Source: an archaeon | Lineage (GTDB): Archaea; Nanobdellota; Nanobdellia; SCGC-AAA011-G17; GW2011-AR17 | Reading direction: 5' to 3' | Assembly (NCBI GenBank): GCA_018692925.1 | Contig: JABHLH010000016.1 | Location: 19,462-83,461, forward strand | DNA length: 64,000 bases | In this document: piece after piece, positions 1 through 64,000 of the stretch | How positions within the stretch are numbered: the stretch's first letter is position 1 | Layout: each line of letters begins with the position of its first letter | Notes under the pieces: generated by a model | What the model was told of the DNA's origin: nothing | The model's input: the letters and a program-made list of their open reading frames with translations, nothing else | Database searches by the model: none | Position numbers and translations under genes: made by a program

Positions 1-1
1 A

Positions 2-385
2 ACTCTTTCAGATTTAGATATCCATAGAGGAAGAGATTATATTAGGGCTCAATGGGGTTTAAGAGACAGGTTATATTCTCATTCATTAGAAATATATTCC
101 CAGATATTCAATAAAAAAACTGCCCATATTTATACTTTACATCCTGAAGGTATAGAAGCAATAAGAGGTTTAAGTACAGATGAAGATTTAGATATGTTAA
201 AGAAGTATTTACTTGAAAAAGATTTAGAATCAAGATATGATAATAACTTAGGTTTATATCCTATAGCATTACAAATTTCGCATGAAAGGGGATTACAAAG
301 GCATGAAAAAGAAGGTTTAATTTTCATAAATAGAGTTTTTCAATTGAATTTTTCAGTTGAAGAAAAGTTAAAATTAAAAAAATAA
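2..385 (+). CDS. Partial CDS (C-terminal fragment), hypothetical protein. The N-terminus lies outside the window.
   Basis: Frame 2 is open from position 2 with no stop until the TAA at 383-385. The listed 194..385 ORF is just the distal Met of this longer frame. Confidence 0.4.
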   Translation, partial: TLSDLDIHRGRDYIRAQWGLRDRLYSHSLEIYSQIFNKKTAHIYTLHPEGIEAIRGLSTDEDLDMLKKYLLEKDLESRYDNNLGLYPIALQISHERGLQRHEKEGLIFINRVFQLNFSVEEKLKLKK

Positions 386-450
386 ACCAATTAGTTTAAA
401 TTTATATCTACTTTAGTTTTATATAGGACCTTATTAAAAAACAATATACA

Positions 451-708
451 ATGACAAGCAGAATTATTTTTTATGGAAAACAAATAGGCAAAATAGTAGA
501 TGCATTAGAACACATCGCTGATTATGTAGAGACTTGGGACACAATAACACAAGACCCATTTGGTGGAGTTGAATTTTGTGGTTGTGCAGAAATTCCAGAA
601 GGTAGAGAAAGAGAAGCAACAAGAGCTCTTAGAAAAGAAGAATCAAATGGTCTAACATATTTAGTAGAATTTGGCTCAATGAAAAGACCTTCTCATGCAT
701 ACATTTAA
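451..708 (+). CDS. Hypothetical small protein
   Basis: 85-aa ORF. No motif recognised. Confidence 0.3.
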   Translation: MTSRIIFYGKQIGKIVDALEHIADYVETWDTITQDPFGGVEFCGCAEIPEGREREATRALRKEESNGLTYLVEFGSMKRPSHAYI

Positions 709-717
709 TTTTTTTAT

Positions 718-1044
718 TTAAATTTTTAAATTAAATCTAAAATCCCAGTTCGCTGCAACAACTTCTAAATTTTTATAAGCACGATTAAAACCAGAATAAG
801 CTATATATTCATCTTCAATGCAGCCATAATCATCAAAATAAAGTTTTCCATCAATAAAAAATATTTTAACAGACTTATGATAATCTTGCCTTTCTTCTAA
901 TTCAGGAGGATCAAATAAACTTCCTACAAGTTGTCCATTATTTAGATTATAACTTCTATCATCTCTAATTTCAGATGAAGCAAGAATAAAACCTTTGTCA
1001 ACCTTTGTCCTATCAATAAGTAAAAAATTAATCAAATCTCCCAT
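718..1044 (-). CDS. Hypothetical protein
   Basis: 108-aa ORF filling an intergenic gap. No motif recognised. Confidence 0.35.
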   Translation of the reverse strand: MGDLINFLLIDRTKVDKGFILASSEIRDDRSYNLNNGQLVGSLFDPPELEERQDYHKSVKIFFIDGKLYFDDYGCIEDEYIAYSGFNRAYKNLEVVAANWDFRFNLKI

Positions 1045-1149
1045 AAAAAATAAAAATCTATTTCCTTATATAAATATTTAGAAACTAAGCATATTCTAGA
1101 AAACCTAAACTTTTATATACCATCCCGTATATACAGACAACCATATACG

Positions 1150-1506
1150 ATGAAAGACATATACAACACCACCATATTATGTGACAAGTGTAGCTCTAAA
1201 ACCATCAAGGGCCACGTCACAAAAAATGGTTTTGATATTAGACTTTGGCATTGTCCAAAATGTAAAAAACAATGGTACCATCCATTAGATATAGAAGCTT
1301 ACAAAGAATACATAGAACTTAAAAAAAAGGACTACAAAGTAAAACTTAGACCTGTTGGCAATTCTTGGGTTATAAGTATCCCTAAAGAGATCATAAATTT
1401 TCAACAAGATCAAACAGAAACAAAAATAGTTAGCTTAAGCATGGATGAACCAGGCAAATTATCTTTAAAGTTCAAGAGAGTAAGAAAGTTTATTAAACAG
1501 AAGTAA
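1150..1506 (+). CDS. Zn-ribbon plus SpoVT/AbrB-like (swapped-hairpin) DNA-binding protein
   Basis: The N-terminus has C-x2-C...C-x2-C (CDKC...CPKC). The C-terminus has VGNSWVISIPKEII, typical of AbrB/MazE/SpoVT swapped-hairpin folds. It lies 18 nt upstream of cdc48. Confidence 0.55.
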   Translation: MKDIYNTTILCDKCSSKTIKGHVTKNGFDIRLWHCPKCKKQWYHPLDIEAYKEYIELKKKDYKVKLRPVGNSWVISIPKEIINFQQDQTETKIVSLSMDEPGKLSLKFKRVRKFIKQK

Positions 1507-1511
1507 AAACT

Positions 1512-1518
1512 AAGGAGA
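1512..1518 (+). promoter_or_regulatory. Shine-Dalgarno-like GGAG element. It is 7 nt upstream of the cdc48 ATG and suggests translational coupling.
   Basis: The sequence is taAGGAGaataaaaATG. Confidence 0.3.
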
Positions 1519-1524
1519 ATAAAA

Positions 1525-3795
1525 ATGAAAGATGTTCAATTAAAAGTTATGGAAGCCCTACAAGAAGAAGCTTACAAAGGAATAGTAAGAATTGATTCAA
1601 GTACAATGCGAGACATTGGAGTAAGAGTAGGAGATATTGTTGAAATTGAAGGTACTCGAGTTACTGTTGGTATTGTTGACAGAGCTTACCCAACTGATAT
1701 TGGCCAAACTGTAATTAGAATGGACGGAATTCTAAGAAGAAATGCAAAAACTAGTATTGGTGAAATTGTTAAAGTTAGAAAAGCTGAAGTTAAAGAAGCA
1801 CAAAGCATCACTATTGCTCCTGCACAAAAAGGAGTTACTGTTAGAGTTGATCCAAATATGTTCAAAAGAGGATTACTTGGAAGATCAATTGTTAAAGGAG
1901 ATCTTTTAGCTCTTGGTGGAACAAAAAGAAGAAAAACTGCAATGTCTGAAAATCCTTTTTTCGACGATGTTTTCCAAATGTTTGAAGATGATTTTCTTGG
2001 TGGCTTCGGTGTTCGTGGTTTAAGATTTGTTGTTGCAGATTGTCATCCAAAAGGAGCAGTTATTATTTCAGAAAATACTCAACTAAAAGTAAGTTCAAAA
2101 GCTATGGAAATTCAAGAAGATAAAATTTCTTTAGTAACATACGAAGACATAGGTGGTCTGAATGAAGAAGTTACAAAAGTTAGAGAAATGATTGAATTAC
2201 CATTAAAACATCCAGAGTTATTTGAAAGACTTGGAATTGAACCTCCAAAAGGTATTTTGTTACATGGTCCTCCAGGTTGTGGAAAAACTCTTTTAGCAAA
2301 AGCTGTTGCAAATGAAACAGATGCAACATTCTTAACGATTAATGGCCCTGAAGTAGTTAGTAAATTTGTAGGTGAAGCAGAGAAAAAAATCAGAGAAAAA
2401 TTTGAAGAAGCAGAGAAAAAATCACCTGCAATTGTTTTTATTGATGAGATAGATGCTATCGCAAGTAAAAGAGAAGAAAGTTACGGTGAAGTTGAAAAAA
2501 GAATGGTAGCACAACTTTTAACTTTATTAGATGGATTAAATGACAGAGGTAAAGTTGTAGTTATTGCAGCAACTAATAGACCAAATGCAGTTGATCCAGC
2601 TCTTAGAAGACCAGGTCGATTTGACAGAGAAATTCACATTGGCGGACCTTCAAAAGAAGGAAGACTAAACATTTTAAAAATTCATACTAGAAATATGCCT
2701 CTTGCAAAAGATGTAAACTTAAAAAAATGGTCCAGCATAACTCATGGTTTTGTTGGTGCAGATCTTGCAGCCTTATGTAAAGAAGCAGCTATTAATGTTA
2801 TTCGAAGAGTTTTACCTAACATAAATTTAAAAGAAAACAAAGCGATCTCTGAAGACATTTTAGACAAACTAGTAATTTCACAAAAAGATTTTGAAGAGGG
2901 TATGAAACTTGTATCTCCTTCTGCAATGAGAGAAATTTTTGTTGAAACTCCAAACACTTCATGGAAAGATGTTGGAGGATTAAAAAATATTAAACAAGAT
3001 TTAATTGAAGCAGTTGAATGGCCATTAAAACATAAAAAGAAATTTTCAGAATTAGGAATAAGATCACCTAAAGGAGTATTGCTTTATGGCCCACCAGGTT
3101 GTGGAAAAACTCTTTTAGCTAAAGCTGTTGCAAATGAATCAGAATCAAACTTTATTTTAGTAAAAGGTCCAGAACTCTTAAACAAATGGGTTGGAGAATC
3201 AGAAAAAGGAATTAGAGAAATTTTCAAAAAAGCAAGACAAGTCTCTCCTACAATTATTTTCTTTGACGAAATTGATTCTATTGCAAAGAAGAGAGGAAGA
3301 GGAAACAGAGATTCAGTTACAGAAAAAATGGTTAATACATTATTAACAGAAATGGATGGTTTAGAAGAATTAAATGATGTTGTTGTAATTGCTGCAACTA
3401 ACAGACCAGACATTTTAGATCCAGCATTACTTAGGCCTGGTCGATTTGATAGGATTTTATTAACACCTTTACCAAGTGAAGAAGCTAGAAAAGAAATATT
3501 TAAAATCCACACAAAAAATATGCCTTTATCAAAAGATGTTATTATTTCAAAATTAACTAAAGAAACTGAAAATTATGTAGGTAGTGACATAGAATCTGTT
3601 TGTCGTGAAGCAGGAATGATAGCTTTAAGAAATGATATAAAAGCTTCAGAAATCACAATGGCAAATTTCGAAGAAGCAGTAAAGAATAGTAAAGCTTCAA
3701 TCAGAACAGAAGATATGAAAAGATACAAAGATATCGAAGAAAGTTATATTAGAACTGCAAGAGGCGCAGAAATCCATACTAATTACTTCGGATAA
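1525..3795 (+). CDS. cdc48: CDC48/VCP/VAT-type AAA+ ATPase with N-domain plus D1 and D2
   Basis: Two complete AAA modules each carry a GPPGCGKT Walker A and an (F)IDEID Walker B motif. Second-region-of-homology motifs are present, plus an N-terminal double-psi barrel-like region. Length is 756 aa. Confidence 0.95.
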
Positions 3796-3797
3796 AT

Positions 3798-4253
3798 TTA
3801 TTTTTTCTTTTTAGTAGAATTTGAACTTTTAATTTTCACACCTAAATTTTCATATACATGTTTCTTAATTAAAGCTAATTCTTTCAAAATTTGTTGAACT
3901 TCTCTTTCAGATTTTCTATTTACTTGATAATCGTACTTAAAATTAATCCTATCTCTCTCAGTTTGCCTATTCTGACTCATCAAAATAACCGGAGCTTGTA
4001 AAGCTGCTAAACAAGATAATACAAAATTCAAAAGTATAAATGGATAAGGATCCCAAATTCCAAAGTAAAGAACATAAGCATTTAAACACATCCAAATTAC
4101 AACAAAAACAAGGAAGAAAATAATAAAACCCCAACTACCAACTACTTCAGCAACTAAATCTGCACTTCTCTGACCAATAGATAATTTACTATCAAAAAAG
4201 TGATGAACATTTACACCATTACTAGATTTCTTCTTCACCTCTTTCTTCTTCAT
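3798..4253 (-). CDS. Small membrane protein, DUF1003-like
   Basis: Two predicted TM helices are followed by an MSQNRQTERDR motif, as I recall for DUF1003. The termini are K-rich. Confidence 0.45.
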   Translation of the reverse strand: MKKKEVKKKSSNGVNVHHFFDSKLSIGQRSADLVAEVVGSWGFIIFFLVFVVIWMCLNAYVLYFGIWDPYPFILLNFVLSCLAALQAPVILMSQNRQTERDRINFKYDYQVNRKSEREVQQILKELALIKKHVYENLGVKIKSSNSTKKKK

Positions 4254-4289
4254 ACCAATATACAGCCTAAAATTCTATTTAAAACTATT

Positions 4290-4310
4290 GCAAAATATTA
4301 TAAATATAAT
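4290..4310 (+). promoter_or_regulatory. Candidate archaeal TATA/BRE element for a leaderless polB transcript
   Basis: ttataaatataat lies ~20-30 nt upstream of the ATG at 4327. Confidence 0.25.
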
Positions 4311-4326
4311 AATTCTATAAGAGCCT

Positions 4327-6585
4327 ATGAAAGGCTACATAGTTGATGCTACATACAAAATACTAAATAATAAAGCAAAAGTGCTTTTATTCGGAAGATC
4401 AGATAGTGGTGAGGCTTTTCTTACAATCAATTCCTACCAACCTTATTTCTATATCAAAGAAACGAGCTTAAAAAAAGCTAAAAAATTCGCAAGCTTTGAA
4501 TTTAAAAAAACAGAGTTAAAAAATTTTAAAGATAAAAAAGTTGTAAAGATTTTAACTGATACACCAAAAGAATTAACAACATTAAAAGCAAATTTTGAAG
4601 AAGAAGAAATAGAAACTTATGAAGCAGACCTTTCGTTCCCAAGAAAATTCTTAATTGACCATAAAATAAATTCTTTAATTGAAGTAAATGGAGATTATGA
4701 ACTTCAAGAGGACATTAGAATTTACAAAGAACCTGAAATAAAACCTTCTACTAAAGAAATTAAATTAAAAGTTATGTCTGTTGACATTGAAACTGATCCT
4801 AAGGCTAAAGAGATTTTTTCTATTGCAATAGTTCAAGATAAATTTGAAAAGGTATTAATTGTTTCGGACAAAAAATTAAAGAAAGCTGAATCCTTCGAAG
4901 ATGAAGAAGATCTTTTAGAAAGATTTTTTGAAATTATCAACGAAGAAGATCCAGATATAATTACTGGCTGGAATTTTATTGATTTTGATTTAAAAGTTAT
5001 CAGAGAAAGATGTAAAAAATTAAAAGTTAGATTTGCCTTAGGAAAGGGTGGAGCTGACGCTAAATTAATAATCAGACCAGGATATTTTGAAACTTCTAAA
5101 GTAATAGCTCAAGGAAGACAAATTATAGATTTATTAAATTGGATAAGAGATACAACAAAACTTGAAAATTACAAACTTGAAACAGTTGCTCAACATTTTT
5201 TAAAAGAAGGAAAATTAAAAGATGTTCCATATTCACAAATGGAAGAAATTCTTAAAAAAGACCCACAAAAAATAGTCAACTACAATTTACAAGATGCAAA
5301 GATCACATTAGAAATTTTAGAAAAAAGTAAAGTTTTAGAATTATTCCAAAAAAAGAGCACTATTACAGGATTATTAATTTCACAAGTTAAAGGAAGTATA
5401 GCTTCTTTAGATTCTCTTTACTTAAAAAAACTTCATGACAGAAATTATGTAGCACCATCTGCAACATATTCAAACAAAGAACAAAGAATAATGGGTGGTT
5501 ATGTAATGGATTCCAAACCTGGAATTTATGAAAATATTATTGTTTTAGATTTTAAATCCCTATATCCGTCTCTAATGAGAACTTTCAATATTGATCCTTT
5601 AATGTTTGGAAAAAAGGGAATCAAAGCTCCTAATGGCGCAACTTTCTCAAAAGAAAAAGGAATTTTACCAGAAGTATTAGAAGAGTTATGGGAAATTAGA
5701 GAAGACTTTAGAAAGAAAAAAGATGAACAAGGTAGATATGCAATTAAAATTTTAATGAATTCCTTCTTTGGAGTTATGGCTTCACCTTCTTGTAGATTCT
5801 TCAACTTAAAACTTGCAAACTCAATAACTGCTTTCGCACAATTCTTTATCAAAAAAACTGCAGAGATGGTAGAAGCAAAAGGTTACAAGATAATATATTC
5901 AGATACAGATTCCATTTTCGTAATTGCAGGAAAAAATCCAGAAAAGATAGGTAAAAAAATTGAAAAAGAAATCAACAAAGAGATTACTAATTTCATAAAA
6001 AAGGAATACAAAATAAAAAGTCACTTAGAGTTAGAATTCGAAAAAACTTTCACACAATTCTTAATGCCTAAACTAAGAGGTAGTTCAAAGGGAGCAAAAA
6101 AAAGATATGCTGGTTTAGTTAAAGGAAAATTAGATATAACTGGTTTAGAAGCTGTAAGAAAGGACTGGACACCTTTAGCAAAAAAATTCCAAATAGGACT
6201 TTTACTACAAATATTCAAGAAAAAAGATCCAACAATATATATTACAAAATTTAATCAAGATTTACTTAACAAAAAGTATGACGATCTTTTAGTTTACAAA
6301 AAAAGTTTAAGAAAACCTTTGGAAGAATACTTAGTAAATACTCCTCACAAAAAAGCAGCATTAAAACTAATTGAAGCAAAAGGAAAGATAGAATCTAATG
6401 TAATCAGATATATTATAACAAAAGATGGACCTGAACCAATAGAAGCAATCAAACATGAAATAGATTATGAACATTACCAAAAAAAACAATTAAAACCAAT
6501 AGCAGACAGTATTTTAACTTTTTTCAACACAGATTTTGATAGAATTACAAAAAATAAGAACCAAAAAACATTATTTAATTTTTAG
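4327..6585 (+). CDS. polB: Family B DNA polymerase
   Basis: Exo I DIETD (MSVDIETD) and Exo II YNLQDA are present. Pol motif A is DFKSLYPS, motif B is KILMNSFFG and motif C is YSDTDS. The N-terminus, YIVDATY, resembles archaeal PolB. Confidence 0.95.
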   Translation: MKGYIVDATYKILNNKAKVLLFGRSDSGEAFLTINSYQPYFYIKETSLKKAKKFASFEFKKTELKNFKDKKVVKILTDTPKELTTLKANFEEEEIETYEADLSFPRKFLIDHKINSLIEVNGDYELQEDIRIYKEPEIKPSTKEIKLKVMSVDIETDPKAKEIFSIAIVQDKFEKVLIVSDKKLKKAESFEDEEDLLERFFEIINEEDPDIITGWNFIDFDLKVIRERCKKLKVRFALGKGGADAKLIIRPGYFETSKVIAQGRQIIDLLNWIRDTTKLENYKLETVAQHFLKEGKLKDVPYSQMEEILKKDPQKIVNYNLQDAKITLEILEKSKVLELFQKKSTITGLLISQVKGSIASLDSLYLKKLHDRNYVAPSATYSNKEQRIMGGYVMDSKPGIYENIIVLDFKSLYPSLMRTFNIDPLMFGKKGIKAPNGATFSKEKGILPEVLEELWEIREDFRKKKDEQGRYAIKILMNSFFGVMASPSCRFFNLKLANSITAFAQFFIKKTAEMVEAKGYKIIYSDTDSIFVIAGKNPEKIGKKIEKEINKEITNFIKKEYKIKSHLELEFEKTFTQFLMPKLRGSSKGAKKRYAGLVKGKLDITGLEAVRKDWTPLAKKFQIGLLLQIFKKKDPTIYITKFNQDLLNKKYDDLLVYKKSLRKPLEEYLVNTPHKKAALKLIEAKGKIESNVIRYIITKDGPEPIEAIKHEIDYEHYQKKQLKPIADSILTFFNTDFDRITKNKNQKTLFNF

Positions 6586-7699
6586 TTTTCTTAAACCATT
6601 CATTTAATCTAAATCTAGGAATATCTTCTTGTTCTGAAGGTACATAAATTAACTTCATTTCTTTTATTTTATTTTTATTATGTACAACAAAGCCATAACT
6701 TTTGTCCATAGGTTCAAACATTTGATTTCTCCAATTATAATAATATTCATCTCTCCAAGTTCCAGTATTCAATAAAGTCTTTTTTCCAACTTTTATCATA
6801 CCAGGTTTATGATTATGTCCAACAGACAGCAATTCCTGATCTATTTCTCTTAATTTTTTCTTAGCCCTTCTTCGCACTACAACATGAAATTCTCTCTTTG
6901 TAAAATGTTTAAAATATTTATAAAAATCTTTTATATGAAACCTATACAAAACATCATTCCAATTCTTTACTTGAGTATAAAAAAAAGATTTAAACATATA
7001 CCATACTGTCCCCCAAATCATACTCATTCTTGCTTCAAAAGGCAATAAATTCAACAACATCTTTTTTGGAAACAATCTTTCTAACAAAGGTAACTTTTCT
7101 TTCAGATAAATATAATAATCATATAATGCATTATATCCCCAAGGCAATTTCAAAAAAGGTTCTCCAATAAAATAACCTTCAATATTAAATAAAAAGTTTT
7201 CAGGATCTACAGAAAAAAATTCATCTAGCTGAGAACCATGTTCAACTAATAATAAATCATCACTAAATTCAAATCCAGGGAAAATAATTCTTTCTCTCAA
7301 CTTTTTATCTTTACCTACAATTAAATTTAAAATTTCTTCTTTTACTTTAGGAAACATCAAATCAAAATCATGATTACCATATACAAACACAATCCTAGTT
7401 CTTTTATTAACTTTCAAAAATTCTTTTAAAACTCCAAGAAATAATGGATGTGCCTTAGCAATTTTTTCTAATTTCCACAAGGAGATAGGTTCAGTAATAT
7501 GTCTAGGATATTCTTTTTTATATGGACTTTTCATAAAATCAAAAATATCCCCATTCAAAACCAAATCAGTAGGATATTTTTTAGCATAAGCAAAATTATT
7601 TCTAATAACTTGACACAAAAGATCTTCTTCTACTAAATCATCAGTGTTAGTTCCACTACCAGCTTCAATATCACTAAAAATTAGAGTTAATTTATCCAT
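6575..7699 (-). CDS. Calcineurin-like metallophosphoesterase with a large C-terminal extension
   Basis: Motifs are DIEAG, GDIFDF and VYGNHD (GNHD). It is convergent with polB and overlaps it by 11 nt. Confidence 0.65.
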   Translation of the reverse strand: MDKLTLIFSDIEAGSGTNTDDLVEEDLLCQVIRNNFAYAKKYPTDLVLNGDIFDFMKSPYKKEYPRHITEPISLWKLEKIAKAHPLFLGVLKEFLKVNKRTRIVFVYGNHDFDLMFPKVKEEILNLIVGKDKKLRERIIFPGFEFSDDLLLVEHGSQLDEFFSVDPENFLFNIEGYFIGEPFLKLPWGYNALYDYYIYLKEKLPLLERLFPKKMLLNLLPFEARMSMIWGTVWYMFKSFFYTQVKNWNDVLYRFHIKDFYKYFKHFTKREFHVVVRRRAKKKLREIDQELLSVGHNHKPGMIKVGKKTLLNTGTWRDEYYYNWRNQMFEPMDKSYGFVVHNKNKIKEMKLIYVPSEQEDIPRFRLNEWFKKTKN

Positions 7700-7792
7700 A
7701 TGATCTTAACAACTAATTGAATTTATAAAACTTACCAATTAAAATTATTGCTTTTTAAAAAAAATTATTAAATTTTAAAAAAAATAAAAAAA

Positions 7793-9154
7793 TTAAAGGC
7801 TGCCATAAATAAGCCAATCAAATAAATCAACTAACCATGAATCATCTTGTCCAGGTGCAGATCTTCCTATGCTTCTTGAAGAGCTAACTTCTCTACTAAA
7901 GACTTTTCCCCATCTACTTTTCTGATAACAAACACCATCTTCTCCACAGTAAACTCTAATTGAACCATATTCATTCACACAACCTCTATCAGTAGTACAC
8001 AATGTATCTTCTTCAACAATTTCAGGAATTTCTTCTTCAACTTCAGAATACAAACAATATGCTTTCTCAAATGCACCTTCATAACAAGAGTAACTTTCAC
8101 TTAACTCAGACGAACAATCAATCTCATCAAATCCTCCAGTTACAAAGCTATTTCCATCAACTTCAACACAAGTATACTCAACAATATAATCCGGACCATT
8201 CAAACCACAACGATCAGTAGAACTAATATAATCTAAATTTTCTAAAGAAACACCTGTAGTGGTTCCACCCATCATAATACCATAATCTATCTCATCACTA
8301 GCATCATCTTGTCTACACTCAACACAAGTACCATAACTCTCACTCCCTTCAAATAAAACACAAGCAGAATTTACATCACAATCATCATGCGAATCACACT
8401 CATTAGGTGAAGTACAATATGCTTTACCTACACCATTATCTGCACAAAAAGAACCTGTCCCAAGCTCCTCTTCACAATTTAATTCTTCTAATTCTCCAGT
8501 TACAAAACTATGTCCATCAACTTCAACACAAGTATACTCAACAATATACTCTGGACCATTCAAACCACAACGATCAGTATAACCTGCAGAAATTCCAAAT
8601 TCCAAAGATAGACCTGTAGTAGTTCCACCTATTTCAACACCTAAATCAACACCTTCATAAGTATCACCAGAACTACAACTTACACATTGACCATAATCTG
8701 AACTTTCTGTATCCAATACACAAGCAGCATCAGAACCACAATCATCATGAGAAGTACAAACATCAAAACAATAACCTCCACCTCGACTTGTAGTTAAACA
8801 CAAACCATTACCACCAACTTCATCAGCACAATCAACAGCATTCATTTCAATATAAGTATGCCCATTAGATTCAACACAAGAATACTCAACTAATCTATTT
8901 GATGAAGAATCACAAGTATCATAACTAGGACGATATTGACCATTATAAACACCTAAAGAATAACCATCACTCTCAGTATCATATCCACCTTCTTTATAAC
9001 AAGTCAAACATTCACCAACCATATAAACACCATCCACTACACAAGCAGCATCAGAACCACAATCATCATCATCTTGACAAGCTTCAGCACTTACAAGTCC
9101 AACACTAAAAACCAACAAACTTAAAACAAACATTACAAAAATTATTTTTTTCAT
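7793..9154 (-). CDS. Secreted cysteine-rich repeat protein
   Basis: It has an N-terminal signal peptide. A Cys-rich module occurs three times (HDDCGSDAACV..., DRCGLNGP[ED]YIVEYTCVEVDG.SFVTG). There is an acidic stretch and no TM anchor. Confidence 0.7.
   Translation of the reverse strand: MKKIIFVMFVLSLLVFSVGLVSAEACQDDDDCGSDAACVVDGVYMVGECLTCYKEGGYDTESDGYSLGVYNGQYRPSYDTCDSSSNRLVEYSCVESNGHTYIEMNAVDCADEVGGNGLCLTTSRGGGYCFDVCTSHDDCGSDAACVLDTESSDYGQCVSCSSGDTYEGVDLGVEIGGTTTGLSLEFGISAGYTDRCGLNGPEYIVEYTCVEVDGHSFVTGELEELNCEEELGTGSFCADNGVGKAYCTSPNECDSHDDCDVNSACVLFEGSESYGTCVECRQDDASDEIDYGIMMGGTTTGVSLENLDYISSTDRCGLNGPDYIVEYTCVEVDGNSFVTGGFDEIDCSSELSESYSCYEGAFEKAYCLYSEVEEEIPEIVEEDTLCTTDRGCVNEYGSIRVYCGEDGVCYQKSRWGKVFSREVSSSRSIGRSAPGQDDSWLVDLFDWLIYGSL
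7990..8640. repeat. Tandem ~360-bp intragenic repeat with near-identical ~85-nt cores at ~8136 and ~8496
   Basis: The cores are ccagttacaaagctatttccatcaacttcaacacaagtatactcaacaatata... and ccagttacaaaactatgtccatcaacttcaacacaagtatactcaacaatata... The spurious antisense ORFs 8002..8220 and 8407..8619 mirror each other. Confidence 0.6.
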
Positions 9155-9292
9155 TTATATCATCTCCTATTTTAAAATATAATTATTAAGAAAAACAACT
9201 ATATAAAATTTACTACAATTAAAAATAATTAAAACACATCACCATTAAAAAAACAAGTTTACAAAACTAATCAATAAAAATTCATATAATAG

Positions 9293-9577
9293 TTATTTTT
9301 CACACTCATTAATCCAATAATCTTCTTCAAAAAAATCTACACAATTATTATATCCTTCTTCAATTACTTCATCTTCAAAATTTGGAGTTTCCCAATCTTC
9401 ATAAGAATTTAACAAACATGCAGCTTCACAAAACTTTTGTGCATTTAAAACAGAATCTGTTGATACTTCAGTTTCAAAACCAGCAAAAGAATCAAGGTTT
9501 ATAATATAAAAAGCCATTCCAGCTATTATAATAATAAATATTCCAATAATATATAAAAATAATTTTATAAAACCCAT
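9293..9577 (-). CDS. Small membrane-anchored protein with a Cys-containing acidic ectodomain
   Basis: An N-terminal TM helix is followed by an acidic, Cys-containing tail. Confidence 0.4.
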   Translation of the reverse strand: MGFIKLFLYIIGIFIIIIAGMAFYIINLDSFAGFETEVSTDSVLNAQKFCEAACLLNSYEDWETPNFEDEVIEEGYNNCVDFFEEDYWINECEK

Positions 9578-9691
9578 AATTATTCAATGCCATTGAAGTT
9601 TATATATTTTTGGAATAAAAATAATTATCTCTTACTTTAATACAAATAAAAACACAAAAACTTTTTATACCATAAGTTCTAAAAAACCTAT

Positions 9692-10690
9692 ATGGGAATT
9701 AAACTTACAGATTTAGTTGAAAAAAAGCCTTTGAAATGGGACCAGCTAAAAGGTAAAAAACTTGCAATAGATGCTCAAAATGTAATATTTCAATTTCTTA
9801 GTTCAATTAGACAACAAGATGGTGCTCCATTAACTGATGACAATGGAAATATAACTTCACATTTAATAGGATTATTTTCAAGAGTACCAAATTTAATGCA
9901 AAAAGGAATTACTCCAATTTTTGTATTTGATGGTGAAGCTCCTGAATTAAAAGAAAATATCAGAATTATTAGAAGAAAAACAAAAGCTAAAGCAAAAGAG
10001 AATTATATTCATGCAAAAGAAGAAGAAGATTTTGAACAAATGCACAAATACTCAAGACAACTCTCAGTTCTAAATGAAGATATGATTGAAGAATCTAAAG
10101 AGTTACTAAATGCATTAGGTCTTCCAACAGTACAAGCACCTTCAGAGGCAGAAGCACAGTGTGCACATATGTGTAAAAAGAAAATAGTTTGGGCAACAGC
10201 TTCTCAAGATTTTGATACATTATTATTTGGATCTCCAAAATTAATTCAAAATTTAACTTTAGCTAAAACTAGAAAATTTCAAGGAAGAACAATTCCTGTA
10301 TCTCCTCAGCTAATTGAACTAAATGAACTTTTAGATAAATTAGAATTAAATCAAGAAGAATTAATTGTCTTAGGAATTATGGTTGGTACAGATTTCAATC
10401 CAAAAGGAATCAAAGGCATTGGTCCAAAGAAAGCACTAAAATTATTACAGTCAGGAAAAAAGTTCGAAAGAATTTTTGAAGAATTAGAAACTGACTTTGA
10501 TTGGGAAGAGATATTAAACATTTTCAAAAACATTCCTATTGAAGATGAAAAACCAAAAAAACAACTTTATGATTCTGAAAAAATTAAAGAAATATTAATT
10601 GAAAGGCACGATTTTTCTGAGGAGAGAGTAGACAAAACTCTTTCAAAAATAAATAATAAAGAAAATTCTTCCTTAAAAAGATGGTTTTAG
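9692..10690 (+). CDS. fen: Flap endonuclease 1
   Basis: The N-terminus MGIKLTDLV...KKLAIDAQNVIFQFLSSIRQQDGAPL and the FVFDGEAPELK N-domain match FEN-1. An I-domain and H3TH are present (GTDFNPKGIKGIGPKKA). Confidence 0.95.
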   Translation: MGIKLTDLVEKKPLKWDQLKGKKLAIDAQNVIFQFLSSIRQQDGAPLTDDNGNITSHLIGLFSRVPNLMQKGITPIFVFDGEAPELKENIRIIRRKTKAKAKENYIHAKEEEDFEQMHKYSRQLSVLNEDMIEESKELLNALGLPTVQAPSEAEAQCAHMCKKKIVWATASQDFDTLLFGSPKLIQNLTLAKTRKFQGRTIPVSPQLIELNELLDKLELNQEELIVLGIMVGTDFNPKGIKGIGPKKALKLLQSGKKFERIFEELETDFDWEEILNIFKNIPIEDEKPKKQLYDSEKIKEILIERHDFSEERVDKTLSKINNKENSSLKRWF

Positions 10691-11019
10691 GGTTGAAACC
10701 CATGTAATTGATTATACATAATAAAACTTTTCTTTACTTTTCTACCTATCCAAAAGGGCATAAAAGGACAATTAACATTATATAAAAAATATTTACCATT
10801 ATCATTATTAGCAACCAAAAATTGAACTAATATTCTTTTTTTTGAAATTTCTTTTCTAGACATAATTTCTAAAGCTCCTGTTTCAGAATCATAAAATAAA
10901 GCTGCAGCTCTTGAATTAAAATTTTTATATTGATTTCCAGAAAAAGCAACTGTTTTCATCATTTTATTCAAATTCTTTTTCAAAAATTGAACATTTTTTA
11001 CAATTAAAGCATCTACCAT
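10687..11019 (-). CDS. Hypothetical protein
   Basis: 110-aa ORF convergent with fen. No motif recognised. Confidence 0.35.
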   Translation of the reverse strand: MVDALIVKNVQFLKKNLNKMMKTVAFSGNQYKNFNSRAAALFYDSETGALEIMSRKEISKKRILVQFLVANNDNGKYFLYNVNCPFMPFWIGRKVKKSFIMYNQLHGFQP

Positions 11020-11071
11020 ATATTTCTATAAGTTATAAATCTTTAAAAATATTTCTACTTTCTAAATAATA

Positions 11072-11650
11072 ATGAAAATATACTTAGTAAGACACGGACA
11101 ATCTGAAGCTAATAAGAATAATACTACACAAGGCCAGATAGATTCTCCATTAACAGAAAAAGGAATAGAGCAAGCAAAAGCTATTGCAAACAGATTAAAA
11201 CTAGAAAATATTGACTTAGCCTATTCTAGTGATTTACAAAGAGCTTCAAAAACTGCTGAAGAAATATTAAAATTTCACCCAAAGATTAGATTAAACAAAA
11301 TAAAAGAATTAAGAGAAATGTCAAAAGGGAAGTATGAGGGTATGAAACACAAACATTTCTATGATGAATTAGAAAAACAAAATTTACTTTACTGCCACTT
11401 CAGACCTGAAGGGGGAGAAAACTATTCAGATAGACTTCCAGAGATTGCAAAATTCTACAATACTTTACCTGATAAAAATATTTTAATCGTTGCACATGGT
11501 GGATCAATAATTTGTTCAATTTTACACTTACTAAATGTCCCTATAGAAGAGTATAGAAAATATTTATCAAATAATACATCACTAACAGTAATAAATAATA
11601 AGCAAATAAAAATTTTAAATTGCACAGAACATCTTTCTAAAACTTTATAA
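11072..11650 (+). CDS. Histidine phosphatase family protein (phosphoglycerate mutase-like)
   Basis: The N-terminal RHG motif is present (LVRHGQSEAN). A downstream AHGG catalytic His motif is also present. Confidence 0.8.
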   Translation: MKIYLVRHGQSEANKNNTTQGQIDSPLTEKGIEQAKAIANRLKLENIDLAYSSDLQRASKTAEEILKFHPKIRLNKIKELREMSKGKYEGMKHKHFYDELEKQNLLYCHFRPEGGENYSDRLPEIAKFYNTLPDKNILIVAHGGSIICSILHLLNVPIEEYRKYLSNNTSLTVINNKQIKILNCTEHLSKTL

Positions 11651-11674
11651 AGTCAAAATTAATAATTTTCAACA

Positions 11675-12793
11675 ATGAAAAAGTCTACTAAAAGAGCTTT
11701 AAAGAAAACAATAATTTCCATATTAACAATAATTATTTTAATAGCATTAGCTACATCTGTTTACTTAACTTTCTACAACAATTCAGAACCAATCGTAATC
11801 AAATTTGACAAAGATTGTGAATGGGAATCTTTAATCCAAAATGACATTAAATTAACTATTGAAAACGAAGAATTCATAATAATTGGAACTGATGGTACAA
11901 GTACAGATTTTAAAGAATTAGAATCAAATTCTTGTGTTCTAGAAATTGCTAAAGGTAACAACATCAAAACTATGGTTAGTGAATTAAAAAAAGATCTAAA
12001 CTCTGCTAGAGACGAACAAATAAAACAATTAAAATTAGATAGAACTGTTATTCAAAGAGATGTAATTGATAGGGAAGATCTACAGGAATTACTTGAACAA
12101 GAAAATCCAGAAAGAGATTGGCCTGGTGGGATTATTTCACCTTACCAAATTTATATTACTCCTGATGCAGATGCAGTTCAAGATTTAGCAAATGAGTTGA
12201 ATGGAATAGAAGAAATTTATGCTGAATCTTTAGATTGGGTTTGGATGTCAGATGAAATGTTATTAGGGGAAGTAGAAAAATGGTTATCTCCTCAAGATTT
12301 TTTAACAACAACAGCTGGCCTATCAACAAATCCTTTAGGTTTAACTGCAAGTGACTGTGAAGAACAAGCAAACACATTAGTTTCAGTTTTAATTGCAGAT
12401 GGATATGATCCTGAAAATATAAGAGTTGTTTTAGGAACTGTAAATTTTGATGGTACAGTTGGTGGACATGCATGGGTACAAGTTTATGAAGGAGGTAGAT
12501 GGTTTGATGTTGAAGCTACAGCAGGAAACTATTATGACGAGTCAGGTTACATTGAAGTTGACTCTTCAAGTATACCATATTATTATTTCAAATATCATGA
12601 ATATCCATCAGTAGAAATTTGGATGTACTACAATAATGAATATTTCTGGAATGAACTAACTGATAAAGGAAACTCACCTCCACACTGGACAGAAGAATCA
12701 GGATCATGGTTAGAAGAAGACTTAGAAACATTTCAATTTTCAAGAAGACCACCTAGAACTAGTGCAGATTTAATTTATCCATTAAGGCGATAA
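11675..12793 (+). CDS. Membrane-anchored transglutaminase-like cysteine protease superfamily protein
   Basis: It has an N-terminal TM. Cys (SDCEEQA), His (GGHAWVQVY) and Asp (WFDVEAT) follow the Cys-His-Asp spacing of transglutaminase-like cores. Confidence 0.55.
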   Translation: MKKSTKRALKKTIISILTIIILIALATSVYLTFYNNSEPIVIKFDKDCEWESLIQNDIKLTIENEEFIIIGTDGTSTDFKELESNSCVLEIAKGNNIKTMVSELKKDLNSARDEQIKQLKLDRTVIQRDVIDREDLQELLEQENPERDWPGGIISPYQIYITPDADAVQDLANELNGIEEIYAESLDWVWMSDEMLLGEVEKWLSPQDFLTTTAGLSTNPLGLTASDCEEQANTLVSVLIADGYDPENIRVVLGTVNFDGTVGGHAWVQVYEGGRWFDVEATAGNYYDESGYIEVDSSSIPYYYFKYHEYPSVEIWMYYNNEYFWNELTDKGNSPPHWTEESGSWLEEDLETFQFSRRPPRTSADLIYPLRR

Positions 12794-13288
12794 TTCATCC
12801 AAAAACATTCCAACTTTATTTCTATAAAGATTTGTTGTTTGATAAATTAAAGAAGGGTTTTGACCAAGTTTACTAAAATCTGAAACATCAACACATTTAC
12901 TTCCAGGTAAATCTGTATAAACACAAGTTTCATATCTTCCATCAGAGTTATGAAATTCCTCTTCAAATTTAAAATTTAAATTTCTTCCTCCAACTCTAAC
13001 TTTAAAATTATAAATTAATTTATCCCCATTAGACAGACCAACATCACCTTGATCTAAAAAAACAACACTATCTAAAAAAACAGGGATTTTAAACCAGCCA
13101 AGATGTTGTAAATTTTGTTTAGAATACTGATCAACATTATAGATTTTTGCATCTCTTGTTTCTTCAAATTGACCACCACTCAAGGCCAAATCCATGACTA
13201 AAGCACTAATTGTACTTGGCTCATATGTGTTATCAGCACTAGCCATACTTACAAAAGGCAATAATATTAAAGGATTCATAAAAAACAT
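12782..13288 (-). CDS. Secreted hypothetical protein
   Basis: It has a signal peptide (MFFMNPLILLPFVSMASA). No known motif. Confidence 0.5.
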   Translation of the reverse strand: MFFMNPLILLPFVSMASADNTYEPSTISALVMDLALSGGQFEETRDAKIYNVDQYSKQNLQHLGWFKIPVFLDSVVFLDQGDVGLSNGDKLIYNFKVRVGGRNLNFKFEEEFHNSDGRYETCVYTDLPGSKCVDVSDFSKLGQNPSLIYQTTNLYRNKVGMFLDELSP

Positions 13289-13372
13289 CTAAAAATGAAA
13301 TTATTTAAAGATTTCACTTATTCATCGCATAATCCAAAAAGACTTTTAAACTCCTATTTTATTAAATAACTA

Positions 13373-14290
13373 ATGAAATGCGCTAAAACGCTAAAGAAGA
13401 ATGCTGAAAAGTTAAAACATAAATTAATCGAAGCAAAAGTTTTATCTAGAGACTACAAGGCTCACATCGGTAAAACTCACATTTATTTTCCTCTTTCAAA
13501 AGAAATCAAAGGTTTAGACATTACAGATAAAAAATGTGAAAAGATTGAAAAGATAAACATGAACTCAGGTTCTTATGATCAAGTTGGAGATATTGTTATA
13601 TTATCACAAGATGCAAAAAAATCTGATGCAAAAGAGATCCTAAAAAGATCAAACATAAAAGTTGTATTGAGAAGAAAAGGGAACTATAGTGGAGAATTCA
13701 GAACATTAAAACTAGATTATTTAGCTGGTGAAAAAAGAAAAGAGACAATTCACAAAGAAAATGGTGTTCAAATGAAATTAAATCCTGAGGAAGTATATTT
13801 CTCTCCTAGATTAAGTACTGAAAGATTAAGAGTAGCTTCCTTAGTTAAAGACGGTGAAAAAGTTTTAGTTTTATTTTCAGGTGTTGCACCATATCCTTTA
13901 GTGATTGCAAAACATTCAAATCCTAAATTAATTGTTGCTGTAGAAAAAAATCCAATTGGTCACAAATATGCACTTGAAAATTGTAAAAAATATTCAAACA
14001 TAGAATTATACAATGAAGATGCAAAAACATTTACTCACAAAGAAAAGTTTGACAGAATACTAATGCCCTTACCAAAATCTGCTGAAGACTTTTTAGACAA
14101 TACAAAAAAACTAATAAAAAAGAATGGTATAATTCATTTTTATGATTTCTTAAACGAAAAAGATATTCCTGATCATACCATTGAAACCATAAAAAAACAC
14201 ATAAAAAAATTCAAAGTTTTACATCTTGCAAAATGTGGCCAATATGGTCCAGGAAAGCTTAGAATCTGCTTAGATATTAAATTAACTTAA
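13373..14290 (+). CDS. Met-10+ like (Trm5/Taw2 family) SAM-dependent tRNA methyltransferase
   Basis: The Rossmann SAM motif VLVLFSGVAPYPLVIA and the following VEKNP.....NCK..N....NEDA match the Trm5/TYW2 pattern. Confidence 0.55.
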   Translation: MKCAKTLKKNAEKLKHKLIEAKVLSRDYKAHIGKTHIYFPLSKEIKGLDITDKKCEKIEKINMNSGSYDQVGDIVILSQDAKKSDAKEILKRSNIKVVLRRKGNYSGEFRTLKLDYLAGEKRKETIHKENGVQMKLNPEEVYFSPRLSTERLRVASLVKDGEKVLVLFSGVAPYPLVIAKHSNPKLIVAVEKNPIGHKYALENCKKYSNIELYNEDAKTFTHKEKFDRILMPLPKSAEDFLDNTKKLIKKNGIIHFYDFLNEKDIPDHTIETIKKHIKKFKVLHLAKCGQYGPGKLRICLDIKLT

Positions 14291-14362
14291 TTTCCTTTTT
14301 AAACTCAAGAACTTCTAAGTGATAACATACTTTTATAAAACAAAATACCCTCTATATATTAC

Positions 14363-14689
14363 ATGTTAGAAGCAAATATTTCACAAATAATTAAGAAGGT
14401 AATTCACCTAGATACAATCTTTGGAAAATGGATAGTCTTACTTTTATTATTGATTTATGCATATGGATCTATAAACTTCTATCAACTTAACAAAAGGGTT
14501 AGTAAAATAACTCCAAAAGTTCTATCAAGTAAGTTAAAACATTTACAAGAAATAGATTTGATTGGAAGAAAAATTTTAATTGAGCAACCATTAAGAGTAG
14601 AATATTATATTACTCGAAAGGGTGAAGAATTTGTTGAAAATTTAATAAAAACTTTCAACTTAAAATGTATCCTTCCAAAAAAAAATTAA
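14363..14689 (+). CDS. HxlR-type winged-helix transcriptional regulator
   Basis: A pattern ending in GLIGRK....QPLRVEYYITRKGEEF matches the HxlR wing motif R.EY.LT..G. Confidence 0.5.
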   Translation: MLEANISQIIKKVIHLDTIFGKWIVLLLLLIYAYGSINFYQLNKRVSKITPKVLSSKLKHLQEIDLIGRKILIEQPLRVEYYITRKGEEFVENLIKTFNLKCILPKKN

Positions 14690-15219
14690 AAAGATCCCTG
14701 GATTGCATCCCATGTTTCCCCAATAGCTCCTGTTATACTAGGTAGACCTAAATATGCACTTCTAAAGAATGGCACATCATGGAAAGCACAAGCAAAAGAT
14801 TCGGCTATAACTTCGTCAACAAATAATCTACATCCTACAAAAGCAACTGTTGCATACGCTATTGGTTTAACAGATTTATTTCTAATAGCTTGTTGAACAC
14901 CTAAGCTAACAATCAAAGCACTCAAACCATAAGATATCCAATAAGAATCAGCATGCCCTAATTCATGTGCTAAAGTTTGTGCCATTAAATCTCCTCTTGA
15001 ATCTGCTTGAGTCAAAGCAACATATGATGGATCTGGATCTCTAATAATAATTTCTTTTCCACTAGGATTAATATATCCAGCCAAAGTAAAAAAACCATCT
15101 GACTCTTCAAAATTCACTTCAAATTCTTGTCCATAAATATTTTCAACAGTTTTCCCATCATATTTTATATCCCATCCTTTATTTTTTATTTCTTGTATTA
15201 TTTCTGATTCCAAACTCAT
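14686..15219 (-). CDS. Putative zinc metallopeptidase (HExxH)
   Basis: AHELGH motif in a 177-aa protein. No other family signature recognised. Confidence 0.45.
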   Translation of the reverse strand: MSLESEIIQEIKNKGWDIKYDGKTVENIYGQEFEVNFEESDGFFTLAGYINPSGKEIIIRDPDPSYVALTQADSRGDLMAQTLAHELGHADSYWISYGLSALIVSLGVQQAIRNKSVKPIAYATVAFVGCRLFVDEVIAESFACAFHDVPFFRSAYLGLPSITGAIGETWDAIQGSF

Positions 15220-15309
15220 TTTCTCCTCCTAACAGAGCTCTCGCTATCCTATACCAAAGCGAAAAAAAACTCTTAAAAAAAAAGAAGTCAAACAGTTTAA
15301 AAAAACTTT

Positions 15310-15357
15310 ACAAGAAAAAACTGAAAAATTTTCAGAAAAACTGAAAGATTTTCAGAA
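15310..15357 (-). terminator. Two tandem near-palindromic hairpins (ctgaaaa-a-ttttcag and ctgaaa-ga-ttttcag). They are followed by a T-run on the minus strand, just 3' of the 15358..15723 gene. This is a candidate terminator or operator.
   Basis: A direct repeat of aaaactgaaa[a/g]attttcag is present, and each copy is self-complementary. It also sits upstream of the minus-strand gene ending at 15219. Confidence 0.3.
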
Positions 15358-15723
15358 TTAAACTAAAAGAGCTGCATATCTATCAAAAGAACTTTCAGCA
15401 TTATCCCGTAATTCAGAAACCATACTAGCTGCTAAAAAAGAATCAAAATTTAATTGCAAGCCTCTATAAACTCCAGCCCATTGAGTAGTTGCACCATAAA
15501 CAACTTTAGTCCCTTCATCTTCAAGAATTTCAAAATCATGATTTACAAAAACTTTAAGACCATTAATATGTCCTTCTCTTGAACTTGGCCAAACAAATAC
15601 AGCTTTCCTAGAATTTTCTGAACCTTCATATCCTGCAAAAACAGCTTCTTGATGATCTAGATTGGATCTATTTATAATTTGAACCCTACTTCCTCTAACT
15701 AATTGACTTAAATCGTTTCTCAT
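15358..15723 (-). CDS. Hypothetical protein
   Basis: 121-aa ORF. No motif recognised. Confidence 0.4.
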   Translation of the reverse strand: MRNDLSQLVRGSRVQIINRSNLDHQEAVFAGYEGSENSRKAVFVWPSSREGHINGLKVFVNHDFEILEDEGTKVVYGATTQWAGVYRGLQLNFDSFLAASMVSELRDNAESSFDRYAALLV

Positions 15724-15738
15724 TACATCAAAGAAAAA

Positions 15739-16086
15739 TTAACTCTTTATAAACCTTTTCTCATAAATATCAGGACTAAAATAATAAAATAATTCATTTC
15801 TAACTTCACTAAGGTCTAAATCATATTTAATTCCTAAAGCATAAACATCAAAAGCATCTCTTTCTACAGAGTAATACACATAAGCAGAAGTCTTTTTTAA
15901 TGGAATATTTTTAGAATTCAAAATACCTTCATCAAACCTCAAGCACTTAATTTCCCACAAATATAAATCATCTCCTTTAATTGGATGATAAACTACATTT
16001 TCAACTTTCACATCTAATATAGATTCATCTTTCAATATTTTATCAATACATCTTCTAATACTAACATCGAATTTTTTTAGATTCAT
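15739..16086 (-). CDS. Hypothetical protein
   Basis: 115-aa ORF. No motif recognised. Confidence 0.4.
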   Translation of the reverse strand: MNLKKFDVSIRRCIDKILKDESILDVKVENVVYHPIKGDDLYLWEIKCLRFDEGILNSKNIPLKKTSAYVYYSVERDAFDVYALGIKYDLDLSEVRNELFYYFSPDIYEKRFIKS

Positions 16087-16126
16087 AAATTCAAAAATTA
16101 AAGAGAGCTATATAAACTTAATGTAT

Positions 16127-16678
16127 CTATTTAAAACCTAAAGCTACTATATACAATTCTTTAGAACTTTGCCTTGTACTTTTTGGCACATACCTTTTTA
16201 CAAATTCAAAAAAAGGTTTCATCTCTTTTACTAATTCTTCAGTATCTTGTGACTGAAAAGTTTTTACAACAAAATTCCCTTTCTTCTTCAAATTTTTCTT
16301 AGCCACTAAAAAACTTTCTCTAGACAATTCATAGGACAAAAATTGATCTTCTTCTCTACTTCCTGTAGTCTTAGGAGCAATATCTGAAATTACTACATCA
16401 AACTTTGCATCAAATTTAACTTTTCTAACATCTTCTTGAATAAATTTAACACCAGATATTTTTTTCATTGGAACTATATCTACTCCAAATATTTTACCTC
16501 TTGTATATTTCTTTACAACTTGCAGCCAAGAACCAGGAGCACAACCAATATCTAAAACAACATCTCCACTTTTGATTAAATTATATTTAGTTTGAATTTC
16601 AATTAATTTATACGAACTTCTAGCTCTATAACCTGCTTTCTTAGCTTTCTCATAAAACTTATCTCTTCTCTCGTACAT
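16127..16678 (-). CDS. rlmE: RlmE/FtsJ-family rRNA 2'-O-ribose methyltransferase
   Basis: RSSYKLIEI...VVLDIGCAPGSWLQV matches the RrmJ/FtsJ signature (RSRAAYKL...DLGAAPGGWSQ). Confidence 0.85.
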   Translation of the reverse strand: MYERRDKFYEKAKKAGYRARSSYKLIEIQTKYNLIKSGDVVLDIGCAPGSWLQVVKKYTRGKIFGVDIVPMKKISGVKFIQEDVRKVKFDAKFDVVISDIAPKTTGSREEDQFLSYELSRESFLVAKKNLKKKGNFVVKTFQSQDTEELVKEMKPFFEFVKRYVPKSTRQSSKELYIVALGFK

Positions 16679-18016
16679 TTACAACCCCAGATTCATTGAC
16701 CTTTTATATTTTAATGCTGTTGGTGCTTCTCCACCGTGCCAAGAAAATTTAGGTCTAACTCTCATTGGATACAATCTTTCAGAATTATCATCAAGAATAA
16801 TTGCTGCACCTTTTTCAGCTGGCAACATATTCAAATATCCAGTTAAAGTTTCTCCTAAATAAGTTTGCATCATAGAGTTCAGAGCATTAACGTCTCTCTT
16901 TGCAGTTAATCTATGTGACAAAACAATATCAGATTGAGTTAAAACATCAGTATGAATTTTTCCAGGTTGTTGTGTGATCAATAATAAAGACAAACCAGGT
17001 TGTCTACCTTCTCTTAAAATAGTAACTAAAGCATCAGTAGCTGCAGTTTTTCCTTGGAAAGGTAAAAAGTTATGTGCTTCATCAATAATAAACCAAACCA
17101 AAGGTTTCTTTTCTTTCAAATCAGTTTCTTCTTCCATTTTAAAATAAGAATATCCAGTTTTAATTGCTTCAACTTCTTCTAACTGTCTAGAAATCATTCT
17201 TTCAACAAAAACTCTTCTTGCAACTAAACCCATAACTAAAGCTCTAACTGCTTGTCCACCTTCTCCTGTAAGATAAGCAGACATATCTAAAACACTAACT
17301 TGTCCTCCTCGAATCAAAGTATCAATCTTAGTTCCTTCTTTAGAAAACAAACCCCACCTCTTTGAAGCTTTCATTCTATTCACCCCTTCATTTCTAACTA
17401 AATCTGGAAAAGTATTTTCTTTTTCAATTCTTTCAATAATATCATCAACATCATATTCATAAATCCCATCTTCCATCATATCCCCTAAAACTTTTTCTAA
17501 AAGAATTCCCACAGGATGAGAATAATCTAATTCAAAAGCCAATCTCCAATCTTCTGCAGTTAGCTCACTTGCTTTCAAAGAAAAAGGTTCATCAACTGGA
17601 ACTCCAATTCTTTTTGCATCCTCAAATTTACCATGAGGTGTAAATACTGTAATTTTCTTTAATCCTTTAGGCTCTAATTTCCATTCTTCTAACAAATCTA
17701 AATCTTTTTCATTTGGATATTTCATTGACCAGAATACTCCCATAGTATCCACCATAATAACAGAAAGATTTTTAGAAATTTCATCAGGTAAATCAACCAT
17801 CCCTTCAGCAATTACTGATGCAGAATAAGATTTTCCAGAACCTCTTTTACCGACAACAAAAACAATATGAGATCTTATAACATCCATATAAATATAGTTA
17901 GACAAAGAAACATTTTGTCCCATTTTTACATAAGTTCTTCCTAAGAGAATTGATCCTTTATCACCAAATTTCTTCTTATCGGATTCGTTTCTTCCAACAA
18001 TAACATTAAAAGCCAT
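16679..18016 (-). CDS. HerA/FtsK-superfamily (DUF87-like) P-loop ATPase
   Basis: Walker A is GKRGSGKS and Walker B is WFIIDEAH. Length is 445 aa. No NurA partner was seen. Confidence 0.7.
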   Translation of the reverse strand: MAFNVIVGRNESDKKKFGDKGSILLGRTYVKMGQNVSLSNYIYMDVIRSHIVFVVGKRGSGKSYSASVIAEGMVDLPDEISKNLSVIMVDTMGVFWSMKYPNEKDLDLLEEWKLEPKGLKKITVFTPHGKFEDAKRIGVPVDEPFSLKASELTAEDWRLAFELDYSHPVGILLEKVLGDMMEDGIYEYDVDDIIERIEKENTFPDLVRNEGVNRMKASKRWGLFSKEGTKIDTLIRGGQVSVLDMSAYLTGEGGQAVRALVMGLVARRVFVERMISRQLEEVEAIKTGYSYFKMEEETDLKEKKPLVWFIIDEAHNFLPFQGKTAATDALVTILREGRQPGLSLLLITQQPGKIHTDVLTQSDIVLSHRLTAKRDVNALNSMMQTYLGETLTGYLNMLPAEKGAAIILDDNSERLYPMRVRPKFSWHGGEAPTALKYKRSMNLGL

Positions 18017-18051
18017 AATTATTCTCTAGATTCTAGCTTTTATTAAACTTT

Positions 18052-18669
18052 TTATCCTTTAGTTATACACCAACATCCAACATCAATAGTTTTAACTCTA
18101 GAAATATGAAACCAATAAGTTTGTTTTATTGGAAAATCATAGGTATAAAAATATTTTACTTTAAACCCATTATCTTTAATAAATTTATTTACAAAATCTT
18201 TAGTAGACAATTTATGAAAAGAATAAATAACTCTAGATAATTCCATTGCTTTAACTAAAAACAATTTGTCATGATGAGTTTTTTTAACTCCGAAGGGAGG
18301 ATTTTGTATTACTACATTTATTTTTTCAGAAAAATCTTTTACATTTACATTCAAAAACTCACATTTAATTTTTTTATCTAATAATTTTTCCATTATTTTT
18401 TTATTTTCTTTAGCAACAACTAAAGCTTCCTTATCCATATCTACAAAATAAACTTTCTTTGCTCCAAGAGCCAAAGCAGCAAAACCAAGAATTCCTGGCC
18501 CACAACCTAAATCTCCAACCACTTTATGATTAATATGTTTATTATGATAAGCATTCCACATTATATCAGCTGCTACTGTAGCATCAGTAATATACTGTTC
18601 TAATTTTACTTTAGGGTTCTGAAACCCTTTCAATTTAGACAAAATTATTTCTAACTCTTTTTTATTCAT
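18052..18669 (-). CDS. Small SAM-dependent methyltransferase with an NPPF motif (HemK/METTL5-like)
   Basis: The SAM motif is VGDLGCGPGILG. An NPPFG catalytic motif is typical of N6-adenine/N5-glutamine methyltransferases. Confidence 0.75.
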   Translation of the reverse strand: MNKKELEIILSKLKGFQNPKVKLEQYITDATVAADIMWNAYHNKHINHKVVGDLGCGPGILGFAALALGAKKVYFVDMDKEALVVAKENKKIMEKLLDKKIKCEFLNVNVKDFSEKINVVIQNPPFGVKKTHHDKLFLVKAMELSRVIYSFHKLSTKDFVNKFIKDNGFKVKYFYTYDFPIKQTYWFHISRVKTIDVGCWCITKG

Positions 18670-18696
18670 ACTCTACTAAGAAGAACTTCCATTTAT

Positions 18697-19185
18697 TTAA
18701 CTTTTCTTTTTGAACTTAATCATATCACCAATTGTTACATCAGAACTTTTCATATTAAATTCTTTAATAGTCTCTTTACCAATCTTTTCACTTTTCTTTA
18801 CTAAATCAATTTTAAAATACTGTTCAAACTTTTTTGCAAGCTTCAAAGGTGGTTCTAAACCTCCAGATTCAACTTTTTGTATCACTGAAACTCTTTCTGC
18901 TATAGCTTTTGCAACATCTTCTTGAGTTTTACCCATTTTCTCTCTAGCTTTTCTAACTTTCATTCCATAACCAGAAACAATATTTTCATCTTCAACTCTA
19001 TGTCGCTCTGCAAAGCTTCTTCTTGATTTAAACGCAAGTCTCCTTTCAACAATATCTTTAGGTGGATTTTTAATTTCTATTGCATCACCATACTTTAAAC
19101 ACTTCTGACACACATTCAACATACTTCCTTCAACGATAGCTCTTTTTAGCTCTCCCATATATCCACACATTTCACATGTTGCCAT
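18697..19185 (-). CDS. Archaeal multiprotein bridging factor 1 (Zn-ribbon plus HTH-XRE)
   Basis: The N-terminus has C-x2-C...C-x2-C (CEMCG...CQKC). The C-terminus has an XRE-type HTH (GKTQEDVAKAIAERVSVIQKVESG). The track ORF starts at 19239. The Met at 19185 (MATCEMCG) gives the canonical aMBF1 N-terminus. Confidence 0.7.
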   Translation of the reverse strand: MATCEMCGYMGELKRAIVEGSMLNVCQKCLKYGDAIEIKNPPKDIVERRLAFKSRRSFAERHRVEDENIVSGYGMKVRKAREKMGKTQEDVAKAIAERVSVIQKVESGGLEPPLKLAKKFEQYFKIDLVKKSEKIGKETIKEFNMKSSDVTIGDMIKFKKKS

Positions 19186-19208
19186 AAATAATAAAAAACT
19201 AAAGAAAT

Positions 19209-19526
19209 TTATAAGCTTTCTGAAGTTGAAGTATAACAAAGTCCTTGGATGCCTTCTTTACTAACTTTGTAAACTGTAAATTCTAAGTTTCTTCCCTTTG
19301 CTTCTTCTCTTTCAACAAGGGATCTTAAATCTTCAACATCATCACAAATATAAGCAGAAGGACGTGAAACCTGAGACTGAACATTCCACTGCACTAATAA
19401 TCCAAATTTATCTCCCTCGCTAACTTCAAAGTCATATCCATTAAGTTTTTCACCTTTATACAACTTTTCAGATCCATCTCTATTTGCTAAAATCCAAGGA
19501 TAAAATAATTTTTTCATATTATCCAC
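19209..19526 (-). CDS. Hypothetical protein upstream of gmd
   Basis: 105-aa ORF. Its stop overlaps the gmd start region. No motif recognised. Confidence 0.4.
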   Translation of the reverse strand: MDNMKKLFYPWILANRDGSEKLYKGEKLNGYDFEVSEGDKFGLLVQWNVQSQVSRPSAYICDDVEDLRSLVEREEAKGRNLEFTVYKVSKEGIQGLCYTSTSESL

Positions 19527-20565
19527 TCATTTGTCTAATATCTTCTTCAACCATCATCCTAACTAATTCTTGAAAAGATACTTCTGGCTGCCAACCAAGA
19601 TTCATTTTAGCTTTTGATGGATCTCCTAAAAGGTTATGAACTTCTGCAGGTCTAAAAAACATTGGATGTTGAACTACAAATAATCTACCTTTATCTTTTC
19701 TTAATTCTTCAATTTTCATATCTGCCATCTCTGGGCTCATCATATGTAAATCTACTAATTCATAATTTAATCCAGCTGCTAAAAAAGCTGCATCAACAAA
19801 ATCCTTAACAGAATGATTTTCTCCAGTCGCCACAACATAATCTTCAGGTTTTTCTTGTTGCAACATTAACCACATTGCTTTAATATAATCTCCAGCAAAA
19901 CCCCAATCTCTTCTTGCTTCTAAATTACCTAAAACTAAAACATTTTCTTTTCCAACTTTCATTTTAGCTACATTTTGAGTAATTTTTCTTGTAACAAATT
20001 CAAATCCTCTTCTTGGTGATTCGTGATTGAATAAAATTCCTGAACAACCAAACAGATCATAACTTTCTCTATAATTTCTAATAATATCAAAACCTGTTAC
20101 TTTACTTACACCATATGGTGATCTTGGATGAAACTTTGTAGTTTCTTTTTGTGGAACTTCTTGAACATCTCCAAACATTTCTGAAGTTGCTGCAAAATAC
20201 AATTTACACTTTGGTGCTTTTTCTTTTATCGCATGTAAAACATGCATTGTACCATCTACATTAGTTTTAAAAGTTGAAAATGGATCGTGAAACGATTCGT
20301 GTACAAAACTTTGTGCTGCTAAATGATAACACTCATCTGGTTTTATTTTGTCTATAACATGTATAACAGAAGAATAAATTCCAATATCCCCTGCGTGTAA
20401 TATTAATTTTCCTTTTACATGGTGTATCCTACTAAGTCTAGCTTTTGAATCCTCCAAAGCTGCTCTCCTTACGATACCATGAACTTCATACCCTTTTTCT
20501 AATAAAAATTCTGCCAAATAAGAACCATCTTGTCCTGTAATCCCAGTTACTAAAGCTTTTTTCAT
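19519..20565 (-). CDS. gmd: GDP-mannose 4,6-dehydratase
   Basis: The N-terminus is ALVTGITGQDGSYLAEFLLEKGYEVHGIVRR. This is near-identical to the canonical GMD Rossmann motif. A YxxxK region is present. Confidence 0.9.
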   Translation of the reverse strand: MKKALVTGITGQDGSYLAEFLLEKGYEVHGIVRRAALEDSKARLSRIHHVKGKLILHAGDIGIYSSVIHVIDKIKPDECYHLAAQSFVHESFHDPFSTFKTNVDGTMHVLHAIKEKAPKCKLYFAATSEMFGDVQEVPQKETTKFHPRSPYGVSKVTGFDIIRNYRESYDLFGCSGILFNHESPRRGFEFVTRKITQNVAKMKVGKENVLVLGNLEARRDWGFAGDYIKAMWLMLQQEKPEDYVVATGENHSVKDFVDAAFLAAGLNYELVDLHMMSPEMADMKIEELRKDKGRLFVVQHPMFFRPAEVHNLLGDPSKAKMNLGWQPEVSFQELVRMMVEEDIRQMSG

Positions 20566-20684
20566 TTTAACCCTCCAATTCTCTTCCTAACTAAATTTCC
20601 ATTTATAAGTTTTCTGAAGGAGAAACCATTATTATTAATTTTAAGATAATAAACTATAAAAAGGGTTTAACAAAAAAACATCTA

Positions 20685-22022
20685 ATGAACAAAAAAGATT
20701 GGCTACTTTTAGGACTATTTACAATCTTATTATTAATCCTAGTATCAACTTCAAAACAGATCATTTTTCATGATTCAATTGAATATTTTAATTTAATCAA
20801 AGATTTTGCGGGATTTCAAATAATCAAAGCACATAGTACACATTCAATGCTTTACACATACATTTTATCTTTTTTAGTAGAATTACTTCCAGCAATAAAA
20901 ACAATTCAAATACTAAATGTACTTTGGCTAATCCCAATTGCAATATTGATCAGAAAATATACAAACAAAAGTGCTTATTTGTTATTTTTATTCTCACCAA
21001 TGGTTTGGATTGCAGCTCCTGAACTTACACCAGTTATGCCTGCAGCTTTCTTCACAACATTAGCTTATTTCCAAATAAAAAAATGGCAAAATAATAACAA
21101 GAACAAACACCTATGGATAACAGCAATTTCTTTAGGTTTTTCAATGGCAATTTATACTCCTATGTTCTTTGTAGCTTTAATGTTCTTAATAGCTTTCATG
21201 AGAAAAACAACAGTAAAAAAATTAATTCCATTTTCAATATTAGCAGGATTATTTTATTTACCAAGAATAATTCTCGACTATAAACTTACAGGATTACCAT
21301 TTTACTCAGAGATTAGATTCTTTGGTGCAAACTTAAAAAATGCTTTAGGTTTAGGTGCAACTGGAGATGCAGGAATGATTGCTGGCCTTTTAATTTTTGA
21401 AACTACTTATTTCATATTCCTAATTTCACCATTACTTTTCATGCTTTACAAAACAAACTTCAAAAAATACAAAAATGAACTATTCTTTATTATCACAGTT
21501 ACAGCATTTTTCCTAGTAACTGGTTCTTACATAAAATACATTTTAATTCCATCTGCAATTATCTTTTATTTACTTTCAAAAGTATTAACAAAAAAATTAC
21601 TTTACTTACACATTATTCTTTCAATAATTTTAACTTTGATTTTTGTAATTCCATTTTATTCTCCTGTTGAAGCATCTTATCCAACAGACTTAGAACAAAT
21701 ACAAAATGATTTTGATATAGGTGGAGCAATCTTACATCCAACAGTTGCAGTTTATCTTTGGGAAGGTTCTTATTTCTTACCAGAAGAATATTATGCTTTT
21801 ACTAACGACGAAGAATATTTTTCAACATTATCTTTACAAGCATCTCCTACATACTATTATGATAAAATCCTAGAGATCCAAGGAAATTTATTAATTGCAC
21901 AAGATGAAAGAGTTAAGGATGCTACCTTATGGATATCTCATAAAGACGACCCTGTTCCAGAAGAATTTATTCAAGAAAAATGTTATGAAGAAATTTGTGT
22001 TTCTAAGAAAATCTCAACTTAA
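20685..22022 (+). CDS. Polytopic integral membrane protein, possibly a GT-C-like glycosyltransferase
   Basis: It has more than 10 predicted TM helices and a C-terminal soluble domain. No strong catalytic motif. Confidence 0.45.
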   Translation: MNKKDWLLLGLFTILLLILVSTSKQIIFHDSIEYFNLIKDFAGFQIIKAHSTHSMLYTYILSFLVELLPAIKTIQILNVLWLIPIAILIRKYTNKSAYLLFLFSPMVWIAAPELTPVMPAAFFTTLAYFQIKKWQNNNKNKHLWITAISLGFSMAIYTPMFFVALMFLIAFMRKTTVKKLIPFSILAGLFYLPRIILDYKLTGLPFYSEIRFFGANLKNALGLGATGDAGMIAGLLIFETTYFIFLISPLLFMLYKTNFKKYKNELFFIITVTAFFLVTGSYIKYILIPSAIIFYLLSKVLTKKLLYLHIILSIILTLIFVIPFYSPVEASYPTDLEQIQNDFDIGGAILHPTVAVYLWEGSYFLPEEYYAFTNDEEYFSTLSLQASPTYYYDKILEIQGNLLIAQDERVKDATLWISHKDDPVPEEFIQEKCYEEICVSKKIST

Positions 22023-22734
22023 TAATTGTAGTAAAAAACTTAATCATTTCTTTGTAAGTTAATTTTGTTTCACCAATAGTCCTATCAACAAAAACTAGAG
22101 GTATTTCTTTAACTCTTGCCTTTTTTTTCTTACCCAAATACAAAATTTCTTCTAAAGTACAATAACCATTTGTTTTCACATTCTCAAATCCAATTTTCTT
22201 CCATAATAAAGCATTATAACATCTATACCCTGAAGAAATATCATTAACTTTCAAACCTAAAATTAATTGACCATAAATATTTGCTCCTCTACTAATTGCT
22301 TTTCTAATCCAAGGCCAATTTTTAAAATCCCCTCCCTTGATATATCTACTACCAATAACAATATCATTCGTACTAGCATACTCTAAAAATGTTGGAATCA
22401 AATCTGGATCATGACTTAAATCAGAATCCATACTAAAAACATTATCTGCTCCTAAAACATTAATACCATACTTAAACCCTGCAATATATGCGCTACCTAA
22501 ACCAGACTTAGCTTTTCTTTTTACTAAATGTAAATTAGAATACTCTTTCATTTTCTCTTCAACAAACTCAGAAGTACCATCTGGACTGCTATCATCAACA
22601 ACAACAATCTCTCCTTCCCAATCTTTTATATTCTTTAAAATCTCAATTAATCTAGGAAGTAAAATCTTCAAATTTTCTTTTTCATTATATGTTGGTAAAG
22701 CTAAAACAAATTTCATAGAAACCATAGAATACAA
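22003..22734 (-). CDS. GT2 glycosyltransferase, dolichol-phosphate mannose/glucose synthase-like
   Basis: Motifs are LALPTYNE, VVVDDSSPDGT and DSDLSHDP (the DxD/DAD motif). Confidence 0.85.
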   Translation of the reverse strand: MYSMVSMKFVLALPTYNEKENLKILLPRLIEILKNIKDWEGEIVVVDDSSPDGTSEFVEEKMKEYSNLHLVKRKAKSGLGSAYIAGFKYGINVLGADNVFSMDSDLSHDPDLIPTFLEYASTNDIVIGSRYIKGGDFKNWPWIRKAISRGANIYGQLILGLKVNDISSGYRCYNALLWKKIGFENVKTNGYCTLEEILYLGKKKKARVKEIPLVFVDRTIGETKLTYKEMIKFFTTIIKLRFS

Positions 22735-22751
22735 ACTCTTTAAAAACTTTA

Positions 22752-23060
22752 TTAAAGAAAATTATCCTCATCCTGGACATACTCTTTTTTTAATTTCAAA
22801 CAAACATATGCTTTCATCAATTCTTTTCCAAGATAAGCTGCATGATCTAAACTAGATATTAAATCTCTCTTTATTGCTGTACAATACAACTCTTGAGGAA
22901 CCTTTCCAAAAATATCTACTACAGGTTCATTAGTATCCATCTCACAAAACCTAATACCTATTTTATCTTCTTCAGGATAAATTTTAATTAAAAAATAACC
23001 TTTACCATCTAACTCACAATCTTTATACTTATCATATGAACCTTGAACTTCTTCTACCAT
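22752..23060 (-). CDS. Hypothetical small protein
   Basis: 102-aa ORF between two GT2 genes. An LDHAAYLGKEL motif faintly recalls a DUF4346-like domain, but I am unsure. Confidence 0.35.
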   Translation of the reverse strand: MVEEVQGSYDKYKDCELDGKGYFLIKIYPEEDKIGIRFCEMDTNEPVVDIFGKVPQELYCTAIKRDLISSLDHAAYLGKELMKAYVCLKLKKEYVQDEDNFL

Positions 23061-23142
23061 AAAAGAAAAAAATACTAAACAGCTTAAAAAGCTTTACTCT
23101 TATTACCAAATCCTTATAAATCCAGTTTTTTTTACTCAATTA

Positions 23143-23871
23143 ATGGATTTATCTATTGTAATTCCTGCATATAATGAGGAGAAAAGACTTGGAGGGTCGC
23201 TTAGTAAGATTATACCTTATCTAGATTCTTTAGAATTAAATTATGAAATCATTGTAGTTGATGATGGATCAAAAGATAAAACTATAGAAGTTGCAAACCA
23301 ATTCAAAGATAAAACTAATTTAAGAGTTCTAGAAAATAAAATTAACAGAGGAAAAGGTTATTCAGTTAAACAAGGAATTTTAGATGCAAAGTTTGACCAT
23401 GTTCTTTTCACTGATAGTGATTTAGCAACTCCAATTGATGAACTTGATATTTTACTTGAAGGATTAAAAGAAGATAATGATATAGTAATTGCTTCAAGAA
23501 CTTTAGAAGATTCAGAAATAATTGTTAATCAACCTTTCTACAGACAAATAATGGGAAAAACTTTTCCTTTAATGGTAAGAGTAATTGCAGTTAGAGGGAT
23601 TAGCGATACACAATGTGGATTTAAATTATTCAAAACAGAGGTTATTCAAAATATTGTAAAGCACCAAACAATAGATCGTTTTGGTTTTGATGTTGAACTT
23701 TTATTTCTTGCAAAAAAAATGAATTATAAAATAAAAGAAGTTCCGGTACAATGGATTGACCAAGAAGGTAGCAGATTACATCCAATAAAAGATGGTTATG
23801 GAATGTTCAAAGAATTATTAAAAGTTAGATCTAATCATTTTCTAGGAAAATATAAAATCAATCAAGCTTAA
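23143..23871 (+). CDS. GT2 glycosyltransferase, dolichyl-phosphate hexosyltransferase-like
   Basis: Motifs are LSIVIPAYNEE, IIVVDDGSKDKT and FTDSDLATP. Confidence 0.85.
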   Translation: MDLSIVIPAYNEEKRLGGSLSKIIPYLDSLELNYEIIVVDDGSKDKTIEVANQFKDKTNLRVLENKINRGKGYSVKQGILDAKFDHVLFTDSDLATPIDELDILLEGLKEDNDIVIASRTLEDSEIIVNQPFYRQIMGKTFPLMVRVIAVRGISDTQCGFKLFKTEVIQNIVKHQTIDRFGFDVELLFLAKKMNYKIKEVPVQWIDQEGSRLHPIKDGYGMFKELLKVRSNHFLGKYKINQA

Positions 23872-25429
23872 AAACTTGAATCAAACTTCCAGTAGAATCA
23901 TCTTCAAAAATCAATTCAATATAATCATAAGAATCTAAATTGCTATAATCTTCATAAACATCCCAATTACCCTGTGAACTTTCTTCAATTACAATATAAT
24001 CAACTTCTCTATTTTCGGCATACTCTAAAAAATCTTCAACATTAGCATAGGGGAAATTCACCATATTAGAATCTGTGAAATAACTAATATAAGAAGTTGC
24101 TGCCATGACATTCAATCTTTCACTTTCTTCAAAAGAAATTATCACATCAGCAGCTTCAGAATATATTTCCGGAACATCTCCTTGCCCATAAGAAACATAA
24201 TAAGGTAAATCTAAACTTAAAGAAAATAAATACAAACAAGAAAACAAAATTAAAATAATAACTAAAAAAGTTTTAATATTATTTACAAAATAATCTTTAT
24301 TAAAATATTTCTTCAAAGTTACTCTAGCCTTAGCAAAACCTAAACTCGAAACTAAAACTAAAGGTGCTGCCAAAATAAACAAATATCGAGGGTGAATAGT
24401 ATACAAAGGATAAATAAAAATCAACATAGCAACATAAGCTAAAAGCATATACATCAAACCTACATCTTTATACTTATTCAAAAAGAAAAAAATCAAAGCT
24501 AACAATACAGGCACAATCAAATAAAATAATAATCTTACAACTTCAATAAATTGTATTACATACCTCTCCAACAGATCACCAGGATTTTCAAGAATATAAT
24601 TTAAAGTTGATATTTCAAAAGAAACTTCTTCAAGGATAGTCAATGTTTTATCTTCATTCAAAGAAAGATATTCAACTCTCCACTCTTCTTCAGGACCAGT
24701 TACAATCTCTCCCTTCACTAAATTCCACCCTCCTTTTCCACTAATAGAAAAATCTCCAGTTTCTAGAAAAACATAATAAAAATATGGTGTTGTTAAAATT
24801 AAAAAAACAAAAAATACAATCAAAACTTTACTTGCGTTCTTAAACATAAAATTCTTACAATGCCAAAAAATAATAAAACAAGGTAACAAAAATAAAAAGA
24901 TTCCTTCAGGTCTAATCAAATATGTAAAAGCTATTGAAGCACCTAAAACAACAATATAAAACCAACTAACTTCTCTCAAAACTCTTATTGAAGAATAAAC
25001 TGCTAAGAACATAAAGAAAATAAACAATGCTTCACTCATAGCTAAAGAACCAGCTTGGATAATTCCAGGATAAATAGCCATTGCCAAGGCAGCAAATAAT
25101 CCACCAGATTTATTTGACATTTCTTTTCCAATTTTATAAGCTAAAAATATTGTTAAAGTACTAAATACTACAGATACAAATCTGGCTGCTACTAAAGAAT
25201 CTTCTATAAACCAATTAAAAACTCCAACAAACAAAGGATAACCAGGTGGAAAGAACAAAGCCTGCTCTATTAGAATACCTTCTTGAAATATAGCTCTAGC
25301 TATCATTACATAACCCAAAGCATCAGAAGCCATATCTCTGTACCCTATAGCAAACATCAAAAATAATCTTAAAAAGAAACCTAATAAGATAATTAAAATC
25401 AAACTAACATACTCTTTACTAAGTTTCAT
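23858..25429 (-). CDS. GT-C fold polytopic glycosyltransferase (GT39/GT83 ArnT/PMT-like)
   Basis: Many N-terminal TM helices. A first-loop acidic motif (RDMASDALGY) sits where the DE motif of GT-C enzymes lies. There is a large C-terminal soluble domain. Confidence 0.5.
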   Translation of the reverse strand: MKLSKEYVSLILIILLGFFLRLFLMFAIGYRDMASDALGYVMIARAIFQEGILIEQALFFPPGYPLFVGVFNWFIEDSLVAARFVSVVFSTLTIFLAYKIGKEMSNKSGGLFAALAMAIYPGIIQAGSLAMSEALFIFFMFLAVYSSIRVLREVSWFYIVVLGASIAFTYLIRPEGIFLFLLPCFIIFWHCKNFMFKNASKVLIVFFVFLILTTPYFYYVFLETGDFSISGKGGWNLVKGEIVTGPEEEWRVEYLSLNEDKTLTILEEVSFEISTLNYILENPGDLLERYVIQFIEVVRLLFYLIVPVLLALIFFFLNKYKDVGLMYMLLAYVAMLIFIYPLYTIHPRYLFILAAPLVLVSSLGFAKARVTLKKYFNKDYFVNNIKTFLVIILILFSCLYLFSLSLDLPYYVSYGQGDVPEIYSEAADVIISFEESERLNVMAATSYISYFTDSNMVNFPYANVEDFLEYAENREVDYIVIEESSQGNWDVYEDYSNLDSYDYIELIFEDDSTGSLIQVFKLD

Positions 25430-25469
25430 ATTTCACAAATATTAGAATCCTTTTTTAAGATTTATGATC

Positions 25470-25799
25470 TTAAAAATCCATTCTAAACTCTAAACCATGT
25501 TTATCAAACCCTAACCTTTCATACAAAGCATGGACTTTTATTTTTTTTAATCTACTTGTACAAATAAGTTTATAACAACCTTCAGTTTGAGCAGTTTCAA
25601 TAACTTCCTTCACTAATTTAGAGCCATAACCTTGTCCTTGAAATTCGCCTTGAACAAAAACATCTTCCAATAAACCATAAGGCTCTGCATGTAAATCATT
25701 TTTTATAAGATAAAGAAAAGCTCTTGCAACTTCTACACCTTCTTCTTCCAAAGAGAATCTAATACTCCTTGAAATATTTTCATTTTGTTTTATTACCAT
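25470..25799 (-). CDS. GNAT family N-acetyltransferase
   Basis: An acetyl-CoA binding motif Q/RxxGxG/A is present (QGQGYGSKLV). Confidence 0.75.
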   Translation of the reverse strand: MVIKQNENISRSIRFSLEEEGVEVARAFLYLIKNDLHAEPYGLLEDVFVQGEFQGQGYGSKLVKEVIETAQTEGCYKLICTSRLKKIKVHALYERLGFDKHGLEFRMDF

Positions 25800-25831
25800 T
25801 AAATATTATTTTAGAAATTATTTTTAAAAGA

Positions 25832-26245
25832 TTATGAACGCATTTTCTTTAGTTCAGATCTTGAAATTTCTTGAGTGTTAAAAGAACCTAAAACTTCACT
25901 TAATTTATTTACCATATCATCAAGAGAATTATATTCAATAATTTCTCCCATTGAAGCCATTGAACTTTGTAATTTAGATCCTTTTTTATGCATAACCAGA
26001 ATTTGAACATCATAAGCATCAGCCCATCCTGCCTCAATTCCAGCCCCTGTACTAGGATAAGAAGCCTCAACAACTAATAAATCACATTCATTTCTAAAAA
26101 ATTCTTTAGAGCTAAAAAGAGAATCAGAATATTCATGAGGTAAAATAATATCATGCTCGTAATTCAATTCACTTTCTCTTAAAGGACTATACAATTCAGT
26201 CTTAAAATCAAATTTCTTTGAATGTGCTACATATATTTTTACCAT
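25832..26245 (-). CDS. Nucleoside 2-deoxyribosyltransferase-like protein
   Basis: N-terminal IYVAHS and ...STGAGIEAGWADAYDVQILV resemble the NDT/YtoQ-like fold motifs. Confidence 0.4.
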   Translation of the reverse strand: MVKIYVAHSKKFDFKTELYSPLRESELNYEHDIILPHEYSDSLFSSKEFFRNECDLLVVEASYPSTGAGIEAGWADAYDVQILVMHKKGSKLQSSMASMGEIIEYNSLDDMVNKLSEVLGSFNTQEISRSELKKMRS

Positions 26246-26246
26246 T

Positions 26247-27548
26247 TTACATAAACCTCATAACTTTCAAATACATTTTGTGCAATCCTTGAACAGAAGT
26301 CAAATGTTTAGCTACATAACCCCATCTTTTAGGATGAGTATAAAATTCAAACAACAATCTTTTCTGTAAAAATTTCAATTCTGAAAAAGAAATATTCTCA
26401 TCTTCAAAAATTCTATTTTTATAATAATCATAATTCTCTGTTAACTTATATTTACCTTTCATACTTTCATACAAATGTGTTTCAGGAAGTGGAGTAGTAA
26501 TTGTTGCAGTAATCTCAGTTGCATCCAAAGATTTAGCAAATTTAATAGTTTGTAAAATCTCTTCTTTAGTTTCCCCTGGAGCTCCAAGCATAATATAACA
26601 AAGACATCTAATTCCAACTTTCTCTGCCATAGCTACATCACCATGAACTTTTGAAAGATCAATATCTTTATGATAAATTTCATCTGCAACTCTTTGACTT
26701 CCAGTTTCTACACCTACATGCATAATTCTCAAACCAGCTGCATACATCATTCTCATTTCTTCTTCATTCAGTAAACCAATTCTAGAATTAATTCCCCACT
26801 GCATTTCTAATTCTTCATCAACAAGTCTTTTACAAAAAACTTTTATCCATTCTTTTCTAACAGTAAAAGTATCATCATTAAACCAAATAGCATTAATACC
26901 AAAATGATTTTTCAAATGTTTCATTTCTTCAATAACACTATCAACTGACCTAGTTCTAACACCTTTACCAAAAATCTTTTCTAAAACTGGCTGACAAAAT
27001 GTACATCTAAAAGGACATCCTCTTGAAGAAAACATATTTGTTCCTCTAACATTTGGATCAATACTATCAAAGACATGCCACAATTTGATATAATCTTCCA
27101 TATCCAATAAATCATAAGCCATAATAGGTAAATTCTCAAGATCAAATCTCTCACCTTGAATAATTTTTTCTTTACACTTACCTTTCAAAATATCCAACAT
27201 AGCAGATTCAGCTTCACCTTTCACAACAAAATCAGAAAATTCTGTTAATGTCTCAGGCCTTAGTGTAGCTTGTGGACCTCCAATAATTACTTTCTTACCT
27301 TTAGACTTTGCATACTTTGCAATTTTCTTAACATCATTTAACATTAAAGAATCACAATAAATAGCAACATAATCTGCATCAAAATCATCAATTCTTTTTC
27401 TGATATAATCCATTGTAGGATGAAAAGTTGAATCTATTAGATCTACAGAATAACCATTATTTCTCAAATGTGCTGCAATTAAAGCCAAACCACCTGGAGG
27501 ATCTCCAGTTTTATACTTCATCCTTGCAAACACTAAACTTATCTTCAT
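26247..27548 (-). CDS. B12-binding (class B) radical SAM enzyme
   Basis: An N-terminal cobalamin-binding Rossmann-like domain is followed by a CPFRCTFC (CxxxCxxC) radical SAM cluster motif. Confidence 0.85.
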   Translation of the reverse strand: MKISLVFARMKYKTGDPPGGLALIAAHLRNNGYSVDLIDSTFHPTMDYIRKRIDDFDADYVAIYCDSLMLNDVKKIAKYAKSKGKKVIIGGPQATLRPETLTEFSDFVVKGEAESAMLDILKGKCKEKIIQGERFDLENLPIMAYDLLDMEDYIKLWHVFDSIDPNVRGTNMFSSRGCPFRCTFCQPVLEKIFGKGVRTRSVDSVIEEMKHLKNHFGINAIWFNDDTFTVRKEWIKVFCKRLVDEELEMQWGINSRIGLLNEEEMRMMYAAGLRIMHVGVETGSQRVADEIYHKDIDLSKVHGDVAMAEKVGIRCLCYIMLGAPGETKEEILQTIKFAKSLDATEITATITTPLPETHLYESMKGKYKLTENYDYYKNRIFEDENISFSELKFLQKRLLFEFYTHPKRWGYVAKHLTSVQGLHKMYLKVMRFM

Positions 27549-27640
27549 AACTCAAATTATTCCAGAATAGACATATATAAGTTTTATTATACTATAATAA
27601 CCCATAAAATTTATAAAGAATCCTTAAGAAAATACACTAG

Positions 27641-28369
27641 ATGTTAAAAGAAAAACAAGATATCAAGAGTCATTACGATTCAGAAGGATTAATCAAGGGA
27701 TATGTTCAAAACAGATTTTCAAAACCTCTAGGCAAATTTTTACATGAAAGAGAAACTTCAATAGTAAACTTATATATTCAAAAAAGCAATGCAGAATCTG
27801 TATTAGATTTAGCTTGTGGCCCTGCAAGATTAACTGTAGATATTGAAACAAAAAATGGAACAGCTTTTGATAATGCAAAAAATATGTTAAGCGTTGCAAA
27901 AAAAAGACTAAAAGGTAAAAAATGGAAATTTGTTCAAGGTGACGCATTCAATTTAAAATTAAAAAATAAATTTGATTTAATTTATTCATTTAGATTCTTC
28001 AGACATTTCAACAAAGAAGACAGAAAATCACTTTTAGCAAATGTACATTCTCACTTAAATGACAATTCTATTTTCATAACAGATATGGCAAATATCAAAT
28101 TCAGAGATAGATCATTAAAACAAAGTAACGAAAGTATTGATGTTGTAGATTACAAAATTGAAAAAAAAGAATTCATTCAAGAATTAGAAGATGCTGGTTT
28201 TGAAATAATTGAAATCGATACTGTAATCAACCATTATAATTTACAAGTTAATGCATCAAGATTATATTACTTAAATTTAGATTCTGTTGCGATGGCTTTA
28301 ATTAGAGAGTTTGAAAGATATCCACCATTTGCAGCTCAAGAATTCGTATTTATAGCTAGAAAAAAATGA
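27641..28369 (+). CDS. Class I SAM-dependent methyltransferase
   Basis: Motif I is VLDLACGPARL, with an acidic post-I motif. It is the paralog of the N-terminal domain of 43061..44476. Confidence 0.7.
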   Translation: MLKEKQDIKSHYDSEGLIKGYVQNRFSKPLGKFLHERETSIVNLYIQKSNAESVLDLACGPARLTVDIETKNGTAFDNAKNMLSVAKKRLKGKKWKFVQGDAFNLKLKNKFDLIYSFRFFRHFNKEDRKSLLANVHSHLNDNSIFITDMANIKFRDRSLKQSNESIDVVDYKIEKKEFIQELEDAGFEIIEIDTVINHYNLQVNASRLYYLNLDSVAMALIREFERYPPFAAQEFVFIARKK

Positions 28370-29082
28370 AAAAAGTCCCTTCAATCAAAGAATTGAATAA
28401 ATTCGCTTGGAAATTCAAAAACAGAAAAACTGAAACTCACCTTAGAATTTTCTCTCCTTATTTTCTTTGGACTTTACTTCACACAAAGATCACTCCAAAT
28501 CAACTTACTATGTTTTGGGTTTTATTAGTAATTATCACATCACCATTTTTCTTAATCTACAATTTTTCAGTTCACATTGTTGCTAGTGCAATTATTTTAC
28601 TTTGTTTACAATTAGACATGGTTGACGGTTCTTTAGCAAGATACAAAAAACAATTCAGTAAGAAAGGAGCTATCATAGATTTCATAGGATCTTGGCTAAT
28701 GGCTATTCTTCCACAAACTTTCTTAGCTATCACATACTTCATACATACAGGAAAAACTTGGATCATTATTGCATTACCTTTCTTCTTAATTGGATTTATC
28801 ATGAAAGAGTTAATTCCATTAAAAGAAATGTTCATTTATCAAAAGAAGATTAAAGATGATAAACCTAAAGACAAAGGAAGATTACACAACATTTATTCTT
28901 TTGCAAGAAAACTAATGCTTATTGATTATTCAATTGAAATGTTATTTATCTCTATACTAATTGGAATTCCTGAATACTACATTTTATTCTATGCATTCTC
29001 TTACAACTTATATTGGATTGCAAAAACTATACATGTATTCATAAAAAAGGAAGATCTTTCTAAAGAAGTATTTTTAACTTAA
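28366..29082 (+). CDS. CDP-alcohol phosphatidyltransferase-like membrane protein
   Basis: DMVDGSLARYKKQFSKKGAIIDFIG partly matches D-G-x2-A-R-x8-G-x3-D. It has 5-6 TM helices. Its start overlaps the upstream methyltransferase gene by 4 nt. Confidence 0.5.
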   Translation: MKKVPSIKELNKFAWKFKNRKTETHLRIFSPYFLWTLLHTKITPNQLTMFWVLLVIITSPFFLIYNFSVHIVASAIILLCLQLDMVDGSLARYKKQFSKKGAIIDFIGSWLMAILPQTFLAITYFIHTGKTWIIIALPFFLIGFIMKELIPLKEMFIYQKKIKDDKPKDKGRLHNIYSFARKLMLIDYSIEMLFISILIGIPEYYILFYAFSYNLYWIAKTIHVFIKKEDLSKEVFLT

Positions 29083-30560
29083 CGTCTAAAGCTCTTAAAA
29101 CTTTTCATATCTTCTTTACTTATTCCTCCAAAGAGAAACAAGAACAACAAGTATACAAAACCATAAACCAAAGCAAAGAGAATCAAGCTATACTTTTCTA
29201 CACTTCCAAAGATCCAAACTAGAGCAAAGAAACTAAGAACTCCTACAATTATAACTTTCAAATATTGTTTTACTAAATCAAAATCTAAAAGTGAAATCCT
29301 AAACTTTCTAAATAAAGGTACAAATAACAAAATATTAAACACTAAAAATGAAAAAGCTGTTGCCAAAGCAGCACCTGTAATCCCATAGCTTTGAATAAAG
29401 ACAATATTCAGCACAACTCCAATACCTGTCGCAATAAAACTAATCACTAACTTCAGTTTAGTCATTGCAAAGCTATTATACAACAAACCTAATACTCCAA
29501 AAAATGTAACAACCATTGTTCCTAACAATAAAATCCTCATAGGCCACAAAGCTCCAATATAATCTACACCAAACAAAAATACAATTAATTCTCCAGTATA
29601 ATAGAACATAAACATAAACAGGGGAAAAGTTAAACTAACAAACCAAGTTAACAATTTCTTATACACTTTTTTAATTTCTTTAAATTTCTTCTCAGCATAC
29701 AATTTACTAACTACAGGAATAAATAAACCTTTAAACAAATTAACAGGTATAACTAACAAAGCTGCCAAAGGTATTGCAACATTATACACTCCAACTAACT
29801 CTTCAGTTAAAAAATAACCAATCATCAAAGTATCAATCCAAGTCATACAAGTAAACAAAGCCCCCATAAACAACAAAGGCCAAGAAAATGTCAATAATTT
29901 TTTTCCAAAAGATTTACCTAAATTTTGATCTTTATATTTTGAAATTAATTTCCATACAATTAACATTCCAACTAAAAAACTAACAAAATAACTCAGGACA
30001 TAAGCCCACATAACTCCAAACAATGAATACCCATAATACAAAAATGCTACAGCCAATAGAACTTTCACTCCTGGCTCAACAATTTGCCTCACAGTAATAT
30101 AATGCTCAATCTTTTTAGTACCTCTAAACACAGCCATAAACAATTCAGTTAAAACCCAGAAAGGCAAGACTAAAGCTAAGATTAACAAGAAATACTTTAA
30201 TGTTCCATTTGAACTAATCAAACTTGACAACTGACTAGAAAATAAAAACAAGAGTACAGCAAATATCAAACTAGAAATTAAGGCAATCTTTAAACCTGAG
30301 AAGATAATATTCTTCATTTCTTTTTTCTGACCATAGAAATATCCAAGATATCTTTCAACACCATGTTCTAAACCTAAAGATGCTACCATCCCTACAATAC
30401 TAAAAACAGCAATACCTAAACTCAAAATACCATAATCTGCTGGACCTAACCATCTAGCAACAATTGTTCTAAATGCAAAATTCAATAATTTCGAGAAGAA
30501 TAGACCTATAAATATAAAGAAGGCTCCTCTTACGATCCAATCCAGCGAACTTTTAGACAT
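29079..30560 (-). CDS. Wzx-like polysaccharide/oligosaccharide flippase (MOP superfamily)
   Basis: 493 aa with ~12-14 TM helices. The N-terminal pattern is typical of polysaccharide biosynthesis proteins. Confidence 0.65.
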   Translation of the reverse strand: MSKSSLDWIVRGAFFIFIGLFFSKLLNFAFRTIVARWLGPADYGILSLGIAVFSIVGMVASLGLEHGVERYLGYFYGQKKEMKNIIFSGLKIALISSLIFAVLLFLFSSQLSSLISSNGTLKYFLLILALVLPFWVLTELFMAVFRGTKKIEHYITVRQIVEPGVKVLLAVAFLYYGYSLFGVMWAYVLSYFVSFLVGMLIVWKLISKYKDQNLGKSFGKKLLTFSWPLLFMGALFTCMTWIDTLMIGYFLTEELVGVYNVAIPLAALLVIPVNLFKGLFIPVVSKLYAEKKFKEIKKVYKKLLTWFVSLTFPLFMFMFYYTGELIVFLFGVDYIGALWPMRILLLGTMVVTFFGVLGLLYNSFAMTKLKLVISFIATGIGVVLNIVFIQSYGITGAALATAFSFLVFNILLFVPLFRKFRISLLDFDLVKQYLKVIIVGVLSFFALVWIFGSVEKYSLILFALVYGFVYLLFLFLFGGISKEDMKSFKSFRR

Positions 30561-30593
30561 ATAAGAAATATAAAAAGACCTATTTAAAAAACT

Positions 30594-31517
30594 TTAGAAT
30601 TCCAATTTTTTACGATATGTCCAATATACAACTAAACCAAATGCATACTTAAACAAGATATTAAACAAAAAGTAATTTACTGACACTGCATAAGGAACAC
30701 CAATCAAACCATACATATAAATTCCTGAGATTTCTTTCAACCCTAAACCTGAAAATGGTATAGGCAACAAAGAGATCATAATGATTAGAGATTGTATCAT
30801 CGCAATATGAAAAATAGAAACTTCTGCTCCAAACATTCTAAATGCAACAAGTCCACCAAAAAATATTCCACTTAATAAAATTGCAGTAATAAAAAAATTC
30901 AAAACTAAAATCTTTTTTCTTCTCTTAAACACATGTTTAAACGAATGTGAAAACCTCTTAAAATACTTTGAATACTTTCTTAAAAAATACTTCTTAATAA
31001 ATCTTCTAACTTTATTTGACCAAGCTCCTAAAAACACACTAACTAAAACTAACAGAGTAGCTAACAAAATCCAAGTATAATCTTGAGATAAATCAAAAAC
31101 AAATAACAAACCTAATACAGCCATTACACCATAAAAAGAAAAAGTAATCAATTTATCAATAAACTGTACAGAAAGAACTTCTCCATATTCAAAATTTTTA
31201 TGTTTCTTCAATAATAATGTTAAACTCAATTCTCCAGTTTTACTTGGAAAAAATAATGCTAAAGAGTTCATCAAAAGAAAATACTTAAACAAACCAAAAT
31301 AAGAAATTCTTCGACGAATAGCCTTAAACAATAATCTTAAATTCAAAGTATAGATCATTTTAGTTCCAACAAAAATAACTACAAATGGGATCAACCAAAA
31401 CAGATTAATATTCTTCAAAACTTCAAAAATGCTATCTACACCAACTTTCCAAAATATTAAAATGAAAATACTAACTAAAATAAAAACATTCAATACTTTC
31501 AACCAAATCTTATTCAT
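30594..31517 (-). CDS. Flippase-like domain membrane protein (UPF0104/LPG-synthase-TM-like)
   Basis: 307 aa, polytopic. The N-terminal KVGVDSIFEVLKNINLFWL pattern is typical of this family. Confidence 0.45.
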   Translation of the reverse strand: MNKIWLKVLNVFILVSIFILIFWKVGVDSIFEVLKNINLFWLIPFVVIFVGTKMIYTLNLRLLFKAIRRRISYFGLFKYFLLMNSLALFFPSKTGELSLTLLLKKHKNFEYGEVLSVQFIDKLITFSFYGVMAVLGLLFVFDLSQDYTWILLATLLVLVSVFLGAWSNKVRRFIKKYFLRKYSKYFKRFSHSFKHVFKRRKKILVLNFFITAILLSGIFFGGLVAFRMFGAEVSIFHIAMIQSLIIMISLLPIPFSGLGLKEISGIYMYGLIGVPYAVSVNYFLFNILFKYAFGLVVYWTYRKKLEF

Positions 31518-31559
31518 ATTATAAAAATTAGAAACTCGGCTTTTAAATCTTATGGAAAA

Positions 31560-33101
31560 TTACTTATTTTCAACTTTAATTTCATCATTATCAAGAACAT
31601 CAATCTCAGAAGTCATTTTTTCCAACCTATAGTAGATATTCTTCAAATCAGGCCTAAACAAAGACTTAGCACTTTGATCCATATAAGGCAATTTATCTAA
31701 AAGAACTTTCATCATTTTATCACTATAATATAATTCTTTCATTACAGCTCTCAAGATATTAAATTTAGTTCTTTTCTTAAACTTAAAGAAAACATTCAAA
31801 GTATCTTTAATATCTAAAACTAAACTCTTTTCTTTTATCCAAGGAGATTTATCTAAAAGATATCTATCATTCCAAGAAGAGTCAACTAAATTCCATTCTT
31901 TCATTTTTTTAGGATGGCTATACTCTCCACTTTCAACTAGCTCATCATACATTGAACCACCTGGATAAGGCCTATAAATACTTGGACCATGTAAATATAA
32001 ATTTGGATTAATTTTATACAATTCTAAAATAAATCTAAAAGTTCTCAACATATCATCTCTATTCTCTCCAGGCATTCCAATAATAAAACTAGTTCTTGGA
32101 ACAATTCCTGCTTCACCACAATCTTTTACAGCTCTCATAACACTTTCTAACTTCAAACCTTTCCTCATTTTCTTCAACATTCTATCAGAACCAGATTCAA
32201 CACCAAAAAGAATAGCTGTACCACCTAACTCTCTCATTCTTTTCAAAACATCAACTGTCAAATAATCATCATTAATATAATCAGCTCTACATTGTGAGTT
32301 CCAAGTAAATTTCAAACCCCTTCTCTCAATCTCGTCTAAAAATCTAAAGAACCTATCTTTCTTCACAAAAAACAATTCATCAATCAAATAAATATCATCA
32401 ACTTCATGCTCATTAATTAACCATTCAATTTCATCTAAAACATGATCAATATCTCTACCTTGCCATTTTCTTTGCATTGCAGAATTAATACAGAAAGTAC
32501 ATGAAAAAGGACATCCATTCCCAGAGAATACAATTCCAGTTTTAACTCTCACACCTTTTCTAAAAGGCAAACTTCTTTCAATAGGATGAAATTTATTTAT
32601 CAATTCATAATTCATTCTTGGTAACTTAGAAAGATCCATCAAACTTCTTTTATCATTAAATATTAACTCATCATTTTCTTTATACCCTAAACCTTTAATT
32701 TCACTTAATTTTTTATCTCCTCTCATTGCATGAATTAATTCTTCACAAAGTTCTTCACCATCTCCAAAACAGATATAATCAATCAACTCATGTTTCAAAG
32801 TTTGAATAGGGAATAAGATTGCATGATAACCACCAAAAATAACTTTAATCTTCGGAAATTTATCTTTAACATATTTAGCTAATTTAAGAGCTTCAGGAAT
32901 TTGTGTACTCATTGCAGAGATTCCAACATACAAAGTTTCTTCAGTAACAAAATTATCAACTGCTTCTAGATCTTTAGAACTGAAAATTAAATTAACATTA
33001 TACTCTTTAGCATCTAAGTAACTTCCAATTGAAAGCAATCCACAATTAAACTCTTCTGTTGACCCACTATGAGATGGATCTATGAATACCACATTTTCCA
33101 T
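31560..33101 (-). CDS. B12-binding (class B) radical SAM enzyme
   Basis: An N-terminal B12-binding domain is followed by a GCPFSCTFC cluster motif. Confidence 0.85.
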   Translation of the reverse strand: MENVVFIDPSHSGSTEEFNCGLLSIGSYLDAKEYNVNLIFSSKDLEAVDNFVTEETLYVGISAMSTQIPEALKLAKYVKDKFPKIKVIFGGYHAILFPIQTLKHELIDYICFGDGEELCEELIHAMRGDKKLSEIKGLGYKENDELIFNDKRSLMDLSKLPRMNYELINKFHPIERSLPFRKGVRVKTGIVFSGNGCPFSCTFCINSAMQRKWQGRDIDHVLDEIEWLINEHEVDDIYLIDELFFVKKDRFFRFLDEIERRGLKFTWNSQCRADYINDDYLTVDVLKRMRELGGTAILFGVESGSDRMLKKMRKGLKLESVMRAVKDCGEAGIVPRTSFIIGMPGENRDDMLRTFRFILELYKINPNLYLHGPSIYRPYPGGSMYDELVESGEYSHPKKMKEWNLVDSSWNDRYLLDKSPWIKEKSLVLDIKDTLNVFFKFKKRTKFNILRAVMKELYYSDKMMKVLLDKLPYMDQSAKSLFRPDLKNIYYRLEKMTSEIDVLDNDEIKVENK

Positions 33102-33189
33102 TTCCCATCTTTATTATGCCAAATTTAAATAATTATCGGTGCATTAATCTACTAAATCTTCAGAAACTTTATAAATCGTACAAAAAGGG

Positions 33190-33591
33190 ATGATAAATAT
33201 GATTGCGGAGGGAAAAGTTCTAGTTATAGACTTAGATGGTGTACTATGTAAAATAAAAAGTTCTGAACAAGAATACTCAGACTTAGAACCCATTCCAGAA
33301 GTAATTGAAAGGATCAAACTTTACAAAAAAGAAGGATTCCATATAATTATCAACACTAGTAGAAACATGCGAACTTACAAAGGTAATCTTGGAAAAATAA
33401 ATGCTAATACTCTAAAAACTATTTTCCAGTGGTTAGATCACCATAATATTCCTTATGATGAAATTCACATTGGTAAACCTTGGTGTGGTAAAGAAGGATT
33501 TTACATTGATGACAAAGCAATCAGACCTTCAGAATTTTTAAACAAGAGTTATGACGAGATAAAAGAAATTTTAGATGGAGAGAAATTATGA
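33190..33591 (+). CDS. HAD-superfamily phosphatase, small capless GmhB/PNK-phosphatase-like
   Basis: Motif I is VIDLDGVLC, motif II is NTSR, and the Lys motif is GKP. Its stop overlaps the start of the next gene (ATGA). Confidence 0.6.
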   Translation: MINMIAEGKVLVIDLDGVLCKIKSSEQEYSDLEPIPEVIERIKLYKKEGFHIIINTSRNMRTYKGNLGKINANTLKTIFQWLDHHNIPYDEIHIGKPWCGKEGFYIDDKAIRPSEFLNKSYDEIKEILDGEKL

Positions 33592-35972
33592 AAAATTTAA
33601 TTTTAATTCCGACAGCTCTAAATGTTGACAAAGAGATGCATTTAGACATTGGAGAAATTCCACCTGTTCTTGTACCAATCAGTGGAAAACCATTATTAGA
33701 TTATATTATTGAAGCTTACAACAAATTCCCTGGAGAAAAAACTTATTGCCTTCTTGTTAATGAAAACAAAGATAGAGTTAAAAAAATAATTGAAAGGAAA
33801 AAATACAAAGAGAACATAAAATTAATTGAAATTGACAATCTTAGAAGTTTAGGTTGGACTATTTTCGAAGGTTTAAGCAAAATTAATCTTTCAGAATACG
33901 ACAATTTAATTGTTAACTTTGGAGACACTCTTGTCGATGAGAGTTTTGAAACAAACAAAGATTTAGTTCTTTATGATGACTTACCTGAAACTTACAGATG
34001 GACAACTTTTGAAACTGAAAACAACAAAATAATTCAAATCAAAGATAAAATAAATACAAACGAACACAAAATCCATCATGTATTTGTAGGAATATTCCAA
34101 ATAAAAAACCCCCAATTATACTTCCAAAAAATTGAAGAAGATCCTGACAAAGGTTTTTACTCAACTTTAATGTCTTACTTAAATTCAACAAATGAATATG
34201 AAATACTAAAAACAAACAAGTGGTACGACATAGGCCACATTGACAATTATTTCCAAACAAAAAAAGATTTCATCAATTTAAGATACTTCAACACAATAAA
34301 AATTCACGACAAAAAAGGAATTTTAGAAAAAACTAGTAAACATGAAAAATTCATTGGAGAAATAAAATGGTACTTACAAATCCCTCAAGAGCTTCAATCT
34401 TACCTACCAAAAATATTTGACTATTCAATAAATCCTGACAACCCTTTCATAAAAATGGAATATTATGGTTATCCTAACCTTGGAGAAATTTACACTTTTG
34501 GGAACTACAACTTAGGAATTTGGAGCCACATTTTTGATTCAATATTATACATTCTCGACGAGATGTCAAGATACAAACTAACAATCTCTGAAGAAGAAGC
34601 TAGAAAAGCTAGAGAAGAAATATTTGTAGACAAAACAATCCAAGCTTTAGAATTAATGTCAACAAAAGAAGAATTCAAACCTTTATTTGAAAACAAAATA
34701 ACAATCAATGGACAACAATATGAATCCTTAAATTTTTACAAAAACAAAATAAAAGAACTTTGTGAAGAACACTTACTAAATGCACCAAACGAATTCAATT
34801 TAATCCATGGTGACCTTTGTACATCAAACATTCTTTATGATCCAAAAAGTAAAATTACAAAACTAATTGACCCAAGAGGAAAATTTGGCCAACACACAAC
34901 TTATGGAGATTTCAGATACGACTTAGGAAAACTAACTCACAGTTTTAATGGAAAATATGAATTTATTATTAATGACTTATTCAACTTAGAAATTTCAAAC
35001 AACAATATAACTTATGAAATGTTTACTAACGACAAACATGAGAAAATTACAACCCTTTTCAAAAAAAGAATTGAAGAAAAATATCCAACTAATAAAGAAC
35101 AAATCCAATTAATTGAAGCTTTACAATATTTAAGTATGGTTCGAATGCATTTCCCAAAAACAGAAAGACAATTTGCAATGTTAACTACAGGAATTCAATT
35201 ACTAGATCCACTAATTGAAAAAGAAAACAAAATGAACATTATTTTACCAATGGCTGGGCTTGGTTCAAGATTCACAAAAGTAGGAATAACAACTCCTAAA
35301 CCTTTAATCAAAGTAAGAGGAAAACAATTAATCAAATGGGCTTTAGATTCCATCCCTCAAAATACAGAGCACAATTTAATTTTCATAGTTAGACAAGAAC
35401 ACATTAACGAATTCAAAATAGACCAAAAACTAAAAGAGTTATTTTCAGAAAACATAACAATCATACCAATTAATCATACAACAGAAGGAGCTGCTTGTAC
35501 AGTTTTACTTGCAAAGAAACACATAAACAACAACAATCCTTTAATTATCCTAGACTGCGACATTCACTTAAAAGTTCCAAAATATTTCGAATTATTAAAA
35601 GATAAAAATATCAAAGGAATTATTCCAGTTTTCAGAGGAGAAGGTGACAAATGGAGCTTTTCAAAAACAGATGAAAATATGAGAATTCAGGAAGTAGCAG
35701 AAAAAAATAGAATCTCAGAGTTTTGTAACATGGGAATGTATTTCTTCCAACATGGAAAAGATTTTGTTTGGGCAGCTGAAGACATGATAAATAAAAATAT
35801 AAGATTCAACAACGAATTTTATATCTCTCCAGTTTTTCAACAACTAATTGATAGAGGAGACCAAATCAAAGCAGCTTTATGTACAGAAGCTTGGGGACTT
35901 GGAACACCAGAAGATGTAAAACTTTTTGAAGAAATTTATCCTAAAGAAACTACTCAGTATACTCTGCTCTAA
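33588..35972 (+). CDS. Tri-domain enzyme: nucleotidyltransferase, then APH/choline-kinase-like kinase, then nucleotidyltransferase
   Basis: The N-terminus has LVPISGKPLLDYII and FGDTLVD, like a sugar/alcohol-phosphate NTP-transferase. The middle has LIHGDLCTSNILYD and GDFRYDLGKL, an APH/ChoK catalytic loop and DFG-equivalent. The C-terminus has ILPMAGLGSRF...KPLIKVRGKQLIKWALD, a second LicC/GlmU-like nucleotidyltransferase. Confidence 0.75.
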   Translation: MKNLILIPTALNVDKEMHLDIGEIPPVLVPISGKPLLDYIIEAYNKFPGEKTYCLLVNENKDRVKKIIERKKYKENIKLIEIDNLRSLGWTIFEGLSKINLSEYDNLIVNFGDTLVDESFETNKDLVLYDDLPETYRWTTFETENNKIIQIKDKINTNEHKIHHVFVGIFQIKNPQLYFQKIEEDPDKGFYSTLMSYLNSTNEYEILKTNKWYDIGHIDNYFQTKKDFINLRYFNTIKIHDKKGILEKTSKHEKFIGEIKWYLQIPQELQSYLPKIFDYSINPDNPFIKMEYYGYPNLGEIYTFGNYNLGIWSHIFDSILYILDEMSRYKLTISEEEARKAREEIFVDKTIQALELMSTKEEFKPLFENKITINGQQYESLNFYKNKIKELCEEHLLNAPNEFNLIHGDLCTSNILYDPKSKITKLIDPRGKFGQHTTYGDFRYDLGKLTHSFNGKYEFIINDLFNLEISNNNITYEMFTNDKHEKITTLFKKRIEEKYPTNKEQIQLIEALQYLSMVRMHFPKTERQFAMLTTGIQLLDPLIEKENKMNIILPMAGLGSRFTKVGITTPKPLIKVRGKQLIKWALDSIPQNTEHNLIFIVRQEHINEFKIDQKLKELFSENITIIPINHTTEGAACTVLLAKKHINNNNPLIILDCDIHLKVPKYFELLKDKNIKGIIPVFRGEGDKWSFSKTDENMRIQEVAEKNRISEFCNMGMYFFQHGKDFVWAAEDMINKNIRFNNEFYISPVFQQLIDRGDQIKAALCTEAWGLGTPEDVKLFEEIYPKETTQYTLL

Positions 35973-37407
35973 AAATTAATCTTGGGTTTTTCTTAATAAT
36001 CTTAATAACATCCTTTGCAGCTTTCTTAATACCATATCCTTTTGCATGATGATAAAGAACTTTAGCCTTATGTGTATATTCTTTCAAAAATAATTTAGGA
36101 TTAGTTCTTCTATAAGCACAATAAGCTTTATTAATTTCTTCTTCAGCTTCTCTTTTCACAACTAAAAGTTCATCATCAGACATATCAGAAAGATTAATTA
36201 AAATTTCATAAGTACCAGTTAGATTTCTTAAATATTCAACTTCATCAGTAATTCTACCATCTTCCACACACATTCTATAAAACTCAGAACCTGGCAATGG
36301 AGTACTAATAAAAAATTGTGTTACAGGTTGCACATGCAATCTTTTACAAAAATTAATTGTTTCTCTTACAGTTTCTCTAGTTTCTTTAGGGTTTCCAATC
36401 ATCATAAGAACTCCAGGAATCAAACCAGCTTTAACTGTCAATCTCAAAGCTCTCTCATTTAATTCTACAGTAGATTCTTTATTGATACTATCCAAAATAG
36501 TTTGGCTTCCAGATTCAATACCATAAGCAACATAATAACATCCTGAAGCTTTCATAGCTTTCAGAACTTCAAAATCAACATGATTAACTCTACCATTACA
36601 TTTCCATCTTATTTTCAAAGGCTTAATTTTTTCACAAAGCTCTAACATCCTTTTCCTAGACATCATAACTAACTCATCTTCAAAATCAATAACTTCAACT
36701 TTATACTTATCTTTCAAAATTTTAATTTCTTCAATAACGTTATCCACTGACCTCATATTTACAACTGGAAAATTCTTTGAACAAAAATGACAATTGAACG
36801 GACAACCTCTTGTAGTAATCACACACATTCTTCTTGAACTGTTTGCAATACCTAACCTTGTTGCACCAATATATTTTTCAACATCAAATAAATCCCAAGC
36901 TGGGAAAGGCACTTCATCAATTTTATGTATTTCAGAAATAGATTTAGTAACAAAAACTTTTCCATCTTTCAAATAAGCCATAGATTCAACTTCAGAAGGA
37001 TCTTCTAAATTTTCTAAGAGTTTAGGCATAACATATTCTCCCCAACCTAAAACACAAAAATCAACATCCATTGTTTCTAAAACTTGTTTATAATTATATT
37101 TTGCTAATGCTCCCCCAATTAAAATTTTTCTTTCAGGATGCATCCCTTTAACTTCTTTAATAAACCACTCCATATACTTAAAATGTGGAGACATTGCAGT
37201 AATCCCCATAATATCATATTCAATATCTTTTAGTTTTGAAAGTGTTTCTTCTTTAGAATAATGATTAACCCAAGCATCAAAAATTTCAACTTCATGACCC
37301 TTTTCTTTTAGAACAGCAGCTACATAAGCTAAGCCCAAAGGAAATCTTTGCGCCTCCCTGTCCTTATCCCCATGAAAATTTGGAGGTTGTACCAAAAGAA
37401 CCTTCAT
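35950..37407 (-). CDS. B12-binding (class B) radical SAM enzyme
   Basis: An N-terminal B12-binding domain (MKVLLVQPPNF...) is followed by a GCPFNCHFC cluster motif. Confidence 0.85.
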   Translation of the reverse strand: MKVLLVQPPNFHGDKDREAQRFPLGLAYVAAVLKEKGHEVEIFDAWVNHYSKEETLSKLKDIEYDIMGITAMSPHFKYMEWFIKEVKGMHPERKILIGGALAKYNYKQVLETMDVDFCVLGWGEYVMPKLLENLEDPSEVESMAYLKDGKVFVTKSISEIHKIDEVPFPAWDLFDVEKYIGATRLGIANSSRRMCVITTRGCPFNCHFCSKNFPVVNMRSVDNVIEEIKILKDKYKVEVIDFEDELVMMSRKRMLELCEKIKPLKIRWKCNGRVNHVDFEVLKAMKASGCYYVAYGIESGSQTILDSINKESTVELNERALRLTVKAGLIPGVLMMIGNPKETRETVRETINFCKRLHVQPVTQFFISTPLPGSEFYRMCVEDGRITDEVEYLRNLTGTYEILINLSDMSDDELLVVKREAEEEINKAYCAYRRTNPKLFLKEYTHKAKVLYHHAKGYGIKKAAKDVIKIIKKNPRLIFRAEYTE

Positions 37408-37520
37408 ATCTCAAAGTCTAGAATTCAAACATTTAAAAAGATTATGATAGTGGATTGGCCTAAATTTGAACCCAATGTTAATTCATTAAATTTATAAAAT
37501 AAAAATAAAAAAAGAAAAAT

Positions 37521-37859
37521 ATGAAATTTCCAAAATTATGCATATTATCAGGATTTGCTTATGAAGAAGGTAAAAAGATTAATCTCCCTTGGGCAATAGA
37601 CTCTGAAACTACTTTTTTAAGACAATCTGGATTATATGAAAAATTATTAGAAATTGAAAATATTGGAGGAATAGATTCTGATTTTGATTATCGTGGTCCT
37701 GTAAAATTAATCCCTGGAAAAATCGAAGGTAAAAAGCATTATTTTTTAAGAGTTCCTTTAGAAGCATTTCAAGAAGGTTGGGGAGTTCAAATTTCAGAAA
37801 CTTATAGAGAACACCTTATTGAAGAGAACTTAGAAAGTATTACACATAGATTTTCTTAA
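37521..37859 (+). CDS. Hypothetical protein
   Basis: 112-aa ORF. No motif recognised. Confidence 0.35.
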   Translation: MKFPKLCILSGFAYEEGKKINLPWAIDSETTFLRQSGLYEKLLEIENIGGIDSDFDYRGPVKLIPGKIEGKKHYFLRVPLEAFQEGWGVQISETYREHLIEENLESITHRFS

Positions 37860-37897
37860 ACAAAACTCTTATAAAACAAAAGAAAATTACCAAAATT

Positions 37898-38152
37898 ATG
37901 ACAAACACAACTATAGATCAAAAAGTACTATCTGAAGATATAAAAAAAATAAAAACAGATCTTGCTTTGAGTGCACTAGGTGCAACTGTAACAGGAATGA
38001 TTTTAGGACTTGCAGCACATGCACAAGTGAATGATAATACAATATTAGCAATTTCAATGCTAGGAGTTTCTTGTGCACCAGGAGTAGTATCAACTTACCA
38101 ACCACTACAAAGAGTATACAACACTCTAAACAAGTATATATCTGAAGAATAA
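37898..38152 (+). CDS. Hypothetical small membrane protein
   Basis: 84 aa with one hydrophobic segment (ALGATVTGMILGLAA). I chose it over the antisense 37911..38159 ORF because of its co-orientation with neighbours and its less degenerate composition. Confidence 0.3.
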   Translation: MTNTTIDQKVLSEDIKKIKTDLALSALGATVTGMILGLAAHAQVNDNTILAISMLGVSCAPGVVSTYQPLQRVYNTLNKYISEE

Positions 38153-38194
38153 AATACATTAAACTTATTAATGCTCATTTAATTTTCTTTTACA

Positions 38195-39418
38195 ATGAAA
38201 ATAGGAATTGCAATAAGCCTTTATGATAAATTTGACGAACTTGCTATTCTAATTGATATTATCAAAAAAAATTGGAAAGGAGATTACATTATTTCAGTTT
38301 GCAGTAACCATGAAAATCCAGAACCATTCTTAAAAGATTTAGACATTGATATTTTCACAAAAGGTGACGATATAATTGTTACAAAAGATATGCCTTGGAT
38401 GAGAAATAGTATCAACATGAGATCCAGAGTTTCTGATTGTATAAAAAAATCTTGTACTGCTGCAATAAATTCTGGAGCAGATTATGTAATGCACTTACAC
38501 ACAGATGCTTGGCCATTAAAAGAAAAAGAGATTCTTAAAATAATTGAACATATGAAAGAAAACAAAAAAACATTTGCTTTCAGAGGTTTAGGTTTCTCAA
38601 AATACAGACATGATTGCCCAGTTGGACACTTAGATGACATGTTCTTCATTTTCGAATCAAAGACTGCAAAGAAAAACAGATACTTTGATTTTAACACATT
38701 ATCCTTACTACCTCACAAACTTTCAATTCATGGTGTATTATCTTTAATTGTTTTAGGTAGAATAGGTTTAGAAAATGCTTACCATTATGATAACTTAAAA
38801 AATAATTATTTCTGGGACGGGAAAAAACATCCAGGTGACATTGAAAGAGTAAGGCCTTCTATTTATGAGCCAAACTTAGGATTGCTACACATTGACACAC
38901 CTACTTTCCCAAAAAATTATGGTAAAGCTGTTCAAGCAATGTACTTATACGAAAATAAATTAACAAAAGGTAAAACAATTAAAAAATTCCTTGAAAAAAA
39001 TCTAATGGACAAACAAAAGTTAATCAGAGCTTTAGATATTTATGAAAGGAAGTTAGATGATAGTTTAAGATTAAGAGGATTTCCAATTTTAAACTTCGGA
39101 AGATTTGGTAGAACTTTTACAAAGAAAGAAAAATATTTGAATGCGCCTTTCAAGAAAAAATTAAATTACTGGTTTGGTACAATGTCTAGAGAAATTTGGG
39201 ACAGAACAATTAAGAAAAAAATTGGAGTTGATTTAATTCCAGATTATTCTTTCTGGCCTGAAGATTTAGAAGTAATTTTAGCAAAAGCAACATTTGCAGA
39301 AGATTATCCTGATTCCTCTTTATTATGGTTCAAAGACAAGAAAAAGAACAAATTAAGAATAAAATCCTTACCAAAATTCTACAAAAAATTCTATAAATAC
39401 AACTATAAGGGAATGTAA
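38195..39418 (+). CDS. Hypothetical protein, possibly a glycan-modifying enzyme
   Basis: 407 aa and soluble. Conserved-looking His/Asp clusters (HLHTDAWP, HLDDMFF) are present. No family recognised. Confidence 0.4.
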   Translation: MKIGIAISLYDKFDELAILIDIIKKNWKGDYIISVCSNHENPEPFLKDLDIDIFTKGDDIIVTKDMPWMRNSINMRSRVSDCIKKSCTAAINSGADYVMHLHTDAWPLKEKEILKIIEHMKENKKTFAFRGLGFSKYRHDCPVGHLDDMFFIFESKTAKKNRYFDFNTLSLLPHKLSIHGVLSLIVLGRIGLENAYHYDNLKNNYFWDGKKHPGDIERVRPSIYEPNLGLLHIDTPTFPKNYGKAVQAMYLYENKLTKGKTIKKFLEKNLMDKQKLIRALDIYERKLDDSLRLRGFPILNFGRFGRTFTKKEKYLNAPFKKKLNYWFGTMSREIWDRTIKKKIGVDLIPDYSFWPEDLEVILAKATFAEDYPDSSLLWFKDKKKNKLRIKSLPKFYKKFYKYNYKGM

Positions 39419-39458
39419 AACAAAAGATTTAAATACTATAGCCACCTATATAGTCACT

Positions 39459-39680
39459 ATGGCAACAACTACTATTCAAATTAGTCACGAATTACTTACT
39501 AAATTAAAAGAAAGAAAACTTTATGACAAAGAATCTTATGAAGAGGTTATTTGGGATGCACTTGAAGATTCAATGACTTTATCAGAAGAAACTAAAAAAA
39601 GAATCAAACTTGCAGAAGCTGATATAAAAGCTGGAAGAATTTATTCTCTTGAAGAAGTAAAAAAGGAGCTTAATCTCTAA
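39459..39680 (+). CDS. Type II antitoxin, partner of the following RelE-like toxin
   Basis: 73 aa, acidic and helical. It overlaps the toxin gene by 1 nt (TAATG). Confidence 0.55.
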   Translation: MATTTIQISHELLTKLKERKLYDKESYEEVIWDALEDSMTLSEETKKRIKLAEADIKAGRIYSLEEVKKELNL

Positions 39681-39928
39681 TGTTTAACATCTTTTTTACT
39701 AATGAAGCCAAGAAATTTCTTAAAAAACTCAATAAAGAAGACAAAACTAGAATTATCTCCGCTTTAGAAAGATCAAGAGTTAGACCTCATGCTCATGTAA
39801 AAAAATTAATTTCTTCTCCTTACTTTCGACTAAGAATTGGAAAATATAGGGCTATTCTTGATATTAACAATGGTAAATTAACAATAATTGTAATTGAAAT
39901 TGGACATAGAAAAAAGATATATAAATAA
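39680..39928 (+). CDS. RelE/ParE-family type II toxin
   Basis: 82 aa. The C-terminus (YRAILDINNGKLTIIVIEIGHRKKIY) matches the RelE/ParE consensus (YRIIY.I....V.IL.IGHRK..Y). Confidence 0.7.
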   Translation: MFNIFFTNEAKKFLKKLNKEDKTRIISALERSRVRPHAHVKKLISSPYFRLRIGKYRAILDINNGKLTIIVIEIGHRKKIYK

Positions 39929-40018
39929 AATCCCAGGGTAGATTTCACCAAAAATATCTCCTAAATAACATACAACAACTACATAAAACTTAAAAAGCAA
40001 ATAGAATAGAATTCTCTC

Positions 40019-41842
40019 GTGAACGAAATTAAAGAGGCTATAATTCTAGCAGCAGGATCTAGCCGTAGAATGGGATTGCTTTGTGAGGGAAAACATAAAT
40101 CTTTATTGAAGTATAAAGAGAATACTATCTTAGCTAGAATTATCAATCAACTAAAGAAGGCTAATATTGAGAAATTAGTAATTGTTGTTGGATTCGCAAA
40201 GGATAAAATCATTGAAGAAACAAAAAACATTCAAGATATTGAAATTAAAATTGTAGAAAATCCAAGATATTATGAGGATACAAACATATATTCTATGAAA
40301 CTTGCTTTAGACCACATAGAAAACCCATTTATAATTGTTGAAGCAGATATGATCACTGAAGATGCATTAATCCAATATTTAGCTGGTTCTGACTTTGAAG
40401 GAAAATCTACTTGGCTTACCAAAGGAAAATTTAATGATATGCAATATGGTGGGATATTAAGATCTGATGAATTAGGAAACATAAATGATATTAGAATTGT
40501 TCCTGAATATAGAGATGAATATCAAGAGCACACAAAATTAACAGGTTTAATGAGAGTTGGTCCAAATGAAGTTGATTTATTCAAAAAACTTGTAAACATT
40601 TATGCAGAAAAAACTTTCAAACAATATTTTTTAATTCCTTGGATTGAAAACTTAACACATTTACCTTGTATTGAAGGTGATGCAAGTCAATACAAATTTT
40701 CAACTTTCAATTCACCAGAAGATTACTATAAAGCTATTGAACTAGAATTTGATGAAGAACAAGCACAAGAAAAAGAAATAAATTTCATAGAAACTGAAAG
40801 ATTAAAACATATAGAAAACTTTGACGAAGATAGAGTACAAATATTAATCCAAAAAATTGAAAGAGATGGTGCTTGGTTAAAACCTATTTACATTGAAAAA
40901 AATCACAACTTAGTTCTTGATGGACAACACAGATTACAAGCTGCAATAAGAATGGGAATTAAAAAAATCCCTACACAAGGTTTTGATTATGAAGATGTAA
41001 AAGTTTGGACTTTAAGAAAAGAAGAATATGTTGACATTCCAACTGTAATTGCAAGAGCAAATCAAGGAGACATATATCCTTACAAAACAGTAAAACATAA
41101 TTTCCCAAGAGTGATCAGTGAATGCTACATACCTCTAGAAAATCTAAAAGGAAATATTGTAATTGAAGAAAGAAAAGAAAAATCTAAAAGATTAATTATT
41201 TTAGCAGCAGGCCAAGGTTTCAAAATTCATGGTTTAAACAAACTTTTCATAAAAGATCCAAAAAATAAAGAAATTTTAATTGAAAAATATATTAGACTTT
41301 TCAAAGATTATGAAATTACAGTAGTTCTAGGACACAAAGCTCTACATGTAATGCAAGAATACCCTCAACTAAATTATGTTTACAATGATCAGTGGCGAAT
41401 TACTGGAAATAGTTATAGTTTAAGTTTAGCTTTAGATGATAGACCTACAATCGTAACATCATCAGATTTAATTTTCGATGAAGAAATGTTAAATTTAATT
41501 GAATCTTCACCAGACAACTCAGTATTTGTATTTCAATCTGAAAACAAAGGTTACAACACAGTAAGATGCAAATCTGAAAATGGAAAACTAAAAGAAATGT
41601 TCTTTGGAGAACAATATTCAAATGAACCTGAAACAACAGGAATTTACAAAATTTCAAATCCAGATTTACTTAGGGAATGGAAAAAAAGATGTTCAAATAA
41701 TAAAAATGTTTTCGCAGGAATAAATTTACCTTTAGAAAATCTTAAAATTGATATAATTGACATTAAAAATACATTCTTCCATGAAATAAACACTCCATTA
41801 GACTACATTAATTTAATTGAGAAAACAAAAAATGGATCTTAG
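40019..41842 (+). CDS. Nucleotidyltransferase, then ParB/Srx-like domain, then nucleotidyltransferase (fusion protein, GTG start)
   Basis: The N-terminus AIILAAGSSRRMG is a MobA/IspD/LicC-like GT-A nucleotidyltransferase P-loop. The middle domain has DGQHRLQAAIRMG, giving the DGxHR and GxxRxxA motifs of the ParB/sulfiredoxin fold. The C-terminus LIILAAGQGFKIHG is a second nucleotidyltransferase. Confidence 0.7.
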   Translation: MNEIKEAIILAAGSSRRMGLLCEGKHKSLLKYKENTILARIINQLKKANIEKLVIVVGFAKDKIIEETKNIQDIEIKIVENPRYYEDTNIYSMKLALDHIENPFIIVEADMITEDALIQYLAGSDFEGKSTWLTKGKFNDMQYGGILRSDELGNINDIRIVPEYRDEYQEHTKLTGLMRVGPNEVDLFKKLVNIYAEKTFKQYFLIPWIENLTHLPCIEGDASQYKFSTFNSPEDYYKAIELEFDEEQAQEKEINFIETERLKHIENFDEDRVQILIQKIERDGAWLKPIYIEKNHNLVLDGQHRLQAAIRMGIKKIPTQGFDYEDVKVWTLRKEEYVDIPTVIARANQGDIYPYKTVKHNFPRVISECYIPLENLKGNIVIEERKEKSKRLIILAAGQGFKIHGLNKLFIKDPKNKEILIEKYIRLFKDYEITVVLGHKALHVMQEYPQLNYVYNDQWRITGNSYSLSLALDDRPTIVTSSDLIFDEEMLNLIESSPDNSVFVFQSENKGYNTVRCKSENGKLKEMFFGEQYSNEPETTGIYKISNPDLLREWKKRCSNNKNVFAGINLPLENLKIDIIDIKNTFFHEINTPLDYINLIEKTKNGS

Positions 41843-43070
41843 AACAATTACTATTGGAATTCCTATTAACATAGAATCAGATACATTATTACATCTAGAA
41901 TCTAAATTAAAAAATTTTCTTGAAGAAACAACAATAGCATTAGCAACAGAAAATATTAATATAAGAACTTTCAGAATAAATTTAACTCCGGTTACAAATA
42001 AAGATTCAAATTTAAACTCACAAAAAATAATAGGAAAAATAGAAACTTTCTCAAACTTTGCAGAAAAATTAAACATTAGGTGGATTAACATCCCTTATGA
42101 TTTAACAGAGAACCCAAAAGAATTATCTGAACTTGCTTTTACAATATTAAAAAGATATCCTAAAACTTTTTCAAATTTAATTGTTGCAAAAGATAAAAAT
42201 ATTTCTTACAACGCAATCCCAATAGCTAGTAAATTCATAAAAGATGTTTCAAAATTAGACAACTCTGGATACAATAATTTTAGAGTAGGGGTTTCTTGCA
42301 ACATCAAAGCAAATACTCCATTCTTCCCATACACTTACAGTTCAGAGGAATTAGGAATCTCAACAGGGTTAGAGTTACCAAAAGAATTCATAAAGATAAT
42401 CAACTCTTCAGAGAATAGAGATCTAATCTCATTAAGAGAAGAAATAATAACAAAGATTTCTCCTGAGGTAAACAAAATAAACAATATCCTTTCAGTTTTA
42501 GCAAAAAAACATTTCATTAAATACAATGGGATTGATTTTTCCTTAGCTCCTTATCCTGAAAAAGGTAGCAGTGTTGCAGAATTAATTGAGCTTTTAGGTT
42601 TAGAACAACTTGGCAGCAATGGAACATTGTTCTTAACTTCATACTTAACTGACATATTAAAAGAAATACAAAAAAGAAACAACACTCCAACAACAGGCTT
42701 CAATGGTGTAATGTTTTCTTTATTAGAAGATGAACAACTAGGCTTAAGAAACAACAACAAGTTATTTTCAATTGATTCATTAATTTCATATTCAGCAGTT
42801 TGCGGATGTGGTTTAGACATGATTCCTTTACCAGGAGATATTTTCGAAGAAGAGCTTAACTCAATAATCTTAGATGTAGCTGCCTTATCAACAACCTTAG
42901 ACAAACCTTTAGGAGTAAGAGTATTACCAATTCCAACAAAGCAAGAAAATGAATTCACAACCTTTAACATGGATTTTTTATTCAACACAAGGGTCAAAAA
43001 ACCTAAAAACTTAAGTTTATCAAACAGATTATTAACAAATACAAAATTTTCATATTTAAAATGGCAATAG
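41817..43070 (+). CDS. UPF0210 (DUF711) family protein
   Basis: MDLRTITIGIPI matches the UPF0210 N-terminal DIRTITMGISL. C-terminal CGCGLDMIPLP and GVRVLPIP match SVGLDMIAIP and RIIP of the family. The true start may be the Met at 41832. Confidence 0.7.
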   Translation: MRKQKMDLRTITIGIPINIESDTLLHLESKLKNFLEETTIALATENINIRTFRINLTPVTNKDSNLNSQKIIGKIETFSNFAEKLNIRWINIPYDLTENPKELSELAFTILKRYPKTFSNLIVAKDKNISYNAIPIASKFIKDVSKLDNSGYNNFRVGVSCNIKANTPFFPYTYSSEELGISTGLELPKEFIKIINSSENRDLISLREEIITKISPEVNKINNILSVLAKKHFIKYNGIDFSLAPYPEKGSSVAELIELLGLEQLGSNGTLFLTSYLTDILKEIQKRNNTPTTGFNGVMFSLLEDEQLGLRNNNKLFSIDSLISYSAVCGCGLDMIPLPGDIFEEELNSIILDVAALSTTLDKPLGVRVLPIPTKQENEFTTFNMDFLFNTRVKKPKNLSLSNRLLTNTKFSYLKWQ

Positions 43071-44476
43071 ATTTGAAGGAAGTAAAAAACTTTTGGGAAA
43101 AGCGAGCAGAACAACATAGTGACAACCAAGGTATTACTAACTTAGAAGAAAATAATAAATTAAGAAAATTAAAAACAGAGTTAGAAGAAAATAAAGTTGA
43201 TGAATATCTTCCTCAATTACAAAACAAAACAATTCTAGATTTAGCTGGAGGATATGGTAGATGGGCATTTAGATTTACAAAAAAAGCAAAAGAAGTACAT
43301 GTTGTAGACTATTGTTATGATTTAATTGCTTTAGGAAAAAAGAAATCTAAAGAACAAGGAATAAACAACATCAAATATTTTCAAGCATCAGCTCAGGATT
43401 ATGATAGTAAAACTAAATATGATATTATTTTCATCTCTGGTCTTTTAATTTACTTAAACGATGAAGACCTAAAAACTTTAGGAGAAAAGATTAGACAATA
43501 TTCTCATGAAAACACAAAAGTCATTTTAAGAGATGGAACTGGTATCAAAGGAAGATTTGAAATTAACAGAAGATTCTCTGAAGCTTTACAAACTTATTAT
43601 AGCGCAACTTACAGAACTCCAGAACAATACATTTCTTTCTTCAAAAGCATTGGTTTTGAAATTGTAAAACAAGACAATATGTTTGAAGAAGGTTGTGAAT
43701 TAAATAAATTCCCTGAAACAAGATTAAAAATTTACAAATTTAATAAAAAAACTACAAAAAAAGAAAAGAAAAAGCTTTCATTAAAAGAAATCAGAGAAGG
43801 TAAACATATCAAAGAAGGATTATACACAGACATTCTAAGAGTCCCTCATGTTACACTTACATACTTAATTGTTCACGCAATCAAAGACACAAAGATTACT
43901 CCAAACCAAGTAACTTTATTCAGTATGATTTTACTATTAATTGCAACATATTTCTATGCTGGTGGAACTTATGTATATGCTTTAATTGCTTCTTTACTTT
44001 ACTATTTATCTTTCGTTTTCGACACTGTTGATGGAAATTTAGCAAGACAAAAAGAGATGTGTTCACCTCTTGGAGGCTGGTATGATAAAATAGCTGACAG
44101 AATAATGAATCCAATTTTATTCTTTGCAATAGCTTGGGGTATTTACTTAAACAATCCTTCAGTTTATGTTTGGATTTGGACTTTCACAGCTTTTGCTGTA
44201 TTAGAATTCTCTGTAATAGTACAATATAATTTTAGAGTAATGTTTAATTTTGGAATGGACGAAGTAAAAAAGGAAAGAAAGAAAAGAGGATGGCTAAAAG
44301 AATTTATGTTAAACGACTTTTTCTTATGTCACAGTATAATTCTATTTAGTATTTTTGGCATCTTAGAATACTACATGATATTCTTCACACTATATGGAGG
44401 ATTATTTGACATTGCAATGGTTACAGTAATGACATACAAAGCTAAAAAACATCTCAAAAATGAAAACAGACCTTAA
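43061..44476 (+). CDS. Fusion of a class I SAM methyltransferase (N-terminal) to a CDP-alcohol phosphatidyltransferase (C-terminal, polytopic)
   Basis: N-terminal motif I is ILDLAGGYGRW. The C-terminus has a perfect CDP-OH-PT signature, DTVDGNLARQKEMCSPLGGWYDKIAD (D-G-x2-A-R-x8-G-x3-D-x3-D), followed by TM helices. Confidence 0.8.
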   Translation: MAIDLKEVKNFWEKRAEQHSDNQGITNLEENNKLRKLKTELEENKVDEYLPQLQNKTILDLAGGYGRWAFRFTKKAKEVHVVDYCYDLIALGKKKSKEQGINNIKYFQASAQDYDSKTKYDIIFISGLLIYLNDEDLKTLGEKIRQYSHENTKVILRDGTGIKGRFEINRRFSEALQTYYSATYRTPEQYISFFKSIGFEIVKQDNMFEEGCELNKFPETRLKIYKFNKKTTKKEKKKLSLKEIREGKHIKEGLYTDILRVPHVTLTYLIVHAIKDTKITPNQVTLFSMILLLIATYFYAGGTYVYALIASLLYYLSFVFDTVDGNLARQKEMCSPLGGWYDKIADRIMNPILFFAIAWGIYLNNPSVYVWIWTFTAFAVLEFSVIVQYNFRVMFNFGMDEVKKERKKRGWLKEFMLNDFFLCHSIILFSIFGILEYYMIFFTLYGGLFDIAMVTVMTYKAKKHLKNENRP

Positions 44477-45512
44477 CACAATAATAATAAAAAATGCAGA
44501 ACATTTCCTTAATAATAAAACTGCTCCTGGTCACAATGGTCCATACAACGATCCTGAAACTTATGTTAGAACTCATGCACATCTTTCAATTTTATTCTTC
44601 AAAGCTTTCAAAATAACTAAGAATAACAAATACAAAAAGGAAGCTATCAGACAAATAAACTTTCTTTTATTAAAAGAAGCTAGACCATATAACTCAACTT
44701 TCCATTATAGAAATAAAAAAGGAAAAGACAAATGTAATGGCTTAATAGGTCAAGCTTGGTCAATTGAAGCTTTAATGATTGCTTATGAAAATACAAAAGA
44801 TATAAAATATAAAAACTTAGCAAAACAAGCATTCCATTACATAAACTACCACAATTTTTTATCTTACTGGAAAAAAAGAGAAATCAATGGCAAAGAATTA
44901 TTCCTAGATTTAACTTTTAATCACCAACTTTGGTTTGCTGCAGCTTCTTCATTAATTTCAAACTCAAAAAAAGACAGTATTGGCAAAGAGATTAACAAGT
45001 TTATGGACGAACTTGAAAACAATTTACATATTCACAAAAACGGATTAATCAGACATTTCATTTATCCACAGATTATAACACCATTAAATTTCCTAATGAA
45101 CAAAACTTCAAAAAAATATCTTTATACAAAAGAAGCTTCATATCATGCATTCAATCTTTATGCTTTTGCAATATTAAAACAAAGATTCCCTTCTCATAAA
45201 TTTTGGAGATCTAAGAAGTTCAAAAAATTAACTCAATATGCTATAAGTAAAGAACACTTAAAAATTGCTGAAAAAAACAAATATGGTTTCTCTTACAACC
45301 CTTCAGGAATTGAGACCGCATTTTTCATTTACACATTCAAAGAACAATTCAACAAACCCTCAAAAATGATTAAAATAGCATTAGAAAAACAATTTAGAAG
45401 AAACTTAAACACAAAAACTTTAACTTTAACTGAAAAAACATCAGACCCAAATACTTTAGCTTTAAGAATTTATGAAGCAACTCGTATTCCTAATTTAAAA
45501 CTAGACTTTTAA
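44460..45512 (+). CDS. Hypothetical protein, possibly an (alpha/alpha)-toroid-like polysaccharide-modifying enzyme
   Basis: 350 aa. GLIGQAWSIEALMIAYE and aromatic-rich helices resemble the repeat pattern of six-hairpin enzymes. The link is weak. Confidence 0.35.
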   Translation: MKTDLNTIIIKNAEHFLNNKTAPGHNGPYNDPETYVRTHAHLSILFFKAFKITKNNKYKKEAIRQINFLLLKEARPYNSTFHYRNKKGKDKCNGLIGQAWSIEALMIAYENTKDIKYKNLAKQAFHYINYHNFLSYWKKREINGKELFLDLTFNHQLWFAAASSLISNSKKDSIGKEINKFMDELENNLHIHKNGLIRHFIYPQIITPLNFLMNKTSKKYLYTKEASYHAFNLYAFAILKQRFPSHKFWRSKKFKKLTQYAISKEHLKIAEKNKYGFSYNPSGIETAFFIYTFKEQFNKPSKMIKIALEKQFRRNLNTKTLTLTEKTSDPNTLALRIYEATRIPNLKLDF

Positions 45513-46599
45513 ACTTTTCAGCTTCTTTTTTTCTAGAAAAATTATCAACAGCTAAAGAATGTAAATTAGAAAATTTCTTCAATTCACTTCCATCATTAAC
45601 AAGTCTTTTCATTAGAACTTGAAAATCTTCCTGACTCTTCAAAACATATCCTAATTTATTATTCTTAACAAACTTTGACATAATCCCAACATCATTCACT
45701 AATGTAGGTACATTCATTGAACAAAACTCATAAACTGACACAGGAATGGATTCATTAATTTCAGCATCTCTAAATATGAAACCTAAATCCATAGAGGATA
45801 AAATCCTTGGAAGATTTTCATGCTTAACAAAACCATGATCAACAAAATTAACATTCCTTTCTTTTAATTTTTTAAGAATTTTCTTCTTACATCTACCATC
45901 ACCAATTAAATTCAAAGTCACATTAAATCTAGGAACAACATTCAAAATCCAATGGAACCTATCTTTCTCAGAATAATTACCAAGATAAACTAACTGCAAA
46001 CTACTTTTCTTCTTTTTTCCTTTAGGACTAAACATTTTCACATCTACTCCATTAGAAACCACATGAACATTATCTAATTCAGAAATAGAATTCTTTATTC
46101 CTTTATTTGCAACAGTAATCAAATCTGCTAATTTAAAACTTACATTCAAAAATCCTCTCACAAAATAATTTTTAACAAAAGCACCTAAACCTTCTGCTAC
46201 AAGTCTGGGGAAAAAATGTTTAAAATAGGAGTCATATCTCAAAAACTCAAATGAGTCTCTAATATCTAATACAACTTTCTTACTCAACAATTTAACCAAG
46301 GGAAAACTTAACAAAGTTTCGTACTTAGGAATTGAAACAACAACAAGATCATATCTTTTAAACAAGGTTAAAGAAACAGACTTTATATTCATTTTAATTA
46401 AAAACCAGATAAATGCAAACAAATTACTCTCTGAAGGCCTATGAATTAAATGCCAACCTCGCCTATGAATCTTTTCACTTGATCCACCAAGAATTTCAAC
46501 TTTACAATCTTTAAACTCTTTTACAAAAGAATTAATCCTAACTGCAGGAGCTCCTTTCACAGGATAAAAATCTTCCAAAATAAACAATACTTTTTTCAT
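45490..46599 (-). CDS. GT4-type (Glycos_transf_1) glycosyltransferase
   Basis: The C-terminal half has the GT-B pattern (...EFCSMNVPTLVNDVGIMSKFV...GYVL). Length is 369 aa. Confidence 0.65.
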   Translation of the reverse strand: MKKVLFILEDFYPVKGAPAVRINSFVKEFKDCKVEILGGSSEKIHRRGWHLIHRPSESNLFAFIWFLIKMNIKSVSLTLFKRYDLVVVSIPKYETLLSFPLVKLLSKKVVLDIRDSFEFLRYDSYFKHFFPRLVAEGLGAFVKNYFVRGFLNVSFKLADLITVANKGIKNSISELDNVHVVSNGVDVKMFSPKGKKKKSSLQLVYLGNYSEKDRFHWILNVVPRFNVTLNLIGDGRCKKKILKKLKERNVNFVDHGFVKHENLPRILSSMDLGFIFRDAEINESIPVSVYEFCSMNVPTLVNDVGIMSKFVKNNKLGYVLKSQEDFQVLMKRLVNDGSELKKFSNLHSLAVDNFSRKKEAEKFKSLVLN

Positions 46600-48284
46600 T
46601 TTAGCTCATACAATACAAAATCTCCTTCTCTTCTTAAAATATCATAATTTAAATTATCATCCATTGAAACTAAATAATCATAACCTTCAACATCATAAGG
46701 ATCTCCAACCCTAATTTCTTCATTCACCCAAAAACCAAATAGTGACCACTCATTTCTTACATTAAACAACTCTTCATTTAAAGTATATTTAGTTAATTTA
46801 TCAGAAACAAATCTTTCATCAAGCAAAACATTCCCTTCTACATTTTCATTAAACCAATGTCCTAACTCTGCTTGATCAGAACCATTCCAATAATGTTCAG
46901 CATTAAAAGAGATCAAACAAAAGCTCACAACTGTAGTCAAAATAATAAATCCAACTCCTAGATAAAATACTAAATTTCTATTATTTCTAAATAATATTAA
47001 AGTATAAGGAATAATAAACAACACACATGCAATTACAATAAATGGCAACCAAGTAAACTCCATAAATATTTGCCCATAAAATAACCATTCTAAAAATAAA
47101 TCGAACACACCCAATAAAGATAAAGTCATATTATTGAAAGGATATAAAGCTGCAATTGTCAATTGCGTACCTAATAATAAAATCAAAGAACTTAATCCTA
47201 TTGCGAATTTAATAAATTTCTCTTTAAACTCAAATCTTTCAAAAGCAATGTACCCAACTAATAACACCAAAGATAACGTCATATCAAAATATCGACCTAT
47301 TGGTCTATTTGAAAACAAAGGAAAAAATGGAGAGTTATAAAGTAAATCACTTCCATTTGCTTGATTAGCAATAACTAAAACATTAACGATAAAACTGATT
47401 CCTGTAATCATATACAACAACCTAAAATCTTTATCTTTAACTTTCAATCCAAGTAAGAAATAAAACCCAAAAATAAATCCAGTAGCAATCAAAGCATAAG
47501 CAAAATACAAAGCAATCCAATTAAAAAATCCTAAAGGGTTAGCCATAAAGTTCCCCATAAAAGCTAAAGGTCCGCCATAACCACCAGTTACTGCCATTGC
47601 TGAACCACCATATGTACCAACATTTCTAAAGAAAATAGGAATCACACAAATCAAAGCAAATGCATAATGCCAAATTAAATTTACAAACTTTGTTTTTCTA
47701 AACAACCAAACAACAAAAACAACTGGAATTAAAACTAAAGCTAAAACTCTAACCCAATATGCTAAAGCTAAAATAATTCCTGAGATTAAAAACAACCATT
47801 TATTATCAGTTTTGAAAGCAAAATAAACTACTAGCACAAAAAGCATAAACAACGGATAAAAAATATTTTCAGACATTAAATAAGCAAACACATTAAAATT
47901 TGCTGCAAAGATAGAAACTAAAAATGCACCAATAAAAGCTTTTCTTGAATCTAAAAAATCTCTTGCTAAATAGTAAACTGGAAAAATAATAACTGATGAA
48001 AGAAATGCATTAACAAGTTTCATAACAAAATATACAACTTCCATATTTGAAAAGAAATATCCTACAGATAATAACAAAGGATACAAAGGCAGATATTTAT
48101 GTGCTAAAACATCCCCATGATACAAGCTAGAACCATATTCAAAGAGATTTCTAGCTATTTTGGAATAAAGGTACTCATCTCCTAAAGCACTTGGAGAATT
48201 AATAAAAAATCCTAATATTACTTTCCCCAAAACAAATGCTAAATATAATAAGATTAGCTTCTTTAATTCTTTATTAAAAAACAT
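46596..48284 (-). CDS. GT-C fold polytopic glycosyltransferase (ArnT/PMT-like)
   Basis: 562 aa with more than 12 TM helices. A first-loop GDEYLYSKIARNLFEYG motif gives the DE motif position of GT39/GT83. Confidence 0.55.
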   Translation of the reverse strand: MFFNKELKKLILLYLAFVLGKVILGFFINSPSALGDEYLYSKIARNLFEYGSSLYHGDVLAHKYLPLYPLLLSVGYFFSNMEVVYFVMKLVNAFLSSVIIFPVYYLARDFLDSRKAFIGAFLVSIFAANFNVFAYLMSENIFYPLFMLFVLVVYFAFKTDNKWLFLISGIILALAYWVRVLALVLIPVVFVVWLFRKTKFVNLIWHYAFALICVIPIFFRNVGTYGGSAMAVTGGYGGPLAFMGNFMANPLGFFNWIALYFAYALIATGFIFGFYFLLGLKVKDKDFRLLYMITGISFIVNVLVIANQANGSDLLYNSPFFPLFSNRPIGRYFDMTLSLVLLVGYIAFERFEFKEKFIKFAIGLSSLILLLGTQLTIAALYPFNNMTLSLLGVFDLFLEWLFYGQIFMEFTWLPFIVIACVLFIIPYTLILFRNNRNLVFYLGVGFIILTTVVSFCLISFNAEHYWNGSDQAELGHWFNENVEGNVLLDERFVSDKLTKYTLNEELFNVRNEWSLFGFWVNEEIRVGDPYDVEGYDYLVSMDDNLNYDILRREGDFVLYELK

Positions 48285-48370
48285 AAATAGAATCCGATTT
48301 CATCATTTTAAAAGCTTTATGCTACTAAAATAGATCTCTTCCACTACATTTATATAGAAATCTCATTTTT

Positions 48371-49453
48371 TTGGATTCAATGAAACTAGATTTATACTTT
48401 GGTAGACACACAAAAGAGATATTTGGTATGAATAGATGTAAATTAGAGCTATTACAAGGTCTTCCAAAAGATATCAACAAAAAAATAATTTCCTACAAAC
48501 CAAAAAATAGAATCCTAAACTTCCTAGATTTTCTAACTTATGCACCATTATCTGTAATCAAAAAAAGAAGAAATAACTCCATTTCATATATTCTATCTCA
48601 AGCTGATGCTCACATATTAAATTTCTTCAGATTCAAAAAATCTATAGTTCTTTGCTACGACATTATTCCTTTAGTGCTTCCATATGGAACAAAATTTCAA
48701 AAATTAAAAGCAAAGTTTGCTTACAGAGGAATGTGCAAAGCAGACCACATCATTGCAATCTCACAATTCACAAAGGATGAAATTGTAAAACATTTAAATT
48801 ACCCAAAAGAAAGAATTACAGTAGCTCACATAGGAGTAGATCACAATTTATACAAACCAATTAAAGATCTCAAAGAAATAAAAAAGAAATACAATCTTTC
48901 GGATAAAAATAAATATTTAATTTATGTTGGTAACGAAGAACCAAGAATGAATTTACTAACTTTACTAAAAGCATTAAAACTTGCACAAAAAGAAATTCCA
49001 AATTTAAAATTAATCAAAGTAGGAAAATCAAATTATCCAGAAATGAGAGAAAAATTAAACAGATACATCAAAAAACTAAACTTAGAAAAGGACATTATTT
49101 TCACAAACTATGTTCCAGAACAAGATATGCCTTACCTTTACAACATTGCAGACATTTCCATTTACTTATGTTCTTATGCAGGATTTGGCTTACCTCCTTT
49201 AGAATCTATGACTTGTGGAACACCAACAATAACTTCAAACAGATCTTCATTACCAGAAGTAATTGGAAAAGGAGGAATTACTCTCGACGAGAAAGACTAC
49301 AAAGAACTTTCAAAGGAGATAATCAAAATAATCAAAGATAAAAAATATTCTGAAGAACTTTCAAAAAAAGGAATAAAACAATCTAAAAAGTTCACTTGGG
49401 AAAACTTTGTAAATAAAAATCTAGAAATTATTTCCTTGCTTTCAAATAAATAG
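48371..49453 (+). CDS. GT4 glycosyltransferase
   Basis: Typical GT-B C-terminal domain (YVGNEEPRMNL, ...YLCSYAGFGLPPLESMTCGTPTITSNRSSLPEV). Confidence 0.85.
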   Translation: MDSMKLDLYFGRHTKEIFGMNRCKLELLQGLPKDINKKIISYKPKNRILNFLDFLTYAPLSVIKKRRNNSISYILSQADAHILNFFRFKKSIVLCYDIIPLVLPYGTKFQKLKAKFAYRGMCKADHIIAISQFTKDEIVKHLNYPKERITVAHIGVDHNLYKPIKDLKEIKKKYNLSDKNKYLIYVGNEEPRMNLLTLLKALKLAQKEIPNLKLIKVGKSNYPEMREKLNRYIKKLNLEKDIIFTNYVPEQDMPYLYNIADISIYLCSYAGFGLPPLESMTCGTPTITSNRSSLPEVIGKGGITLDEKDYKELSKEIIKIIKDKKYSEELSKKGIKQSKKFTWENFVNKNLEIISLLSNK

Positions 49454-50108
49454 TATAACCAAACCTTGGAAAAATCTTAGCCAGTCTATACATTCTCAAT
49501 CTATTCAACATAATCACATCACTTGACATATGCACAACTCTCAAACCATTTCTTTTCAACAATTTTTTCAAACTATCAAAAGTAAAATATCTAATATGTC
49601 CAATTGCTCTTTCATTTCCACTAGACTCAATCCCTAAATCAATTCCAGGATTCACACCTAAGAACAATTTCAACCTTCTATTCAATGCAGCAATATTGGG
49701 AGTTGTAATAATTAAATAACCACCTTTCTTCAAAACTCTATAAATTTCTCTAATAGCATAATCTGTATTAAACAGATGCTCAACAACTTCACTAAAAACA
49801 ACAACATCAAAAAAATTATCTTTGAAAGGCATCTTTCCTTCTTCAACATTATGAACTTTTGCTTTAACTCCTAATGTCTTACAATAATCAACAGACTCTT
49901 TAGCAACATCAATCCCATAAACCTCATTCTTATTTTTCAATAAACCTTTAGAAATATTTCCTAAAGAACAACCAAGATCTAAAACTGTTTTATTCTTACC
50001 AACCATTCGAACAACTTTTTTTCTTCTAAATTTTATCTCTGGAAGATCATAAAGACTAGTATCAAAATCCTTCCCATATGTTTTCCCATAAAAATCTTCA
50101 CTGCTCAT
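49428..50108 (-). CDS. Class I SAM-dependent methyltransferase
   Basis: Motif I is VLDLGCSLGN and the post-II motif is DVVVFSEVVEHL. Confidence 0.8.
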   Translation of the reverse strand: MSSEDFYGKTYGKDFDTSLYDLPEIKFRRKKVVRMVGKNKTVLDLGCSLGNISKGLLKNKNEVYGIDVAKESVDYCKTLGVKAKVHNVEEGKMPFKDNFFDVVVFSEVVEHLFNTDYAIREIYRVLKKGGYLIITTPNIAALNRRLKLFLGVNPGIDLGIESSGNERAIGHIRYFTFDSLKKLLKRNGLRVVHMSSDVIMLNRLRMYRLAKIFPRFGYTIYLKARK

Positions 50109-50977
50109 TTTTTCATATCTGCCATAAATCCAAAAAGAACTACTTGCATTCCAGTTAAAATCAATAAAGCTGTTAAAACTACTCTAGGTGTTCCACCAGT
50201 TCCACCATACTGTAAAATATGATAAACTATATACAATCCTACTAACATTCCTAAAGTCAACAACATAATTCCTATCTTTCCAAAAAAAGCAAGAGGCTTA
50301 TAATCTCTATAAATTTTAAAAATATTAATCCAAGCTTTCAAAGCATAATCAAAAGCTCCAGTCATCAATCTACTTTCTCTGGTTTTTCTAGCATAGATTG
50401 GAATCTCTTTAATTCTAAAATTCAACCTTGAAGCTTTAATCAATTGTTCCTGTGTGTATGTAAAATCAGTATTATATTCAATAGATTCAGCAACTTCTTT
50501 TCTAAAAGCTCTAAATCCAGTAGTAGAATCACTTATTTCAGTTTTACAAATTTGTGTAAAAACTTTTGCAAAAGCAACATTACCAAACCATTTCAAAACA
50601 GGCATAGATTCAATTTCTCCTTTAAACCTACTACCTAAAACTAAATCATAACCTTCTTCAATTTCTTTAATCATATGAGGAATATATTCAGAAGGATATT
50701 GCCCATCTGCATCTGTATGTACAATAACATCTGCTTTTAATTTCAAACACTCTTCCATTTCTTTTTTAAAAGTTTCAAGCAATCCACTATGTCTTTTACT
50801 AACAACAATAGCTCCAGCCTTTTCAGAAACTTTAATAGTTTTATCTACACTCCCATCATCAACAACTAAAATTTTATATTTGTATTTAGTTTTACTCATA
50901 ACTAGCTTAATTTCTTCGATAACACTAGGAATAGTATTCTCTTCATTATATGCGGGAATAGTAATTACAACAAACAT
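50105..50977 (-). CDS. GT2 glycosyltransferase with a C-terminal TM anchor (DPM/DPG-synthase-like)
   Basis: Motifs are VITIPAYNEE, VVDDGSVDKT and TDADGQYP. There are two C-terminal TM helices. Confidence 0.85.
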   Translation of the reverse strand: MFVVITIPAYNEENTIPSVIEEIKLVMSKTKYKYKILVVDDGSVDKTIKVSEKAGAIVVSKRHSGLLETFKKEMEECLKLKADVIVHTDADGQYPSEYIPHMIKEIEEGYDLVLGSRFKGEIESMPVLKWFGNVAFAKVFTQICKTEISDSTTGFRAFRKEVAESIEYNTDFTYTQEQLIKASRLNFRIKEIPIYARKTRESRLMTGAFDYALKAWINIFKIYRDYKPLAFFGKIGIMLLTLGMLVGLYIVYHILQYGGTGGTPRVVLTALLILTGMQVVLFGFMADMKK

Positions 50978-51076
50978 TCTATTTTCTTTAAAATATCCCT
51001 TTAAAAGTTTTATTAAGGTTCTTCATATGGGTTAGAAATAGAAAGGTTTATATATCAAAAGATACCAATAGATACT

Positions 51077-51322
51077 ATGAATACACAAATAAATTTAAGA
51101 CTTTCAGAAAGAATGCTTAATTCTGCAAAATCTTATGCAAATAAAAATGGATTTGGAACAGTACAAGAATTTATCAAAGAAACAGTTAGAGAAAAATTAT
51201 TTGAAAAACCAGAAATAAACAAAGAAGAATTAATTCTGGTAAAAAAATTAGCTGAAATAAGTTTAAAGAAAAATCTATTTGGAACTGAGGAAGAATTATT
51301 TAAAAAATTAAAGAGGAAATAA
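51077..51322 (+). CDS. Putative ribbon-helix-helix/CopG-like antitoxin
   Basis: 81 aa. The N-terminus INLRLSERML is RHH-like. It lies 1 nt upstream of a RelE-like gene. Confidence 0.5.
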   Translation: MNTQINLRLSERMLNSAKSYANKNGFGTVQEFIKETVREKLFEKPEINKEELILVKKLAEISLKKNLFGTEEELFKKLKRK

Positions 51323-51323
51323 T

Positions 51324-51623
51324 ATGGAGTATACTCTTCTTCCTTCAAATTTTTTCTTATCTCAATTAGATGAATTAAATGAAGAAACTCTAAAACAAAT
51401 TGAAGAAAAATTACAATTAGTAAAGACAAATCCCTTCCGATATAAAAGAATTCAAGGATATAAATTATTTTTATTTAGAATAAGATTCAAAAATGAAAGA
51501 AAAGAAAAAAGAATAATATACCTTATTGATAAACTAGATGTGAAAATTTTATGTATATTAGATAGAGATAAAAATTACAAAGATCTAAAGAAATATCTTA
51601 AAAAATTAGGATATCCTGCATAA
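51324..51623 (+). CDS. RelE/ParE-family type II toxin
   Basis: 99 aa. KRIIYLIDKLDVKILCILDRDKNY matches the RelE/ParE C-terminal pattern. Confidence 0.6.
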   Translation: MEYTLLPSNFFLSQLDELNEETLKQIEEKLQLVKTNPFRYKRIQGYKLFLFRIRFKNERKEKRIIYLIDKLDVKILCILDRDKNYKDLKKYLKKLGYPA

Positions 51624-51656
51624 ACCTTTATAAACAAAACAAAATAATTCTCTAAT

Positions 51657-52370
51657 ATGGACAAAGAGTATGAACAAGACTACTTCAAGCAAGAAAAAGA
51701 ACATTGGTGGTTTCGAGCAAGAAGAGATTTAATAAAAAGAATAAAAATCTCTCCAGATGCTAAAATCTTAGAAGTTGGCTGTGGTTCAGGATTAAATTTA
51801 AAAGAATTCTCAAATAAAGAAAAAATAGGATTAGATATTTCTCAAGATGCTGTTGACAAAGCTCAAGAATACAATATTGATGCAATTCAAGGTGATCTAA
51901 ACAAAGATTTACCTTTTGAAAAAGAATCATTTGATTTAATTTTAGCTTTAGATGTGATTGAACATTTAGAAGATGAAAAAGAAGCAATAAAAAAACTTTC
52001 AGAATTATTAAAAGAAAATGGAAAATTAGTAATAAATATTCCAGCTTTTCAATTTTTATGGTCGGAACATGATGTTTTAAACCAACACAAAAAAAGATAC
52101 ACAAAGAAAGAAATAGAAAAATTCACAAAAGATTTCCTAAAAACTCAAACATTAACTTATTGGAATTTCACCTTACTTCCAGTAGTTTATTCAGTAATTA
52201 AAATTAACAAAATTCTAAAAAGAAAAGATTCAAACATTCAAGAGACTAGTCCAATTGTAAACAAAATCTTATTAAACATTTTAAAAATTGAAAATTATTT
52301 AATTCATAACAGAATATTCTTCCCTTGGGGAGTCTCTGTTTTCTACATAGGAAAAAAAAGATCTTCATAA
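51657..52370 (+). CDS. Class I SAM-dependent methyltransferase
   Basis: Motif I is ILEVGCGSGLNL and the post-II motif is DLILALDVIEHLED. Confidence 0.8.
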   Translation: MDKEYEQDYFKQEKEHWWFRARRDLIKRIKISPDAKILEVGCGSGLNLKEFSNKEKIGLDISQDAVDKAQEYNIDAIQGDLNKDLPFEKESFDLILALDVIEHLEDEKEAIKKLSELLKENGKLVINIPAFQFLWSEHDVLNQHKKRYTKKEIEKFTKDFLKTQTLTYWNFTLLPVVYSVIKINKILKRKDSNIQETSPIVNKILLNILKIENYLIHNRIFFPWGVSVFYIGKKRSS

Positions 52371-52404
52371 ACTTTATAAAACAAATTCTTAAAAAAATCA
52401 AATA

Positions 52405-53868
52405 ATGAAAAAATCTGACAAGATATTCCTTATTCCCATAATATTATTTAGTTTAAACTTAATCTACAGATTAATAGATACTGCTAAAATTATCAAATAT
52501 TTCCCTTTAGACTATACAAATGATTTAGCTTCTTATGTAGCTCAACTAAGTTTTTTAGATGCATATGGTCTTTTTGCAAATGTTCCAAATTGGTATAATG
52601 GATTCATTTTATTCCAAGCATCAGCTCCAGGTTGGGCTTTATTCACTTTGCCAATATTAAATCTAACAAACAACATAATGCTTTCAACTTACTTATCAAT
52701 AATTTTACTATACATTTTAGCTTTCATTTCAATTTATTTAATTGGTAAACACATCAAAATTTCAAAAATTAAAACTATAGCTCTTTACTTATTCATTTTT
52801 GCAAATCCTATGGCAATTGGAGGATTCTTAAAACAAGGTAGACTTCCAGAACTAACTGCTTTCGTAGTTTTCATATACATATTTTATCTAGCTTTATACT
52901 ACAAAGACAATCCTATCGACTGGAAAATCTTATTTTTAGCTCCATTATACACTTTCTTAATAATTTCTCATCAACCAGAAACAGTTCTAGGATCAACTTT
53001 TTTATTAGGTTTAATCCTTACTAAAAATTTCAAAGAGAACATAAAAATCATTTCAACATTAATCTTAGGAACTCTACTTTCTTCTTTCTGGCTAATACAA
53101 TTTCTACAAGCATACACACAACTAAATTTAATAGATCAAGAATTTGGGCTTTGGTTATTAGATTTTAACAGTTTCTTAATTAGCAACTTAATATTAACTG
53201 GATTAACTATTGCTCTTCTTGGACTATTTTATTTCTACCAGAAAGATAAGAAAGATTTTCTTTTCTTCTTACCAACATTAACCTTAGCTTTTTTAGTTTT
53301 AACAAGATTAATTACTTTCATTCCAATATACAAAGAGATTTATCCTGATCCTTGGACTAATTTCTTAATTCTATTCACTTCATTTTTCCTAGTATCATTG
53401 AATTACAACAAAATTTCAAAGAAAATAAAAACTTATCTTTTAATCGTCTTAGCTTTAGCAGCAATAGCTGCAATCTCTTACAACATGTTATTCACACCTT
53501 TCTTTCAAGATTACACACAAACAGAATATGACATCCTAGCAGTTATGCCAGACATTGAAGAAAGATTTTTAATATTAGGGTCTCAATCAATAGAATCTTC
53601 ATATCCTCAAGCTTACTATTCTTATGCAGCTTTAATAAACAAAAACACAGCTTCAGGCTGGTCTGATTGGTCAAAGGACAAAGATTACATCAACTTAATT
53701 ACAAACATAGGTTTTACAGAAGACTGTGACAAACTTGTTGAAGGATTAAATGAATTAAATGTATTAGAAATTATTGCTTTGAATGAAGATTGTACATACT
53801 TAACAAACACTTGTAATTTCCAAGAGAAAACAACTTCAAATCAAGCTTGTTTACTTAGCATAGAATAA
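52405..53868 (+). CDS. Polytopic integral membrane protein, candidate glycan polymerase/ligase or GT-C enzyme
   Basis: 487 aa with ~12 TM helices and a C-terminal soluble domain. No WWDYG (AglB) motif is present. Confidence 0.45.
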   Translation: MKKSDKIFLIPIILFSLNLIYRLIDTAKIIKYFPLDYTNDLASYVAQLSFLDAYGLFANVPNWYNGFILFQASAPGWALFTLPILNLTNNIMLSTYLSIILLYILAFISIYLIGKHIKISKIKTIALYLFIFANPMAIGGFLKQGRLPELTAFVVFIYIFYLALYYKDNPIDWKILFLAPLYTFLIISHQPETVLGSTFLLGLILTKNFKENIKIISTLILGTLLSSFWLIQFLQAYTQLNLIDQEFGLWLLDFNSFLISNLILTGLTIALLGLFYFYQKDKKDFLFFLPTLTLAFLVLTRLITFIPIYKEIYPDPWTNFLILFTSFFLVSLNYNKISKKIKTYLLIVLALAAIAAISYNMLFTPFFQDYTQTEYDILAVMPDIEERFLILGSQSIESSYPQAYYSYAALINKNTASGWSDWSKDKDYINLITNIGFTEDCDKLVEGLNELNVLEIIALNEDCTYLTNTCNFQEKTTSNQACLLSIE

Positions 53869-54174
53869 CCAACTAAATAAATCTATTAAAAAATCCCCAC
53901 TAAACTCAGGAGCAAAACTCAAACAATCTTTACAACTAACTTCTTCTTTCTCTTCTAAAACTAAAACCCCCCATTCAACTTCATTATAATCTCTAAGATT
54001 ATCTCTCACTTCTAAATTCTCTTCAATTTCTTCACTAACACAAATACTTTCTTCACACCAAGAATCCTCAGAAAACAAATTACAAGAATCATCACTTTCA
54101 CAATTAATTATTAATTCACCACTAACAAAACTTACTAATAAAATAAGCATTACAAACAAAACTATCAACCTCAT
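53851..54174 (-). CDS. Small secreted Cys-containing acidic protein
   Basis: It has a signal peptide (MRLIVLFVMLILLVSFVSG). No motif recognised. Confidence 0.4.
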   Translation of the reverse strand: MRLIVLFVMLILLVSFVSGELIINCESDDSCNLFSEDSWCEESICVSEEIEENLEVRDNLRDYNEVEWGVLVLEEKEEVSCKDCLSFAPEFSGDFLIDLFSWLFYAK

Positions 54175-54207
54175 AGTATAAATAATAAATAAAAGAATTA
54201 ATAAACT

Positions 54208-54972
54208 TTATTCTTCTTGTTTTTCTTCAGAATCATCACTTTCTTCTTTTTTATCTTCAACAGGCTCTTCTTTCTCTTCTTCTGTCTCTTCTTTCTCTTC
54301 TTTCTCTTCTTCTTTTGTCTCTTCTTTTGTCTCTTCTTTCTCTTCTTCCTTTGTCTCTTCTTTCTCTTCTTCTTTCTCTTCTTCTTTCTCTTCTTCCTTT
54401 GTTTCTTCTTCTTTCTCTTCTTTCTTCTCTTCTTTAATCTCTTCACTACTATCTGCACTTCTCAAAACAAATACTGCAATAACAACTACAATTAAAATTC
54501 CTAAGAAAGCTAACAAATAATTTTTCCAATCAACATTACTCTCTTCATCTTCATCAACAACTAATCCTGTTACTATATTATCATCCACAACATTAACTTC
54601 ATCTGCAACTTGTAAAACTAAATGAACTTCACCATCAGCAGCTACTGTATAAAGAGCTACATTCAAGTCATTATAACCATCTTTATCTAAATCAACTTTC
54701 ATAATAGTATCTAATGTTACTATTCCTGGCCAAGCATTAGTAATTTCATCATGTATAAATGGAACAACATCAAACTTTGCTCCAGTTGTAGTAACTTCTT
54801 CTACAATCAATGAATGCTCTCCATCTAATAACTCAAATCTTACTTCATCATCTTCATAAAGATAAATTGCTTGAGAATTTTGTCCTTCAAAACTTACATC
54901 ATAACTATTTCCAGCTAAAACAAAAGAAAAGCTCAATAAGATCATTAAACCGAATATAATTTTCCATCTCAT
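54208..54972 (-). CDS. Type I membrane/secreted protein with an E/K-rich low-complexity C-terminal tail
   Basis: A signal peptide is followed by a ~150-aa beta-rich ectodomain, then a TM helix (LLAFLGILIVVVIAVFVL). An ~85-aa (EEK/EET)n tail follows. The alternative frames 54198..54458(-) and 54217..54495(+) are artefacts of the same repeat. Confidence 0.65.
   Translation of the reverse strand: MRWKIIFGLMILLSFSFVLAGNSYDVSFEGQNSQAIYLYEDDEVRFELLDGEHSLIVEEVTTTGAKFDVVPFIHDEITNAWPGIVTLDTIMKVDLDKDGYNDLNVALYTVAADGEVHLVLQVADEVNVVDDNIVTGLVVDEDEESNVDWKNYLLAFLGILIVVVIAVFVLRSADSSEEIKEEKKEEKEEETKEEEKEEEKEEEKEETKEEEKEETKEETKEEEKEEKEETEEEKEEPVEDKKEESDDSEEKQEE
54215..54470. repeat. Low-complexity (TCTTCT/TCTTTC)n microsatellite-like DNA encoding the E/K tail
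   Basis: Visible tandem tcttctttctcttc units run over ~250 nt. Confidence 0.6.
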
Positions 54973-55042
54973 AACTATGAGAAACTAATTAACTTACTTA
55001 TAAAGATTATGGCATTTAGAAATAATAAAAAAATAAAAAAAT

Positions 55043-58000
55043 TTACTTCTTTTTAGCAATAAAAAACCATGCAATTCCTGCTACAATCCCTAAGGCTAAT
55101 ACTAATCCTACCCACCAGTAAGACTTTTGTTCAACACCTTCATTCTCAAGCCAACCTTCTAATTTTGTTAAGGTTAGATCAACTGTACCATCTTCATTAA
55201 TTGCATTTAGTGCTACTTCAAAGTCATCTGTTCCATCGCTATCAATATCTAAGTTTCTACTTTCACCAACATAAACAGTTAATTCTTGAGGCTCGCTTGC
55301 AAACAGTAAAACAACAAATTGTTCTTCAGTATTCACTTCACTTAAGGTCACTGAATGAGCTTCTTCTGTACCTTCACTTGTTGTAAAAGTCATTTCAATA
55401 ACATCACCAAGAACAGCTGTAGAATATTCTAAAATTCCTGTTTCTTCCCAGCTACTTTCTTCTTCTAAAATAACAGCTGCAGTAATCTCTTCAATAACTT
55501 CTTCTTCAACTTCTTCAACTTCTTCTTCTTCCTCTTCTTCTACTTCAGGAGCATAACTAGCACTTGATCCTCCACTTGATCCACTTGAACTTGAACTGCC
55601 TGAACTTATACTAACACTAAAACTAGTTGAATCAGCTGCTGAATTCCCATAAACATCAGTTACAGTACATCTTACATTATATGTTCCTGCAAGAGAAGCA
55701 GTATCAGTATATGTTGCACTTGCAGATGTTGTTTGTGTTACATATGAGCCACTTGGTTGTTGTACATCTATTACATATGAAATATCTCCACCTAAATTAT
55801 CTGTAGCTCCACATGCTAAAGAAACTGATTCTCCACCATTAATTGAAGTTGGTGAAGCAGATACTGCTATTGCACTAGGTGCTGTTGTATCTACTGTTAC
55901 ATTTCTAGTTTCTGTAAAATTAATTTGATTAGCTACATCAGTCACAGTTACATTAAATTGATAATAACCATCTCCTAATCTTGAAAAGTTTACAAAACTT
56001 ACATTTGTATCTGTCACAACAGTTTTATTTACAAAGGAACTATTTACTAAAGTAAAAGTTACATTTGCTAAATTTGTTTCAGTTAAATTTACTCTTACAA
56101 AAATAGCATTACTTGTTAGATTTGTATTATTTGCAACAGAACTTGCATGTAAATCAATATTAGGGAAAGTTCGATCTACAATAATGATTCCATTAACACT
56201 AGTATTACGATTACCCATTCTATCAGTTGCAGTTACATTAAATGTATAGTTTCCTTCAGGAAAATTTCCAGCTTTAGTATCCATTAGTGTAAAGTTTAGA
56301 TATGTCAAATTACTATCTCCAATTTCATCTGATATAACAGTTGTATTAATCACACCAGTTGTATTTCTAAAATTAAAAGTTAAGTTAATCAAATTTGATT
56401 CAACAATACTCACATTTACAAAAATAGATGTACTATTAGTTCCACTAGCTCCTGCAACAGCAGAACCATGTGTATAAGAAACAACAGGTAATGTTGGATC
56501 ATAGAAGAAAGTTCTAACTGCAATTTGTTTTGAATTTGAAGCCCTATCTAAAATAGTCACATTAAATGTATAATTTCCATCTACCAGATCTGTAAAATTT
56601 GTATAAGGTGTTGACCATTCAGATACAGCTGTATTATTTGCATAAGTTGAATAATCAATTGTACTTAATTTAAATGTCAAGTTACCTAAATTTTGTTCAG
56701 TAAAAGTCATATTAAAAAAGGCATAAGCTGTTGAAACATTACTATTATTAGCAACAGTAGTTGCAGCATGATAATCTCCAGAAGGAGGTAACGCATCTAT
56801 AATAATAGTCCTTGAACTTTTATGCTTCTGATTTTCAGCTCTATCAGTAGCAGTTATATTAAAAGTATAATTTCCATTAGGTAAATTTCCAGCTTTAGAA
56901 TCTATTTGTGTAAAATTTATTGCTTTTGTTGCACCATCACCTAGAGTATCTGATAATACTGAAACATTAGTTGAACCTGTTGTATTTGTCAGCCTAAAAG
57001 TTAGATTAATTAAATTTGCATCAGCAACACTAGCCTTTACATATATATAATCCGCACTAACAAAAGCCTCATTAGGTTGAACTGTAGGATGATAACTAAG
57101 ACTTGGAAGAGTGCTATCTATTAAAAAATTTCTAATTCCTGAAATATTCTGATTACTCGCCCTATCTAACATTGTAACATTAATTGTATAATTACCCTCT
57201 GCAAAACCACTCTCACCAACTAAACTAGAAAAATTAAGATAGGGTGTTGACCATTCTGATACTACAGTTGTATTCATAGCACTATATGAAACAGGTGCAA
57301 CTCTAAATGTCAAATTAGCAAAATTTGCATCAGTATAACTCATATTAATAATAAAAGAATTACTTGAGATATTACTATTATTGATAAGAGTAGCTGCTTG
57401 ATAATCAATCTGAGGTATAAAAGAATCTAGAATCACTAATCTATTTGTAGTTATGTTACTATTAGTTGCATTATCCCAAATGGTTGCATTTAAAGTATAA
57501 TTAGCCTCTACTAAAGGATTTCCAGAATCTATACTACTTAAATTAAAAGTAAAAGTACTTTGATCAGAGATTACAGTTGTATTTATTGCACCCGAAAATG
57601 GATCAAATGCAGTAAAAGTTAAATTTGCTCTATTAACTTCAGTATAGGTTACTTCAAAGAAAAATGAATTTGTATTAATATAAGCATCATCAGGATAATT
57701 AGTTAAACTACCCCAATCAATAAGAGGCACTGTATTATCAATTGTAAAGGTTCTATTTTCAGCAGTATAGTTTGTTGTAGAACCATTTGTTGCTTGAAAA
57801 TAAAATATAAATTCACCATCAGGATAAGCAGAAATTGCAGAAGCTAAAGCTGTACTAGAATCAGTACCATTTGCTATAAAAAGAGGACCACCAGAAGCAC
57901 CACCATCAATCATGAATATAGCTTCGTATGTTGCATTAGTACCATTAATATTAAAATCAAAAGAAGGTTCACCACCAGAATTAGGACCAAAAAAACTATT

Positions 58001-58198
58001 ATTATCAGGAGCAATAAAATGCAACCTAAATTCGGTATTACTTTCTGCCACAACAAATGACAAAAATAGCAATGTAAATATTACGACTAAAACAACTAAA
58101 AATGATTCATGGATTCCTCTTTTTTTAAACATACCACATACACCTCTTATCACTATATAATATTCATAAGATTTATAAAGCTTTTCAAAGCGCAACAT
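55043..58198 (-). CDS. Large surface protein with repeated Ig-like modules, an acidic stalk and a C-terminal TM anchor. It is a candidate S-layer glycoprotein.
   Basis: Length is 1051 aa, with an N-terminal signal/TM segment. A ~90-100-aa module is repeated more than 6 times, each with ANLTF, NTTVVSE, GNYT.NVT and DxTxP boundaries. There are dozens of N-x-S/T sequons. A PEVEEEEEEEVEEVEEE acidic stretch is followed by a C-terminal TM (WWVGLVLALGIVAGIAWFFIAKKK). Confidence 0.8.
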   Translation of the reverse strand: MLRFEKLYKSYEYYIVIRGVCGMFKKRGIHESFLVVLVVIFTLLFLSFVVAESNTEFRLHFIAPDNNSFFGPNSGGEPSFDFNINGTNATYEAIFMIDGGASGGPLFIANGTDSSTALASAISAYPDGEFIFYFQATNGSTTNYTAENRTFTIDNTVPLIDWGSLTNYPDDAYINTNSFFFEVTYTEVNRANLTFTAFDPFSGAINTTVISDQSTFTFNLSSIDSGNPLVEANYTLNATIWDNATNSNITTNRLVILDSFIPQIDYQAATLINNSNISSNSFIINMSYTDANFANLTFRVAPVSYSAMNTTVVSEWSTPYLNFSSLVGESGFAEGNYTINVTMLDRASNQNISGIRNFLIDSTLPSLSYHPTVQPNEAFVSADYIYVKASVADANLINLTFRLTNTTGSTNVSVLSDTLGDGATKAINFTQIDSKAGNLPNGNYTFNITATDRAENQKHKSSRTIIIDALPPSGDYHAATTVANNSNVSTAYAFFNMTFTEQNLGNLTFKLSTIDYSTYANNTAVSEWSTPYTNFTDLVDGNYTFNVTILDRASNSKQIAVRTFFYDPTLPVVSYTHGSAVAGASGTNSTSIFVNVSIVESNLINLTFNFRNTTGVINTTVISDEIGDSNLTYLNFTLMDTKAGNFPEGNYTFNVTATDRMGNRNTSVNGIIIVDRTFPNIDLHASSVANNTNLTSNAIFVRVNLTETNLANVTFTLVNSSFVNKTVVTDTNVSFVNFSRLGDGYYQFNVTVTDVANQINFTETRNVTVDTTAPSAIAVSASPTSINGGESVSLACGATDNLGGDISYVIDVQQPSGSYVTQTTSASATYTDTASLAGTYNVRCTVTDVYGNSAADSTSFSVSISSGSSSSSGSSGGSSASYAPEVEEEEEEEVEEVEEEVIEEITAAVILEEESSWEETGILEYSTAVLGDVIEMTFTTSEGTEEAHSVTLSEVNTEEQFVVLLFASEPQELTVYVGESRNLDIDSDGTDDFEVALNAINEDGTVDLTLTKLEGWLENEGVEQKSYWWVGLVLALGIVAGIAWFFIAKKK

Positions 58199-58233
58199 AA
58201 ATTATAATAAACTAACAAAAAAAGTTCTATCAA

Positions 58234-59319
58234 ATGAAACAAAAAACTATCACAGTATTTTTATGGAAAGATCTCAAACATCCTTACGCAGGTGGCTCAA
58301 TTGTTTATGCATTTAATCAAGCAGAACATTGGATCAAACAAGGTTACAGAGTTATTTTTCTTTGTCCTAGATTTAAAGGTTCAAAAAAATATGAAAAAAT
58401 AAATGGTTGCCATGTTTTCAGATCTGGAGGAAAATTTTCAAATTACATAACCCTCCCATATTTATACTTAACAAAATTCAAAAAACATACTGATTACATT
58501 TTAGATGTAGAAAATGGTACACCATATTTCACCCCATTATTTTCAAACAAACCAAAAGCAATGCTTCTACTTCATGTTCACAAAGATGTTGTTTTCAAAG
58601 AACTTCCTTTTTATTTAGCTTGGATGCCTTATTTTGCAGAAGTTTATTTGATGCCAATCATTTACAGAAACACTCCTTTAGTTGCAATTAGTAAATCTAC
58701 AAAAAAAGGTTTTGAAAAGTTAGGATTCAAATCAAAAAATTTCACATTAAGTTACTGTGGCTTTGATCAAAAAAGTGCAAAACCAAAAACAAAATTCAAA
58801 AACCCAACAATATTATACTTAGGTAGAATTGAAAAATATAAAAGAATTCAATTACTAATTGAGATGTTTGAAAAATTAAATTATCCTAATTCAGAATTAA
58901 TAATTGCAGGTGGAGGAAGATACTTACCTGAAATTAAAAAAAGAGTTAAAAATTCTCCTCTAAAAAATAGAATTAAAATTTTAGGAAAGGTTTCAGAAGA
59001 AGAAAAATTTAATCTTTATGCTAAGTCTTGGATTTATGCTTCAGCTTCAAGTGCAGAAGGTTGGGGAATAACTGTTATTGAGGCAAATGCTTGTAACACT
59101 CCAGCAGTTTCTTTTAACACTGCAGGATTAAATGAATCTATTCAACATAAAACAAACGGATTAATAGCAAACACAAAATCAGAGTTCATTACAAACATGA
59201 AAAAAATTCTTGACAAAAAAATAAAATTCCCAAAATTAAAAGAATATGCTTCACAGTTTACTTGGGAAAATTCTGCAAAAAAAACATTAGAAGCTTTAAC
59301 TAAACAACTTCATAAATAA
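58234..59319 (+). CDS. GT4 glycosyltransferase
   Basis: GT-B C-terminal domain (GRIEKYKRIQLLIEMF, ...ASSAEGWGITVIEANACNTPAVSFNTAGLNESI). Confidence 0.85.
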   Translation: MKQKTITVFLWKDLKHPYAGGSIVYAFNQAEHWIKQGYRVIFLCPRFKGSKKYEKINGCHVFRSGGKFSNYITLPYLYLTKFKKHTDYILDVENGTPYFTPLFSNKPKAMLLLHVHKDVVFKELPFYLAWMPYFAEVYLMPIIYRNTPLVAISKSTKKGFEKLGFKSKNFTLSYCGFDQKSAKPKTKFKNPTILYLGRIEKYKRIQLLIEMFEKLNYPNSELIIAGGGRYLPEIKKRVKNSPLKNRIKILGKVSEEEKFNLYAKSWIYASASSAEGWGITVIEANACNTPAVSFNTAGLNESIQHKTNGLIANTKSEFITNMKKILDKKIKFPKLKEYASQFTWENSAKKTLEALTKQLHK

Positions 59320-60796
59320 CAACTATAGGTTGAGTTTCTGCTTCATCATAATAGAATATTGCTTTTTGTACAAACTGATCTCCTCTTGAAACAATTTCTT
59401 CAAATGCACAATCAGAAGTAAAAGCATCTGCCACTAAATACTTCGGATCATACTTTTCTATTACTTCATCCATCAAACTGACATCCATCCCGAAGGCATA
59501 ACCTTGTCTTTCAGCATAAGCTTGATAAACAACTACATAGCTACAAGCAACAAAATTATCTTCTAATTCCATATTTTCACTTAACCAATCACCAGCTTCT
59601 CTTTGCTGTTGAAACGAAGAACTACTTCCACCAATAGCTGCTTCAGCATAACTTAATTGTGCAAAAGCAAAGTAAGCTAACAACAATATAATCAAAATCA
59701 CAGAAAGATATTTAGCTTCTTTACTTTTTTCAGCAATATTTTTATCAATAACATCTTTCAACCAAAGTAAACCTTTACCTAAAAAATAAAACAATGCAAT
59801 AAATGCAGGAAACATATATCTTTGTTCTACATGTACAATTTCAATCCCTAAAGCAATAGGTACTATTAGTAACCAACCTAAAAATAAAACATCAAAATCT
59901 AACTTTTTTGTTTTTCTATTCCAAATTAAATCTAAAGAAAGTCCAACATCAATCAAACTTTTAATTAAACCTATCAAAAAGAAGATCATCATTCCTGTTA
60001 GAGCAACAGCTGGAAACACTTTAAAGAACCCTAAAATCCCAAAATCATATCCTTCTTCAATTTGTCCAGTCCCATGATATTGTATTAAACCAAATAATGG
60101 ATCTCCATGAACAATATAAGACCATAACAGCCAAGGTGCTAAAGCTAAAACGAAGGCTAAAACTCCATACCAAAAATTCTTATCTTTAAACATATCAAAC
60201 TTTTTTGTGAAAAATAAATAAACTAAAAATAGTGGAATAAGATACAATGGAATATAAAAACTCATAACAGCTAATGCAGTAAAAACTCCAGCCAACACAG
60301 AATCCTTCCAATTACTATTTTTACAACACCTGACAAAGAAATACATGGCCATTACACTAAACAACAAAGCAGCTTCATCTAATACAATTCTTATTGAAAA
60401 GAAAATATGTATCCAAGATATTGCAAGTAAGGCTGCCATAATCAAACCTAAATTTTTACTATGTGCTTCTTTACCTAATAAATATACAAACAATATTGTT
60501 AACACTGAAATCAAAACTTGAAAAAACTTTATAGAATACTCACCACCACCTAAAAATAAAATCGACCCCCATATTGCAGGCATTAATACAGGCCTTCTTT
60601 CAGCTACACCTTCTGGGTCTTCTAAATCATCAAAAGCTATACTTTCAGCTCTCAACAAATATTCCCCTTCATCATACCAAAGACCTTGATCAGAATATTC
60701 AGTCAAATAATCAAACCTTACAAAGAAAGCAAACACTAATATCAACAATAATAAAATTAGATGCCTATTTTGCCAAAGCTTCTCCTTCATACCCAT
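59300..60796 (-). CDS. GT-C fold polytopic glycosyltransferase (GT39/GT83-like)
   Basis: 498 aa with more than 10 TM helices. The first extracytoplasmic loop has WYDEGEY, the conserved DE motif of ArnT/PMT-type GT-C enzymes. Confidence 0.6.
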   Translation of the reverse strand: MGMKEKLWQNRHLILLLLILVFAFFVRFDYLTEYSDQGLWYDEGEYLLRAESIAFDDLEDPEGVAERRPVLMPAIWGSILFLGGGEYSIKFFQVLISVLTILFVYLLGKEAHSKNLGLIMAALLAISWIHIFFSIRIVLDEAALLFSVMAMYFFVRCCKNSNWKDSVLAGVFTALAVMSFYIPLYLIPLFLVYLFFTKKFDMFKDKNFWYGVLAFVLALAPWLLWSYIVHGDPLFGLIQYHGTGQIEEGYDFGILGFFKVFPAVALTGMMIFFLIGLIKSLIDVGLSLDLIWNRKTKKLDFDVLFLGWLLIVPIALGIEIVHVEQRYMFPAFIALFYFLGKGLLWLKDVIDKNIAEKSKEAKYLSVILIILLLAYFAFAQLSYAEAAIGGSSSSFQQQREAGDWLSENMELEDNFVACSYVVVYQAYAERQGYAFGMDVSLMDEVIEKYDPKYLVADAFTSDCAFEEIVSRGDQFVQKAIFYYDEAETQPIVVIYEVV

Positions 60797-60878
60797 TTGA
60801 AATAAAAACTCATTTAAAAATATTTAGTAAACCCAAACTTCGAAAACTATATAAGTTCAACATAAAAAATGAACTTTA

Positions 60879-61787
60879 ATGAAGCTAAGCATTATAATCC
60901 CAGCATATAATGAAGAAGACAATATTCTTCCCTTGTACAAAGAAATCCTAAAAAATATTCCCAAAAAATATTCTTACGAAATAATTTTCATTGATGATGG
61001 AAGCACAGATTCCACATTAAAAAATATCAAAGCAATTAAAGACAAAAACATTAAATCCATCTCTTTCAGAAAAAACTTTGGAAAGGCTGAAGGACTAAAC
61101 ACTGGTTTCAAAGAAGCAACTGGAGACATTATTATTACAATGGATGCTGACTTACAAGATAATCCAAAAGAAATTCCAAATTTTATTAAAAAAATTAATG
61201 AAGGTTACGATTTAGTTTCAGGTTGGAAATACAACCGATTAGATCCTTTAGGAAAAAGAGTACCTTCAAAATTATTCAACAAACTAACAAGAATTTTAAC
61301 AAGAGTTAATTTACACGATTTCAACTGTGGTTTCAAAGCTTACAAAAAAGAAGTTGCAAAATCATTAAAACTTTATGGAGAGATGCACCGTTACATTCCA
61401 GCAATGGCTTCTTGGCAAGGTTTCAAAGTTGGAGAAATCAAAGTGGATCATAGAGAAAGAGTACATGGAGTTAGTAAATATGGTTGGGAAAGATTGATCA
61501 AAGGTTTACTTGATCTTTGTACAATAACATTTCTAGGTTCATACCAAAGAAGTCCTTTACATTTATTTGGTACAATTGGTTTAGCTGCAACTGCAGAAGG
61601 AATTTTAATTGGTACTTATTTAACAATAAAATGGTTTGAAGGATATCCTCTTAGCAACAGACCTTTATTATTATTAGCAGTTTTGCTAATTGTTTTAGGA
61701 ATACAAATTTTATCTTTAGGTTTAATTGCAGAAATGATTAATTATAATAAATATTACAAAGAGAACGGTTCTAAAATAAAGAACTAA
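60879..61787 (+). CDS. GT2 glycosyltransferase with C-terminal TM helices (DPM-synthase-like)
   Basis: Motifs are LSIIIPAYNEE, IIFIDDGSTDST and MDADLQDNP. There are two C-terminal TM helices. Confidence 0.85.
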   Translation: MKLSIIIPAYNEEDNILPLYKEILKNIPKKYSYEIIFIDDGSTDSTLKNIKAIKDKNIKSISFRKNFGKAEGLNTGFKEATGDIIITMDADLQDNPKEIPNFIKKINEGYDLVSGWKYNRLDPLGKRVPSKLFNKLTRILTRVNLHDFNCGFKAYKKEVAKSLKLYGEMHRYIPAMASWQGFKVGEIKVDHRERVHGVSKYGWERLIKGLLDLCTITFLGSYQRSPLHLFGTIGLAATAEGILIGTYLTIKWFEGYPLSNRPLLLLAVLLIVLGIQILSLGLIAEMINYNKYYKENGSKIKN

Positions 61788-63019
61788 ACATGTTCAATAT
61801 CTGTATGATTAGAAATTTCTGAATTTACTGTACACAAATCATTTATAGAAAGTTTATGTACATCAATATTTCCTGTTAACCTTGCAAAATATTTTAATTC
61901 TTCTGTAGAAACACTCAAATAATTTTCTAATCTTTTTGCAGATAGATCTACTTTTAATCTTTTTCTCAATTCAGGATTTTGAGTTGCTACACCTACTGGA
62001 CAATTCCCTGTATTACAAATCCTATACTGTTGACAAGCACAAGCCATTAATGCTGCTGTACCGATTGCAATTGCATCTGCTCCAAGAGCTAAGGCTTTTG
62101 CAAAATCTGCAGAAGTTCTCAAACCACCTGTAATTACTAAAGAAATGTTCTTTGAATTTTTATCCAAAAACTTTCTTGCTCTATACAGTGCAAACAATGT
62201 TGGAATAGAACTTGCTGCTTTTAGAAGTTTAGGTGATGCTGCTGTTGCACCTGGCCTACCATCAATTGTAATAAAATCAGGTTTTGCATAAACTGCAACT
62301 TTCAAATCTTCCTCAATATTCCCTGCTGCAATTTTTATCCCTATAGGTTTACCACCTGATTTATTTCTTAACCAACTAATTTTTTTCTTCAAATCTTTTT
62401 TATTTTTTATATCTTTAAAATTTGCAGGACTAATAATATCTTCTCCTTCTCTTTTTCCTCTTATTTTAGCAATCTCTTTTGTAACTTTTTCTCCAGGAAG
62501 ATATGCACCCATTCCAGGTTTTGCTGATTGCCCTATTTTAATTTCTATTGCATCAACCCTTTTTAAATTTCTATCATTTACACTATATTCATTTGGAACA
62601 TACTCAAAAATATACTTGTAAGCATTTTTTCTAGACTCTTCTAAAATTCCACCTTCACCAGAACACATTACAGTTTTTACTGCAGCACTTCCTTTCGACA
62701 AAGCTAATTTTGCTTCTCTAGACAAAGCACCAAAAGACATATGTGTAATATAAATGGGAGTTTCAATAACTAAAGGAACTTTTGCTCTCTTTCCAATAAT
62801 TGTTCTAGTATTAACTTTTACATTTTCATTCACAGGAATTTTTGCTAACTGCGCACCTTTAATTAAAATATCATCCCAAGAAATAACTTCCTTCTTAGTT
62901 CTCATAGGTTCAATAATAGATTTACCAGAAATAGCAACTCTATGGATATCATCTATATGTTCTTCGATACCCTTACTATCTTTTTTCCACTTTCCTAAAT
63001 AATCTAAATTTTTAGCCAT
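61784..63019 (-). CDS. Archaeal-type glutamate synthase FMN-binding domain protein (GltB domain 2-like)
   Basis: PLVIETPIYITHMSFGALSREAKLALSKGSAAVKTVMCSGEGG and GADAIAIGTAALMACAC...CNTGNCPVGVATQNPEL match the Glu_synthase central (FMN/Fe-S) domain signatures. Confidence 0.85.
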   Translation of the reverse strand: MAKNLDYLGKWKKDSKGIEEHIDDIHRVAISGKSIIEPMRTKKEVISWDDILIKGAQLAKIPVNENVKVNTRTIIGKRAKVPLVIETPIYITHMSFGALSREAKLALSKGSAAVKTVMCSGEGGILEESRKNAYKYIFEYVPNEYSVNDRNLKRVDAIEIKIGQSAKPGMGAYLPGEKVTKEIAKIRGKREGEDIISPANFKDIKNKKDLKKKISWLRNKSGGKPIGIKIAAGNIEEDLKVAVYAKPDFITIDGRPGATAASPKLLKAASSIPTLFALYRARKFLDKNSKNISLVITGGLRTSADFAKALALGADAIAIGTAALMACACQQYRICNTGNCPVGVATQNPELRKRLKVDLSAKRLENYLSVSTEELKYFARLTGNIDVHKLSINDLCTVNSEISNHTDIEHV

Positions 63020-63025
63020 TAGATT

Positions 63026-63187
63026 TTATTTTTTCTTCATATGACTTTTATCTGATTTACAAATTGGACATGCCCAATCATCTGGAAAATCACTAGGACT
63101 AGTTCCAGCTGCAATTTTTAACTTTGCATCACCTTTTGCATCATCATATGTATAAGCCTTACAAACATCACACAAATATTCTGTCAT
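63026..63187 (-). CDS. Rubredoxin (53 aa, absent from the ORF track)
   Basis: The reverse-strand translation is MTEYLCDVCKAYTYDDAKGDAKLKIAAGTSPSDFPDDWACPICKSDKSHMKKK. This gives C-x2-C...C-P-x-C with the rubredoxin aromatic/Asp spacing. It lies 6 nt upstream of the GltB-like gene. Confidence 0.7.
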   Translation of the reverse strand: MTEYLCDVCKAYTYDDAKGDAKLKIAAGTSPSDFPDDWACPICKSDKSHMKKK

Positions 63188-63447
63188 TTTTTATTCTCCT
63201 TTGCAATTCCTTTTACACAATAATAATCTTCTGAAAATTTTCTCATTTTATATATTGGACAGGGTTTACAAATACATCCTTTCTTTTTTATTTTCATCTG
63301 ACTTTTTCCTCTACCACAATATAAAACAGAATCACATTTCCCATCACTACACTCAGGATAGCTTGGACACTTTTTACAAGTACACATTATAGAAAAAACA
63401 GACATCATTCCTCTTTTCATTAAACCGGGTTTATTTTCTTTTACCAT
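63184..63447 (-). CDS. Small cysteine-rich protein, putative metal/Fe-S binding
   Basis: 87 aa with about 12 Cys in C-x-C, C-x2-C and C-x-C-x2-C arrangements. It overlaps the rubredoxin start by 4 nt. Confidence 0.45.
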   Translation of the reverse strand: MVKENKPGLMKRGMMSVFSIMCTCKKCPSYPECSDGKCDSVLYCGRGKSQMKIKKKGCICKPCPIYKMRKFSEDYYCVKGIAKENKK

Positions 63448-63511
63448 TTAGATTACCTCTAATAATAAAACTATAGCTTATAATATTTATAAAAGTTCCT
63501 TAAAATAGAAT

Positions 63512-64000
63512 TTACTTACCAAATAACTTTTTACTCTTATCAAAACTTTTTTCTAATTGTTTATCAACAAAACTTTTTACTTTACTTTTCGGTTTATATG
63601 TTTGAACATTTGATCTTGCTGGAACATTAACTCTCATAGGTGCTCTTTGTTGTACAGGTTTTTGAACTTGCACAGGTTTACTTACAGGAGCTACAGCAGA
63701 ACTTTTTCCTTTTATTTTCAATAAACCTTTTTTATTTGCATACCAAACTCCTCCACCTAAAGCACCTAAAACTAAAATAAATATTAAAGCAAAAAATATA
63801 AAACTACTACCACCTGAATCATCAGAACTATTTGTTGTACTTGACAAACTACTTGAACTTAAACTAGAAATTTCCTCTTCTTCTTCCTCTACTTCTTCAA
63901 CAACTTCTACTACTTCTTCTTCACTATCTACAACACAAGTATTTCTTGAACAAGTAAAACCAGAATCACAATCACTATCACTAATACATTCAACCTCTAT
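63512..64000 (-). CDS. Partial CDS (N-terminus beyond the window end): type I membrane protein. It has a Cys-rich ectodomain, an acidic/Ser-rich stalk, a TM helix and a basic cytoplasmic tail.
   Basis: The track ORF begins at a TTG (63845-63847), but the reverse frame stays open to position 64000. It reads ...CDSGFTCSRNTCVVDSEEEVVEVVEEVEEEEEEISSLSSSS.... The TM helix is FIFFALIFILVLGALGGGVWYA. Confidence 0.5.
   Translation of the reverse strand: MEVECISDSDCDSGFTCSRNTCVVDSEEEVVEVVEEVEEEEEEISSLSSSSLSSTTNSSDDSGGSSFIFFALIFILVLGALGGGVWYANKKGLLKIKGKSSAVAPVSKPVQVQKPVQQRAPMRVNVPARSNVQTYKPKSKVKSFVDKQLEKSFDKSKKLFGK

Follow-up and report, generated by a model that had tools for sequence, protein, structure and literature searches.

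Two described bacterial systems parallel genes analysed here. The FtaABCD proteins of C. difficile form an experimentally shown CDP-N-methylthreonine pathway of the flagella (bioRxiv 10.64898/2026.02.12.704994), and in Pasteurella BcbE, BcbF and BcbG add fructose to the capsule as a side chain (PMC13552107). For the DUF711/UPF0210 proteins, described background is structural, their fold being a PFL/RNR-like ten-stranded barrel (PMC4390871).

We compared these systems with positions 26247-46599 of a 64,000-nucleotide stretch of archaeal DNA, the window. An earlier note on this DNA had interpreted the region as one island serving one product. Pfam and NCBIfam scans confirmed its genes as real and correctly placed: the HAD phosphatase with the NTase-kinase-NTase protein, the NTase-ParB/Srx-NTase protein, the Wzx flippase, the flippase-like protein and the UPF0210 protein, together with two CDP-alcohol phosphotransferase modules (28366-29082 and, as the C-terminal half of a fusion, in 43061-44476). 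The analysis shows what the domains are, that synteny is conserved and that modules are swapped.

Cassette B: genes, distribution and proposed route

Cassette B (40019-44476) consists of three genes:

40019-41842, plus strand: gene 1, three-domain protein with a LicC/PntC-like cytidylyltransferase (residues ~1-235), a SerK/SbnI-like ParB/Srx-fold kinase (~235-385) and a second, MobA-like NTase (~395-607)
41817-43070, plus strand: gene 2, DUF711/UPF0210 protein (Pfam DUF711, 2e-70)
43061-44476, plus strand: gene 3, fusion of a class-I SAM methyltransferase (~1-235) and a six-TM classical CDP-alcohol phosphotransferase (~255-471), by Pfam

The first protein matches NTP_transf_3 (1e-22) and, weakly, ParB_N in Pfam, and its family profile finds LicC (6e-19), PntC (5e-13), the free serine kinase SerK (1.5e-10) and SbnI (1.7e-6) in the PDB. 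Its bacterial two-domain homologues show 50-60% identity, and the family of the kinase-like domain comprises 214 clusters at E<=1e-10 among 1.84 billion representatives. The only PDB relative of the DUF711 protein is 2HA9, a structure without known function. In the third protein, the methyltransferase half has its best PDB matches among phospho(methyl)ethanolamine N-methyltransferases (1e-8 to 6e-6) and NTMT1, and is 37-50% identical to the product of the methyltransferase gene next after DUF711 in loci of Proteobacteria, Acidobacteria and Myxococcota. A motif check found the complete DxxDGxxAR(x8)GxxxDxxxD signature in the transferase half, whose best PDB matches are AF2299 (6e-17) and IPCT-DIPPS (7e-7), lipid synthases reaching just 0.02-0.06.

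The core of cassette B, a kinase/NTase gene followed by DUF711, is present in almost every one of 57 genome loci; our literature search turned up no description of the cassette. Some 35 of the loci, proteobacterial and acidobacterial, share the fixed order NTase, kinase, NTase, DUF711, methyltransferase and racemase, adjoined by a TagF-like or LicD gene. The transferase is interchangeable across loci, being of TagF-like, LicD or CDP-alcohol type, and the last replaces the other two in the archaeal, Anaerolineales and Myxococcota versions. Three proteobacterial copies fall within flagellar gene clusters, directly after flgK and flgL in two Pseudomonas loci (L045 and L047) and between fliFGHI and flgEF in a Cedecea locus (L062). 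Agrobacterium plasmids carry this ParB-like domain together with SbnA-like and SbnB-like genes, in a cluster that also encodes a CDP-alcohol transferase and a cytidylyltransferase of the PntC-like kind; enzymes of the SbnA/SbnB type use O-phosphoserine. The racemase of the bacterial cassette, nearest to cysteate racemase (151 bits against a cut-off of 190), is absent from the copy in the window.

The probable product of cassette B is a serine-derived head group, CDP-activated and N-methylated, that is moved onto a glycan; the cassette's substrates, step order and acceptor, like those of the other genes discussed below, we infer from homology and synteny. In step 1, the SerK/SbnI-like domain would phosphorylate free serine or a closely related beta-hydroxy amino acid, and in step 2 the fused LicC/PntC-like domain would couple the phosphorylated product to CMP, yielding a CDP-amino acid. 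The methyltransferase would N-methylate the amine of the head group in step 3. In step 4, the fused CDP-alcohol phosphotransferase would transfer the phospho-head group to a hydroxyl of a membrane-bound, probably lipid-linked glycan, releasing CMP and leaving a zwitterionic, N-methylated decoration joined by a phosphodiester. This scheme is incomplete: the DUF711 protein and the second NTase stand outside the numbered steps and would act somewhere on the route, possibly converting the serine moiety, e.g. by decarboxylation. The pathway logic is the same as in C. difficile FtaABCD, and the comparison is made at the level of logic. Known CDP-alcohol phosphotransferases act on lipids or small soluble alcohols, and we know of no characterised precedent for a classical member with a glycan acceptor.

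The earlier proposal that a kinase and a cytidylyltransferase make CDP-X, with methylation and transfer of phospho-X to an envelope glycan, is well supported for 40019-44476, where it is backed by recurrence, the swappable transferase, the flagellar loci and the FtaABCD logic, but not as the chemistry of a single-product island. Functional coupling of the region's genes in the present species would also fit, given their physical clustering and three divergent radical-SAM/donor-operon promoter pairs. The case for separate cassettes is that the other genes do not travel with cassette B outside the same species. The radical SAM genes, the HAD and NTase-kinase-NTase genes, Wzx, the flippase-like gene and the first methyltransferase/CDP-alcohol pair lie beside it only in same-species contigs. 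In a relative that is 91% identical in the cassette (L015), radical SAM genes are absent, and a different gene set takes the slot: it encodes a transketolase in split form, a SIS isomerase, a distant paralogue of the kinase, and HAD proteins that are KdsC-like. Co-occurrence in other genomes, the check suggested earlier, was thus found for the NTase-kinase, DUF711, methyltransferase and transferase set but not for the radical SAM genes with the remaining genes.

Module A and the 407-aa protein

Module A (33190-35972) is a separate conserved cassette, listed here with a linked gene:

33190-33591, plus strand: cap-less small HAD phosphatase of the EcbF/BcbF family (NCBIfam TIGR01689, 173.2 bits against a cut-off of 162)
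33588-35972, plus strand: three-domain protein with an NTase/GT-A-like domain (residues 1-235), an APH-fold kinase (235-545) and a sugar-1-phosphate-type NTase (545-794), by Pfam/NCBIfam
38195-39418, plus strand: conserved 407-aa protein with a Rossmann-like N-terminus, a candidate transferase linked to module A

The first two genes overlap by 4 nt. The HAD protein is 49-55% identical to the HAD encoded beside the kinase gene in Veillonella and Natrinema, and its identity to the 'capsule biosynthesis phosphatase' of E. coli kps region 2 is 52% at the protein level and 73% at the nucleotide level over 221 nt. The HAD and the three domains of the larger protein, four parts in all, keep their synteny as neighbouring genes in Veillonella, in Natrinema and in the capsule loci of E. 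coli (kps region 2). As read from the sequence, the G-x-G-x-R loop is missing in the N-terminal domain of the three-domain protein and present in its C-terminal NTase. A PDB search matched this protein to the NDP-sugar pyrophosphorylase 4EVW (2e-23). Its AlphaFold model (pLDDT 87) has 4EVW, RmlA and GlmU as top Foldseek matches. In structure, the nearest relatives of its C-terminal domain are sugar-1-phosphate NTases.

The 407-aa protein gave no match in Pfam and NCBIfam searches, and its single-sequence AlphaFold prediction has a pLDDT of 39. It is 80% identical in loci L015 and L016, where its gene lies directly downstream of sugar-activation genes, and 34% identical to the product of the gene after the kinase and HAD genes in Natrinema. 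It probably belongs with module A.

The module A kinase could be a LicA-type alcohol kinase, and the earlier note had read a kinase plus a cytidylyltransferase-like domain as making a CDP/NDP-X donor for a phospho-alcohol or phospho-sugar decoration. Against a phospho-alcohol, module A is conserved as a cassette of its own, and EcbF/BcbF membership of the HAD points to an NDP-sugar. By analogy, an NDP-ketose side branch is a more likely product than a phospho-alcohol, since the HAD falls in the EcbF/BcbF family and BcbE/F/G add fructose. The HAD belongs to the same phosphatase family as Pasteurella BcbF; the link of the kinase and NTases to BcbE and BcbG is drawn by analogy. Identity to the E. 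coli kinase gene is low at 23-27%, and therefore the sugar may differ. On the NDP-ketose reading, a sugar phosphate would gain a second phosphate at its anomeric position from the APH-fold kinase and lose the other to the BcbF-type HAD, and the C-terminal NTase would make the NDP-sugar, a fructose-like ketose being the best guess. The GT-A-like domain or the 407-aa protein would attach its sugar as a side branch.

Radical SAM proteins, the split transferase pair and flippases

Further genes of the region are candidates for tailoring and export:

26247-27548, minus strand: B12-binding-domain radical SAM protein 1 (Pfam), first in a leftward operon with a 137-aa protein, GNAT and PMT_2 GT-C
31560-33101, minus strand: B12-binding-domain radical SAM protein 2 (Pfam), opening a leftward operon that also encodes the flippase-like protein and Wzx
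35950-37407, minus strand: B12-binding-domain radical SAM protein 3 (Pfam), convergent with the module A gene
27641-29082, plus strand: split pair of a methyltransferase (27641-28369) and a CDP-alcohol phosphotransferase (28366-29082)
29079-30560, minus strand: Wzx/MOP-type oligosaccharide flippase with many hydrophobic segments (Pfam Polysacc_synt, 1e-24; Polysacc_synt_3; MatE)
30594-31517, minus strand: flippase-like membrane protein, PF03706/TIGR00374 (Pfam, 6e-29; TIGR00374, 63.7 bits against a cut-off of 43.2)

All three radical SAM proteins pass the Pfam gathering scores and carry CxxxCxxC. The three paralogous enzymes noted earlier are thus present, but their pairwise identity is just 26-28%, which makes them distant and not recent paralogues. 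None reaches a curated family cut-off in NCBIfam; the best families for protein 3 (BchE, HpnJ and Sden_1168 P-methyltransferase) all score far under theirs. In the PDB, protein 1 matches AprD4 (1e-20) and QCMT (2e-14), protein 2 matches QCMT (9CCB, 7e-17), TokK (2e-13) and AprD4 (6e-12), and the top match of protein 3 is AprD4 (1e-20); no similarity to Tes/GDGT-MAS appeared in this search at E<=0.001. AprD4 is a cobalamin-independent diol dehydratase. In polysaccharide loci of bacteria, homologues of protein 3 (43-46% identity) are accompanied by NDP-sugar enzymes, by Wzx, by GT2 plus a flippase-like protein, and by NeuB, and one radical SAM homologue, P0352, carries a fused GT9 domain. The C-methylation ascribed to these enzymes is unproven: for two of them the closest solved structure is that of a dehydratase, and relatives are found in polysaccharide loci of bacteria.

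In colinear BLASTP alignments with the cassette B fusion, the split pair shows 23% identity over 196 aa in the methyltransferase (6e-10) and 30% over 202 aa in the transferase (6e-15); judged by these alignments, it is a split, diverged paralogue of the fusion. The signature of its transferase is degenerate, DxxDGxxAR(x8)GxxxDxxxS, with the final Asp replaced by Ser, and no conserved partner of the pair was found in other loci. Orthology of the CDP-alcohol modules to archaetidylinositol or archaetidylserine synthases is ruled out by scores of 43-60 bits against cut-offs of 170-180 and by the lack of synteny with lipid genes. The three radical SAM proteins would tailor a lipid-linked glycan, and the split pair, Wzx and the flippase-like protein would contribute to its tailoring and export.

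Cassette borders and the wider glycan locus

Four features missed by the earlier note are the 407-aa protein (38195-39418) and the following:

39459-39680 and 39680-39928, plus strand: antitoxin and ParE-family toxin, at the point where the 407-aa gene gives way to cassette B (identical contigs carry Pfam ParE_toxin and DUF7557)
44460-45512, plus strand: 350-aa protein with a weak C5-epimerase C-terminal match (Pfam), overlapping the end of 43061-44476
45490-46599, minus strand: GT4 glycosyltransferase (Pfam Glycos_transf_1), convergent with cassette B

L015 has 88- and 82-aa ORFs at the junction occupied by the ParE pair (39459-39928). In L015 and L016 the 350-aa protein, whose fold may be an alpha/alpha-toroid, is encoded at the corresponding place with 87-88% identity; the bacterial loci lack it. 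The GT4 is 84% identical in L015, where it and the next gene, a PMT_2 GT-C (46596-48284), are kept as ORFs of the same size and order.

The glycan locus spans ~42 kb, from ~19.5 kb (GDP-mannose dehydratase) to ~61.8 kb, and the region's borders as first drawn are therefore arbitrary. Of three class-I SAM methyltransferases claimed for the region, two lie within it (27641-28369 and the N-terminal half of 43061-44476) but the third does not, the next two being encoded outside at 49428-50108 and 51657-52370. The surroundings described earlier were borne out: GT2, GT4 and PMT_2 (GT-C) genes flank the region (Pfam), and the 55043-58198 surface protein, with hydrophobic segments at both termini, has 58 N-X-S/T sequons against ~23 expected from composition. 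GC content is uniform at ~28-29%, and searches for tRNA genes and Rfam families gave no hit.

The window encodes archaeal CDC48, PolB, FEN1 and Trm5, and its cassette B is 91-92% identical to loci of Woesearchaeota and Nanoarchaeota MAGs. On balance, we lean towards viewing 26247-46599 as part of a hypervariable surface-glycan locus of a DPANN archaeon that is Woesearchaeota-like. This part would be a mosaic, combining at least two independent donor-making cassettes, both shared with bacteria, with genes for tailoring and export.

Gene content and genomic setting

The region under study (26247-46599) had been described in an earlier note as a single accessory island making a nucleotide-activated, methylated phospho-alcohol or phospho-sugar decoration. 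Nearly all of the domains named there were confirmed in place by Pfam and NCBIfam searches, and the observation as a whole is real, although minor corrections are needed. Three class-I methyltransferases had been counted, whereas only two were found inside the region. The three radical SAM enzymes are all present, each with a B12-binding domain, but for proteins that had been called paralogous they share only 26-28% identity. Added here to the earlier list are a ParE toxin with its antitoxin, a GT4 gene and two proteins, a conserved one of 407 aa and another of 350 aa.

Main features of the region and its surroundings (window coordinates)
26247-27548, minus strand, radical SAM 1
27549-27640, divergent promoter region, leftward radical SAM gene / rightward donor-synthesis operon
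27641-29082, plus strand, first methyltransferase/CDP-alcohol transferase pair
31560-33101, minus strand, radical SAM 2
33102-33189, divergent promoter region, leftward radical SAM gene / rightward donor-synthesis operon
33190-33591, HAD protein of module A
33588-35972, NTase-like/APH kinase/NTase protein of module A
35950-37407, minus strand, radical SAM 3
37408-37520, divergent promoter region, leftward radical SAM gene / rightward donor-synthesis operon
38195-39418, 407-aa gene, probably also of module A
40019-41842, NTase/ParB-like kinase/NTase gene of cassette B
41817-43070, DUF711 gene of cassette B
43061-44476, methyltransferase-CDP-alcohol transferase fusion of cassette B
55043-58198, minus strand, surface protein, 1051 aa, hydrophobic segments at both termini, Ig-like and PKD-type domains

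Upstream of the region the window encodes archaeal CDC48, a family-B DNA polymerase, FEN1, Trm5/TYW2 and HerA. The organism can be assigned to the DPANN archaea because the key genes are 91-92% identical to loci of MAGs titled Candidatus Woesearchaeota and Nanoarchaeota. The composition of the window bears no sign of recent transfer, with a uniform GC content of ~28-29%, and tRNA and Rfam scans of the window gave no match. In public assemblies, 36 indexed blocks contain an exact match to the 33588-35972 protein, and the same gene order was found on several contigs.

The region is only part of a glycan locus that spans ~19.5-61.8 kb of the window and contains a GDP-mannose dehydratase, four GT2, three GT4 and four PMT_2 GT-C genes, and further methyltransferases. 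The membrane-anchored protein encoded at 55043-58198 carries 58 sequons (N-X-S/T) versus ~23 expected; it is likely a surface glycoprotein or S-layer protein, which the locus could plausibly modify. Inside the operons, at 25832-26245 (minus strand) and 37521-38152 (plus strand), are three small conserved ORFs (137, 112 and 84 aa); none matches a known family, and the 84-aa ORF carries a hydrophobic segment.

Distribution and predicted chemistry of cassette B

By searching public genomes with an alignment of the NTase/ParB-like/NTase protein we obtained 57 loci, in which the window proteins were then sought by tblastn. The NTase-kinase(-NTase) gene, DUF711 and a methyltransferase occur together almost everywhere in this collection. 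The carriers of this gene set, termed here cassette B (40019-44476 in the window), include Pseudomonas, Pantoea, Cedecea, Yersinia, Xanthomonas, Agrobacterium, Acidobacteriota, Myxococcota, Chloroflexota, gut Firmicutes, Patescibacteria and DPANN archaea. Many bacteria have a version of the first cassette protein whose two-domain core is 50-60% identical, and the family of the kinase-like domain is of modest size (214 clusters at E<=1e-10 among 1.84 billion representatives). Matches to the NTase and/or kinase-like domain of the query were also found on 283 plasmids, mostly of Ralstonia, Rhizobium, Sinorhizobium and Agrobacterium, one cluster of which was inspected.

One fixed gene order is seen in ~35 loci of Proteobacteria and Acidobacteriota: NTase, ParB-like domain, NTase, DUF711, methyltransferase and an Asp/Glu-type racemase, with a TagF-like transferase just upstream or downstream of the cassette or a LicD gene instead. 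The Firmicutes and Patescibacteria versions are usually accompanied by LicD, and in Anaerolineales, Myxococcota and archaea a CDP-alcohol phosphotransferase takes the place of both. Such an exchangeable phosphotransferase beside a constant biosynthetic core would be expected of a core that makes a CDP-linked donor. The cassette directly follows flgK and flgL in Pseudomonas mangrovi and in another Pseudomonas, and in Cedecea it is located, alongside GT2 and GT25 genes, between fliFGHI and flgEF; these sites are flagellin glycosylation islands.

Two other neighborhoods combine related genes with phosphonate metabolism. In Butyrivibrio fibrisolvens (loci L011 and L012) the NTase-kinase, DUF711 and two methyltransferase genes adjoin a CTP-transferase/PEP-mutase fusion, with a phosphonopyruvate-decarboxylase-like TPP enzyme, three LicD genes and a racemase nearby, which suggests two different phospho(no)-head-group decorations within one polysaccharide locus. 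The inspected plasmid cluster, on Agrobacterium tumefaciens pAt2 (NZ_CP048517.1, 56757-71233), encodes a PEP mutase, an aminotransferase, a PntC-like cytidylyltransferase, an oxidoreductase, a 400-aa CDP-alcohol phosphotransferase and a ParB-fold SerK/SbnI-like protein, followed by SbnB-like, alanine racemase and SbnA-like genes; it looks like a cluster for an undescribed phosphonate/diaminopropionate product. PEP mutase is found next to the cassette in Butyrivibrio and in the Agrobacterium plasmid cluster as a separate module, and a phosphonate pathway was rejected for the window, where a Pfam scan detected no PEP mutase.

The cassette B family profile matched in the PDB the phosphocholine cytidylyltransferase LicC (6e-19), the phosphonate cytidylyltransferase PntC (5e-13), the free serine kinase SerK (1.5e-10) and the serine kinase SbnI (1.7e-6). 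The kinase-like domain scores 32 bits with the NCBIfam SerK model versus a cut-off of 380, and a VLDGQHR motif is conserved in the alignment of the ParB-like domain family. On the Agrobacterium plasmids the ParB-like domain adjoins SbnA-like and SbnB-like genes, beside which are a PntC-like cytidylyltransferase and a CDP-alcohol transferase; SbnA and SbnB use O-phosphoserine. The racemase of the bacterial cassettes is nearest to cysteate racemase, a likeness that would be in keeping with a beta-substituted, acidic alanine such as phosphoserine. The fusion protein encoded at 43061-44476 has a methyltransferase half closest to phospho(methyl)ethanolamine N-methyltransferases and to NTMT1, an alpha-N-methyltransferase. 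For the transferase half the best matches are with AF2299 and IPCT-DIPPS, enzymes with soluble CDP-alcohols as donors, and those with lipid synthases are much weaker. This half belongs to PF01066 (2.5e-13) and carries from residue 321 the full signature D(x)2DG(x)2AR(x)8G(x)3D(x)3D, which reads DTVDGNLARQKEMCSPLGGWYDKIAD.

We tentatively propose, as a reading that is quite possible, that cassette B represents an undescribed class of post-glycosylation modification in Bacteria and Archaea. The kinase, the LicC-like NTase and the DUF711 protein would make an N-methylated CDP-amino-acid-derived head group, which in this DPANN archaeon the fused CDP-alcohol phosphotransferase would install on a surface glycan. 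The kinase, cytidylyltransferase, methyltransferase and transferase logic of the earlier note is right in kind for cassette B, as indicated by the recurring core, the interchangeable transferase and the precedent of the Fta system. We found no literature that describes cassette B or links SerK or SbnI to glycans, and the publications on DUF711/UPF0210 cover its fold classification and give no function; the sole solved structure of the family has no assigned function either.

The precedent comes from the CDP-threonine flagellin post-glycosylation systems FtaABCD (CD0241-0244) of Clostridioides difficile 630 and PA1088-PA1091 of Pseudomonas aeruginosa PAO1. Phospho-N-methyl- or N,N-dimethyl-threonine is found on the C. 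difficile type A and P. aeruginosa b-type flagellin glycans (PMC10714395, PMC11833859). FtaC methylates CDP-threonine and the TagF-like FtaD transfers the head group; it was only in 2026, in this one bacterial flagellin system, that CDP-activated amino acids were shown to serve as donors in glycan decoration (bioRxiv 10.64898/2026.02.12.704994). Likened by logic and domains, cassette B is predicted to follow the Fta route from a phospho-amino acid through a LicC-like NTase to a CDP-amino acid, with a putative class-I SAM N-methyltransferase and phosphotransfer to sugar, and bacterial copies of cassette B are also located in flagellar clusters with a TagF-like transferase. The differences begin with the kinase, which is a SerK/SbnI-like ParB-fold protein in cassette B versus the PSP/ThrH-like FtaA; no PSP/ThrH-like HAD is encoded in cassette B, the only HAD of the region being the 133-aa TIGR01689 member of module A. 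The obligatory DUF711, the second NTase and the usual racemase have no Fta counterpart. In the window the transferase is a membrane CDP-alcohol phosphotransferase with the classical motif, fused to the methyltransferase, whereas FtaD lacks this motif; the TagF-like type without a CDP-AP motif (FtaD, the C-terminus of PA1091) is absent from the window copy, but present in the proteobacterial cassettes. The hosts also differ, an archaeon without bacterial flagella versus flagellate bacteria. By its logic and domain composition, cassette B appears to be related to the newly established CDP-amino-acid post-glycosylation systems, as a widespread variant that has gone undescribed.

The LicA/LicC/LicD system and the Kennedy pathway also have in common with cassette B the succession of kinase, cytidylyltransferase and phosphotransferase. 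The cassette B kinase, however, has a ParB/Srx fold and not the choline-kinase fold of the Lic system, to which cassette B adds the methyltransferase and DUF711. A full LicABCD set was not found, since only a LicC-like domain is present, LicD and the LicB permease are absent from the window, and the APH-fold kinase belongs to module A. In an alternative with the transfer logic proposed above but another head group, a phosphocholine- or phospho-N-methylethanolamine-type decoration would be made de novo: serine would be phosphorylated and CMP-activated, DUF711 would decarboxylate the product to the ethanolamine level, the PMT-like methyltransferase would methylate it one to three times, and the transferase would attach it. 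The best matches of the methyltransferase half agree with this scheme, as do LicC as the nearest relative of the first NTase domain in 40019-41842 and the pairing of Firmicute cassettes with LicD, a phosphocholine transferase family; it would also provide DUF711 with a necessary step. However, nothing points to DUF711 as a decarboxylase, the racemase conserved in most bacterial copies implies that a chiral amino acid is kept, and the characterized precedent retains the carboxylate (N-methylthreonine). We consider this scheme unlikely.

Slightly less probable again is that the CDP-alcohol phosphotransferases build or remodel polar membrane lipids, a Kennedy-type reaction in which a CDP-(N-methyl)amino-alcohol and a diether or diacyl lipid would yield a serine-, ethanolamine- or choline-like phospholipid, to be moved by the flippase-like protein. 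If true, this could matter for a DPANN cell scavenging host lipids. The classical CDP-AP motif of the fused protein would fit, and its methyltransferase half resembles the phosphoethanolamine N-methyltransferases of the phosphatidylcholine pathway. The flippase-like protein falls in PF03706, the family of the MprF flippase domain, and an FtaB homologue was reported in a lipid-like region of Methanobrevibacter in the FtaABCD preprint (10.64898/2026.02.12.704994). On the other hand, the bacterial cassette pairs with glycan-acting TagF-like or LicD transferases and is also located in flagellar glycosylation regions, the nearest solved transferases are AF2299 and DIPPS and not lipid synthases, and the window combines many glycosyltransferases with an absence of lipid biosynthesis genes, and hence of any synteny with them. 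Orthology of the two CDP-alcohol modules with archaetidylinositol-phosphate or archaetidylserine synthases, which the earlier note had named as contrary evidence, was not observed: they score 60.2 and 43.3 bits versus a cut-off of 180 (NF040950), 44.5 and 31.3 bits versus 170 (PIPSynth), and 22.5 bits versus 107 (pssA).

The glycan reading is also preferred over a role in osmolyte synthesis. IPCT/DIPPS and AF2299 are the best solved relatives of the transferase and likewise fuse a cytosolic enzyme domain to a membrane transferase, but the fusion partner is a methyltransferase in the window protein versus an NTase in IPCT/DIPPS, the window transferase scores 48 bits versus the curated DIPPS cut-off of 580, and it is located in a glycan locus. 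A compatible-solute (DIP-like) product was rejected because the bacterial cassette copies adjoin glycan transferases in flagellar and polysaccharide loci.

Module A, the radical SAM genes and the mosaic structure of the region

The earlier note had assigned the HAD/NTase-kinase-NTase pair to its single phospho-alcohol or phospho-sugar pathway, which is probably wrong given the HAD family and its synteny with capsule loci. The 133-aa HAD of this pair, the core of module A, scores 173.2 bits over the full length of the TIGR01689 (EcbF/BcbF) model, whose cut-off is 162. In Pasteurella multocida type B, the bcbE and bcbG mutants lack the fructose side chain, and BcbF is predicted to act with both gene products (PMC13552107). 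The NTase-like domain, APH-fold kinase, NTase and HAD are encoded by neighboring genes in Veillonella, Natrinema and E. coli kps region 2; by this neighborhood, the partner genes are candidate counterparts of BcbE and BcbG. The HAD of E. coli kps region 2 is 52% identical to the window protein, with 73% nucleotide identity over 221 nt (window 33322-33542), which is unusually high for an archaeon-E. coli comparison. In contrast, the window kinase protein is only 23-27% identical to the E. coli kinase gene product, and the small NTase fused to it is a separate gene in E. coli, Veillonella and Natrinema. The E. coli gene, annotated as 'capsule biosynthesis phosphatase', is present in 128 of 5426 complete E. 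coli genomes at several different loci (kps region 2 in L076 and L077), some of which are near 2.3 Mb in O78 and ETEC H10407 strains. The serotype of the kps loci may be K52, whose capsule contains fructose; the K52 assignment was not confirmed in the literature on these loci and is not used as evidence.

In the 33588-35972 protein, the G-x-G-x-R loop can be read from the sequence in the C-terminal domain and is absent from the N-terminal domain, and the nearest structures to the C-terminal domain are sugar-1-phosphate NTases. The AlphaFold model of the protein is good; its Foldseek list is filled by NTase domains and does not separate the substrate class of the kinase. In L015, a relative 91% identical in cassette B, the slot of module A is occupied by a transketolase and a SIS isomerase. 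Together with the HAD family, the synteny and the NTase structures, this favors a role of module A in activation of a ketose or other sugar phosphate, a phospho-alcohol being less likely. As predicted, the kinase would phosphorylate the anomeric position of the ketose or other sugar phosphate, the HAD phosphatase and then the NTase would follow, and the last step would be transfer by the GT-A-like domain or the 407-aa protein. Because the closest full-length homologues of the module A protein (loci L004 and L005) pair with KdsC-like HAD phosphatases, the sugar could be one other than fructose.

All three radical SAM proteins score above the gathering thresholds of PF04055 and PF02310, with CxxxCxxC at residues 178, 197 and 202; an N-terminal Rossmann domain of the B12-binding type with a CxxxCxxC core is a feature that they have in common with TokK, QCMT, Fom3, GenK and AprD4. 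None of the three reaches a curated NCBIfam family cut-off, the best score being 184 bits for BchE versus 481. Their solved relatives are the methylases QCMT and TokK and the cobalamin-independent diol dehydratase AprD4, the last being the top PDB match of two of these three proteins. A closer relationship to the Tes/GDGT-MAS lipid-cyclization enzymes, which the earlier note had named as contrary evidence, was not seen, as no GDGT-MAS chain is among the PDB matches at E<=0.001 for any of the proteins. Homologues of radical SAM 3 (43-46% identity) are found in bacterial polysaccharide loci together with NDP-sugar enzymes, Wzx, GT2 and a flippase-like protein, NeuB and sugar C-methyltransferase-type genes. 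One of them, the 822-aa protein P0352, is fused to a GT9 (heptosyltransferase-family) domain, which directly links this clade to glycan assembly. The radical SAM proteins are therefore predicted to be tailoring enzymes of glycan loci.

The first methyltransferase/CDP-alcohol transferase pair (27641-29082) is a split and diverged copy of the fusion in cassette B, with 23% identity in the methyltransferase and 30% in the transferase. The CDP-alcohol signature of the transferase (28366-29082, plus strand) is only partly present, with the last Asp replaced by Ser (DMVDGSLARYKKQFSKKGAIIDFIGS; DFIGS), and this phosphotransferase may be inactive or have altered chemistry. No conserved partner for the pair was found among the 57 loci.

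The least probable of the alternatives is that of the earlier note, in which all genes of 26247-46599 make one product: the kinase/NTase proteins would give one nucleotide-linked alcohol or sugar, to be C-methylated by the class-B radical SAM enzymes, O- or N-methylated by the methyltransferases and attached by the CDP-alcohol transferases. The tight packing of the genes speaks for it, as do the identical gene order in several same-species metagenome contigs and the archaeal locus L005, which combines the HAD, the NTase-kinase-NTase and a B12-radical SAM gene. Each radical SAM gene is also divergent from a donor operon across a promoter region of 88-113 nt, with a TTTATAA-type box ~25-30 nt ahead of the rightward start codon; a search of the three regions for a longer shared regulatory element found only these ordinary archaeal promoter boxes and chance short repeats.

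However, among the 57 loci only the same-species contigs carry the radical SAM genes, the HAD/NTase-kinase-NTase genes, Wzx, the flippase-like gene and the first methyltransferase/CDP-alcohol pair, the sole exception being one distant radical SAM gene in the Scalinduaceae locus L019. In Veillonella, Natrinema and E. coli, module A is accompanied by neither a radical SAM gene nor a CDP-alcohol transferase. The one-product reading also relies on methylation by enzymes for which no methylase family membership was found, two of which have a dehydratase as their top solved relative. L015, the closest relative, retains cassette B and the 407-aa gene with the rest replaced. From the 407-aa gene onwards its order is as in the window: a pair of toxin/antitoxin-sized ORFs, cassette B, the 350-aa gene, GT4 and PMT_2. 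Upstream of the 407-aa gene (975-7108) it encodes a HAD, a shikimate-dehydrogenase-like protein, a KdsC-like HAD fusion, an NTase-like/kinase paralogue that is 20% identical to the window protein over its full length, a SIS isomerase and a split transketolase, which looks like a different sugar activation pathway of the heptose or ketose type. The proposal of a single 20 kb pathway is thus not borne out: cassette B, module A and the radical SAM genes part ways in other genomes, and the island is better described as several exchangeable modules. A ParE-family toxin and a small antitoxin (39459-39928) are located exactly between the 407-aa gene and cassette B, and L015 has ORFs of 88 and 82 aa at the corresponding junction (8371-8885); the pair may stabilize the locus or mark a seam of recombination between exchangeable cassettes.

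Significance for DUF711, capsule biosynthesis and DPANN surfaces

If the proposed role of cassette B is true, it would give the first biochemical role for DUF711, extend to archaea the CDP-amino-acid chemistry first shown in 2026 in C. difficile, and provide a CDP-alcohol phosphotransferase acting on a glycan acceptor. The cassette appears parallel to the one bacterial flagellin CDP-amino-acid system, with a different kinase and a taxonomically much wider distribution, and it places DUF711, a large family with a solved structure, in a defined and testable biochemical context. Module A offers a hypothesis for the fructose-branch step in Pasteurella, Haemophilus and E. coli capsules, namely the succession of kinase, phosphatase, NTase and transferase. 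For the biology of DPANN archaea, the locus illustrates that an organism with a reduced genome keeps a large, horizontally assembled and rapidly changing set of surface-glycan genes, which is relevant to host attachment and virus evasion.

What the first reader, a model, noticed from the sequence alone, without database searches (positions are those of the whole stretch)
26247..37407. Three paralogous B12-binding radical SAM enzymes on the same strand, interleaved with transferase genes
Genes 26247..27548, 31560..33101 and 35950..37407 share the same architecture, an N-terminal cobalamin domain plus CxxxCxxC. They are 433-513 aa, all on the minus strand and spaced ~4-5 kb apart. Three class-B rSAMs in one locus suggests iterative or multi-site radical methylation, or another radical C-C chemistry, on a single product. 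This is rare outside antibiotic and lipid-tailoring clusters. The organism appears to be a small-genome archaeon.
Basis: partly seen in the sequence, partly recalled or inferred. Interest (0 to 1): 0.6.

Follow-up and report, generated by a model that had tools for sequence, protein, structure and literature searches.

The report
Three radical-SAM enzymes in glycan island
Three distantly related radical SAM enzymes with vitamin-B12-type domains sit in a strain-variable cell-surface sugar island of a tiny Woesearchaeota (DPANN) archaeon, where they most likely make unusual radical modifications to surface sugars. Such clusters are common in uncultured microbes, but none has been characterised.

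Summary
ORFs 26247-27548, 31560-33101 and 35950-37407 (all minus strand) each carry an N-terminal PF02310 B12-binding domain, a PF04055 radical SAM core and one CxxxCxxC motif.

They are old paralogues, only 26-28% identical. Each belongs to its own widespread, uncharacterised subfamily. None reaches the cut-off of any curated family, including BchE, HpnJ, HpnR, PhpK/Sden_1168, MgmA, BzaD, TsrM and AprD4.

The host is a Woesearchaeota archaeon. The genes lie in a glycan island of at least 40 kb that also encodes:
- Dol-P-sugar synthase-like GT2s and PMT_2/GT-C transferases
- Wzx and LPG_synthase_TM membrane proteins
- CDP-alcohol phosphotransferases
- kinase/nucleotidyltransferase/HAD genes.

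A close relative, about 87% nt identical in the flanks, shows three separate modules:
- rSAM-A is conserved core.
- rSAM-B is a divergent allele (75% nt).
- rSAM-C sits in a 5-kb strain-specific cassette that is absent from the relative.

Homologues of all three recur in sugar-nucleotide and polysaccharide loci. Loci with two to seven B12-rSAM paralogues are common, so the "rare" claim fails.

Best reading: cytoplasmic radical tailoring, most likely C-methylation, of nucleotide- or dolichol-phosphate-linked sugars. The chemistry and the cobalamin use are inferred, not shown.

The parts
26247..27548 (-). rSAM-A, 433 aa: B12-binding domain + radical SAM core. Part of the conserved core module.
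   Evidence: PF02310 at 69.8 bits and PF04055 at 75.6 bits. Motif CPFRCTFC at residue 178. 92% aa identical in the Woesearchaeota relative L008/L007. Orthologues at 57-66% in Woesearchaeota/Nanoarchaeota.
31560..33101 (-). rSAM-B, 513 aa: B12-binding domain + radical SAM core. First gene of a same-strand run with LPG_synthase_TM and Wzx. A divergent allele.
   Evidence: Domains. Only 72% aa / 75% nt identical to the relative, against about 90% aa / 84-89% nt for the flanks. Few close homologues exist.
35950..37407 (-). rSAM-C, 485 aa: B12-binding domain + radical SAM core. Lies inside the strain-specific cassette.
   Evidence: Domains. No counterpart in the relative. The AF2 model has pLDDT 89.4 and matches AprD4, MgmA, OxsB, TsrM, CysS and TokK about equally well. 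Homologues sit in sugar-nucleotide operons.
33140..38161 (.). Strain-specific replacement cassette holding HAD, the NT-kinase-NT fusion, rSAM-C and p112.
   Evidence: blastn against L007/L008 finds no alignment here. The relative carries an unrelated 7.8-kb cassette at this position: ROK, SDH-like, HAD, APH kinase, SIS and transketolase N and C.
33190..33591 (+). HAD phosphatase of the 'capsule biosynthesis phosphatase' type.
   Evidence: TIGR01689 EcbF-BcbF at 173.2 bits, above the 162-bit cut-off.
33588..35972 (+). 794-aa fusion: nucleotidyltransferase-like N-domain + APH-type kinase + sugar-1-phosphate nucleotidyltransferase.
   Evidence: PF00483 over residues 552-769 and PF01636 over residues 387-450. 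GlmU-like hit over residues 23-191. PDB 4evw NDP-sugar pyrophosphorylase at E 2e-23. Its 3' end overlaps rSAM-C by 23 nt, convergently.
37521..37859 (+). p112, unknown function. Divergent from rSAM-C and part of the cassette.
   Evidence: No Pfam or NCBIfam hit. Absent from the relative.
30594..31517 (-). LPG_synthase_TM (flippase-like) membrane protein, 42 nt downstream of rSAM-B.
   Evidence: PF03706 at 101.9 bits. 65-66% aa identical in the relative, so it diverges together with rSAM-B. The same family neighbours rSAM-B and rSAM-C homologues elsewhere.
29079..30560 (-). Wzx/MATE-type polysaccharide flippase.
   Evidence: PF01943 at 87.6 bits and PF13440. 91% aa identical in the relative.
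28366..29082 (+). CDP-alcohol phosphotransferase.
   Evidence: PF01066 at 36.2 bits. Not an archaetidylinositol-phosphate synthase: 43 bits against a 180-bit cut-off.
27641..28369 (+). Class-I SAM methyltransferase, divergent from rSAM-A across a 92-nt gap.
   Evidence: PF13649 and PF08241.
25832..26245 (-). p137, a small protein 1 nt downstream of rSAM-A. Possibly a nucleoside 2-deoxyribosyltransferase / N-glycosidase-like fold.
   Evidence: Coordinates. 75% aa identical in the relative. Only weak PDB hits, E about 0.07, to DNPH1, BlsM and MilB.
25470..25799 (-). GNAT acetyltransferase, an insertion relative to the close relative.
   Evidence: PF00583. The region 25470-25913 has no counterpart in L007/L008.
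23858..25429 (-). PMT_2 / GT-C membrane glycosyltransferase, same strand as rSAM-A.
   Evidence: PF13231 at 53.3 bits. PMT_2 and YfhO proteins recur next to rSAM-A relatives.
23143..23871 (+). GT2, polyprenyl-phosphate sugar synthase-like.
   Evidence: PF00535. PDB hits: DPMS 5mlz at E 6e-24, also GtrB and ArnC.
22003..22734 (-). GT2, dolichol-phosphate mannose synthase-like.
   Evidence: PF00535. PDB 5mlz at E 2e-38.
19519..61787 (.). The whole surface-glycan island. Contents:
- GDP-mannose dehydratase
- 5 GT2, 3 GT4, 3 PMT_2 and 1 PTPS-related GT-C
- 4 SAM methyltransferases
- 2 CDP-alcohol phosphotransferases
- a 1051-aa Ig/PKD surface protein.

Best explanation
The three genes are tailoring enzymes of a hypervariable cell-surface glycoconjugate island in a Woesearchaeota (DPANN) archaeon. 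They are not one iterative set. They belong to three modules.

1. **rSAM-A, conserved core.** It is co-oriented with p137, a GNAT and a PMT_2/GT-C transferase, and lies next to two dolichol-phosphate-sugar-synthase-like GT2s. I propose it modifies a sugar on the cytoplasmic side, either as the NDP-sugar or as the Dol-P-sugar made by the GT2. The product is then flipped and transferred outside by the GT-C enzyme.
2. **rSAM-B, divergent allele.** It heads a run with an LPG_synthase_TM protein and Wzx, and it abuts the variable precursor cassette. Its substrate probably derives from that cassette's product.
3. **rSAM-C, strain-specific cassette.** It travels in a 5-kb cassette with a HAD phosphatase and a kinase/nucleotidyltransferase fusion. 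It most likely acts on the nucleotide-activated sugar that those enzymes make.

**Proposed chemistry for each (inferred, not shown).**
- The [4Fe-4S]-CxxxCxxC cluster reductively cleaves SAM.
- The resulting 5'-deoxyadenosyl radical abstracts an H atom from an unactivated sugar carbon.
- Most likely, methylcobalamin on the N-domain then transfers a methyl group (C-methylation, as in GenK, GenD1 and MoeK5).
- A radical dehydration, epimerisation or ring contraction is the alternative outcome.
For: **Architecture**
- The domain scores and motifs are shown directly.
- The rSAM-C model adopts the class-B fold.

**Glycan island**
- establish the island.

**Module structure, from comparison with a close relative**
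- The flanks and rSAM-A are 84-89% nt and 87-92% aa identical.
- LPG_TM plus rSAM-B are 75% nt and 65-72% aa identical.
- 33140-38161 is replaced by an unrelated sugar-phosphate cassette.

**Gene spacing**
- The spacing supports co-transcription. Gaps are 1, 32 and 40 nt after rSAM-A, and 42 and 33 nt after rSAM-B.

**rSAM-A family contexts**
- Orthologues lie beside STT3/AglB, Glycos_transf_4, Wzx, GT2 and a membrane protein of about 480 aa.
- Among 108 immediate neighbours in 63 loci, the commonest families are GT2 (16), B12-rSAM (13), class-I MTase (7), PMT_2 (6) and YfhO (5).

**rSAM-B family contexts**
- Relatives lie next to LPG_synthase_TM, Wzx, a CDP-alcohol transferase, kinase/HAD/nucleotidyltransferase genes and sugar-phosphate-rearranging enzymes.

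**rSAM-C family contexts**
- Relatives lie in NDP-sugar and nonulosonic-acid-type operons with NeuB, Epimerase_2, CTP_transf_3, DegT, GLF, GT2 and Wzx.
- One relative is fused to a Glyco_transf_9 heptosyltransferase domain.

**Precedents**
- GenK, GenD1, Fms7 and MoeK5 are Cbl-rSAM C-methylases, and Fom3 uses a cytidylylated substrate (PMC9204698).
- HpnJ and Cds act on lipid-linked sugars (PMC13459092).
Against: - No homologue of any of the three subfamilies has a tested function. The substrate and chemistry rest on gene context only.
- Cobalamin binding is not shown. The best PDB match for A and C is AprD4, which has no cobalamin.
- DPANN archaea are not known to make cobalamin (my own knowledge). 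No uptake, salvage or electron-donor gene is in the window.
- In rSAM-A the family's conserved His in GGPHAT is Gln. The rSAM-C family lacks that His altogether.
- CDP-alcohol phosphotransferases and the LPG_synthase_TM protein would also fit lipid head-group chemistry.
- The relative's rSAM-B carries an in-frame TAA stop at codon 456, so that gene may be dispensable.
Confidence: 0.55

Rival explanations
1. **Membrane-lipid tailoring.** The enzymes would modify isoprenoid chains or polar head groups of archaeal lipids, possibly lipids scavenged from a host. Known models are GrsA/GrsB (ring formation), Gmm (chain methylation) and HpnJ/Cds (sugar head group converted to a cyclitol).
For: - HpnJ is among the top NCBIfam hits for all three, at 142-179 bits.
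- Two CDP-alcohol phosphotransferases and an LPG_synthase_TM protein are in the island.
- GrsA/B and Gmm are B12-domain rSAMs of archaea, and 6 Gmm homologues were reported in DPANN (PMC11214058).
Against: - The HpnJ scores are far below the 577.6-bit cut-off, and any B12-rSAM scores about the same against it.
- No lipid-synthesis gene (Tes, Gms, GGGP/DGGGP synthase) lies in any context examined.
- The families are widespread in bacteria such as Armatimonadota, Elusimicrobiota and Omnitrophota, where the neighbours are GT2, GT-C and NDP-sugar genes.
- Direct comparison with GrsA/B, Gmm and Cds could not be made.
Confidence: 0.15
2. **Cobalamin-independent radical sugar chemistry.** At least one of the three, A or C in particular, would be an AprD4-like enzyme. 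Its Rossmann N-domain would bind no cobalamin, and it would catalyse radical 1,2-diol dehydration (deoxygenation) or epimerisation of a sugar.
For: - AprD4 (6fd2) is the best PDB sequence match for A and C, at E 1e-20.
- It is also the best fold match for C, at TM 0.69-0.71.
- AprD4 acts on a sugar.
- AprD4 and ArsL sit inside B12-rSAM similarity networks without binding cobalamin (PMC12931638).
- This reading removes the cobalamin-supply problem for a DPANN cell.
Against: - The AprD4 family model scores 54-105 bits against a cut-off of 500.
- The sequence matches to AprD4 cover only the radical SAM core.
- MgmA, OxsB, TsrM and CysS, all cobalamin enzymes, match the fold about as well.
- PF02310 is above its gathering score in all three.
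- No AprD3-like partner reductase lies next to them.
Confidence: 0.2
3. **The first reader's reading.** The three enzymes would act in sequence on one product, giving iterative or multi-site methylation of one molecule as in a natural-product cluster.
For: - Three B12-rSAMs lie within 11 kb on one strand.
- Iterative Cbl-rSAM methylases exist, such as TokK and CysS.
Against: - The three sit in separate transcription units and modules with different conservation.
- The close relative keeps A and B but has no rSAM-C homologue within the 21 kb of DNA recovered around its rSAM-B (L007), where the cassette is replaced.
- Each family occurs alone in other glycan loci.
- They are only 26-28% identical to one another.
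Confidence: 0.1
4. **Housekeeping enzyme.** This would be a BchE-like cyclase, as JGI annotates several homologues, or a peptide/RiPP-modifying rSAM.
For: - JGI names several homologues 'anaerobic magnesium-protoporphyrin IX monomethyl ester cyclase'.
- BchE is the top NCBIfam hit for B and C.
Against: - BchE scores are 104-185 bits against a cut-off of 481.
- No tetrapyrrole genes, precursor peptides or RiPP genes appear in any context.
- The host is a non-phototrophic DPANN archaeon.
Confidence: 0.02

Closest known systems
GenK / GenD1 / Fms7 (aminoglycosides) and MoeK5 (moenomycin): cobalamin-dependent radical SAM sugar C-methyltransferases
   Same: - They share the N-terminal B12-type Rossmann domain and CxxxCxxC radical SAM core.
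- They act on unactivated carbons of sugars. MoeK5 acts on a lipid-phosphoglycerate-linked sugar (my own knowledge; the enzymes are listed in PMC9204698).
   Different: - Those enzymes belong to antibiotic gene clusters of actinomycetes.
- Here the context is a primary cell-surface glycan island of an archaeon.
- Sequence relationship could not be tested, because no sequence of these enzymes was available to the tools.
AprD4 (PDB 6fd2): radical SAM 1,2-diol dehydratase of apramycin biosynthesis
   Same: - It is the best solved-structure match for A and C by sequence (E 1e-20), and for C by fold (TM about 0.7).
- Its substrate is a sugar.
   Different: - AprD4 binds no cobalamin.
- Its family model scores far below cut-off here, 54-105 bits against 500.
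- No partner reductase is encoded nearby.
HpnJ (hopanoid cyclitol ether) and Cds (calditol synthase)
   Same: - Both are radical SAM enzymes proposed to rearrange a sugar that is already attached to a lipid (PMC13459092).
- HpnJ is a top family hit for all three.
   Different: - Scores are 142-179 bits against a cut-off of 577.6.
- No hopanoid or GDGT genes are present.
- The neighbours are Dol-P-sugar synthase and GT-C genes rather than lipid-core genes.
Fom3 (fosfomycin): Cbl-rSAM methylating cytidylyl-2-hydroxyethylphosphonate
   Same: - Its substrate carries a nucleotide handle made by an adjacent cytidylyltransferase (reference cited in PMC9204698).
- rSAM-C and its relatives sit beside nucleotidyltransferases.
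   Different: - The window has no PEP mutase or other phosphonate genes.
- The related P-methylase models (PhpK, Sden_1168) are far below cut-off.
Three-component polyprenyl-phosphate glycosylation systems (GtrB/ArnC/DPMS-type GT2 + flippase + GT-C such as ArnT, YfhO or PMT)
   Same: - The window holds DPMS/GtrB/ArnC-like GT2s.
- It holds PMT_2 GT-C enzymes.
- It holds flippase-like proteins.
- GT2, PMT_2 and YfhO are the commonest non-rSAM neighbours of rSAM-A relatives.
   Different: No known system of this kind includes a radical SAM tailoring step. ArnD, a deformylase, is the only comparable on-lipid tailoring step that I know of (my own knowledge).

Membership tests
Class B (B12-binding-domain) radical SAM superfamily | Radical SAM core with a CxxxCxxC motif for the [4Fe-4S] cluster | tested here: met
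   PF04055 at 73-89 bits against a 29.5-bit cut-off. One CxxxCxxC motif in each protein.
Class B (B12-binding-domain) radical SAM superfamily | N-terminal Rossmann-type B12-binding domain (PF02310) | tested here: met
   53-80 bits against a 32.1-bit cut-off. The GG and GEGE-like motifs are present. The rSAM-C model matches the class-B fold.
Class B (B12-binding-domain) radical SAM superfamily | Cobalamin is actually bound and used | not testable with these tools
   AprD4 and ArsL show that the domain can occur without cobalamin (PMC12931638). This needs protein chemistry.
Classical His-on B12 proteins (MetH/mutase type) | DxHxxG motif supplying the lower axial His ligand | tested here: not met
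   Absent from all three proteins and from 55 family members. It is not a defining feature of B12-rSAMs: all solved structures are base-off with no His ligand.
BchE (TIGR02026) | Score at or above the 481.35-bit curated cut-off | tested here: not met
   103.9, 155.5 and 184.5 bits.
HpnJ (TIGR03471) / HpnR (TIGR04367) | Score at or above the curated cut-off (577.6 / 650 bits) | tested here: not met
   HpnJ scores 142-179 bits and HpnR scores 73-83 bits.
P-methyltransferases PhpK (TIGR04479) / Sden_1168 (NF038361) | Score at or above the curated cut-off (600 / 575 bits) | tested here: not met
   102-176 bits.
MgmA/QCMT (TIGR04014), BzaD (TIGR04385), TsrM (TIGR04428), ladderane rSAM (TIGR04072), ApyD, KedN5 | Score at or above each curated cut-off | tested here: not met
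   All are far below cut-off. PDB 9ccb (MgmA) matches only at E 7e-17 to 3e-6.
AprD4 (NF033070) | Score at or above the 500-bit cut-off | tested here: not met
   104.7, 54.1 and 92.3 bits. The fold is similar (TM 0.69-0.71), but so are the cobalamin enzymes.
GrsA/GrsB, Gmm, Cds, GenK, GenD1, MoeK5, Fom3, HpnP | Phylogenetic placement inside the characterised clade | not tested
   No model or sequence of these enzymes was reachable with the tools. Only their contexts could be compared, and those do not match.
Polyprenyl-phosphate (three-component) glycosylation system | DPMS/GtrB-type GT2 plus a GT-C transferase in the same locus | tested here: met
   GT2s match 5mlz at E 2e-38 and 6e-24. PMT_2 scores 53.3 bits.
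Polyprenyl-phosphate (three-component) glycosylation system | A dedicated flippase for the lipid-linked monosaccharide | tested here: inconclusive
   Wzx-like and LPG_synthase_TM proteins are present. What they carry is unknown.
TIGR01689 EcbF-BcbF capsule biosynthesis phosphatase (gene 33190-33591) | Score at or above the 162-bit cut-off | tested here: met
   173.2 bits.

The most novel reading that the evidence does not exclude
DPANN archaea, and many uncultured bacteria, would diversify their cell surface with radical SAM chemistry carried on swappable gene cassettes.

- rSAM-A would be a new kind of step in polyprenyl-phosphate glycosylation. It would radically tailor (C-methylate or rearrange) a sugar while that sugar sits on the dolichol-phosphate carrier or on its nucleotide.
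- rSAM-B and rSAM-C would give strain-specific C-branched, deoxy or carbocyclic sugars not yet known from archaeal glycans.
- If the enzymes truly use cobalamin, these minimal symbionts must obtain it from their hosts just to decorate their surface.
Probability: 0.25. Interest if true: 0.7.

Novelty: new variant of a known kind. Interest (0 to 1): 0.45.

Why it matters
- **An unexplored role for a large enzyme class.** No radical SAM enzyme has an established role in archaeal surface-glycan or N-glycan pathways in the literature I could search. Among the 15 best-ranked papers on AglB, N-glycosylation and dolichol phosphate, none mentions 'radical SAM'. Yet these three subfamilies, and arrays of up to seven paralogues, recur next to GT2, GT-C and NDP-sugar genes across uncultured archaea and bacteria.
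- **New sugar structures.** Working out one of them would assign a function to a large block of the unannotated B12-rSAM superfamily. It could reveal C-methylated, deoxy or carbocyclic sugars in cell envelopes.
- **Symbiont biology.** The cassette-like variation between near-identical strains suggests that surface variation matters for host or virus interaction in DPANN symbionts. Cobalamin dependence would add a new nutritional tie to the host.
- **Limits.** The finding itself is ordinary in one respect: it is a correct domain-level annotation of uncharacterised enzymes, and clustering of this kind is not rare.

Tried and rejected
- **Curated families.** I scanned all three proteins against NCBIfam. 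None reaches a cut-off, so BchE, HpnJ, HpnR, PhpK, Sden_1168, MgmA, BzaD, TsrM, AprD4, ArsL, ApyD, KedN5 and the ladderane rSAM are rejected as memberships.
The motif is absent. I rejected the test itself, because solved B12-rSAMs have no His ligand.
- **Phylogeny against Fom3, GenK, GrsA/B, Gmm, Cds and MoeK5.** This could not be done.
- **Fold comparison.** The rSAM-C model against the PDB does not separate methylase from non-methylase: AprD4, MgmA, OxsB, TsrM, CysS and TokK all match. The afdb50 library was unavailable.
- **p137.** The single-sequence AF2 model was useless (pLDDT 35). Pfam and NCBIfam gave nothing, and the PDB gave only E about 0.07.
- **Metagenome scan with the rSAM-C alignment.** The patterns used were too generic (RGCPxxCxxC), so it returned only relatives at 38% identity or less. 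It was useful only for counting multi-rSAM loci.
- **Partner genes of the cassette.** tblastn found HAD, NT-kinase-NT and p112 in none of the 167 loci held at that point (L001-L167; L168 and L169 were fetched afterwards).
- **Proximity control.**

  | Feature | Within 3 kb of rSAM-A relatives (n=28) | At 7-10 kb (n=28) |
  |---|---|---|
  | GT2 | 8 | 3 |
  | B12-rSAM paralogues | 8 | 6 |

  The enrichment is only modest and the sample is small.
- **Literature searches.** Searches for B12-rSAMs in capsule, O-antigen, N-glycan or DPANN contexts found nothing specific.
- **RNA genes.** The window has no tRNA and no Rfam family, and hence no cobalamin riboswitch.
- **Cobalamin and electron-donor genes.** None is in the window.

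Full report

Yes. The mechanical ORF list gives minus-strand ORFs at 26247-27548 (433 aa, here rSAM-A), 31560-33101 (513 aa, rSAM-B) and 35950-37407 (485 aa, rSAM-C).

Each has an N-terminal PF02310 B12-binding domain, scoring 69.8, 53.0 and 80.4 bits against a gathering score of 32.1. Each also has a PF04055 radical SAM domain, scoring 75.6, 89.3 and 73.3 bits against 29.5. Each has exactly one CxxxCxxC motif: CPFRCTFC at residue 178, CPFSCTFC at 197 and CPFNCHFC at 202.

They are real genes. Homology searches return 1364, 421 and 1751 proteins at E<=1e-10 for A, B and C respectively.

- a class-I methyltransferase
- a CDP-alcohol phosphotransferase
- a Wzx-type flippase
- an LPG_synthase_TM protein
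- a HAD phosphatase
- a 794-aa nucleotidyltransferase-kinase-nucleotidyltransferase fusion.

**2. How are the three related?**

Only distantly. Pairwise BLASTP identity is 27%, 28% and 26%. Each is closer to its own family in other phyla:
- rSAM-A is 57-66% identical to Woesearchaeota/Nanoarchaeota proteins and 35-48% to bacterial ones.
- rSAM-C is 34-46% identical to proteins of Elusimicrobia, Omnitrophica, Chloroflexi, CPR and others.
- rSAM-B has four close relatives at 54-73% identity plus a 326-aa fragment at 54%, then drops to 41% or less.

They are therefore three old subfamilies brought together, not a local triplication.

**3. Do they belong to a characterised family?**

None reaches any curated NCBIfam cut-off.

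| Family | Scores here (bits) | Cut-off (bits) |
|---|---|---|
| BchE | 104-185 | 481 |
| HpnJ | 142-179 | 578 |
| Sden_1168 | 102-176 | 575 |
| PhpK | 104-121 | 600 |
| MgmA | 95-104 | 360 |
| AprD4 | 54-105 | 500 |

HpnR, BzaD, TsrM, KedN5, ApyD, ArsL and the ladderane rSAM are lower still. The JGI label 'anaerobic Mg-protoporphyrin IX monomethyl ester cyclase' on several homologues is thus a generic label, not evidence.

Against solved structures, the best sequence matches are:
- AprD4 6fd2, at E 1e-20 for A and C, covering the radical SAM core only
- MgmA/QCMT 9ccb, at E 7e-17 for B
- weaker hits to TokK, OxsB and CysS.

An AlphaFold model of rSAM-C, built on a 30-sequence alignment, has mean pLDDT 89.4. 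It matches AprD4 (TM 0.69-0.71), MgmA, OxsB, TsrM, CysS and TokK about equally well. So the fold is class B, but it does not tell a methylase from a non-methylase.

However, every solved B12-rSAM binds cobalamin base-off without a His ligand. Conversely, AprD4 and ArsL have related N-domains without cobalamin (PMC12931638). Cobalamin use is therefore plausible but unproven.

**4. Host and locus**

The left flank encodes archaeal CDC48, family-B DNA polymerase, FEN1, Trm5, FtsJ and a HerA-like ATPase. GC content is about 29%. rSAM-A is 92% identical to a gene on contig CAYPLB010000001.1 of a Ca. Woesearchaeota MAG, with full synteny.

From about 19.5 kb to at least 61.8 kb the window is a surface-glycan island. 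It contains:
- GDP-mannose 4,6-dehydratase
- five GT2, three GT4, three PMT_2 (GT-C) and one PTPS-related GT-C-like membrane protein
- a Wzx-type flippase and an LPG_synthase_TM protein
- four class-I methyltransferases
- two CDP-alcohol phosphotransferases, one of them fused to a methyltransferase
- three nucleotidyltransferase-bearing proteins
- DUF711
- a 1051-aa Ig/PKD surface protein.

The two GT2s next to rSAM-A match Pyrococcus dolichol-phosphate mannose synthase (5mlz, E 2e-38 and 6e-24), and also GtrB and ArnC. They look like polyprenyl-phosphate sugar synthases that feed GT-C enzymes.

**5. The key new result: three modules**

L007 (a JGI metagenome contig) and L008 (the GTDB MAG) are 99.9% identical to each other. 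Together they represent a close relative of the window organism. The comparison with the window (blastn, aa identities, relative's gene content) is as follows.

| Window region | Contents | Comparison with the relative |
|---|---|---|
| 17841-30600 | rSAM-A, methyltransferase, CDP-alcohol transferase, Wzx, PMT_2, GT2s | Aligns at 84-89% nt; listed genes 87-92% aa identical |
| 30604-33140 | LPG_synthase_TM + rSAM-B | Aligns at only 75% nt; 65-66% and 72% aa |
| 33140-38161 | HAD, NT-kinase-NT, rSAM-C, p112 | No counterpart |
| 38161-39930 | p407 | Synteny resumes at 83% nt |

In place of 33140-38161, the relative carries an unrelated 7.8-kb cassette. It encodes a ROK protein, a shikimate-dehydrogenase-like protein, a HAD, an APH-type kinase, a SIS isomerase and transketolase N and C halves. 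This resembles an NDP-heptose or higher-sugar pathway.

There are two smaller differences. The GNAT gene (25470-25799) is an insertion in the window. The relative has an extra NTP_transf_3 gene between LPG_synthase_TM and Wzx.

In short, rSAM-A is conserved core, rSAM-B is a divergent allele at the edge of the variable region, and rSAM-C is cassette cargo. This is the pattern of serotype-like glycan loci. It argues against the three acting iteratively on one product.

**6. Transcription units, from coordinates**

- rSAM-A is followed on the same strand by p137, GNAT and PMT_2, with gaps of 1, 32 and 40 nt.
- rSAM-B is followed by LPG_synthase_TM and Wzx, with gaps of 42 and 33 nt.
- rSAM-C stands alone. 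It is convergent with the HAD/NT-kinase-NT pair and overlaps it by 23 nt.
- Each rSAM gene starts at a short divergent intergenic region:
  - 92 nt to the methyltransferase/CDP-alcohol transferase pair
  - 88 nt to the HAD/NT-kinase-NT pair
  - 113 nt to p112.

**7. Context of relatives elsewhere**

*rSAM-A.* Orthologues in other Woesearchaeota lie next to an unannotated membrane protein of about 480 aa and a GT2. In one genome they lie directly after STT3/AglB, Glycos_transf_4 and Wzx, which is an N-glycosylation-type locus. Among 108 immediate neighbours of rSAM-A relatives in 63 GTDB loci, the commonest Pfam families are:
- GT2 (16)
- another B12-rSAM (13)
- class-I methyltransferases (7)
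- PMT_2 (6)
- YfhO (5)
- amine oxidase (5)
- epimerase (3).

*rSAM-B.* Relatives sit beside LPG_synthase_TM, Wzx, a methyltransferase, a CDP-alcohol transferase, kinases, HADs and nucleotidyltransferases. They also sit beside sugar-phosphate-rearranging enzymes: GatZ-like aldolase, DHQ-synthase-like cyclase, inositol-phosphatase and SDH-like reductase.

*rSAM-C.* Relatives at 43-46% identity sit in NDP-sugar and polysaccharide operons. In two cases they lie inside nonulosonic-acid-type operons with NeuB, Epimerase_2, CTP_transf_3, a dehydratase and DegT. One homologue is fused to a Glyco_transf_9 domain.

**8. Is three in one locus unusual?**

No.

| Locus set | At least 2 B12-rSAM genes | At least 3 | Maximum |
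|---|---|---|---|
| 77 non-redundant GTDB loci, within +/-10 kb of rSAM-A relatives | 27 | 12 | 5 |
| 80 metagenome loci | 23 | 8 | 7 (L142) |

Another DPANN contig holds three within 21 kb. The proximity control is only modest: GT2 occurs within 3 kb in 8 of 28 loci against 3 of 28 at 7-10 kb.

**9. Most likely mechanism**

*Shown:* the domain architecture, the cluster motif, the glycan-island context, the module structure and the recurrent glycan context of the relatives.

*Inferred:* the enzymes are cytoplasmic tailoring enzymes acting on sugar or polyol building blocks. They generate 5'-deoxyadenosyl radical, abstract an H atom from an unactivated carbon, and most likely transfer a methyl group from methylcobalamin. 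This is as in GenK, GenD1, Fms7 and MoeK5 (PMC9204698). The likely substrates are:
- **rSAM-C:** the NDP-sugar produced by its cassette partners. This parallels Fom3, whose substrate is cytidylylated.
- **rSAM-A:** an NDP- or Dol-P-linked hexose made by the adjacent GT2, modified before flipping and GT-C transfer. This parallels HpnJ and Cds, which are thought to work on lipid-linked sugars (PMC13459092).
- **rSAM-B:** a product of whichever cassette lies next to it, which would explain why it diverges together with the cassette.

I give about 0.55 to the glycan-tailoring model as a whole. Within it, I give roughly one-third to one-half to methylation as the chemistry.

**10. Rivals**

- **Lipid tailoring, about 0.15.** This would be GrsA/B-, Gmm-, HpnJ- or Cds-like. 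It is supported by the CDP-alcohol transferases and LPG_synthase_TM. It is weakened by the bacterial distribution and the GT2/GT-C/NDP-sugar neighbours.
- **AprD4-like cobalamin-free dehydratase or epimerase for at least one enzyme, about 0.2.** This overlaps with the main model.
- **One-product iterative methylation, about 0.1.**
- **BchE-like or RiPP role, about 0.02.**

**11. Novelty and interest**

The proteins are clear members of a known superfamily. They form three subfamilies with no characterised member, in a setting where no radical SAM step is established: archaeal and uncultured-bacterial surface-glycan islands with polyprenyl-phosphate glycosylation modules. I could find no such step in the searchable literature.

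I rate this a new variant of a known kind, with interest 0.45. The cassette-wise variation and the possible cobalamin dependence of a DPANN symbiont are the most interesting aspects. The bare observation, three B12-rSAM genes together, is common.

Noticed in passing
window 33140-38161 versus L007 2117-9962: A 5-kb cassette (HAD, NT-kinase-NT fusion, rSAM-C, p112) is replaced in a relative that is about 87% nt identical. The relative carries an unrelated 7.8-kb cassette there (ROK, SDH-like, HAD, APH kinase, SIS, transketolase N and C). This looks like serotype-like cassette exchange in a DPANN glycan locus.
   Followed up: yes
L007 11366-11368 and the same site in L008 (orthologue of window 31560-33101): The relative's rSAM-B has an in-frame TAA at codon 456, where the window has GAA. 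It occurs in two independent assemblies and removes the last 57 residues. This may be decay of the gene or a shorter functional form.
   Followed up: partly
window 25832-26245 (-): p137 starts 1 nt after the rSAM-A stop codon and is conserved (75% aa) in the relative. It has no Pfam or NCBIfam hit. There are weak, consistent PDB hits (E about 0.07) to DNPH1/Rcl, BlsM and the MilB CMP N-glycosidase, over a motif resembling the catalytic-Glu region. The single-sequence AF2 model failed (pLDDT 35).
   Followed up: partly
window 25470-25913: The GNAT acetyltransferase gene is a small insertion, absent from the close relative. It lies between p137 and the PMT_2 gene.
   Followed up: partly
window 26247-27548, residue 93; window 35950-37407, residues 98-102: In the rSAM-A family, the His of the GGPHAT motif is kept in 24 of 25 sequences. 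The window protein and its close relative have Gln (GGPQAT). The rSAM-C family has GGALA with no His, while rSAM-B has GGYHA. The meaning for cofactor binding is unknown.
   Followed up: partly
window 22752-23060 (-): A 102-aa PterinBD-DUF4346 protein (PF14251, 71 bits) sits between the two dolichol-phosphate-sugar-synthase-like GT2 genes. It is conserved in the relative (88% aa) and in another Woesearchaeota locus, L013 (49%). A pterin-binding-domain relative in a glycan locus is unexplained.
   Followed up: no
window 40019-44476 (+): This is a second activation module. It holds a 607-aa NTP_transf_3 protein with a SerK-like middle region, a DUF711 protein (238 bits), and a methyltransferase fused to a CDP-alcohol phosphotransferase. 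It suggests a CDP-activated, methylated alcohol phosphate added to the glycan or to a lipid.
   Followed up: no
L003 8040-11428 and L169 314-3663: Relatives of rSAM-C (43-44% identical) lie inside nonulosonic-acid-type operons, between NeuB or Epimerase_2 and a CMP-sugar synthetase (CTP_transf_3). This hints at radical modification of sialic-acid-like sugars in uncultured bacteria. In L003 a second radical SAM gene, of the SPASM type, lies adjacent.
   Followed up: partly
L142 (21 kb), L015 (11 kb), L029, L030, L033: These loci hold arrays of five to seven B12-domain radical SAM paralogues, often with GT2 genes. They come from metagenome contigs and from MAGs labelled Woesearchaeota, Planctomycetia, Pseudomonadota and unclassified bacterium.
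   Followed up: partly
P0112 (822 aa) and P0077 (806 aa): Members of the rSAM-C family are fused to extra domains. P0112 carries a Glyco_transf_9 (heptosyltransferase) domain, which directly links this rSAM family to glycan assembly.
   Followed up: no
window 55043-58198 (-): A 1051-aa protein with Big_13, Y_Y_Y and PKD-type Ig-like repeats lies inside the glycan island. It could be a surface or S-layer-like protein and a candidate target of glycosylation.
   Followed up: no
window 1-64000: There are no tRNA genes and no Rfam family at gathering score in 64 kb. GC skew is negative in most 2-kb bins, down to -0.44, and lies between -0.03 and +0.15 at 1-6, 10-14 and 38-44 kb.
   Followed up: no

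What the first reader, a model, noticed from the sequence alone, without database searches (positions are those of the whole stretch)
27641..44476. Same methyltransferase plus CDP-alcohol phosphatidyltransferase module present twice, once split and once fused
Genes 27641..28369 and 28366..29082 are a split, 4-nt-overlapping pair encoding a methyltransferase then a CDP-OH-PT. Gene 43061..44476 encodes the same two activities as one polypeptide with a perfect D-G-x2-A-R-x8-G-x3-D-x3-D motif. A SAM methyltransferase fused to a CDP-alcohol phosphatidyltransferase is not an architecture I know from characterised enzymes. It implies the transferred head group, or the CDP-donor, is methylated in concert with transfer. 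Serial N-methylation of phosphoethanolamine to phosphocholine is one possibility.
Basis: partly seen in the sequence, partly recalled or inferred. Interest (0 to 1): 0.6.

Follow-up and report, generated by a model that had tools for sequence, protein, structure and literature searches.

The report
Methyltransferase fused to CDP-headgroup transferase
In a tiny (DPANN) archaeon, one gene joins the last two steps of a widespread but uncharacterised pathway that appears to build a cytidine-activated, N-methylated serine-like phosphate group and attach it to the cell surface, extending a chemistry only just demonstrated in bacterial flagella.

Summary
43061-44476 encodes a class I SAM methyltransferase (residues 1-232), a Lys-rich linker and a CDP-alcohol phosphotransferase with a perfect motif. 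27641-29082 is a 4-nt-overlapping methyltransferase/CDP-OH-PT pair. The two modules are distant (23% and 30% identity). The split methyltransferase belongs to another subfamily, and the split transferase has Ser in place of the last motif Asp.

The fusion is recent. It occurs in three related Woesearchaeota/Nanoarchaeota assemblies, while 62-68%-identical relatives keep two overlapping genes.

The fusion ends an operon (40019-44476) whose parts recur collinearly in about 25 of the bacterial and archaeal loci examined:
- a LicC/PntC-like cytidylyltransferase;
- a SerK/SbnI-like serine kinase;
- a second nucleotidyltransferase;
- DUF711;
- a phosphoethanolamine-N-methyltransferase-like methyltransferase;
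- usually an Asp-racemase homologue.

The adjacent transferase varies between TagF-like (often itself fused to a PMT-like methyltransferase), LicD and CDP-OH-PT.

The closest known system is C. difficile FtaABCD, in which CDP-threonine is N-methylated and then transferred.

Best reading: a bifunctional CDP-(serine-derived) N-methyltransferase/phosphotransferase. Head group and acceptor are inferred, not shown.

The parts
43061..44476 (+). Fusion protein, 471 aa. Residues 1-232 form a PMT-like class I SAM methyltransferase. Residues about 233-259 are a Lys-rich, A-tract-encoded linker. Residues about 262-467 form a 6-7-helix CDP-alcohol phosphotransferase with the full D1xxD2GxxAR...G...D3xxxD4 motif.
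   Evidence: - Pfam and NCBIfam.
- PDB sequence search: phosphoethanolamine N-methyltransferases on top.
- AF2 model: pLDDT 78, pTM 0.51, linker pLDDT below 50.
- Foldseek: top hit AtPMT2 5wp5; AF2299 (4q7c/4o6n) aligned over 447-449 columns.
- Hydropathy.
- Junction compared with unfused relatives.
41817..43070 (+). DUF711/UPF0210 ('PFL family') protein, function unknown. It overlaps the start of the fusion gene by 10 nt. In other genomes it is fused N-terminally to the same methyltransferase family.
   Evidence: - Pfam PF05167, 2e-70.
- DUF711+MTase fusions: P0002, P0003, P0009, P0011, P0013, P0015.
- Only solved relative: 2ha9. Weak fold resemblance to ribonucleotide reductase/PFL barrels.
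- Invariant CGCGLDM motif.
40019..41842 (+). Three-domain protein, 607 aa.
- NT1 (residues 6-240): LicC/PntC-like cytidylyltransferase.
- Residues 250-376: SerK/SbnI-like serine-kinase mini-domain.
- NT2 (residues 391-604): divergent MobA-like nucleotidyltransferase lacking the canonical Arg.
   Evidence: - General.
- Domain boundaries from the separate genes in L007 and L001.
- SerK-like profile hits only serine kinases in the PDB: 5x0b 3.7e-10, plus SbnI.
- NT1 profile: LicC 1jyk 4.1e-18, PntC fusion 6pd1 8.5e-14.
- Motifs.
44460..45512 (+). 350-aa soluble protein of unknown function (weak D-glucuronyl C5-epimerase C-terminal-like match). It overlaps the fusion gene's end and is conserved downstream of the transferase in archaeal relatives.
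   Evidence: Orthologue in L039 at 55% identity. No TM segments.
38195..39418 (+). 407-aa conserved protein of unknown function upstream of the operon.
   Evidence: No Pfam or NCBIfam hit. 80-81% identical in L008 and L009.
45490..48284 (-). GT4 glycosyltransferase (45490-46599) and PMT_2 GT-C glycosyltransferase (46596-48284). They are syntenic partners of the transferase in relatives.
   Evidence: Pfam. Same order on the P0170 contig and in L039.
27641..28369 (+). Split-pair methyltransferase: a generic class I SAM MTase, not PMT-like.
   Evidence: Pfam. Best PDB hits are generic: 1wzn, 3dtn. 23% identical to the fusion's MTase. 54% orthologue adjacent to a CDP-OH-PT in L036.
28366..29082 (+). 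Split-pair CDP-alcohol phosphotransferase, 238 aa, about 6 TM. Its motif ends in Ser instead of the fourth Asp.
   Evidence: Pfam 36 bits. Motif alignment. Homologues P0166, P0167 and P0168. Hydropathy.
31560..33101 (-). B12-binding radical SAM enzyme. Its orthologue lies next to the split-type pair in L036. Two paralogues lie at 26247-27548 (-) and 35950-37407 (-).
   Evidence: Pfam. 58% identity to the L036 radical SAM protein.
33190..35972 (+). HAD 'capsule biosynthesis phosphatase' (33190-33591), followed by a 794-aa NT / APH-type kinase / NT protein (33588-35972). This is a likely separate activated-donor supply line near the split pair.
   Evidence: TIGR01689 173 bits, above the cutoff of 162. 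Pfam. C-terminal NT matches 4evw, a nucleoside-diphosphate-sugar pyrophosphorylase, at 2.4e-23.
29079..31517 (-). Wzx-type flippase (29079-30560) and LPG_synthase_TM 'flippase-like' membrane protein (30594-31517).
   Evidence: Pfam and NCBIfam. An LPG_synthase_TM homologue also sits beside the CDP-OH-PT of the phosphonate locus L037.

Best explanation
43061-44476 encodes a bifunctional enzyme that carries out the last two steps of a 'CDP-activated amino-acid head group' pathway. The pathway is encoded by the translationally coupled operon 40019-44476(-45512).

Proposed order of steps:
1. The SerK/SbnI-like domain phosphorylates L-serine to O-phosphoserine.
2. The LicC/PntC-like NT1 domain condenses it with CTP to give a CDP-linked head group (CDP-serine).
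3. NT2 and DUF711 carry out an as yet unknown, separable modification.
4. The PMT-like methyltransferase domain N-methylates the amine while it sits on the phosphate/CDP handle.
5. The fused membrane CDP-alcohol phosphotransferase transfers the phospho-head group from CDP-X to a hydroxyl at the cytoplasmic membrane face and releases CMP. The acceptor is a lipid-linked surface glycan or a membrane lipid.

Fusing steps 4 and 5 hands the methylated donor directly to the transferase.

What is shown:
- domain identities;
- gene order and gene fusions;
- conservation of the cassette;
- interchangeability of three unrelated CDP-X transferase families.

What is inferred:
- the substrate (a serine-derived amine);
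- the order of steps;
- N- rather than O-methylation;
- the acceptor.

The split pair 27641-29082 is a second, only distantly related methyltransferase + CDP-OH-PT unit. It belongs with B12-radical SAM enzymes and another donor-supply line, and probably installs a different head group.
For: 1. Domain assignments.
- MTase family profile against the PDB: the top four hits are all phosphoethanolamine N-methyltransferase MT1 domains (5wp5 1.9e-26, 5wp4, 4krg 2.3e-19 over profile 4-202, 6wlf). Generic methyltransferases start at 1e-14 (single sequence; Foldseek).
- SerK-like profile: its only PDB hits are free serine kinase and SbnI O-phosphoserine synthase. They include the C-terminal YPxKTxKH motif.
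- NT1 profile: LicC 4e-18 and the PntC fusion 6pd1 8.5e-14, against 1e-10 or weaker for sugar-1-P enzymes.

2. Conserved cassette. NT1 / SerK-like / NT2 / DUF711 / MTase (/ Asp-racemase homologue) is collinear in about 25 of the 28 genome loci. Hosts range from Woesearchaeota to Pantoea, Agrobacterium, Xanthomonas, Pseudomonas, Roseovarius and Acidobacteriota.

3. Adjacent CDP-X transferase in 19 of 28 loci, from three unrelated families: TagF-like in 14, CDP-OH-PT in 4, LicD in 1. LicD also occurs in L001-L005.

4. Rosetta-stone fusions of this MTase family.
- With DUF711.
- With NTP-transferase, with Asp/Glu racemase, and with a PLP decarboxylase.
- With CDP-OH-PT (this gene).
- In addition, a second PMT-like MTase domain is fused to TagF-like transferases.

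5. Unfused ancestors. In relatives with a 65-68%-identical transferase, the MTase and CDP-OH-PT are overlapping neighbour genes with the same downstream genes.

6. Experimental precedent. FtaB makes CDP-threonine, FtaC N-methylates the CDP donor, and FtaD (TagF-like) transfers it to GlcNAc on flagellin (PMC10714395; bioRxiv 10.64898/2026.02.12.704994). In Pseudomonas mangrovi the cassette lies between flgK/flgL-type genes and a giant glycosyltransferase.

7. A minimal version without NT2 or DUF711 exists in L002-L005: NT1+SerK-like, MTase, racemase, LicD. This is the Fta logic.
Against: - No biochemical data exist for any member.
- The kinase-like domain is a truncated SerK (about 130 aa, middle domain missing), so its substrate could differ.
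- The roles of DUF711 and NT2 are unexplained, so the true head group may be more elaborate than N-methylserine.
- PMT similarity does not prove N-methylation. A phosphonate O-methyltransferase (DhpI) is also a close fold match.
- The nearest curated CDP-OH-PT families (archaetidylinositol-phosphate, PIP and DIPP synthases) mostly use a lipid CDP-donor. Donor polarity is therefore inferred from context only.
- Homology to FtaA-D could not be tested because no sequences were available.
- Inter-domain geometry in the AF2 model is unreliable (pTM 0.51, linker pLDDT below 50).
Confidence: 0.55

Rival explanations
1. De novo phosphocholine / N-methyl-phosphoethanolamine decoration. Phosphoserine or CDP-serine is decarboxylated, with DUF711 as the unknown decarboxylase. 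The PMT-like domain methylates the resulting ethanolamine head group one to three times. The CDP-OH-PT then acts like a choline/ethanolamine phosphotransferase.
For: - The MTase is most similar to phosphoethanolamine N-methyltransferases.
- NT1 is most similar to CTP:phosphocholine cytidylyltransferase LicC.
- LicD, the classical CDP-choline transferase, replaces the CDP-OH-PT in some loci.
- Sister members of the MTase family are fused to a PLP Orn/DAP/Arg-type decarboxylase (P0087, P0131).
- The window lacks the racemase.
Against: - No recognisable decarboxylase is present in the operon or in the conserved cassette.
- DUF711 has no known cofactor or activity.
- Most bacterial cassettes keep a racemase with both catalytic Cys residues. 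A racemase is pointless if the stereocentre is destroyed.
- The MT1-type PMT domains it resembles perform only the first methylation (established knowledge of plant and nematode PMTs).
Confidence: 0.2
2. Membrane-lipid head-group synthase. The CDP-OH-PT domain uses CDP-archaeol as donor and a soluble amino-alcohol as acceptor, like archaetidylserine or archaetidylinositol-phosphate synthases. The tethered methyltransferase then methylates the lipid head group at the membrane surface.
For: - The best curated family matches are archaetidylinositol-phosphate, PIP and DIPP synthases.
- The AF2299 fold matches.
- DPANN archaea must remodel acquired lipids (general knowledge).
- The 2026 Fta preprint notes an FtaB homologue near lipid genes in Methanobrevibacter.
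Against: - All scores are far below the equivalog cutoffs (60 against 180 bits).
- The operon supplies its own cytidylyltransferases for a small soluble substrate.
- In other lineages the same cassette pairs with TagF-like or LicD enzymes, which use soluble CDP-X donors on glycans.
- The neighbours are glycosyltransferases, GT-C enzymes and flippases.
- The same CDP-OH-PT clade sits in a PepM/Ppd/NT phosphonate locus.
Confidence: 0.15
3. The fusion is an evolutionary accident with no functional coupling. Two neighbouring but unrelated genes merged when the ATGA overlap was lost in an A-rich tract, and the two halves work in different pathways.
For: - The fusion is restricted to three closely related genomes.
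- The linker is low-complexity and is encoded by A-runs.
- The linker has low model confidence.
Against: - The unfused pair is conserved and translationally coupled in relatives.
- All family-invariant residues of both domains are retained.
- Independent MTase-transferase fusions with a non-homologous (TagF-like) transferase exist in bacteria.
Confidence: 0.05

Closest known systems
C. difficile flagellin Type A glycan pathway FtaABCD (CD0241-CD0244) and P. aeruginosa PA1088-PA1091
   Same: - The logic is the same: make a phospho-amino acid, activate it with CTP using a LicC-like cytidylyltransferase, N-methylate the CDP-amino acid with a class I SAM MTase, then transfer the phospho-amino acid to a sugar hydroxyl and release CMP.
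- Fusions of the transferase to neighbouring activities also occur there (PA1091 = glycosyltransferase + phosphotransferase).
- The bacterial version of the cassette sits in a flagellar locus in P. mangrovi.
- Sources: PMC10714395; bioRxiv 10.64898/2026.02.12.704994; bioRxiv 10.1101/2024.09.23.614423.
   Different: - The phospho-amino-acid maker here is a SerK/SbnI-like kinase, not a HAD/ThrH-like FtaA.
- The amino acid is probably serine, not threonine.
- There are extra conserved genes: NT2, DUF711 and a racemase.
- The transferase here is a classical-motif membrane CDP-alcohol phosphotransferase. [quoted passage not shown]
- The host is an archaeon without flagellin.
- Sequence homology to FtaA-D was not tested.
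Bifunctional IPCT/DIPPS (CTP:inositol-1-phosphate cytidylyltransferase fused to di-myo-inositol-phosphate-phosphate synthase) and AF2299
   Same: - A soluble enzyme that makes or modifies the CDP-alcohol donor is fused N-terminally to a 6-TM CDP-OH-PT that consumes it. The donor is soluble.
- NCBIfam NF041135 matches the C-terminal half at 7.6e-13.
- The AF2299 fold matches over about 448 columns.
   Different: The N-terminal partner here is a methyltransferase, not a cytidylyltransferase. The score is far below the family cutoff (48 against 580 bits). The substrate is not inositol phosphate.
Phosphoethanolamine N-methyltransferases (plant PEAMT/PMT, nematode PMT1, Plasmodium PMT)
   Same: They are the best solved relatives of the fusion's MTase family, including the N-terminal FW lid motif and the C-terminal YR motif. 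They methylate a primary amine two carbons from a phosphate ester.
   Different: About 20% identity. The phosphobase-binding and catalytic residues could not be checked. The context (serine kinase, racemase, CDP handle) suggests a different substrate.
Lic-1 phosphocholine decoration (LicA/LicB/LicC/LicD) and the Kennedy-pathway choline/ethanolamine phosphotransferases
   Same: A kinase, a LicC-type cytidylyltransferase and a CDP-X phosphotransferase. LicD itself is the partner in some cassette loci. CPT/EPT enzymes are CDP-OH-PT family members that use soluble CDP-X donors.
   Different: There is no choline transporter or choline kinase. The head group is built de novo and methylated within the pathway. 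The acceptor is unknown.
Nucleotide-activated phosphonate tailoring (PntC, CMP-AEP)
   Same: NT1 is second-closest to the PntC fusion 6pd1. A member of the same small CDP-OH-PT clade (P0168) lies beside PepM, Ppd and an NT in L037.
   Different: The window has no PEP mutase or phosphonopyruvate decarboxylase.

Membership tests
CDP-alcohol phosphatidyltransferase (PF01066, CDP-AP class I) | Pfam model above the gathering score | tested here: met
   Fusion 51.1 bits and split protein 36.2 bits, against a cutoff of 22.
CDP-alcohol phosphatidyltransferase (PF01066, CDP-AP class I) | Signature D1xxD2G1xxAR...G2xxxD3xxxD4 on TM2-TM3 | tested here: met
   The fusion has DTVDGNLARQKEMCSPLGGWYDKIAD, with all eight positions present. 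The split protein does NOT meet D4 (DMVDGSLARYKKQFSKKGAIIDFIGS). In this clade D4 is Asp in 31 of 41 members and another residue in 10 of 41.
CDP-alcohol phosphatidyltransferase (PF01066, CDP-AP class I) | Polytopic membrane domain of about 6 TM helices | tested here: met
   Hydropathy segments from residue 284 onward. AF2 helices between residues 262 and 467. AF2299 fold match.
CDP-alcohol phosphatidyltransferase (PF01066, CDP-AP class I) | CMP-releasing transfer from a CDP-alcohol to an acceptor hydroxyl | not testable with these tools
   Requires an enzyme assay.
Archaetidylinositol-phosphate / PIP / DIPP synthases (NCBIfam equivalogs) | Score above the curated equivalog cutoff | tested here: not met
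   NF040950: 60 against 180 bits. NF045883: 44.5 against 170. NF041135: 48 against 580.
Class I SAM-dependent methyltransferase | Rossmann-like fold with motif I (xLDLGxGxG) and an acidic residue after strand 2; Pfam above cutoff | tested here: met
   Fusion: ILDLAGGYGRW, VHVVDY, Methyltransf_25 at 47 bits (cutoff 27). Split: VLDLACGPARL, 59 bits. The AF2 model has a seven-strand alpha/beta core.
Phosphoethanolamine N-methyltransferase (PMT/PEAMT) | Closest solved relatives are PMTs, clearly separated from generic methyltransferases | tested here: met
   For the fusion's family, 1.9e-26 to 2.7e-15 against 9e-15 and weaker. This is not met by the split MTase.
Phosphoethanolamine N-methyltransferase (PMT/PEAMT) | Catalytic Tyr/His dyad and the Tyr/Arg/Lys phosphate-binding residues | tested here: inconclusive
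   The family has invariant R157, Y180, Y184 and R185, and a YR motif aligns with HYR of 4krg. No residue-level structural superposition was possible.
Phosphoethanolamine N-methyltransferase (PMT/PEAMT) | Methylates phosphoethanolamine | not testable with these tools
   Requires an enzyme assay.
Fta-type CDP-amino-acid post-glycosylation modification pathway | LicC-like cytidylyltransferase, N-methyltransferase and CDP-X phosphotransferase encoded together with a phospho-amino-acid-forming enzyme | tested here: met
   Operon 40019-44476. This is functional analogy only.
Fta-type CDP-amino-acid post-glycosylation modification pathway | Sequence homology to FtaA, FtaB, FtaC and FtaD | not tested
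   No Fta or PA1088-1091 sequences were available in the tools. The transferase here is certainly not TagF-like, and the kinase is not HAD-like.
Free serine kinase (SerK) / SbnI | ParB/Srx-like N-domain with DGxHR, plus the C-terminal YxPKTxRH segment | tested here: met
   The profile's only PDB hits are SerK (3.7e-10, two stretches: 16-119 and 204-241) and SbnI. LVLDGQHR and YPYKTVKH are invariant.
Free serine kinase (SerK) / SbnI | Full-length architecture (about 240 aa, including the middle domain) and a score above the equivalog cutoff | tested here: not met
   The domain is only about 130 aa. NF053625 scores 32 bits against a cutoff of 380.

The most novel reading that the evidence does not exclude
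The NT1 / SerK-like / NT2 / DUF711 / PMT-like MTase (/ racemase) cassette is a widespread, undescribed pathway. It makes a new CDP-activated head group: CDP-N-methyl-L/D-serine or a DUF711-modified derivative. It occurs from DPANN archaea to Pantoea, Agrobacterium, Xanthomonas and Pseudomonas flagellar islands. The head group is installed by any of three unrelated transferase families. This would give DUF711/UPF0210 its first function. It would also show that classical-motif CDP-alcohol phosphotransferases can decorate archaeal surface glycans or lipids with amino-acid phosphates.
Probability: 0.35. Interest if true: 0.75.

Novelty: new variant of a known kind. Interest (0 to 1): 0.62.

Why it matters
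CDP-linked amino acids as donors for surface modification were demonstrated only in 2026, in one Clostridioides flagellin pathway. This locus suggests the principle is far broader in three respects.
- It reaches archaea.
- It uses classical membrane CDP-alcohol phosphotransferases.
- It is embedded in a conserved cassette present in many culturable bacteria, where it can be tested genetically.

It also offers the first functional handle on DUF711/UPF0210, a structurally solved family with no known role. It predicts new surface epitopes (phospho-N-methyl-serine-like groups) on DPANN cells, flagellins or O-antigens. Finally, it gives a natural example of methylation-then-transfer channelling in one polypeptide.

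Tried and rejected
- E. coli complete genomes, with the Cedecea cassette DNA in distant mode: no match. No serotyped O-antigen could therefore be linked.
- PLSDB plasmids with DUF711: only Firmicute-type 'PFL family'/UPF0210 proteins at 23-26% identity, which is uninformative.
- IMG/VR viral contigs with the MTase alignment: no relative. The phage-like look of L002-L005 is therefore unconfirmed.
- Literature on DUF711/UPF0210: only fold classification and proteomics lists. Nothing was found on MTase+CDP-OH-PT fusions or on CDP-serine in vivo.
- Phosphonate hypothesis for the window: no PEP mutase or phosphonopyruvate decarboxylase. Rejected for this window, although a related CDP-OH-PT sits in such a locus (L037).
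- Search of the window for a racemase, LicD or TagF-like gene: none.
- The 504-aa neighbour of the MTase-decarboxylase fusion in L041 was checked as a possible CDP-OH-PT. It is a flippase-like membrane protein.
- The DUF711 model is of moderate quality (pLDDT 66). It recovered only 2ha9 and weak ribonucleotide-reductase/PFL matches, with no functional clue.
- No tRNA or Rfam element in the window.

Full report
**Observation**

The window has about 28% G+C and is archaeal. It encodes CDC48, family B DNA polymerase and HerA. Its closest public relatives are MAGs labelled Woesearchaeota and Nanoarchaeota.

- ORF 27641-28369 (+) is a class I SAM methyltransferase.
- ORF 28366-29082 (+) is a CDP-alcohol phosphotransferase. 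The two genes overlap by ATGA.
- ORF 43061-44476 (+) is a single 471-aa protein. It has a methyltransferase domain (about residues 1-232), a Lys-rich linker, and a membrane domain of 6-7 helices. The membrane domain carries D321xxD324GxxAR-x8-G338xxxD342xxxD346.

**Are the two modules the same?**

Only loosely.

- The methyltransferases share 23% identity, and the transferases share 30% over 202 residues.
- The fusion's methyltransferase finds phosphoethanolamine N-methyltransferases as its best solved relatives. The split one finds only generic enzymes.
- The split transferase ends its motif in Ser instead of the fourth Asp, as do its orthologues.
- In this clade of small (about 235 aa) transferases, that position is Asp in 31 of 41 members and G/S/T/H/C/N in the rest.

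The split pair has its own conserved context. In L036, a 54%-identical methyltransferase and a 61%-identical transferase are adjacent and are followed by the orthologue of the B12-radical SAM gene 31560-33101. A more distant member of the clade (P0168) lies in an archaeal locus with PEP mutase, phosphonopyruvate decarboxylase and a nucleotidyltransferase. That locus also has LPG_synthase_TM and PMT_2 genes like those of the window.

**How rare is the fusion?**

- Word-indexed searches with the whole protein and with its C-terminal half recovered relatives down to about 42% identity. Apart from P0001, which is the L009 gene, none combines the two domains.
- An exhaustive HMMER scan of 1.84 billion cluster representatives listed 150 hits of at least 83 bits. 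Each covered only residues 1-230 or only 240-470. A protein with even weak versions of both domains would have ranked high.
- The three genomes with the fusion share 87-89% nucleotide identity over 38161-50109.
- In L039 (68% transferase identity), the methyltransferase ends '...RLRIYKFRKIK*' and overlaps the transferase start 'MSLRETFNDIKEGKH' by ATGA. On the P0170 contig the two genes overlap by 32 nt.
- In both relatives, the following genes (a 341-351-aa protein and GT4, plus PMT_2 on the P0170 contig) match the window's order.
- In the window, the overlap is replaced by an in-frame A-rich stretch that encodes KKTTKKEKKKL.

The fusion is thus a recent merger of a conserved, translationally coupled gene pair.

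**The operon around it**

The gene upstream (41817-43070) is DUF711/UPF0210. The one before it (40019-41842) has three domains.

The closest homologues of the fusion's methyltransferase are either free-standing or fused to DUF711.

The three domains of the 607-aa protein are separate genes in L007 and two genes in L001.

Family profiles sharpen the assignments:
- NT1 is closest to LicC (CTP:phosphocholine cytidylyltransferase, 4e-18) and then to the PntC phosphonate cytidylyltransferase fusion.
- The 130-aa middle domain hits only free serine kinase and SbnI O-phosphoserine synthase. Both its DGxHR motif and a C-terminal YPxKTxKH motif are shared.
- NT2 is a divergent MobA-like paralogue that lacks the canonical Arg.
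- The methyltransferase profile puts four phosphoethanolamine N-methyltransferase MT1 domains on top. They lie one to twelve orders of magnitude above generic methyltransferases, with the weakest, 6wlf, only just ahead. Foldseek with the AF2 model agrees.

**A conserved cassette**

A scan of one genome per species with the methyltransferase alignment gave 28 loci. In about 25 of them the order NT1 / SerK-like / NT2 / DUF711 / methyltransferase is collinear. In most of the bacterial loci it is followed by a homologue of aspartate racemase (1jfl, 1e-41) that retains both catalytic cysteines.

Hosts include Pantoea, Cedecea, Yersinia, Agrobacterium, Xanthomonas, Pseudomonas mangrovi, Roseovarius, Rheinheimera, Hyphomicrobium, Acidobacteriota, Thermotogae and Myxococcota. 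Nothing else in the flanks is widely conserved.

Next to the cassette there is usually a phosphotransferase that uses CDP-activated donors, but of three unrelated kinds:
- TagF-like in 14 loci;
- classical CDP-OH-PT in 4 loci (the two archaeal MAGs, and two Myxococcota-type loci, one of which, L012, has four paralogues);
- LicD in L033, in the metagenomic L001 and in L002-L005.

Several TagF-like proteins carry their own methyltransferase domain at the N- or C-terminus. In the one tested (Pseudomonas mangrovi, L030), that domain is again PMT-like (5wp5, 1.7e-13).

Further members of the methyltransferase family are fused to a nucleotidyltransferase, to an Asp/Glu racemase, or to a PLP Orn/DAP/Arg-type decarboxylase.

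L002-L005 carry a reduced set without NT2 or DUF711, so those two appear to form a separable sub-step.

In Pseudomonas mangrovi the cassette lies directly after flgJ, flgK and a flagellin-N-domain gene, and before a 1681-aa multi-glycosyltransferase.

**Known precedent**

C. difficile flagellin carries GlcNAc-phosphate-N-methyl-L-threonine. The revised model (PMC10714395) and a 2026 preprint (10.64898/2026.02.12.704994) establish the following roles:
- FtaB is a LicC-like cytidylyltransferase inferred to make CDP-threonine. CDP-N-methylthreonine is absent in the ftaB mutant, but the protein could not be purified.
- FtaD, a TagF-like enzyme 'lacking the classical CDP-AP motif', transfers phospho-N-methylthreonine to the sugar.

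P. aeruginosa makes the N,N-dimethyl form, and there the transferase is fused to the glycosyltransferase (10.1101/2024.09.23.614423).

The cassette found here follows the same logic with different parts. It has a SerK/SbnI-type kinase instead of the HAD-type FtaA. It has a PMT-like methyltransferase. It adds NT2, DUF711 and a racemase. In the archaeon, the transferase is a classical membrane CDP-alcohol phosphotransferase.

**Mechanism proposed**

1. Serine is phosphorylated.
2. NT1 cytidylylates it.
3. NT2 and DUF711 optionally modify it (unknown step).
4. The PMT-like domain N-methylates it.
5. The fused transferase moves the phospho-head group to an acceptor hydroxyl at the inner face of the membrane and releases CMP.

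Domain identities, gene order, fusions and partner swapping are shown. The substrate, the step order, the site of methylation and the acceptor are inferred.

The neighbours are GT4 and GT-C glycosyltransferases, flippases and a 1051-aa Ig-repeat surface protein. They favour a surface glycan or glycolipid as the target.

The AF2 model gives confident domains but an unreliable inter-domain arrangement: pLDDT 78, pTM 0.51, linker below 50.

**Rivals**

- A decarboxylated head group (N-methylethanolamine or choline phosphate) remains possible. The PMT, LicC and LicD affinities and the MTase-decarboxylase fusions elsewhere support it. The conserved racemase and the absence of any recognisable decarboxylase argue against it.
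- A lipid head-group synthase that uses CDP-archaeol is less likely, given the operon's own cytidylyltransferases and the TagF/LicD substitutions in other lineages.
- Accidental fusion is unlikely, given the conserved coupling and the independent, convergent MTase-transferase fusions.

**Verdict**

The finding is real and more interesting in its context than in itself. It is a lineage-specific fusion that marks the end of a broadly distributed, uncharacterised CDP-head-group pathway.

It is a new variant of a kind of system that became known only recently. It is not categorically new, and the claim of two copies of one module should be dropped.

Noticed in passing
L013-L034 (for example L017 6880-11441, L030 6816-11451): A collinear six-gene cassette is conserved across many cultured bacteria, with no literature found on it. 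Its order is NT1, SerK-like, NT2, DUF711, PMT-like MTase, Asp-racemase homologue. In Pseudomonas mangrovi it lies in the flagellar region, after flgJ/flgK/flagellin-N genes.
   Followed up: partly
window 43736-43790: The fusion linker is encoded by A-runs (AATAAAAAAACTACAAAAAAAGAAAAGAAAAAG). Both alternative frames hit stops within a few codons. Slippage here could yield a methyltransferase-only product.
   Followed up: no
window 26247-27548 (-), 31560-33101 (-), 35950-37407 (-): Three paralogous B12-binding radical SAM enzymes surround the split pair. Similar enzymes recur near related modules in L001, L036, L040 and L041. They may C-methylate a cytidylylated head group (Fom3-like idea, untested).
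   Followed up: partly
window 33190-35972: A TIGR01689 'capsule biosynthesis phosphatase' is followed by a 794-aa NT / APH-kinase / NT protein. This NT-kinase-NT layout parallels the 607-aa NT1 / SerK-like / NT2 protein but uses a different kinase fold.
   Followed up: partly
window 38161-50109 compared with L008 and L009: This segment is 84-89% identical to two other MAGs. The region upstream of it, which holds the split pair and the radical SAM genes, is replaced by different genes in those MAGs. The surface-glycan island is therefore mosaic.
   Followed up: partly
window 41817-43070 (residues 329-335): The DUF711 subfamily has an invariant CGCGLDM motif with two cysteines. It lies in a region that AF2 models poorly. 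The fold is distantly like ribonucleotide reductase/PFL barrels, which bind nucleoside diphosphates.
   Followed up: partly
L037 2998-8768: An archaeal MAG locus combines PEP mutase, a split phosphonopyruvate decarboxylase, a nucleotidyltransferase and a CDP-OH-PT of the same clade (lacking D4). It also has LPG_synthase_TM, PMT_2 and GT4 genes. A CDP-OH-PT may therefore install phosphonate head groups.
   Followed up: partly
L002-L005 (for example L002 7985-17464): These contigs are full of very small ORFs and carry a reduced cassette. It comprises NT1+SerK-like, two MTases, a racemase, two LicD genes, a 233-aa CDP-OH-PT-like protein with His at D4, and a sulfotransferase. The contigs look phage-like, but no IMG/VR relative was found.
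   Followed up: partly
P0087 / P0131 (L040 276-2408, L041 6127-8214): A PMT-like methyltransferase is fused to a PLP Orn/DAP/Arg-type decarboxylase. A second MTase and a SPASM radical SAM gene follow, within a PMT_2/GT2/flippase glycan locus.
   Followed up: partly
L012 3477-14471: A Myxococcota-type locus surrounds the cassette with four CDP-OH-PT paralogues. Two of them have N-terminal extensions of about 220 aa with no Pfam match. The locus also has a Ser/Thr-kinase-like gene and a class II aminoacyl-tRNA-synthetase-like gene.
   Followed up: partly
window 55043-58198 (-): A 1051-aa protein with repeated Ig-like/PKD domains is a likely surface protein and a possible glycosylation target.
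   Followed up: no
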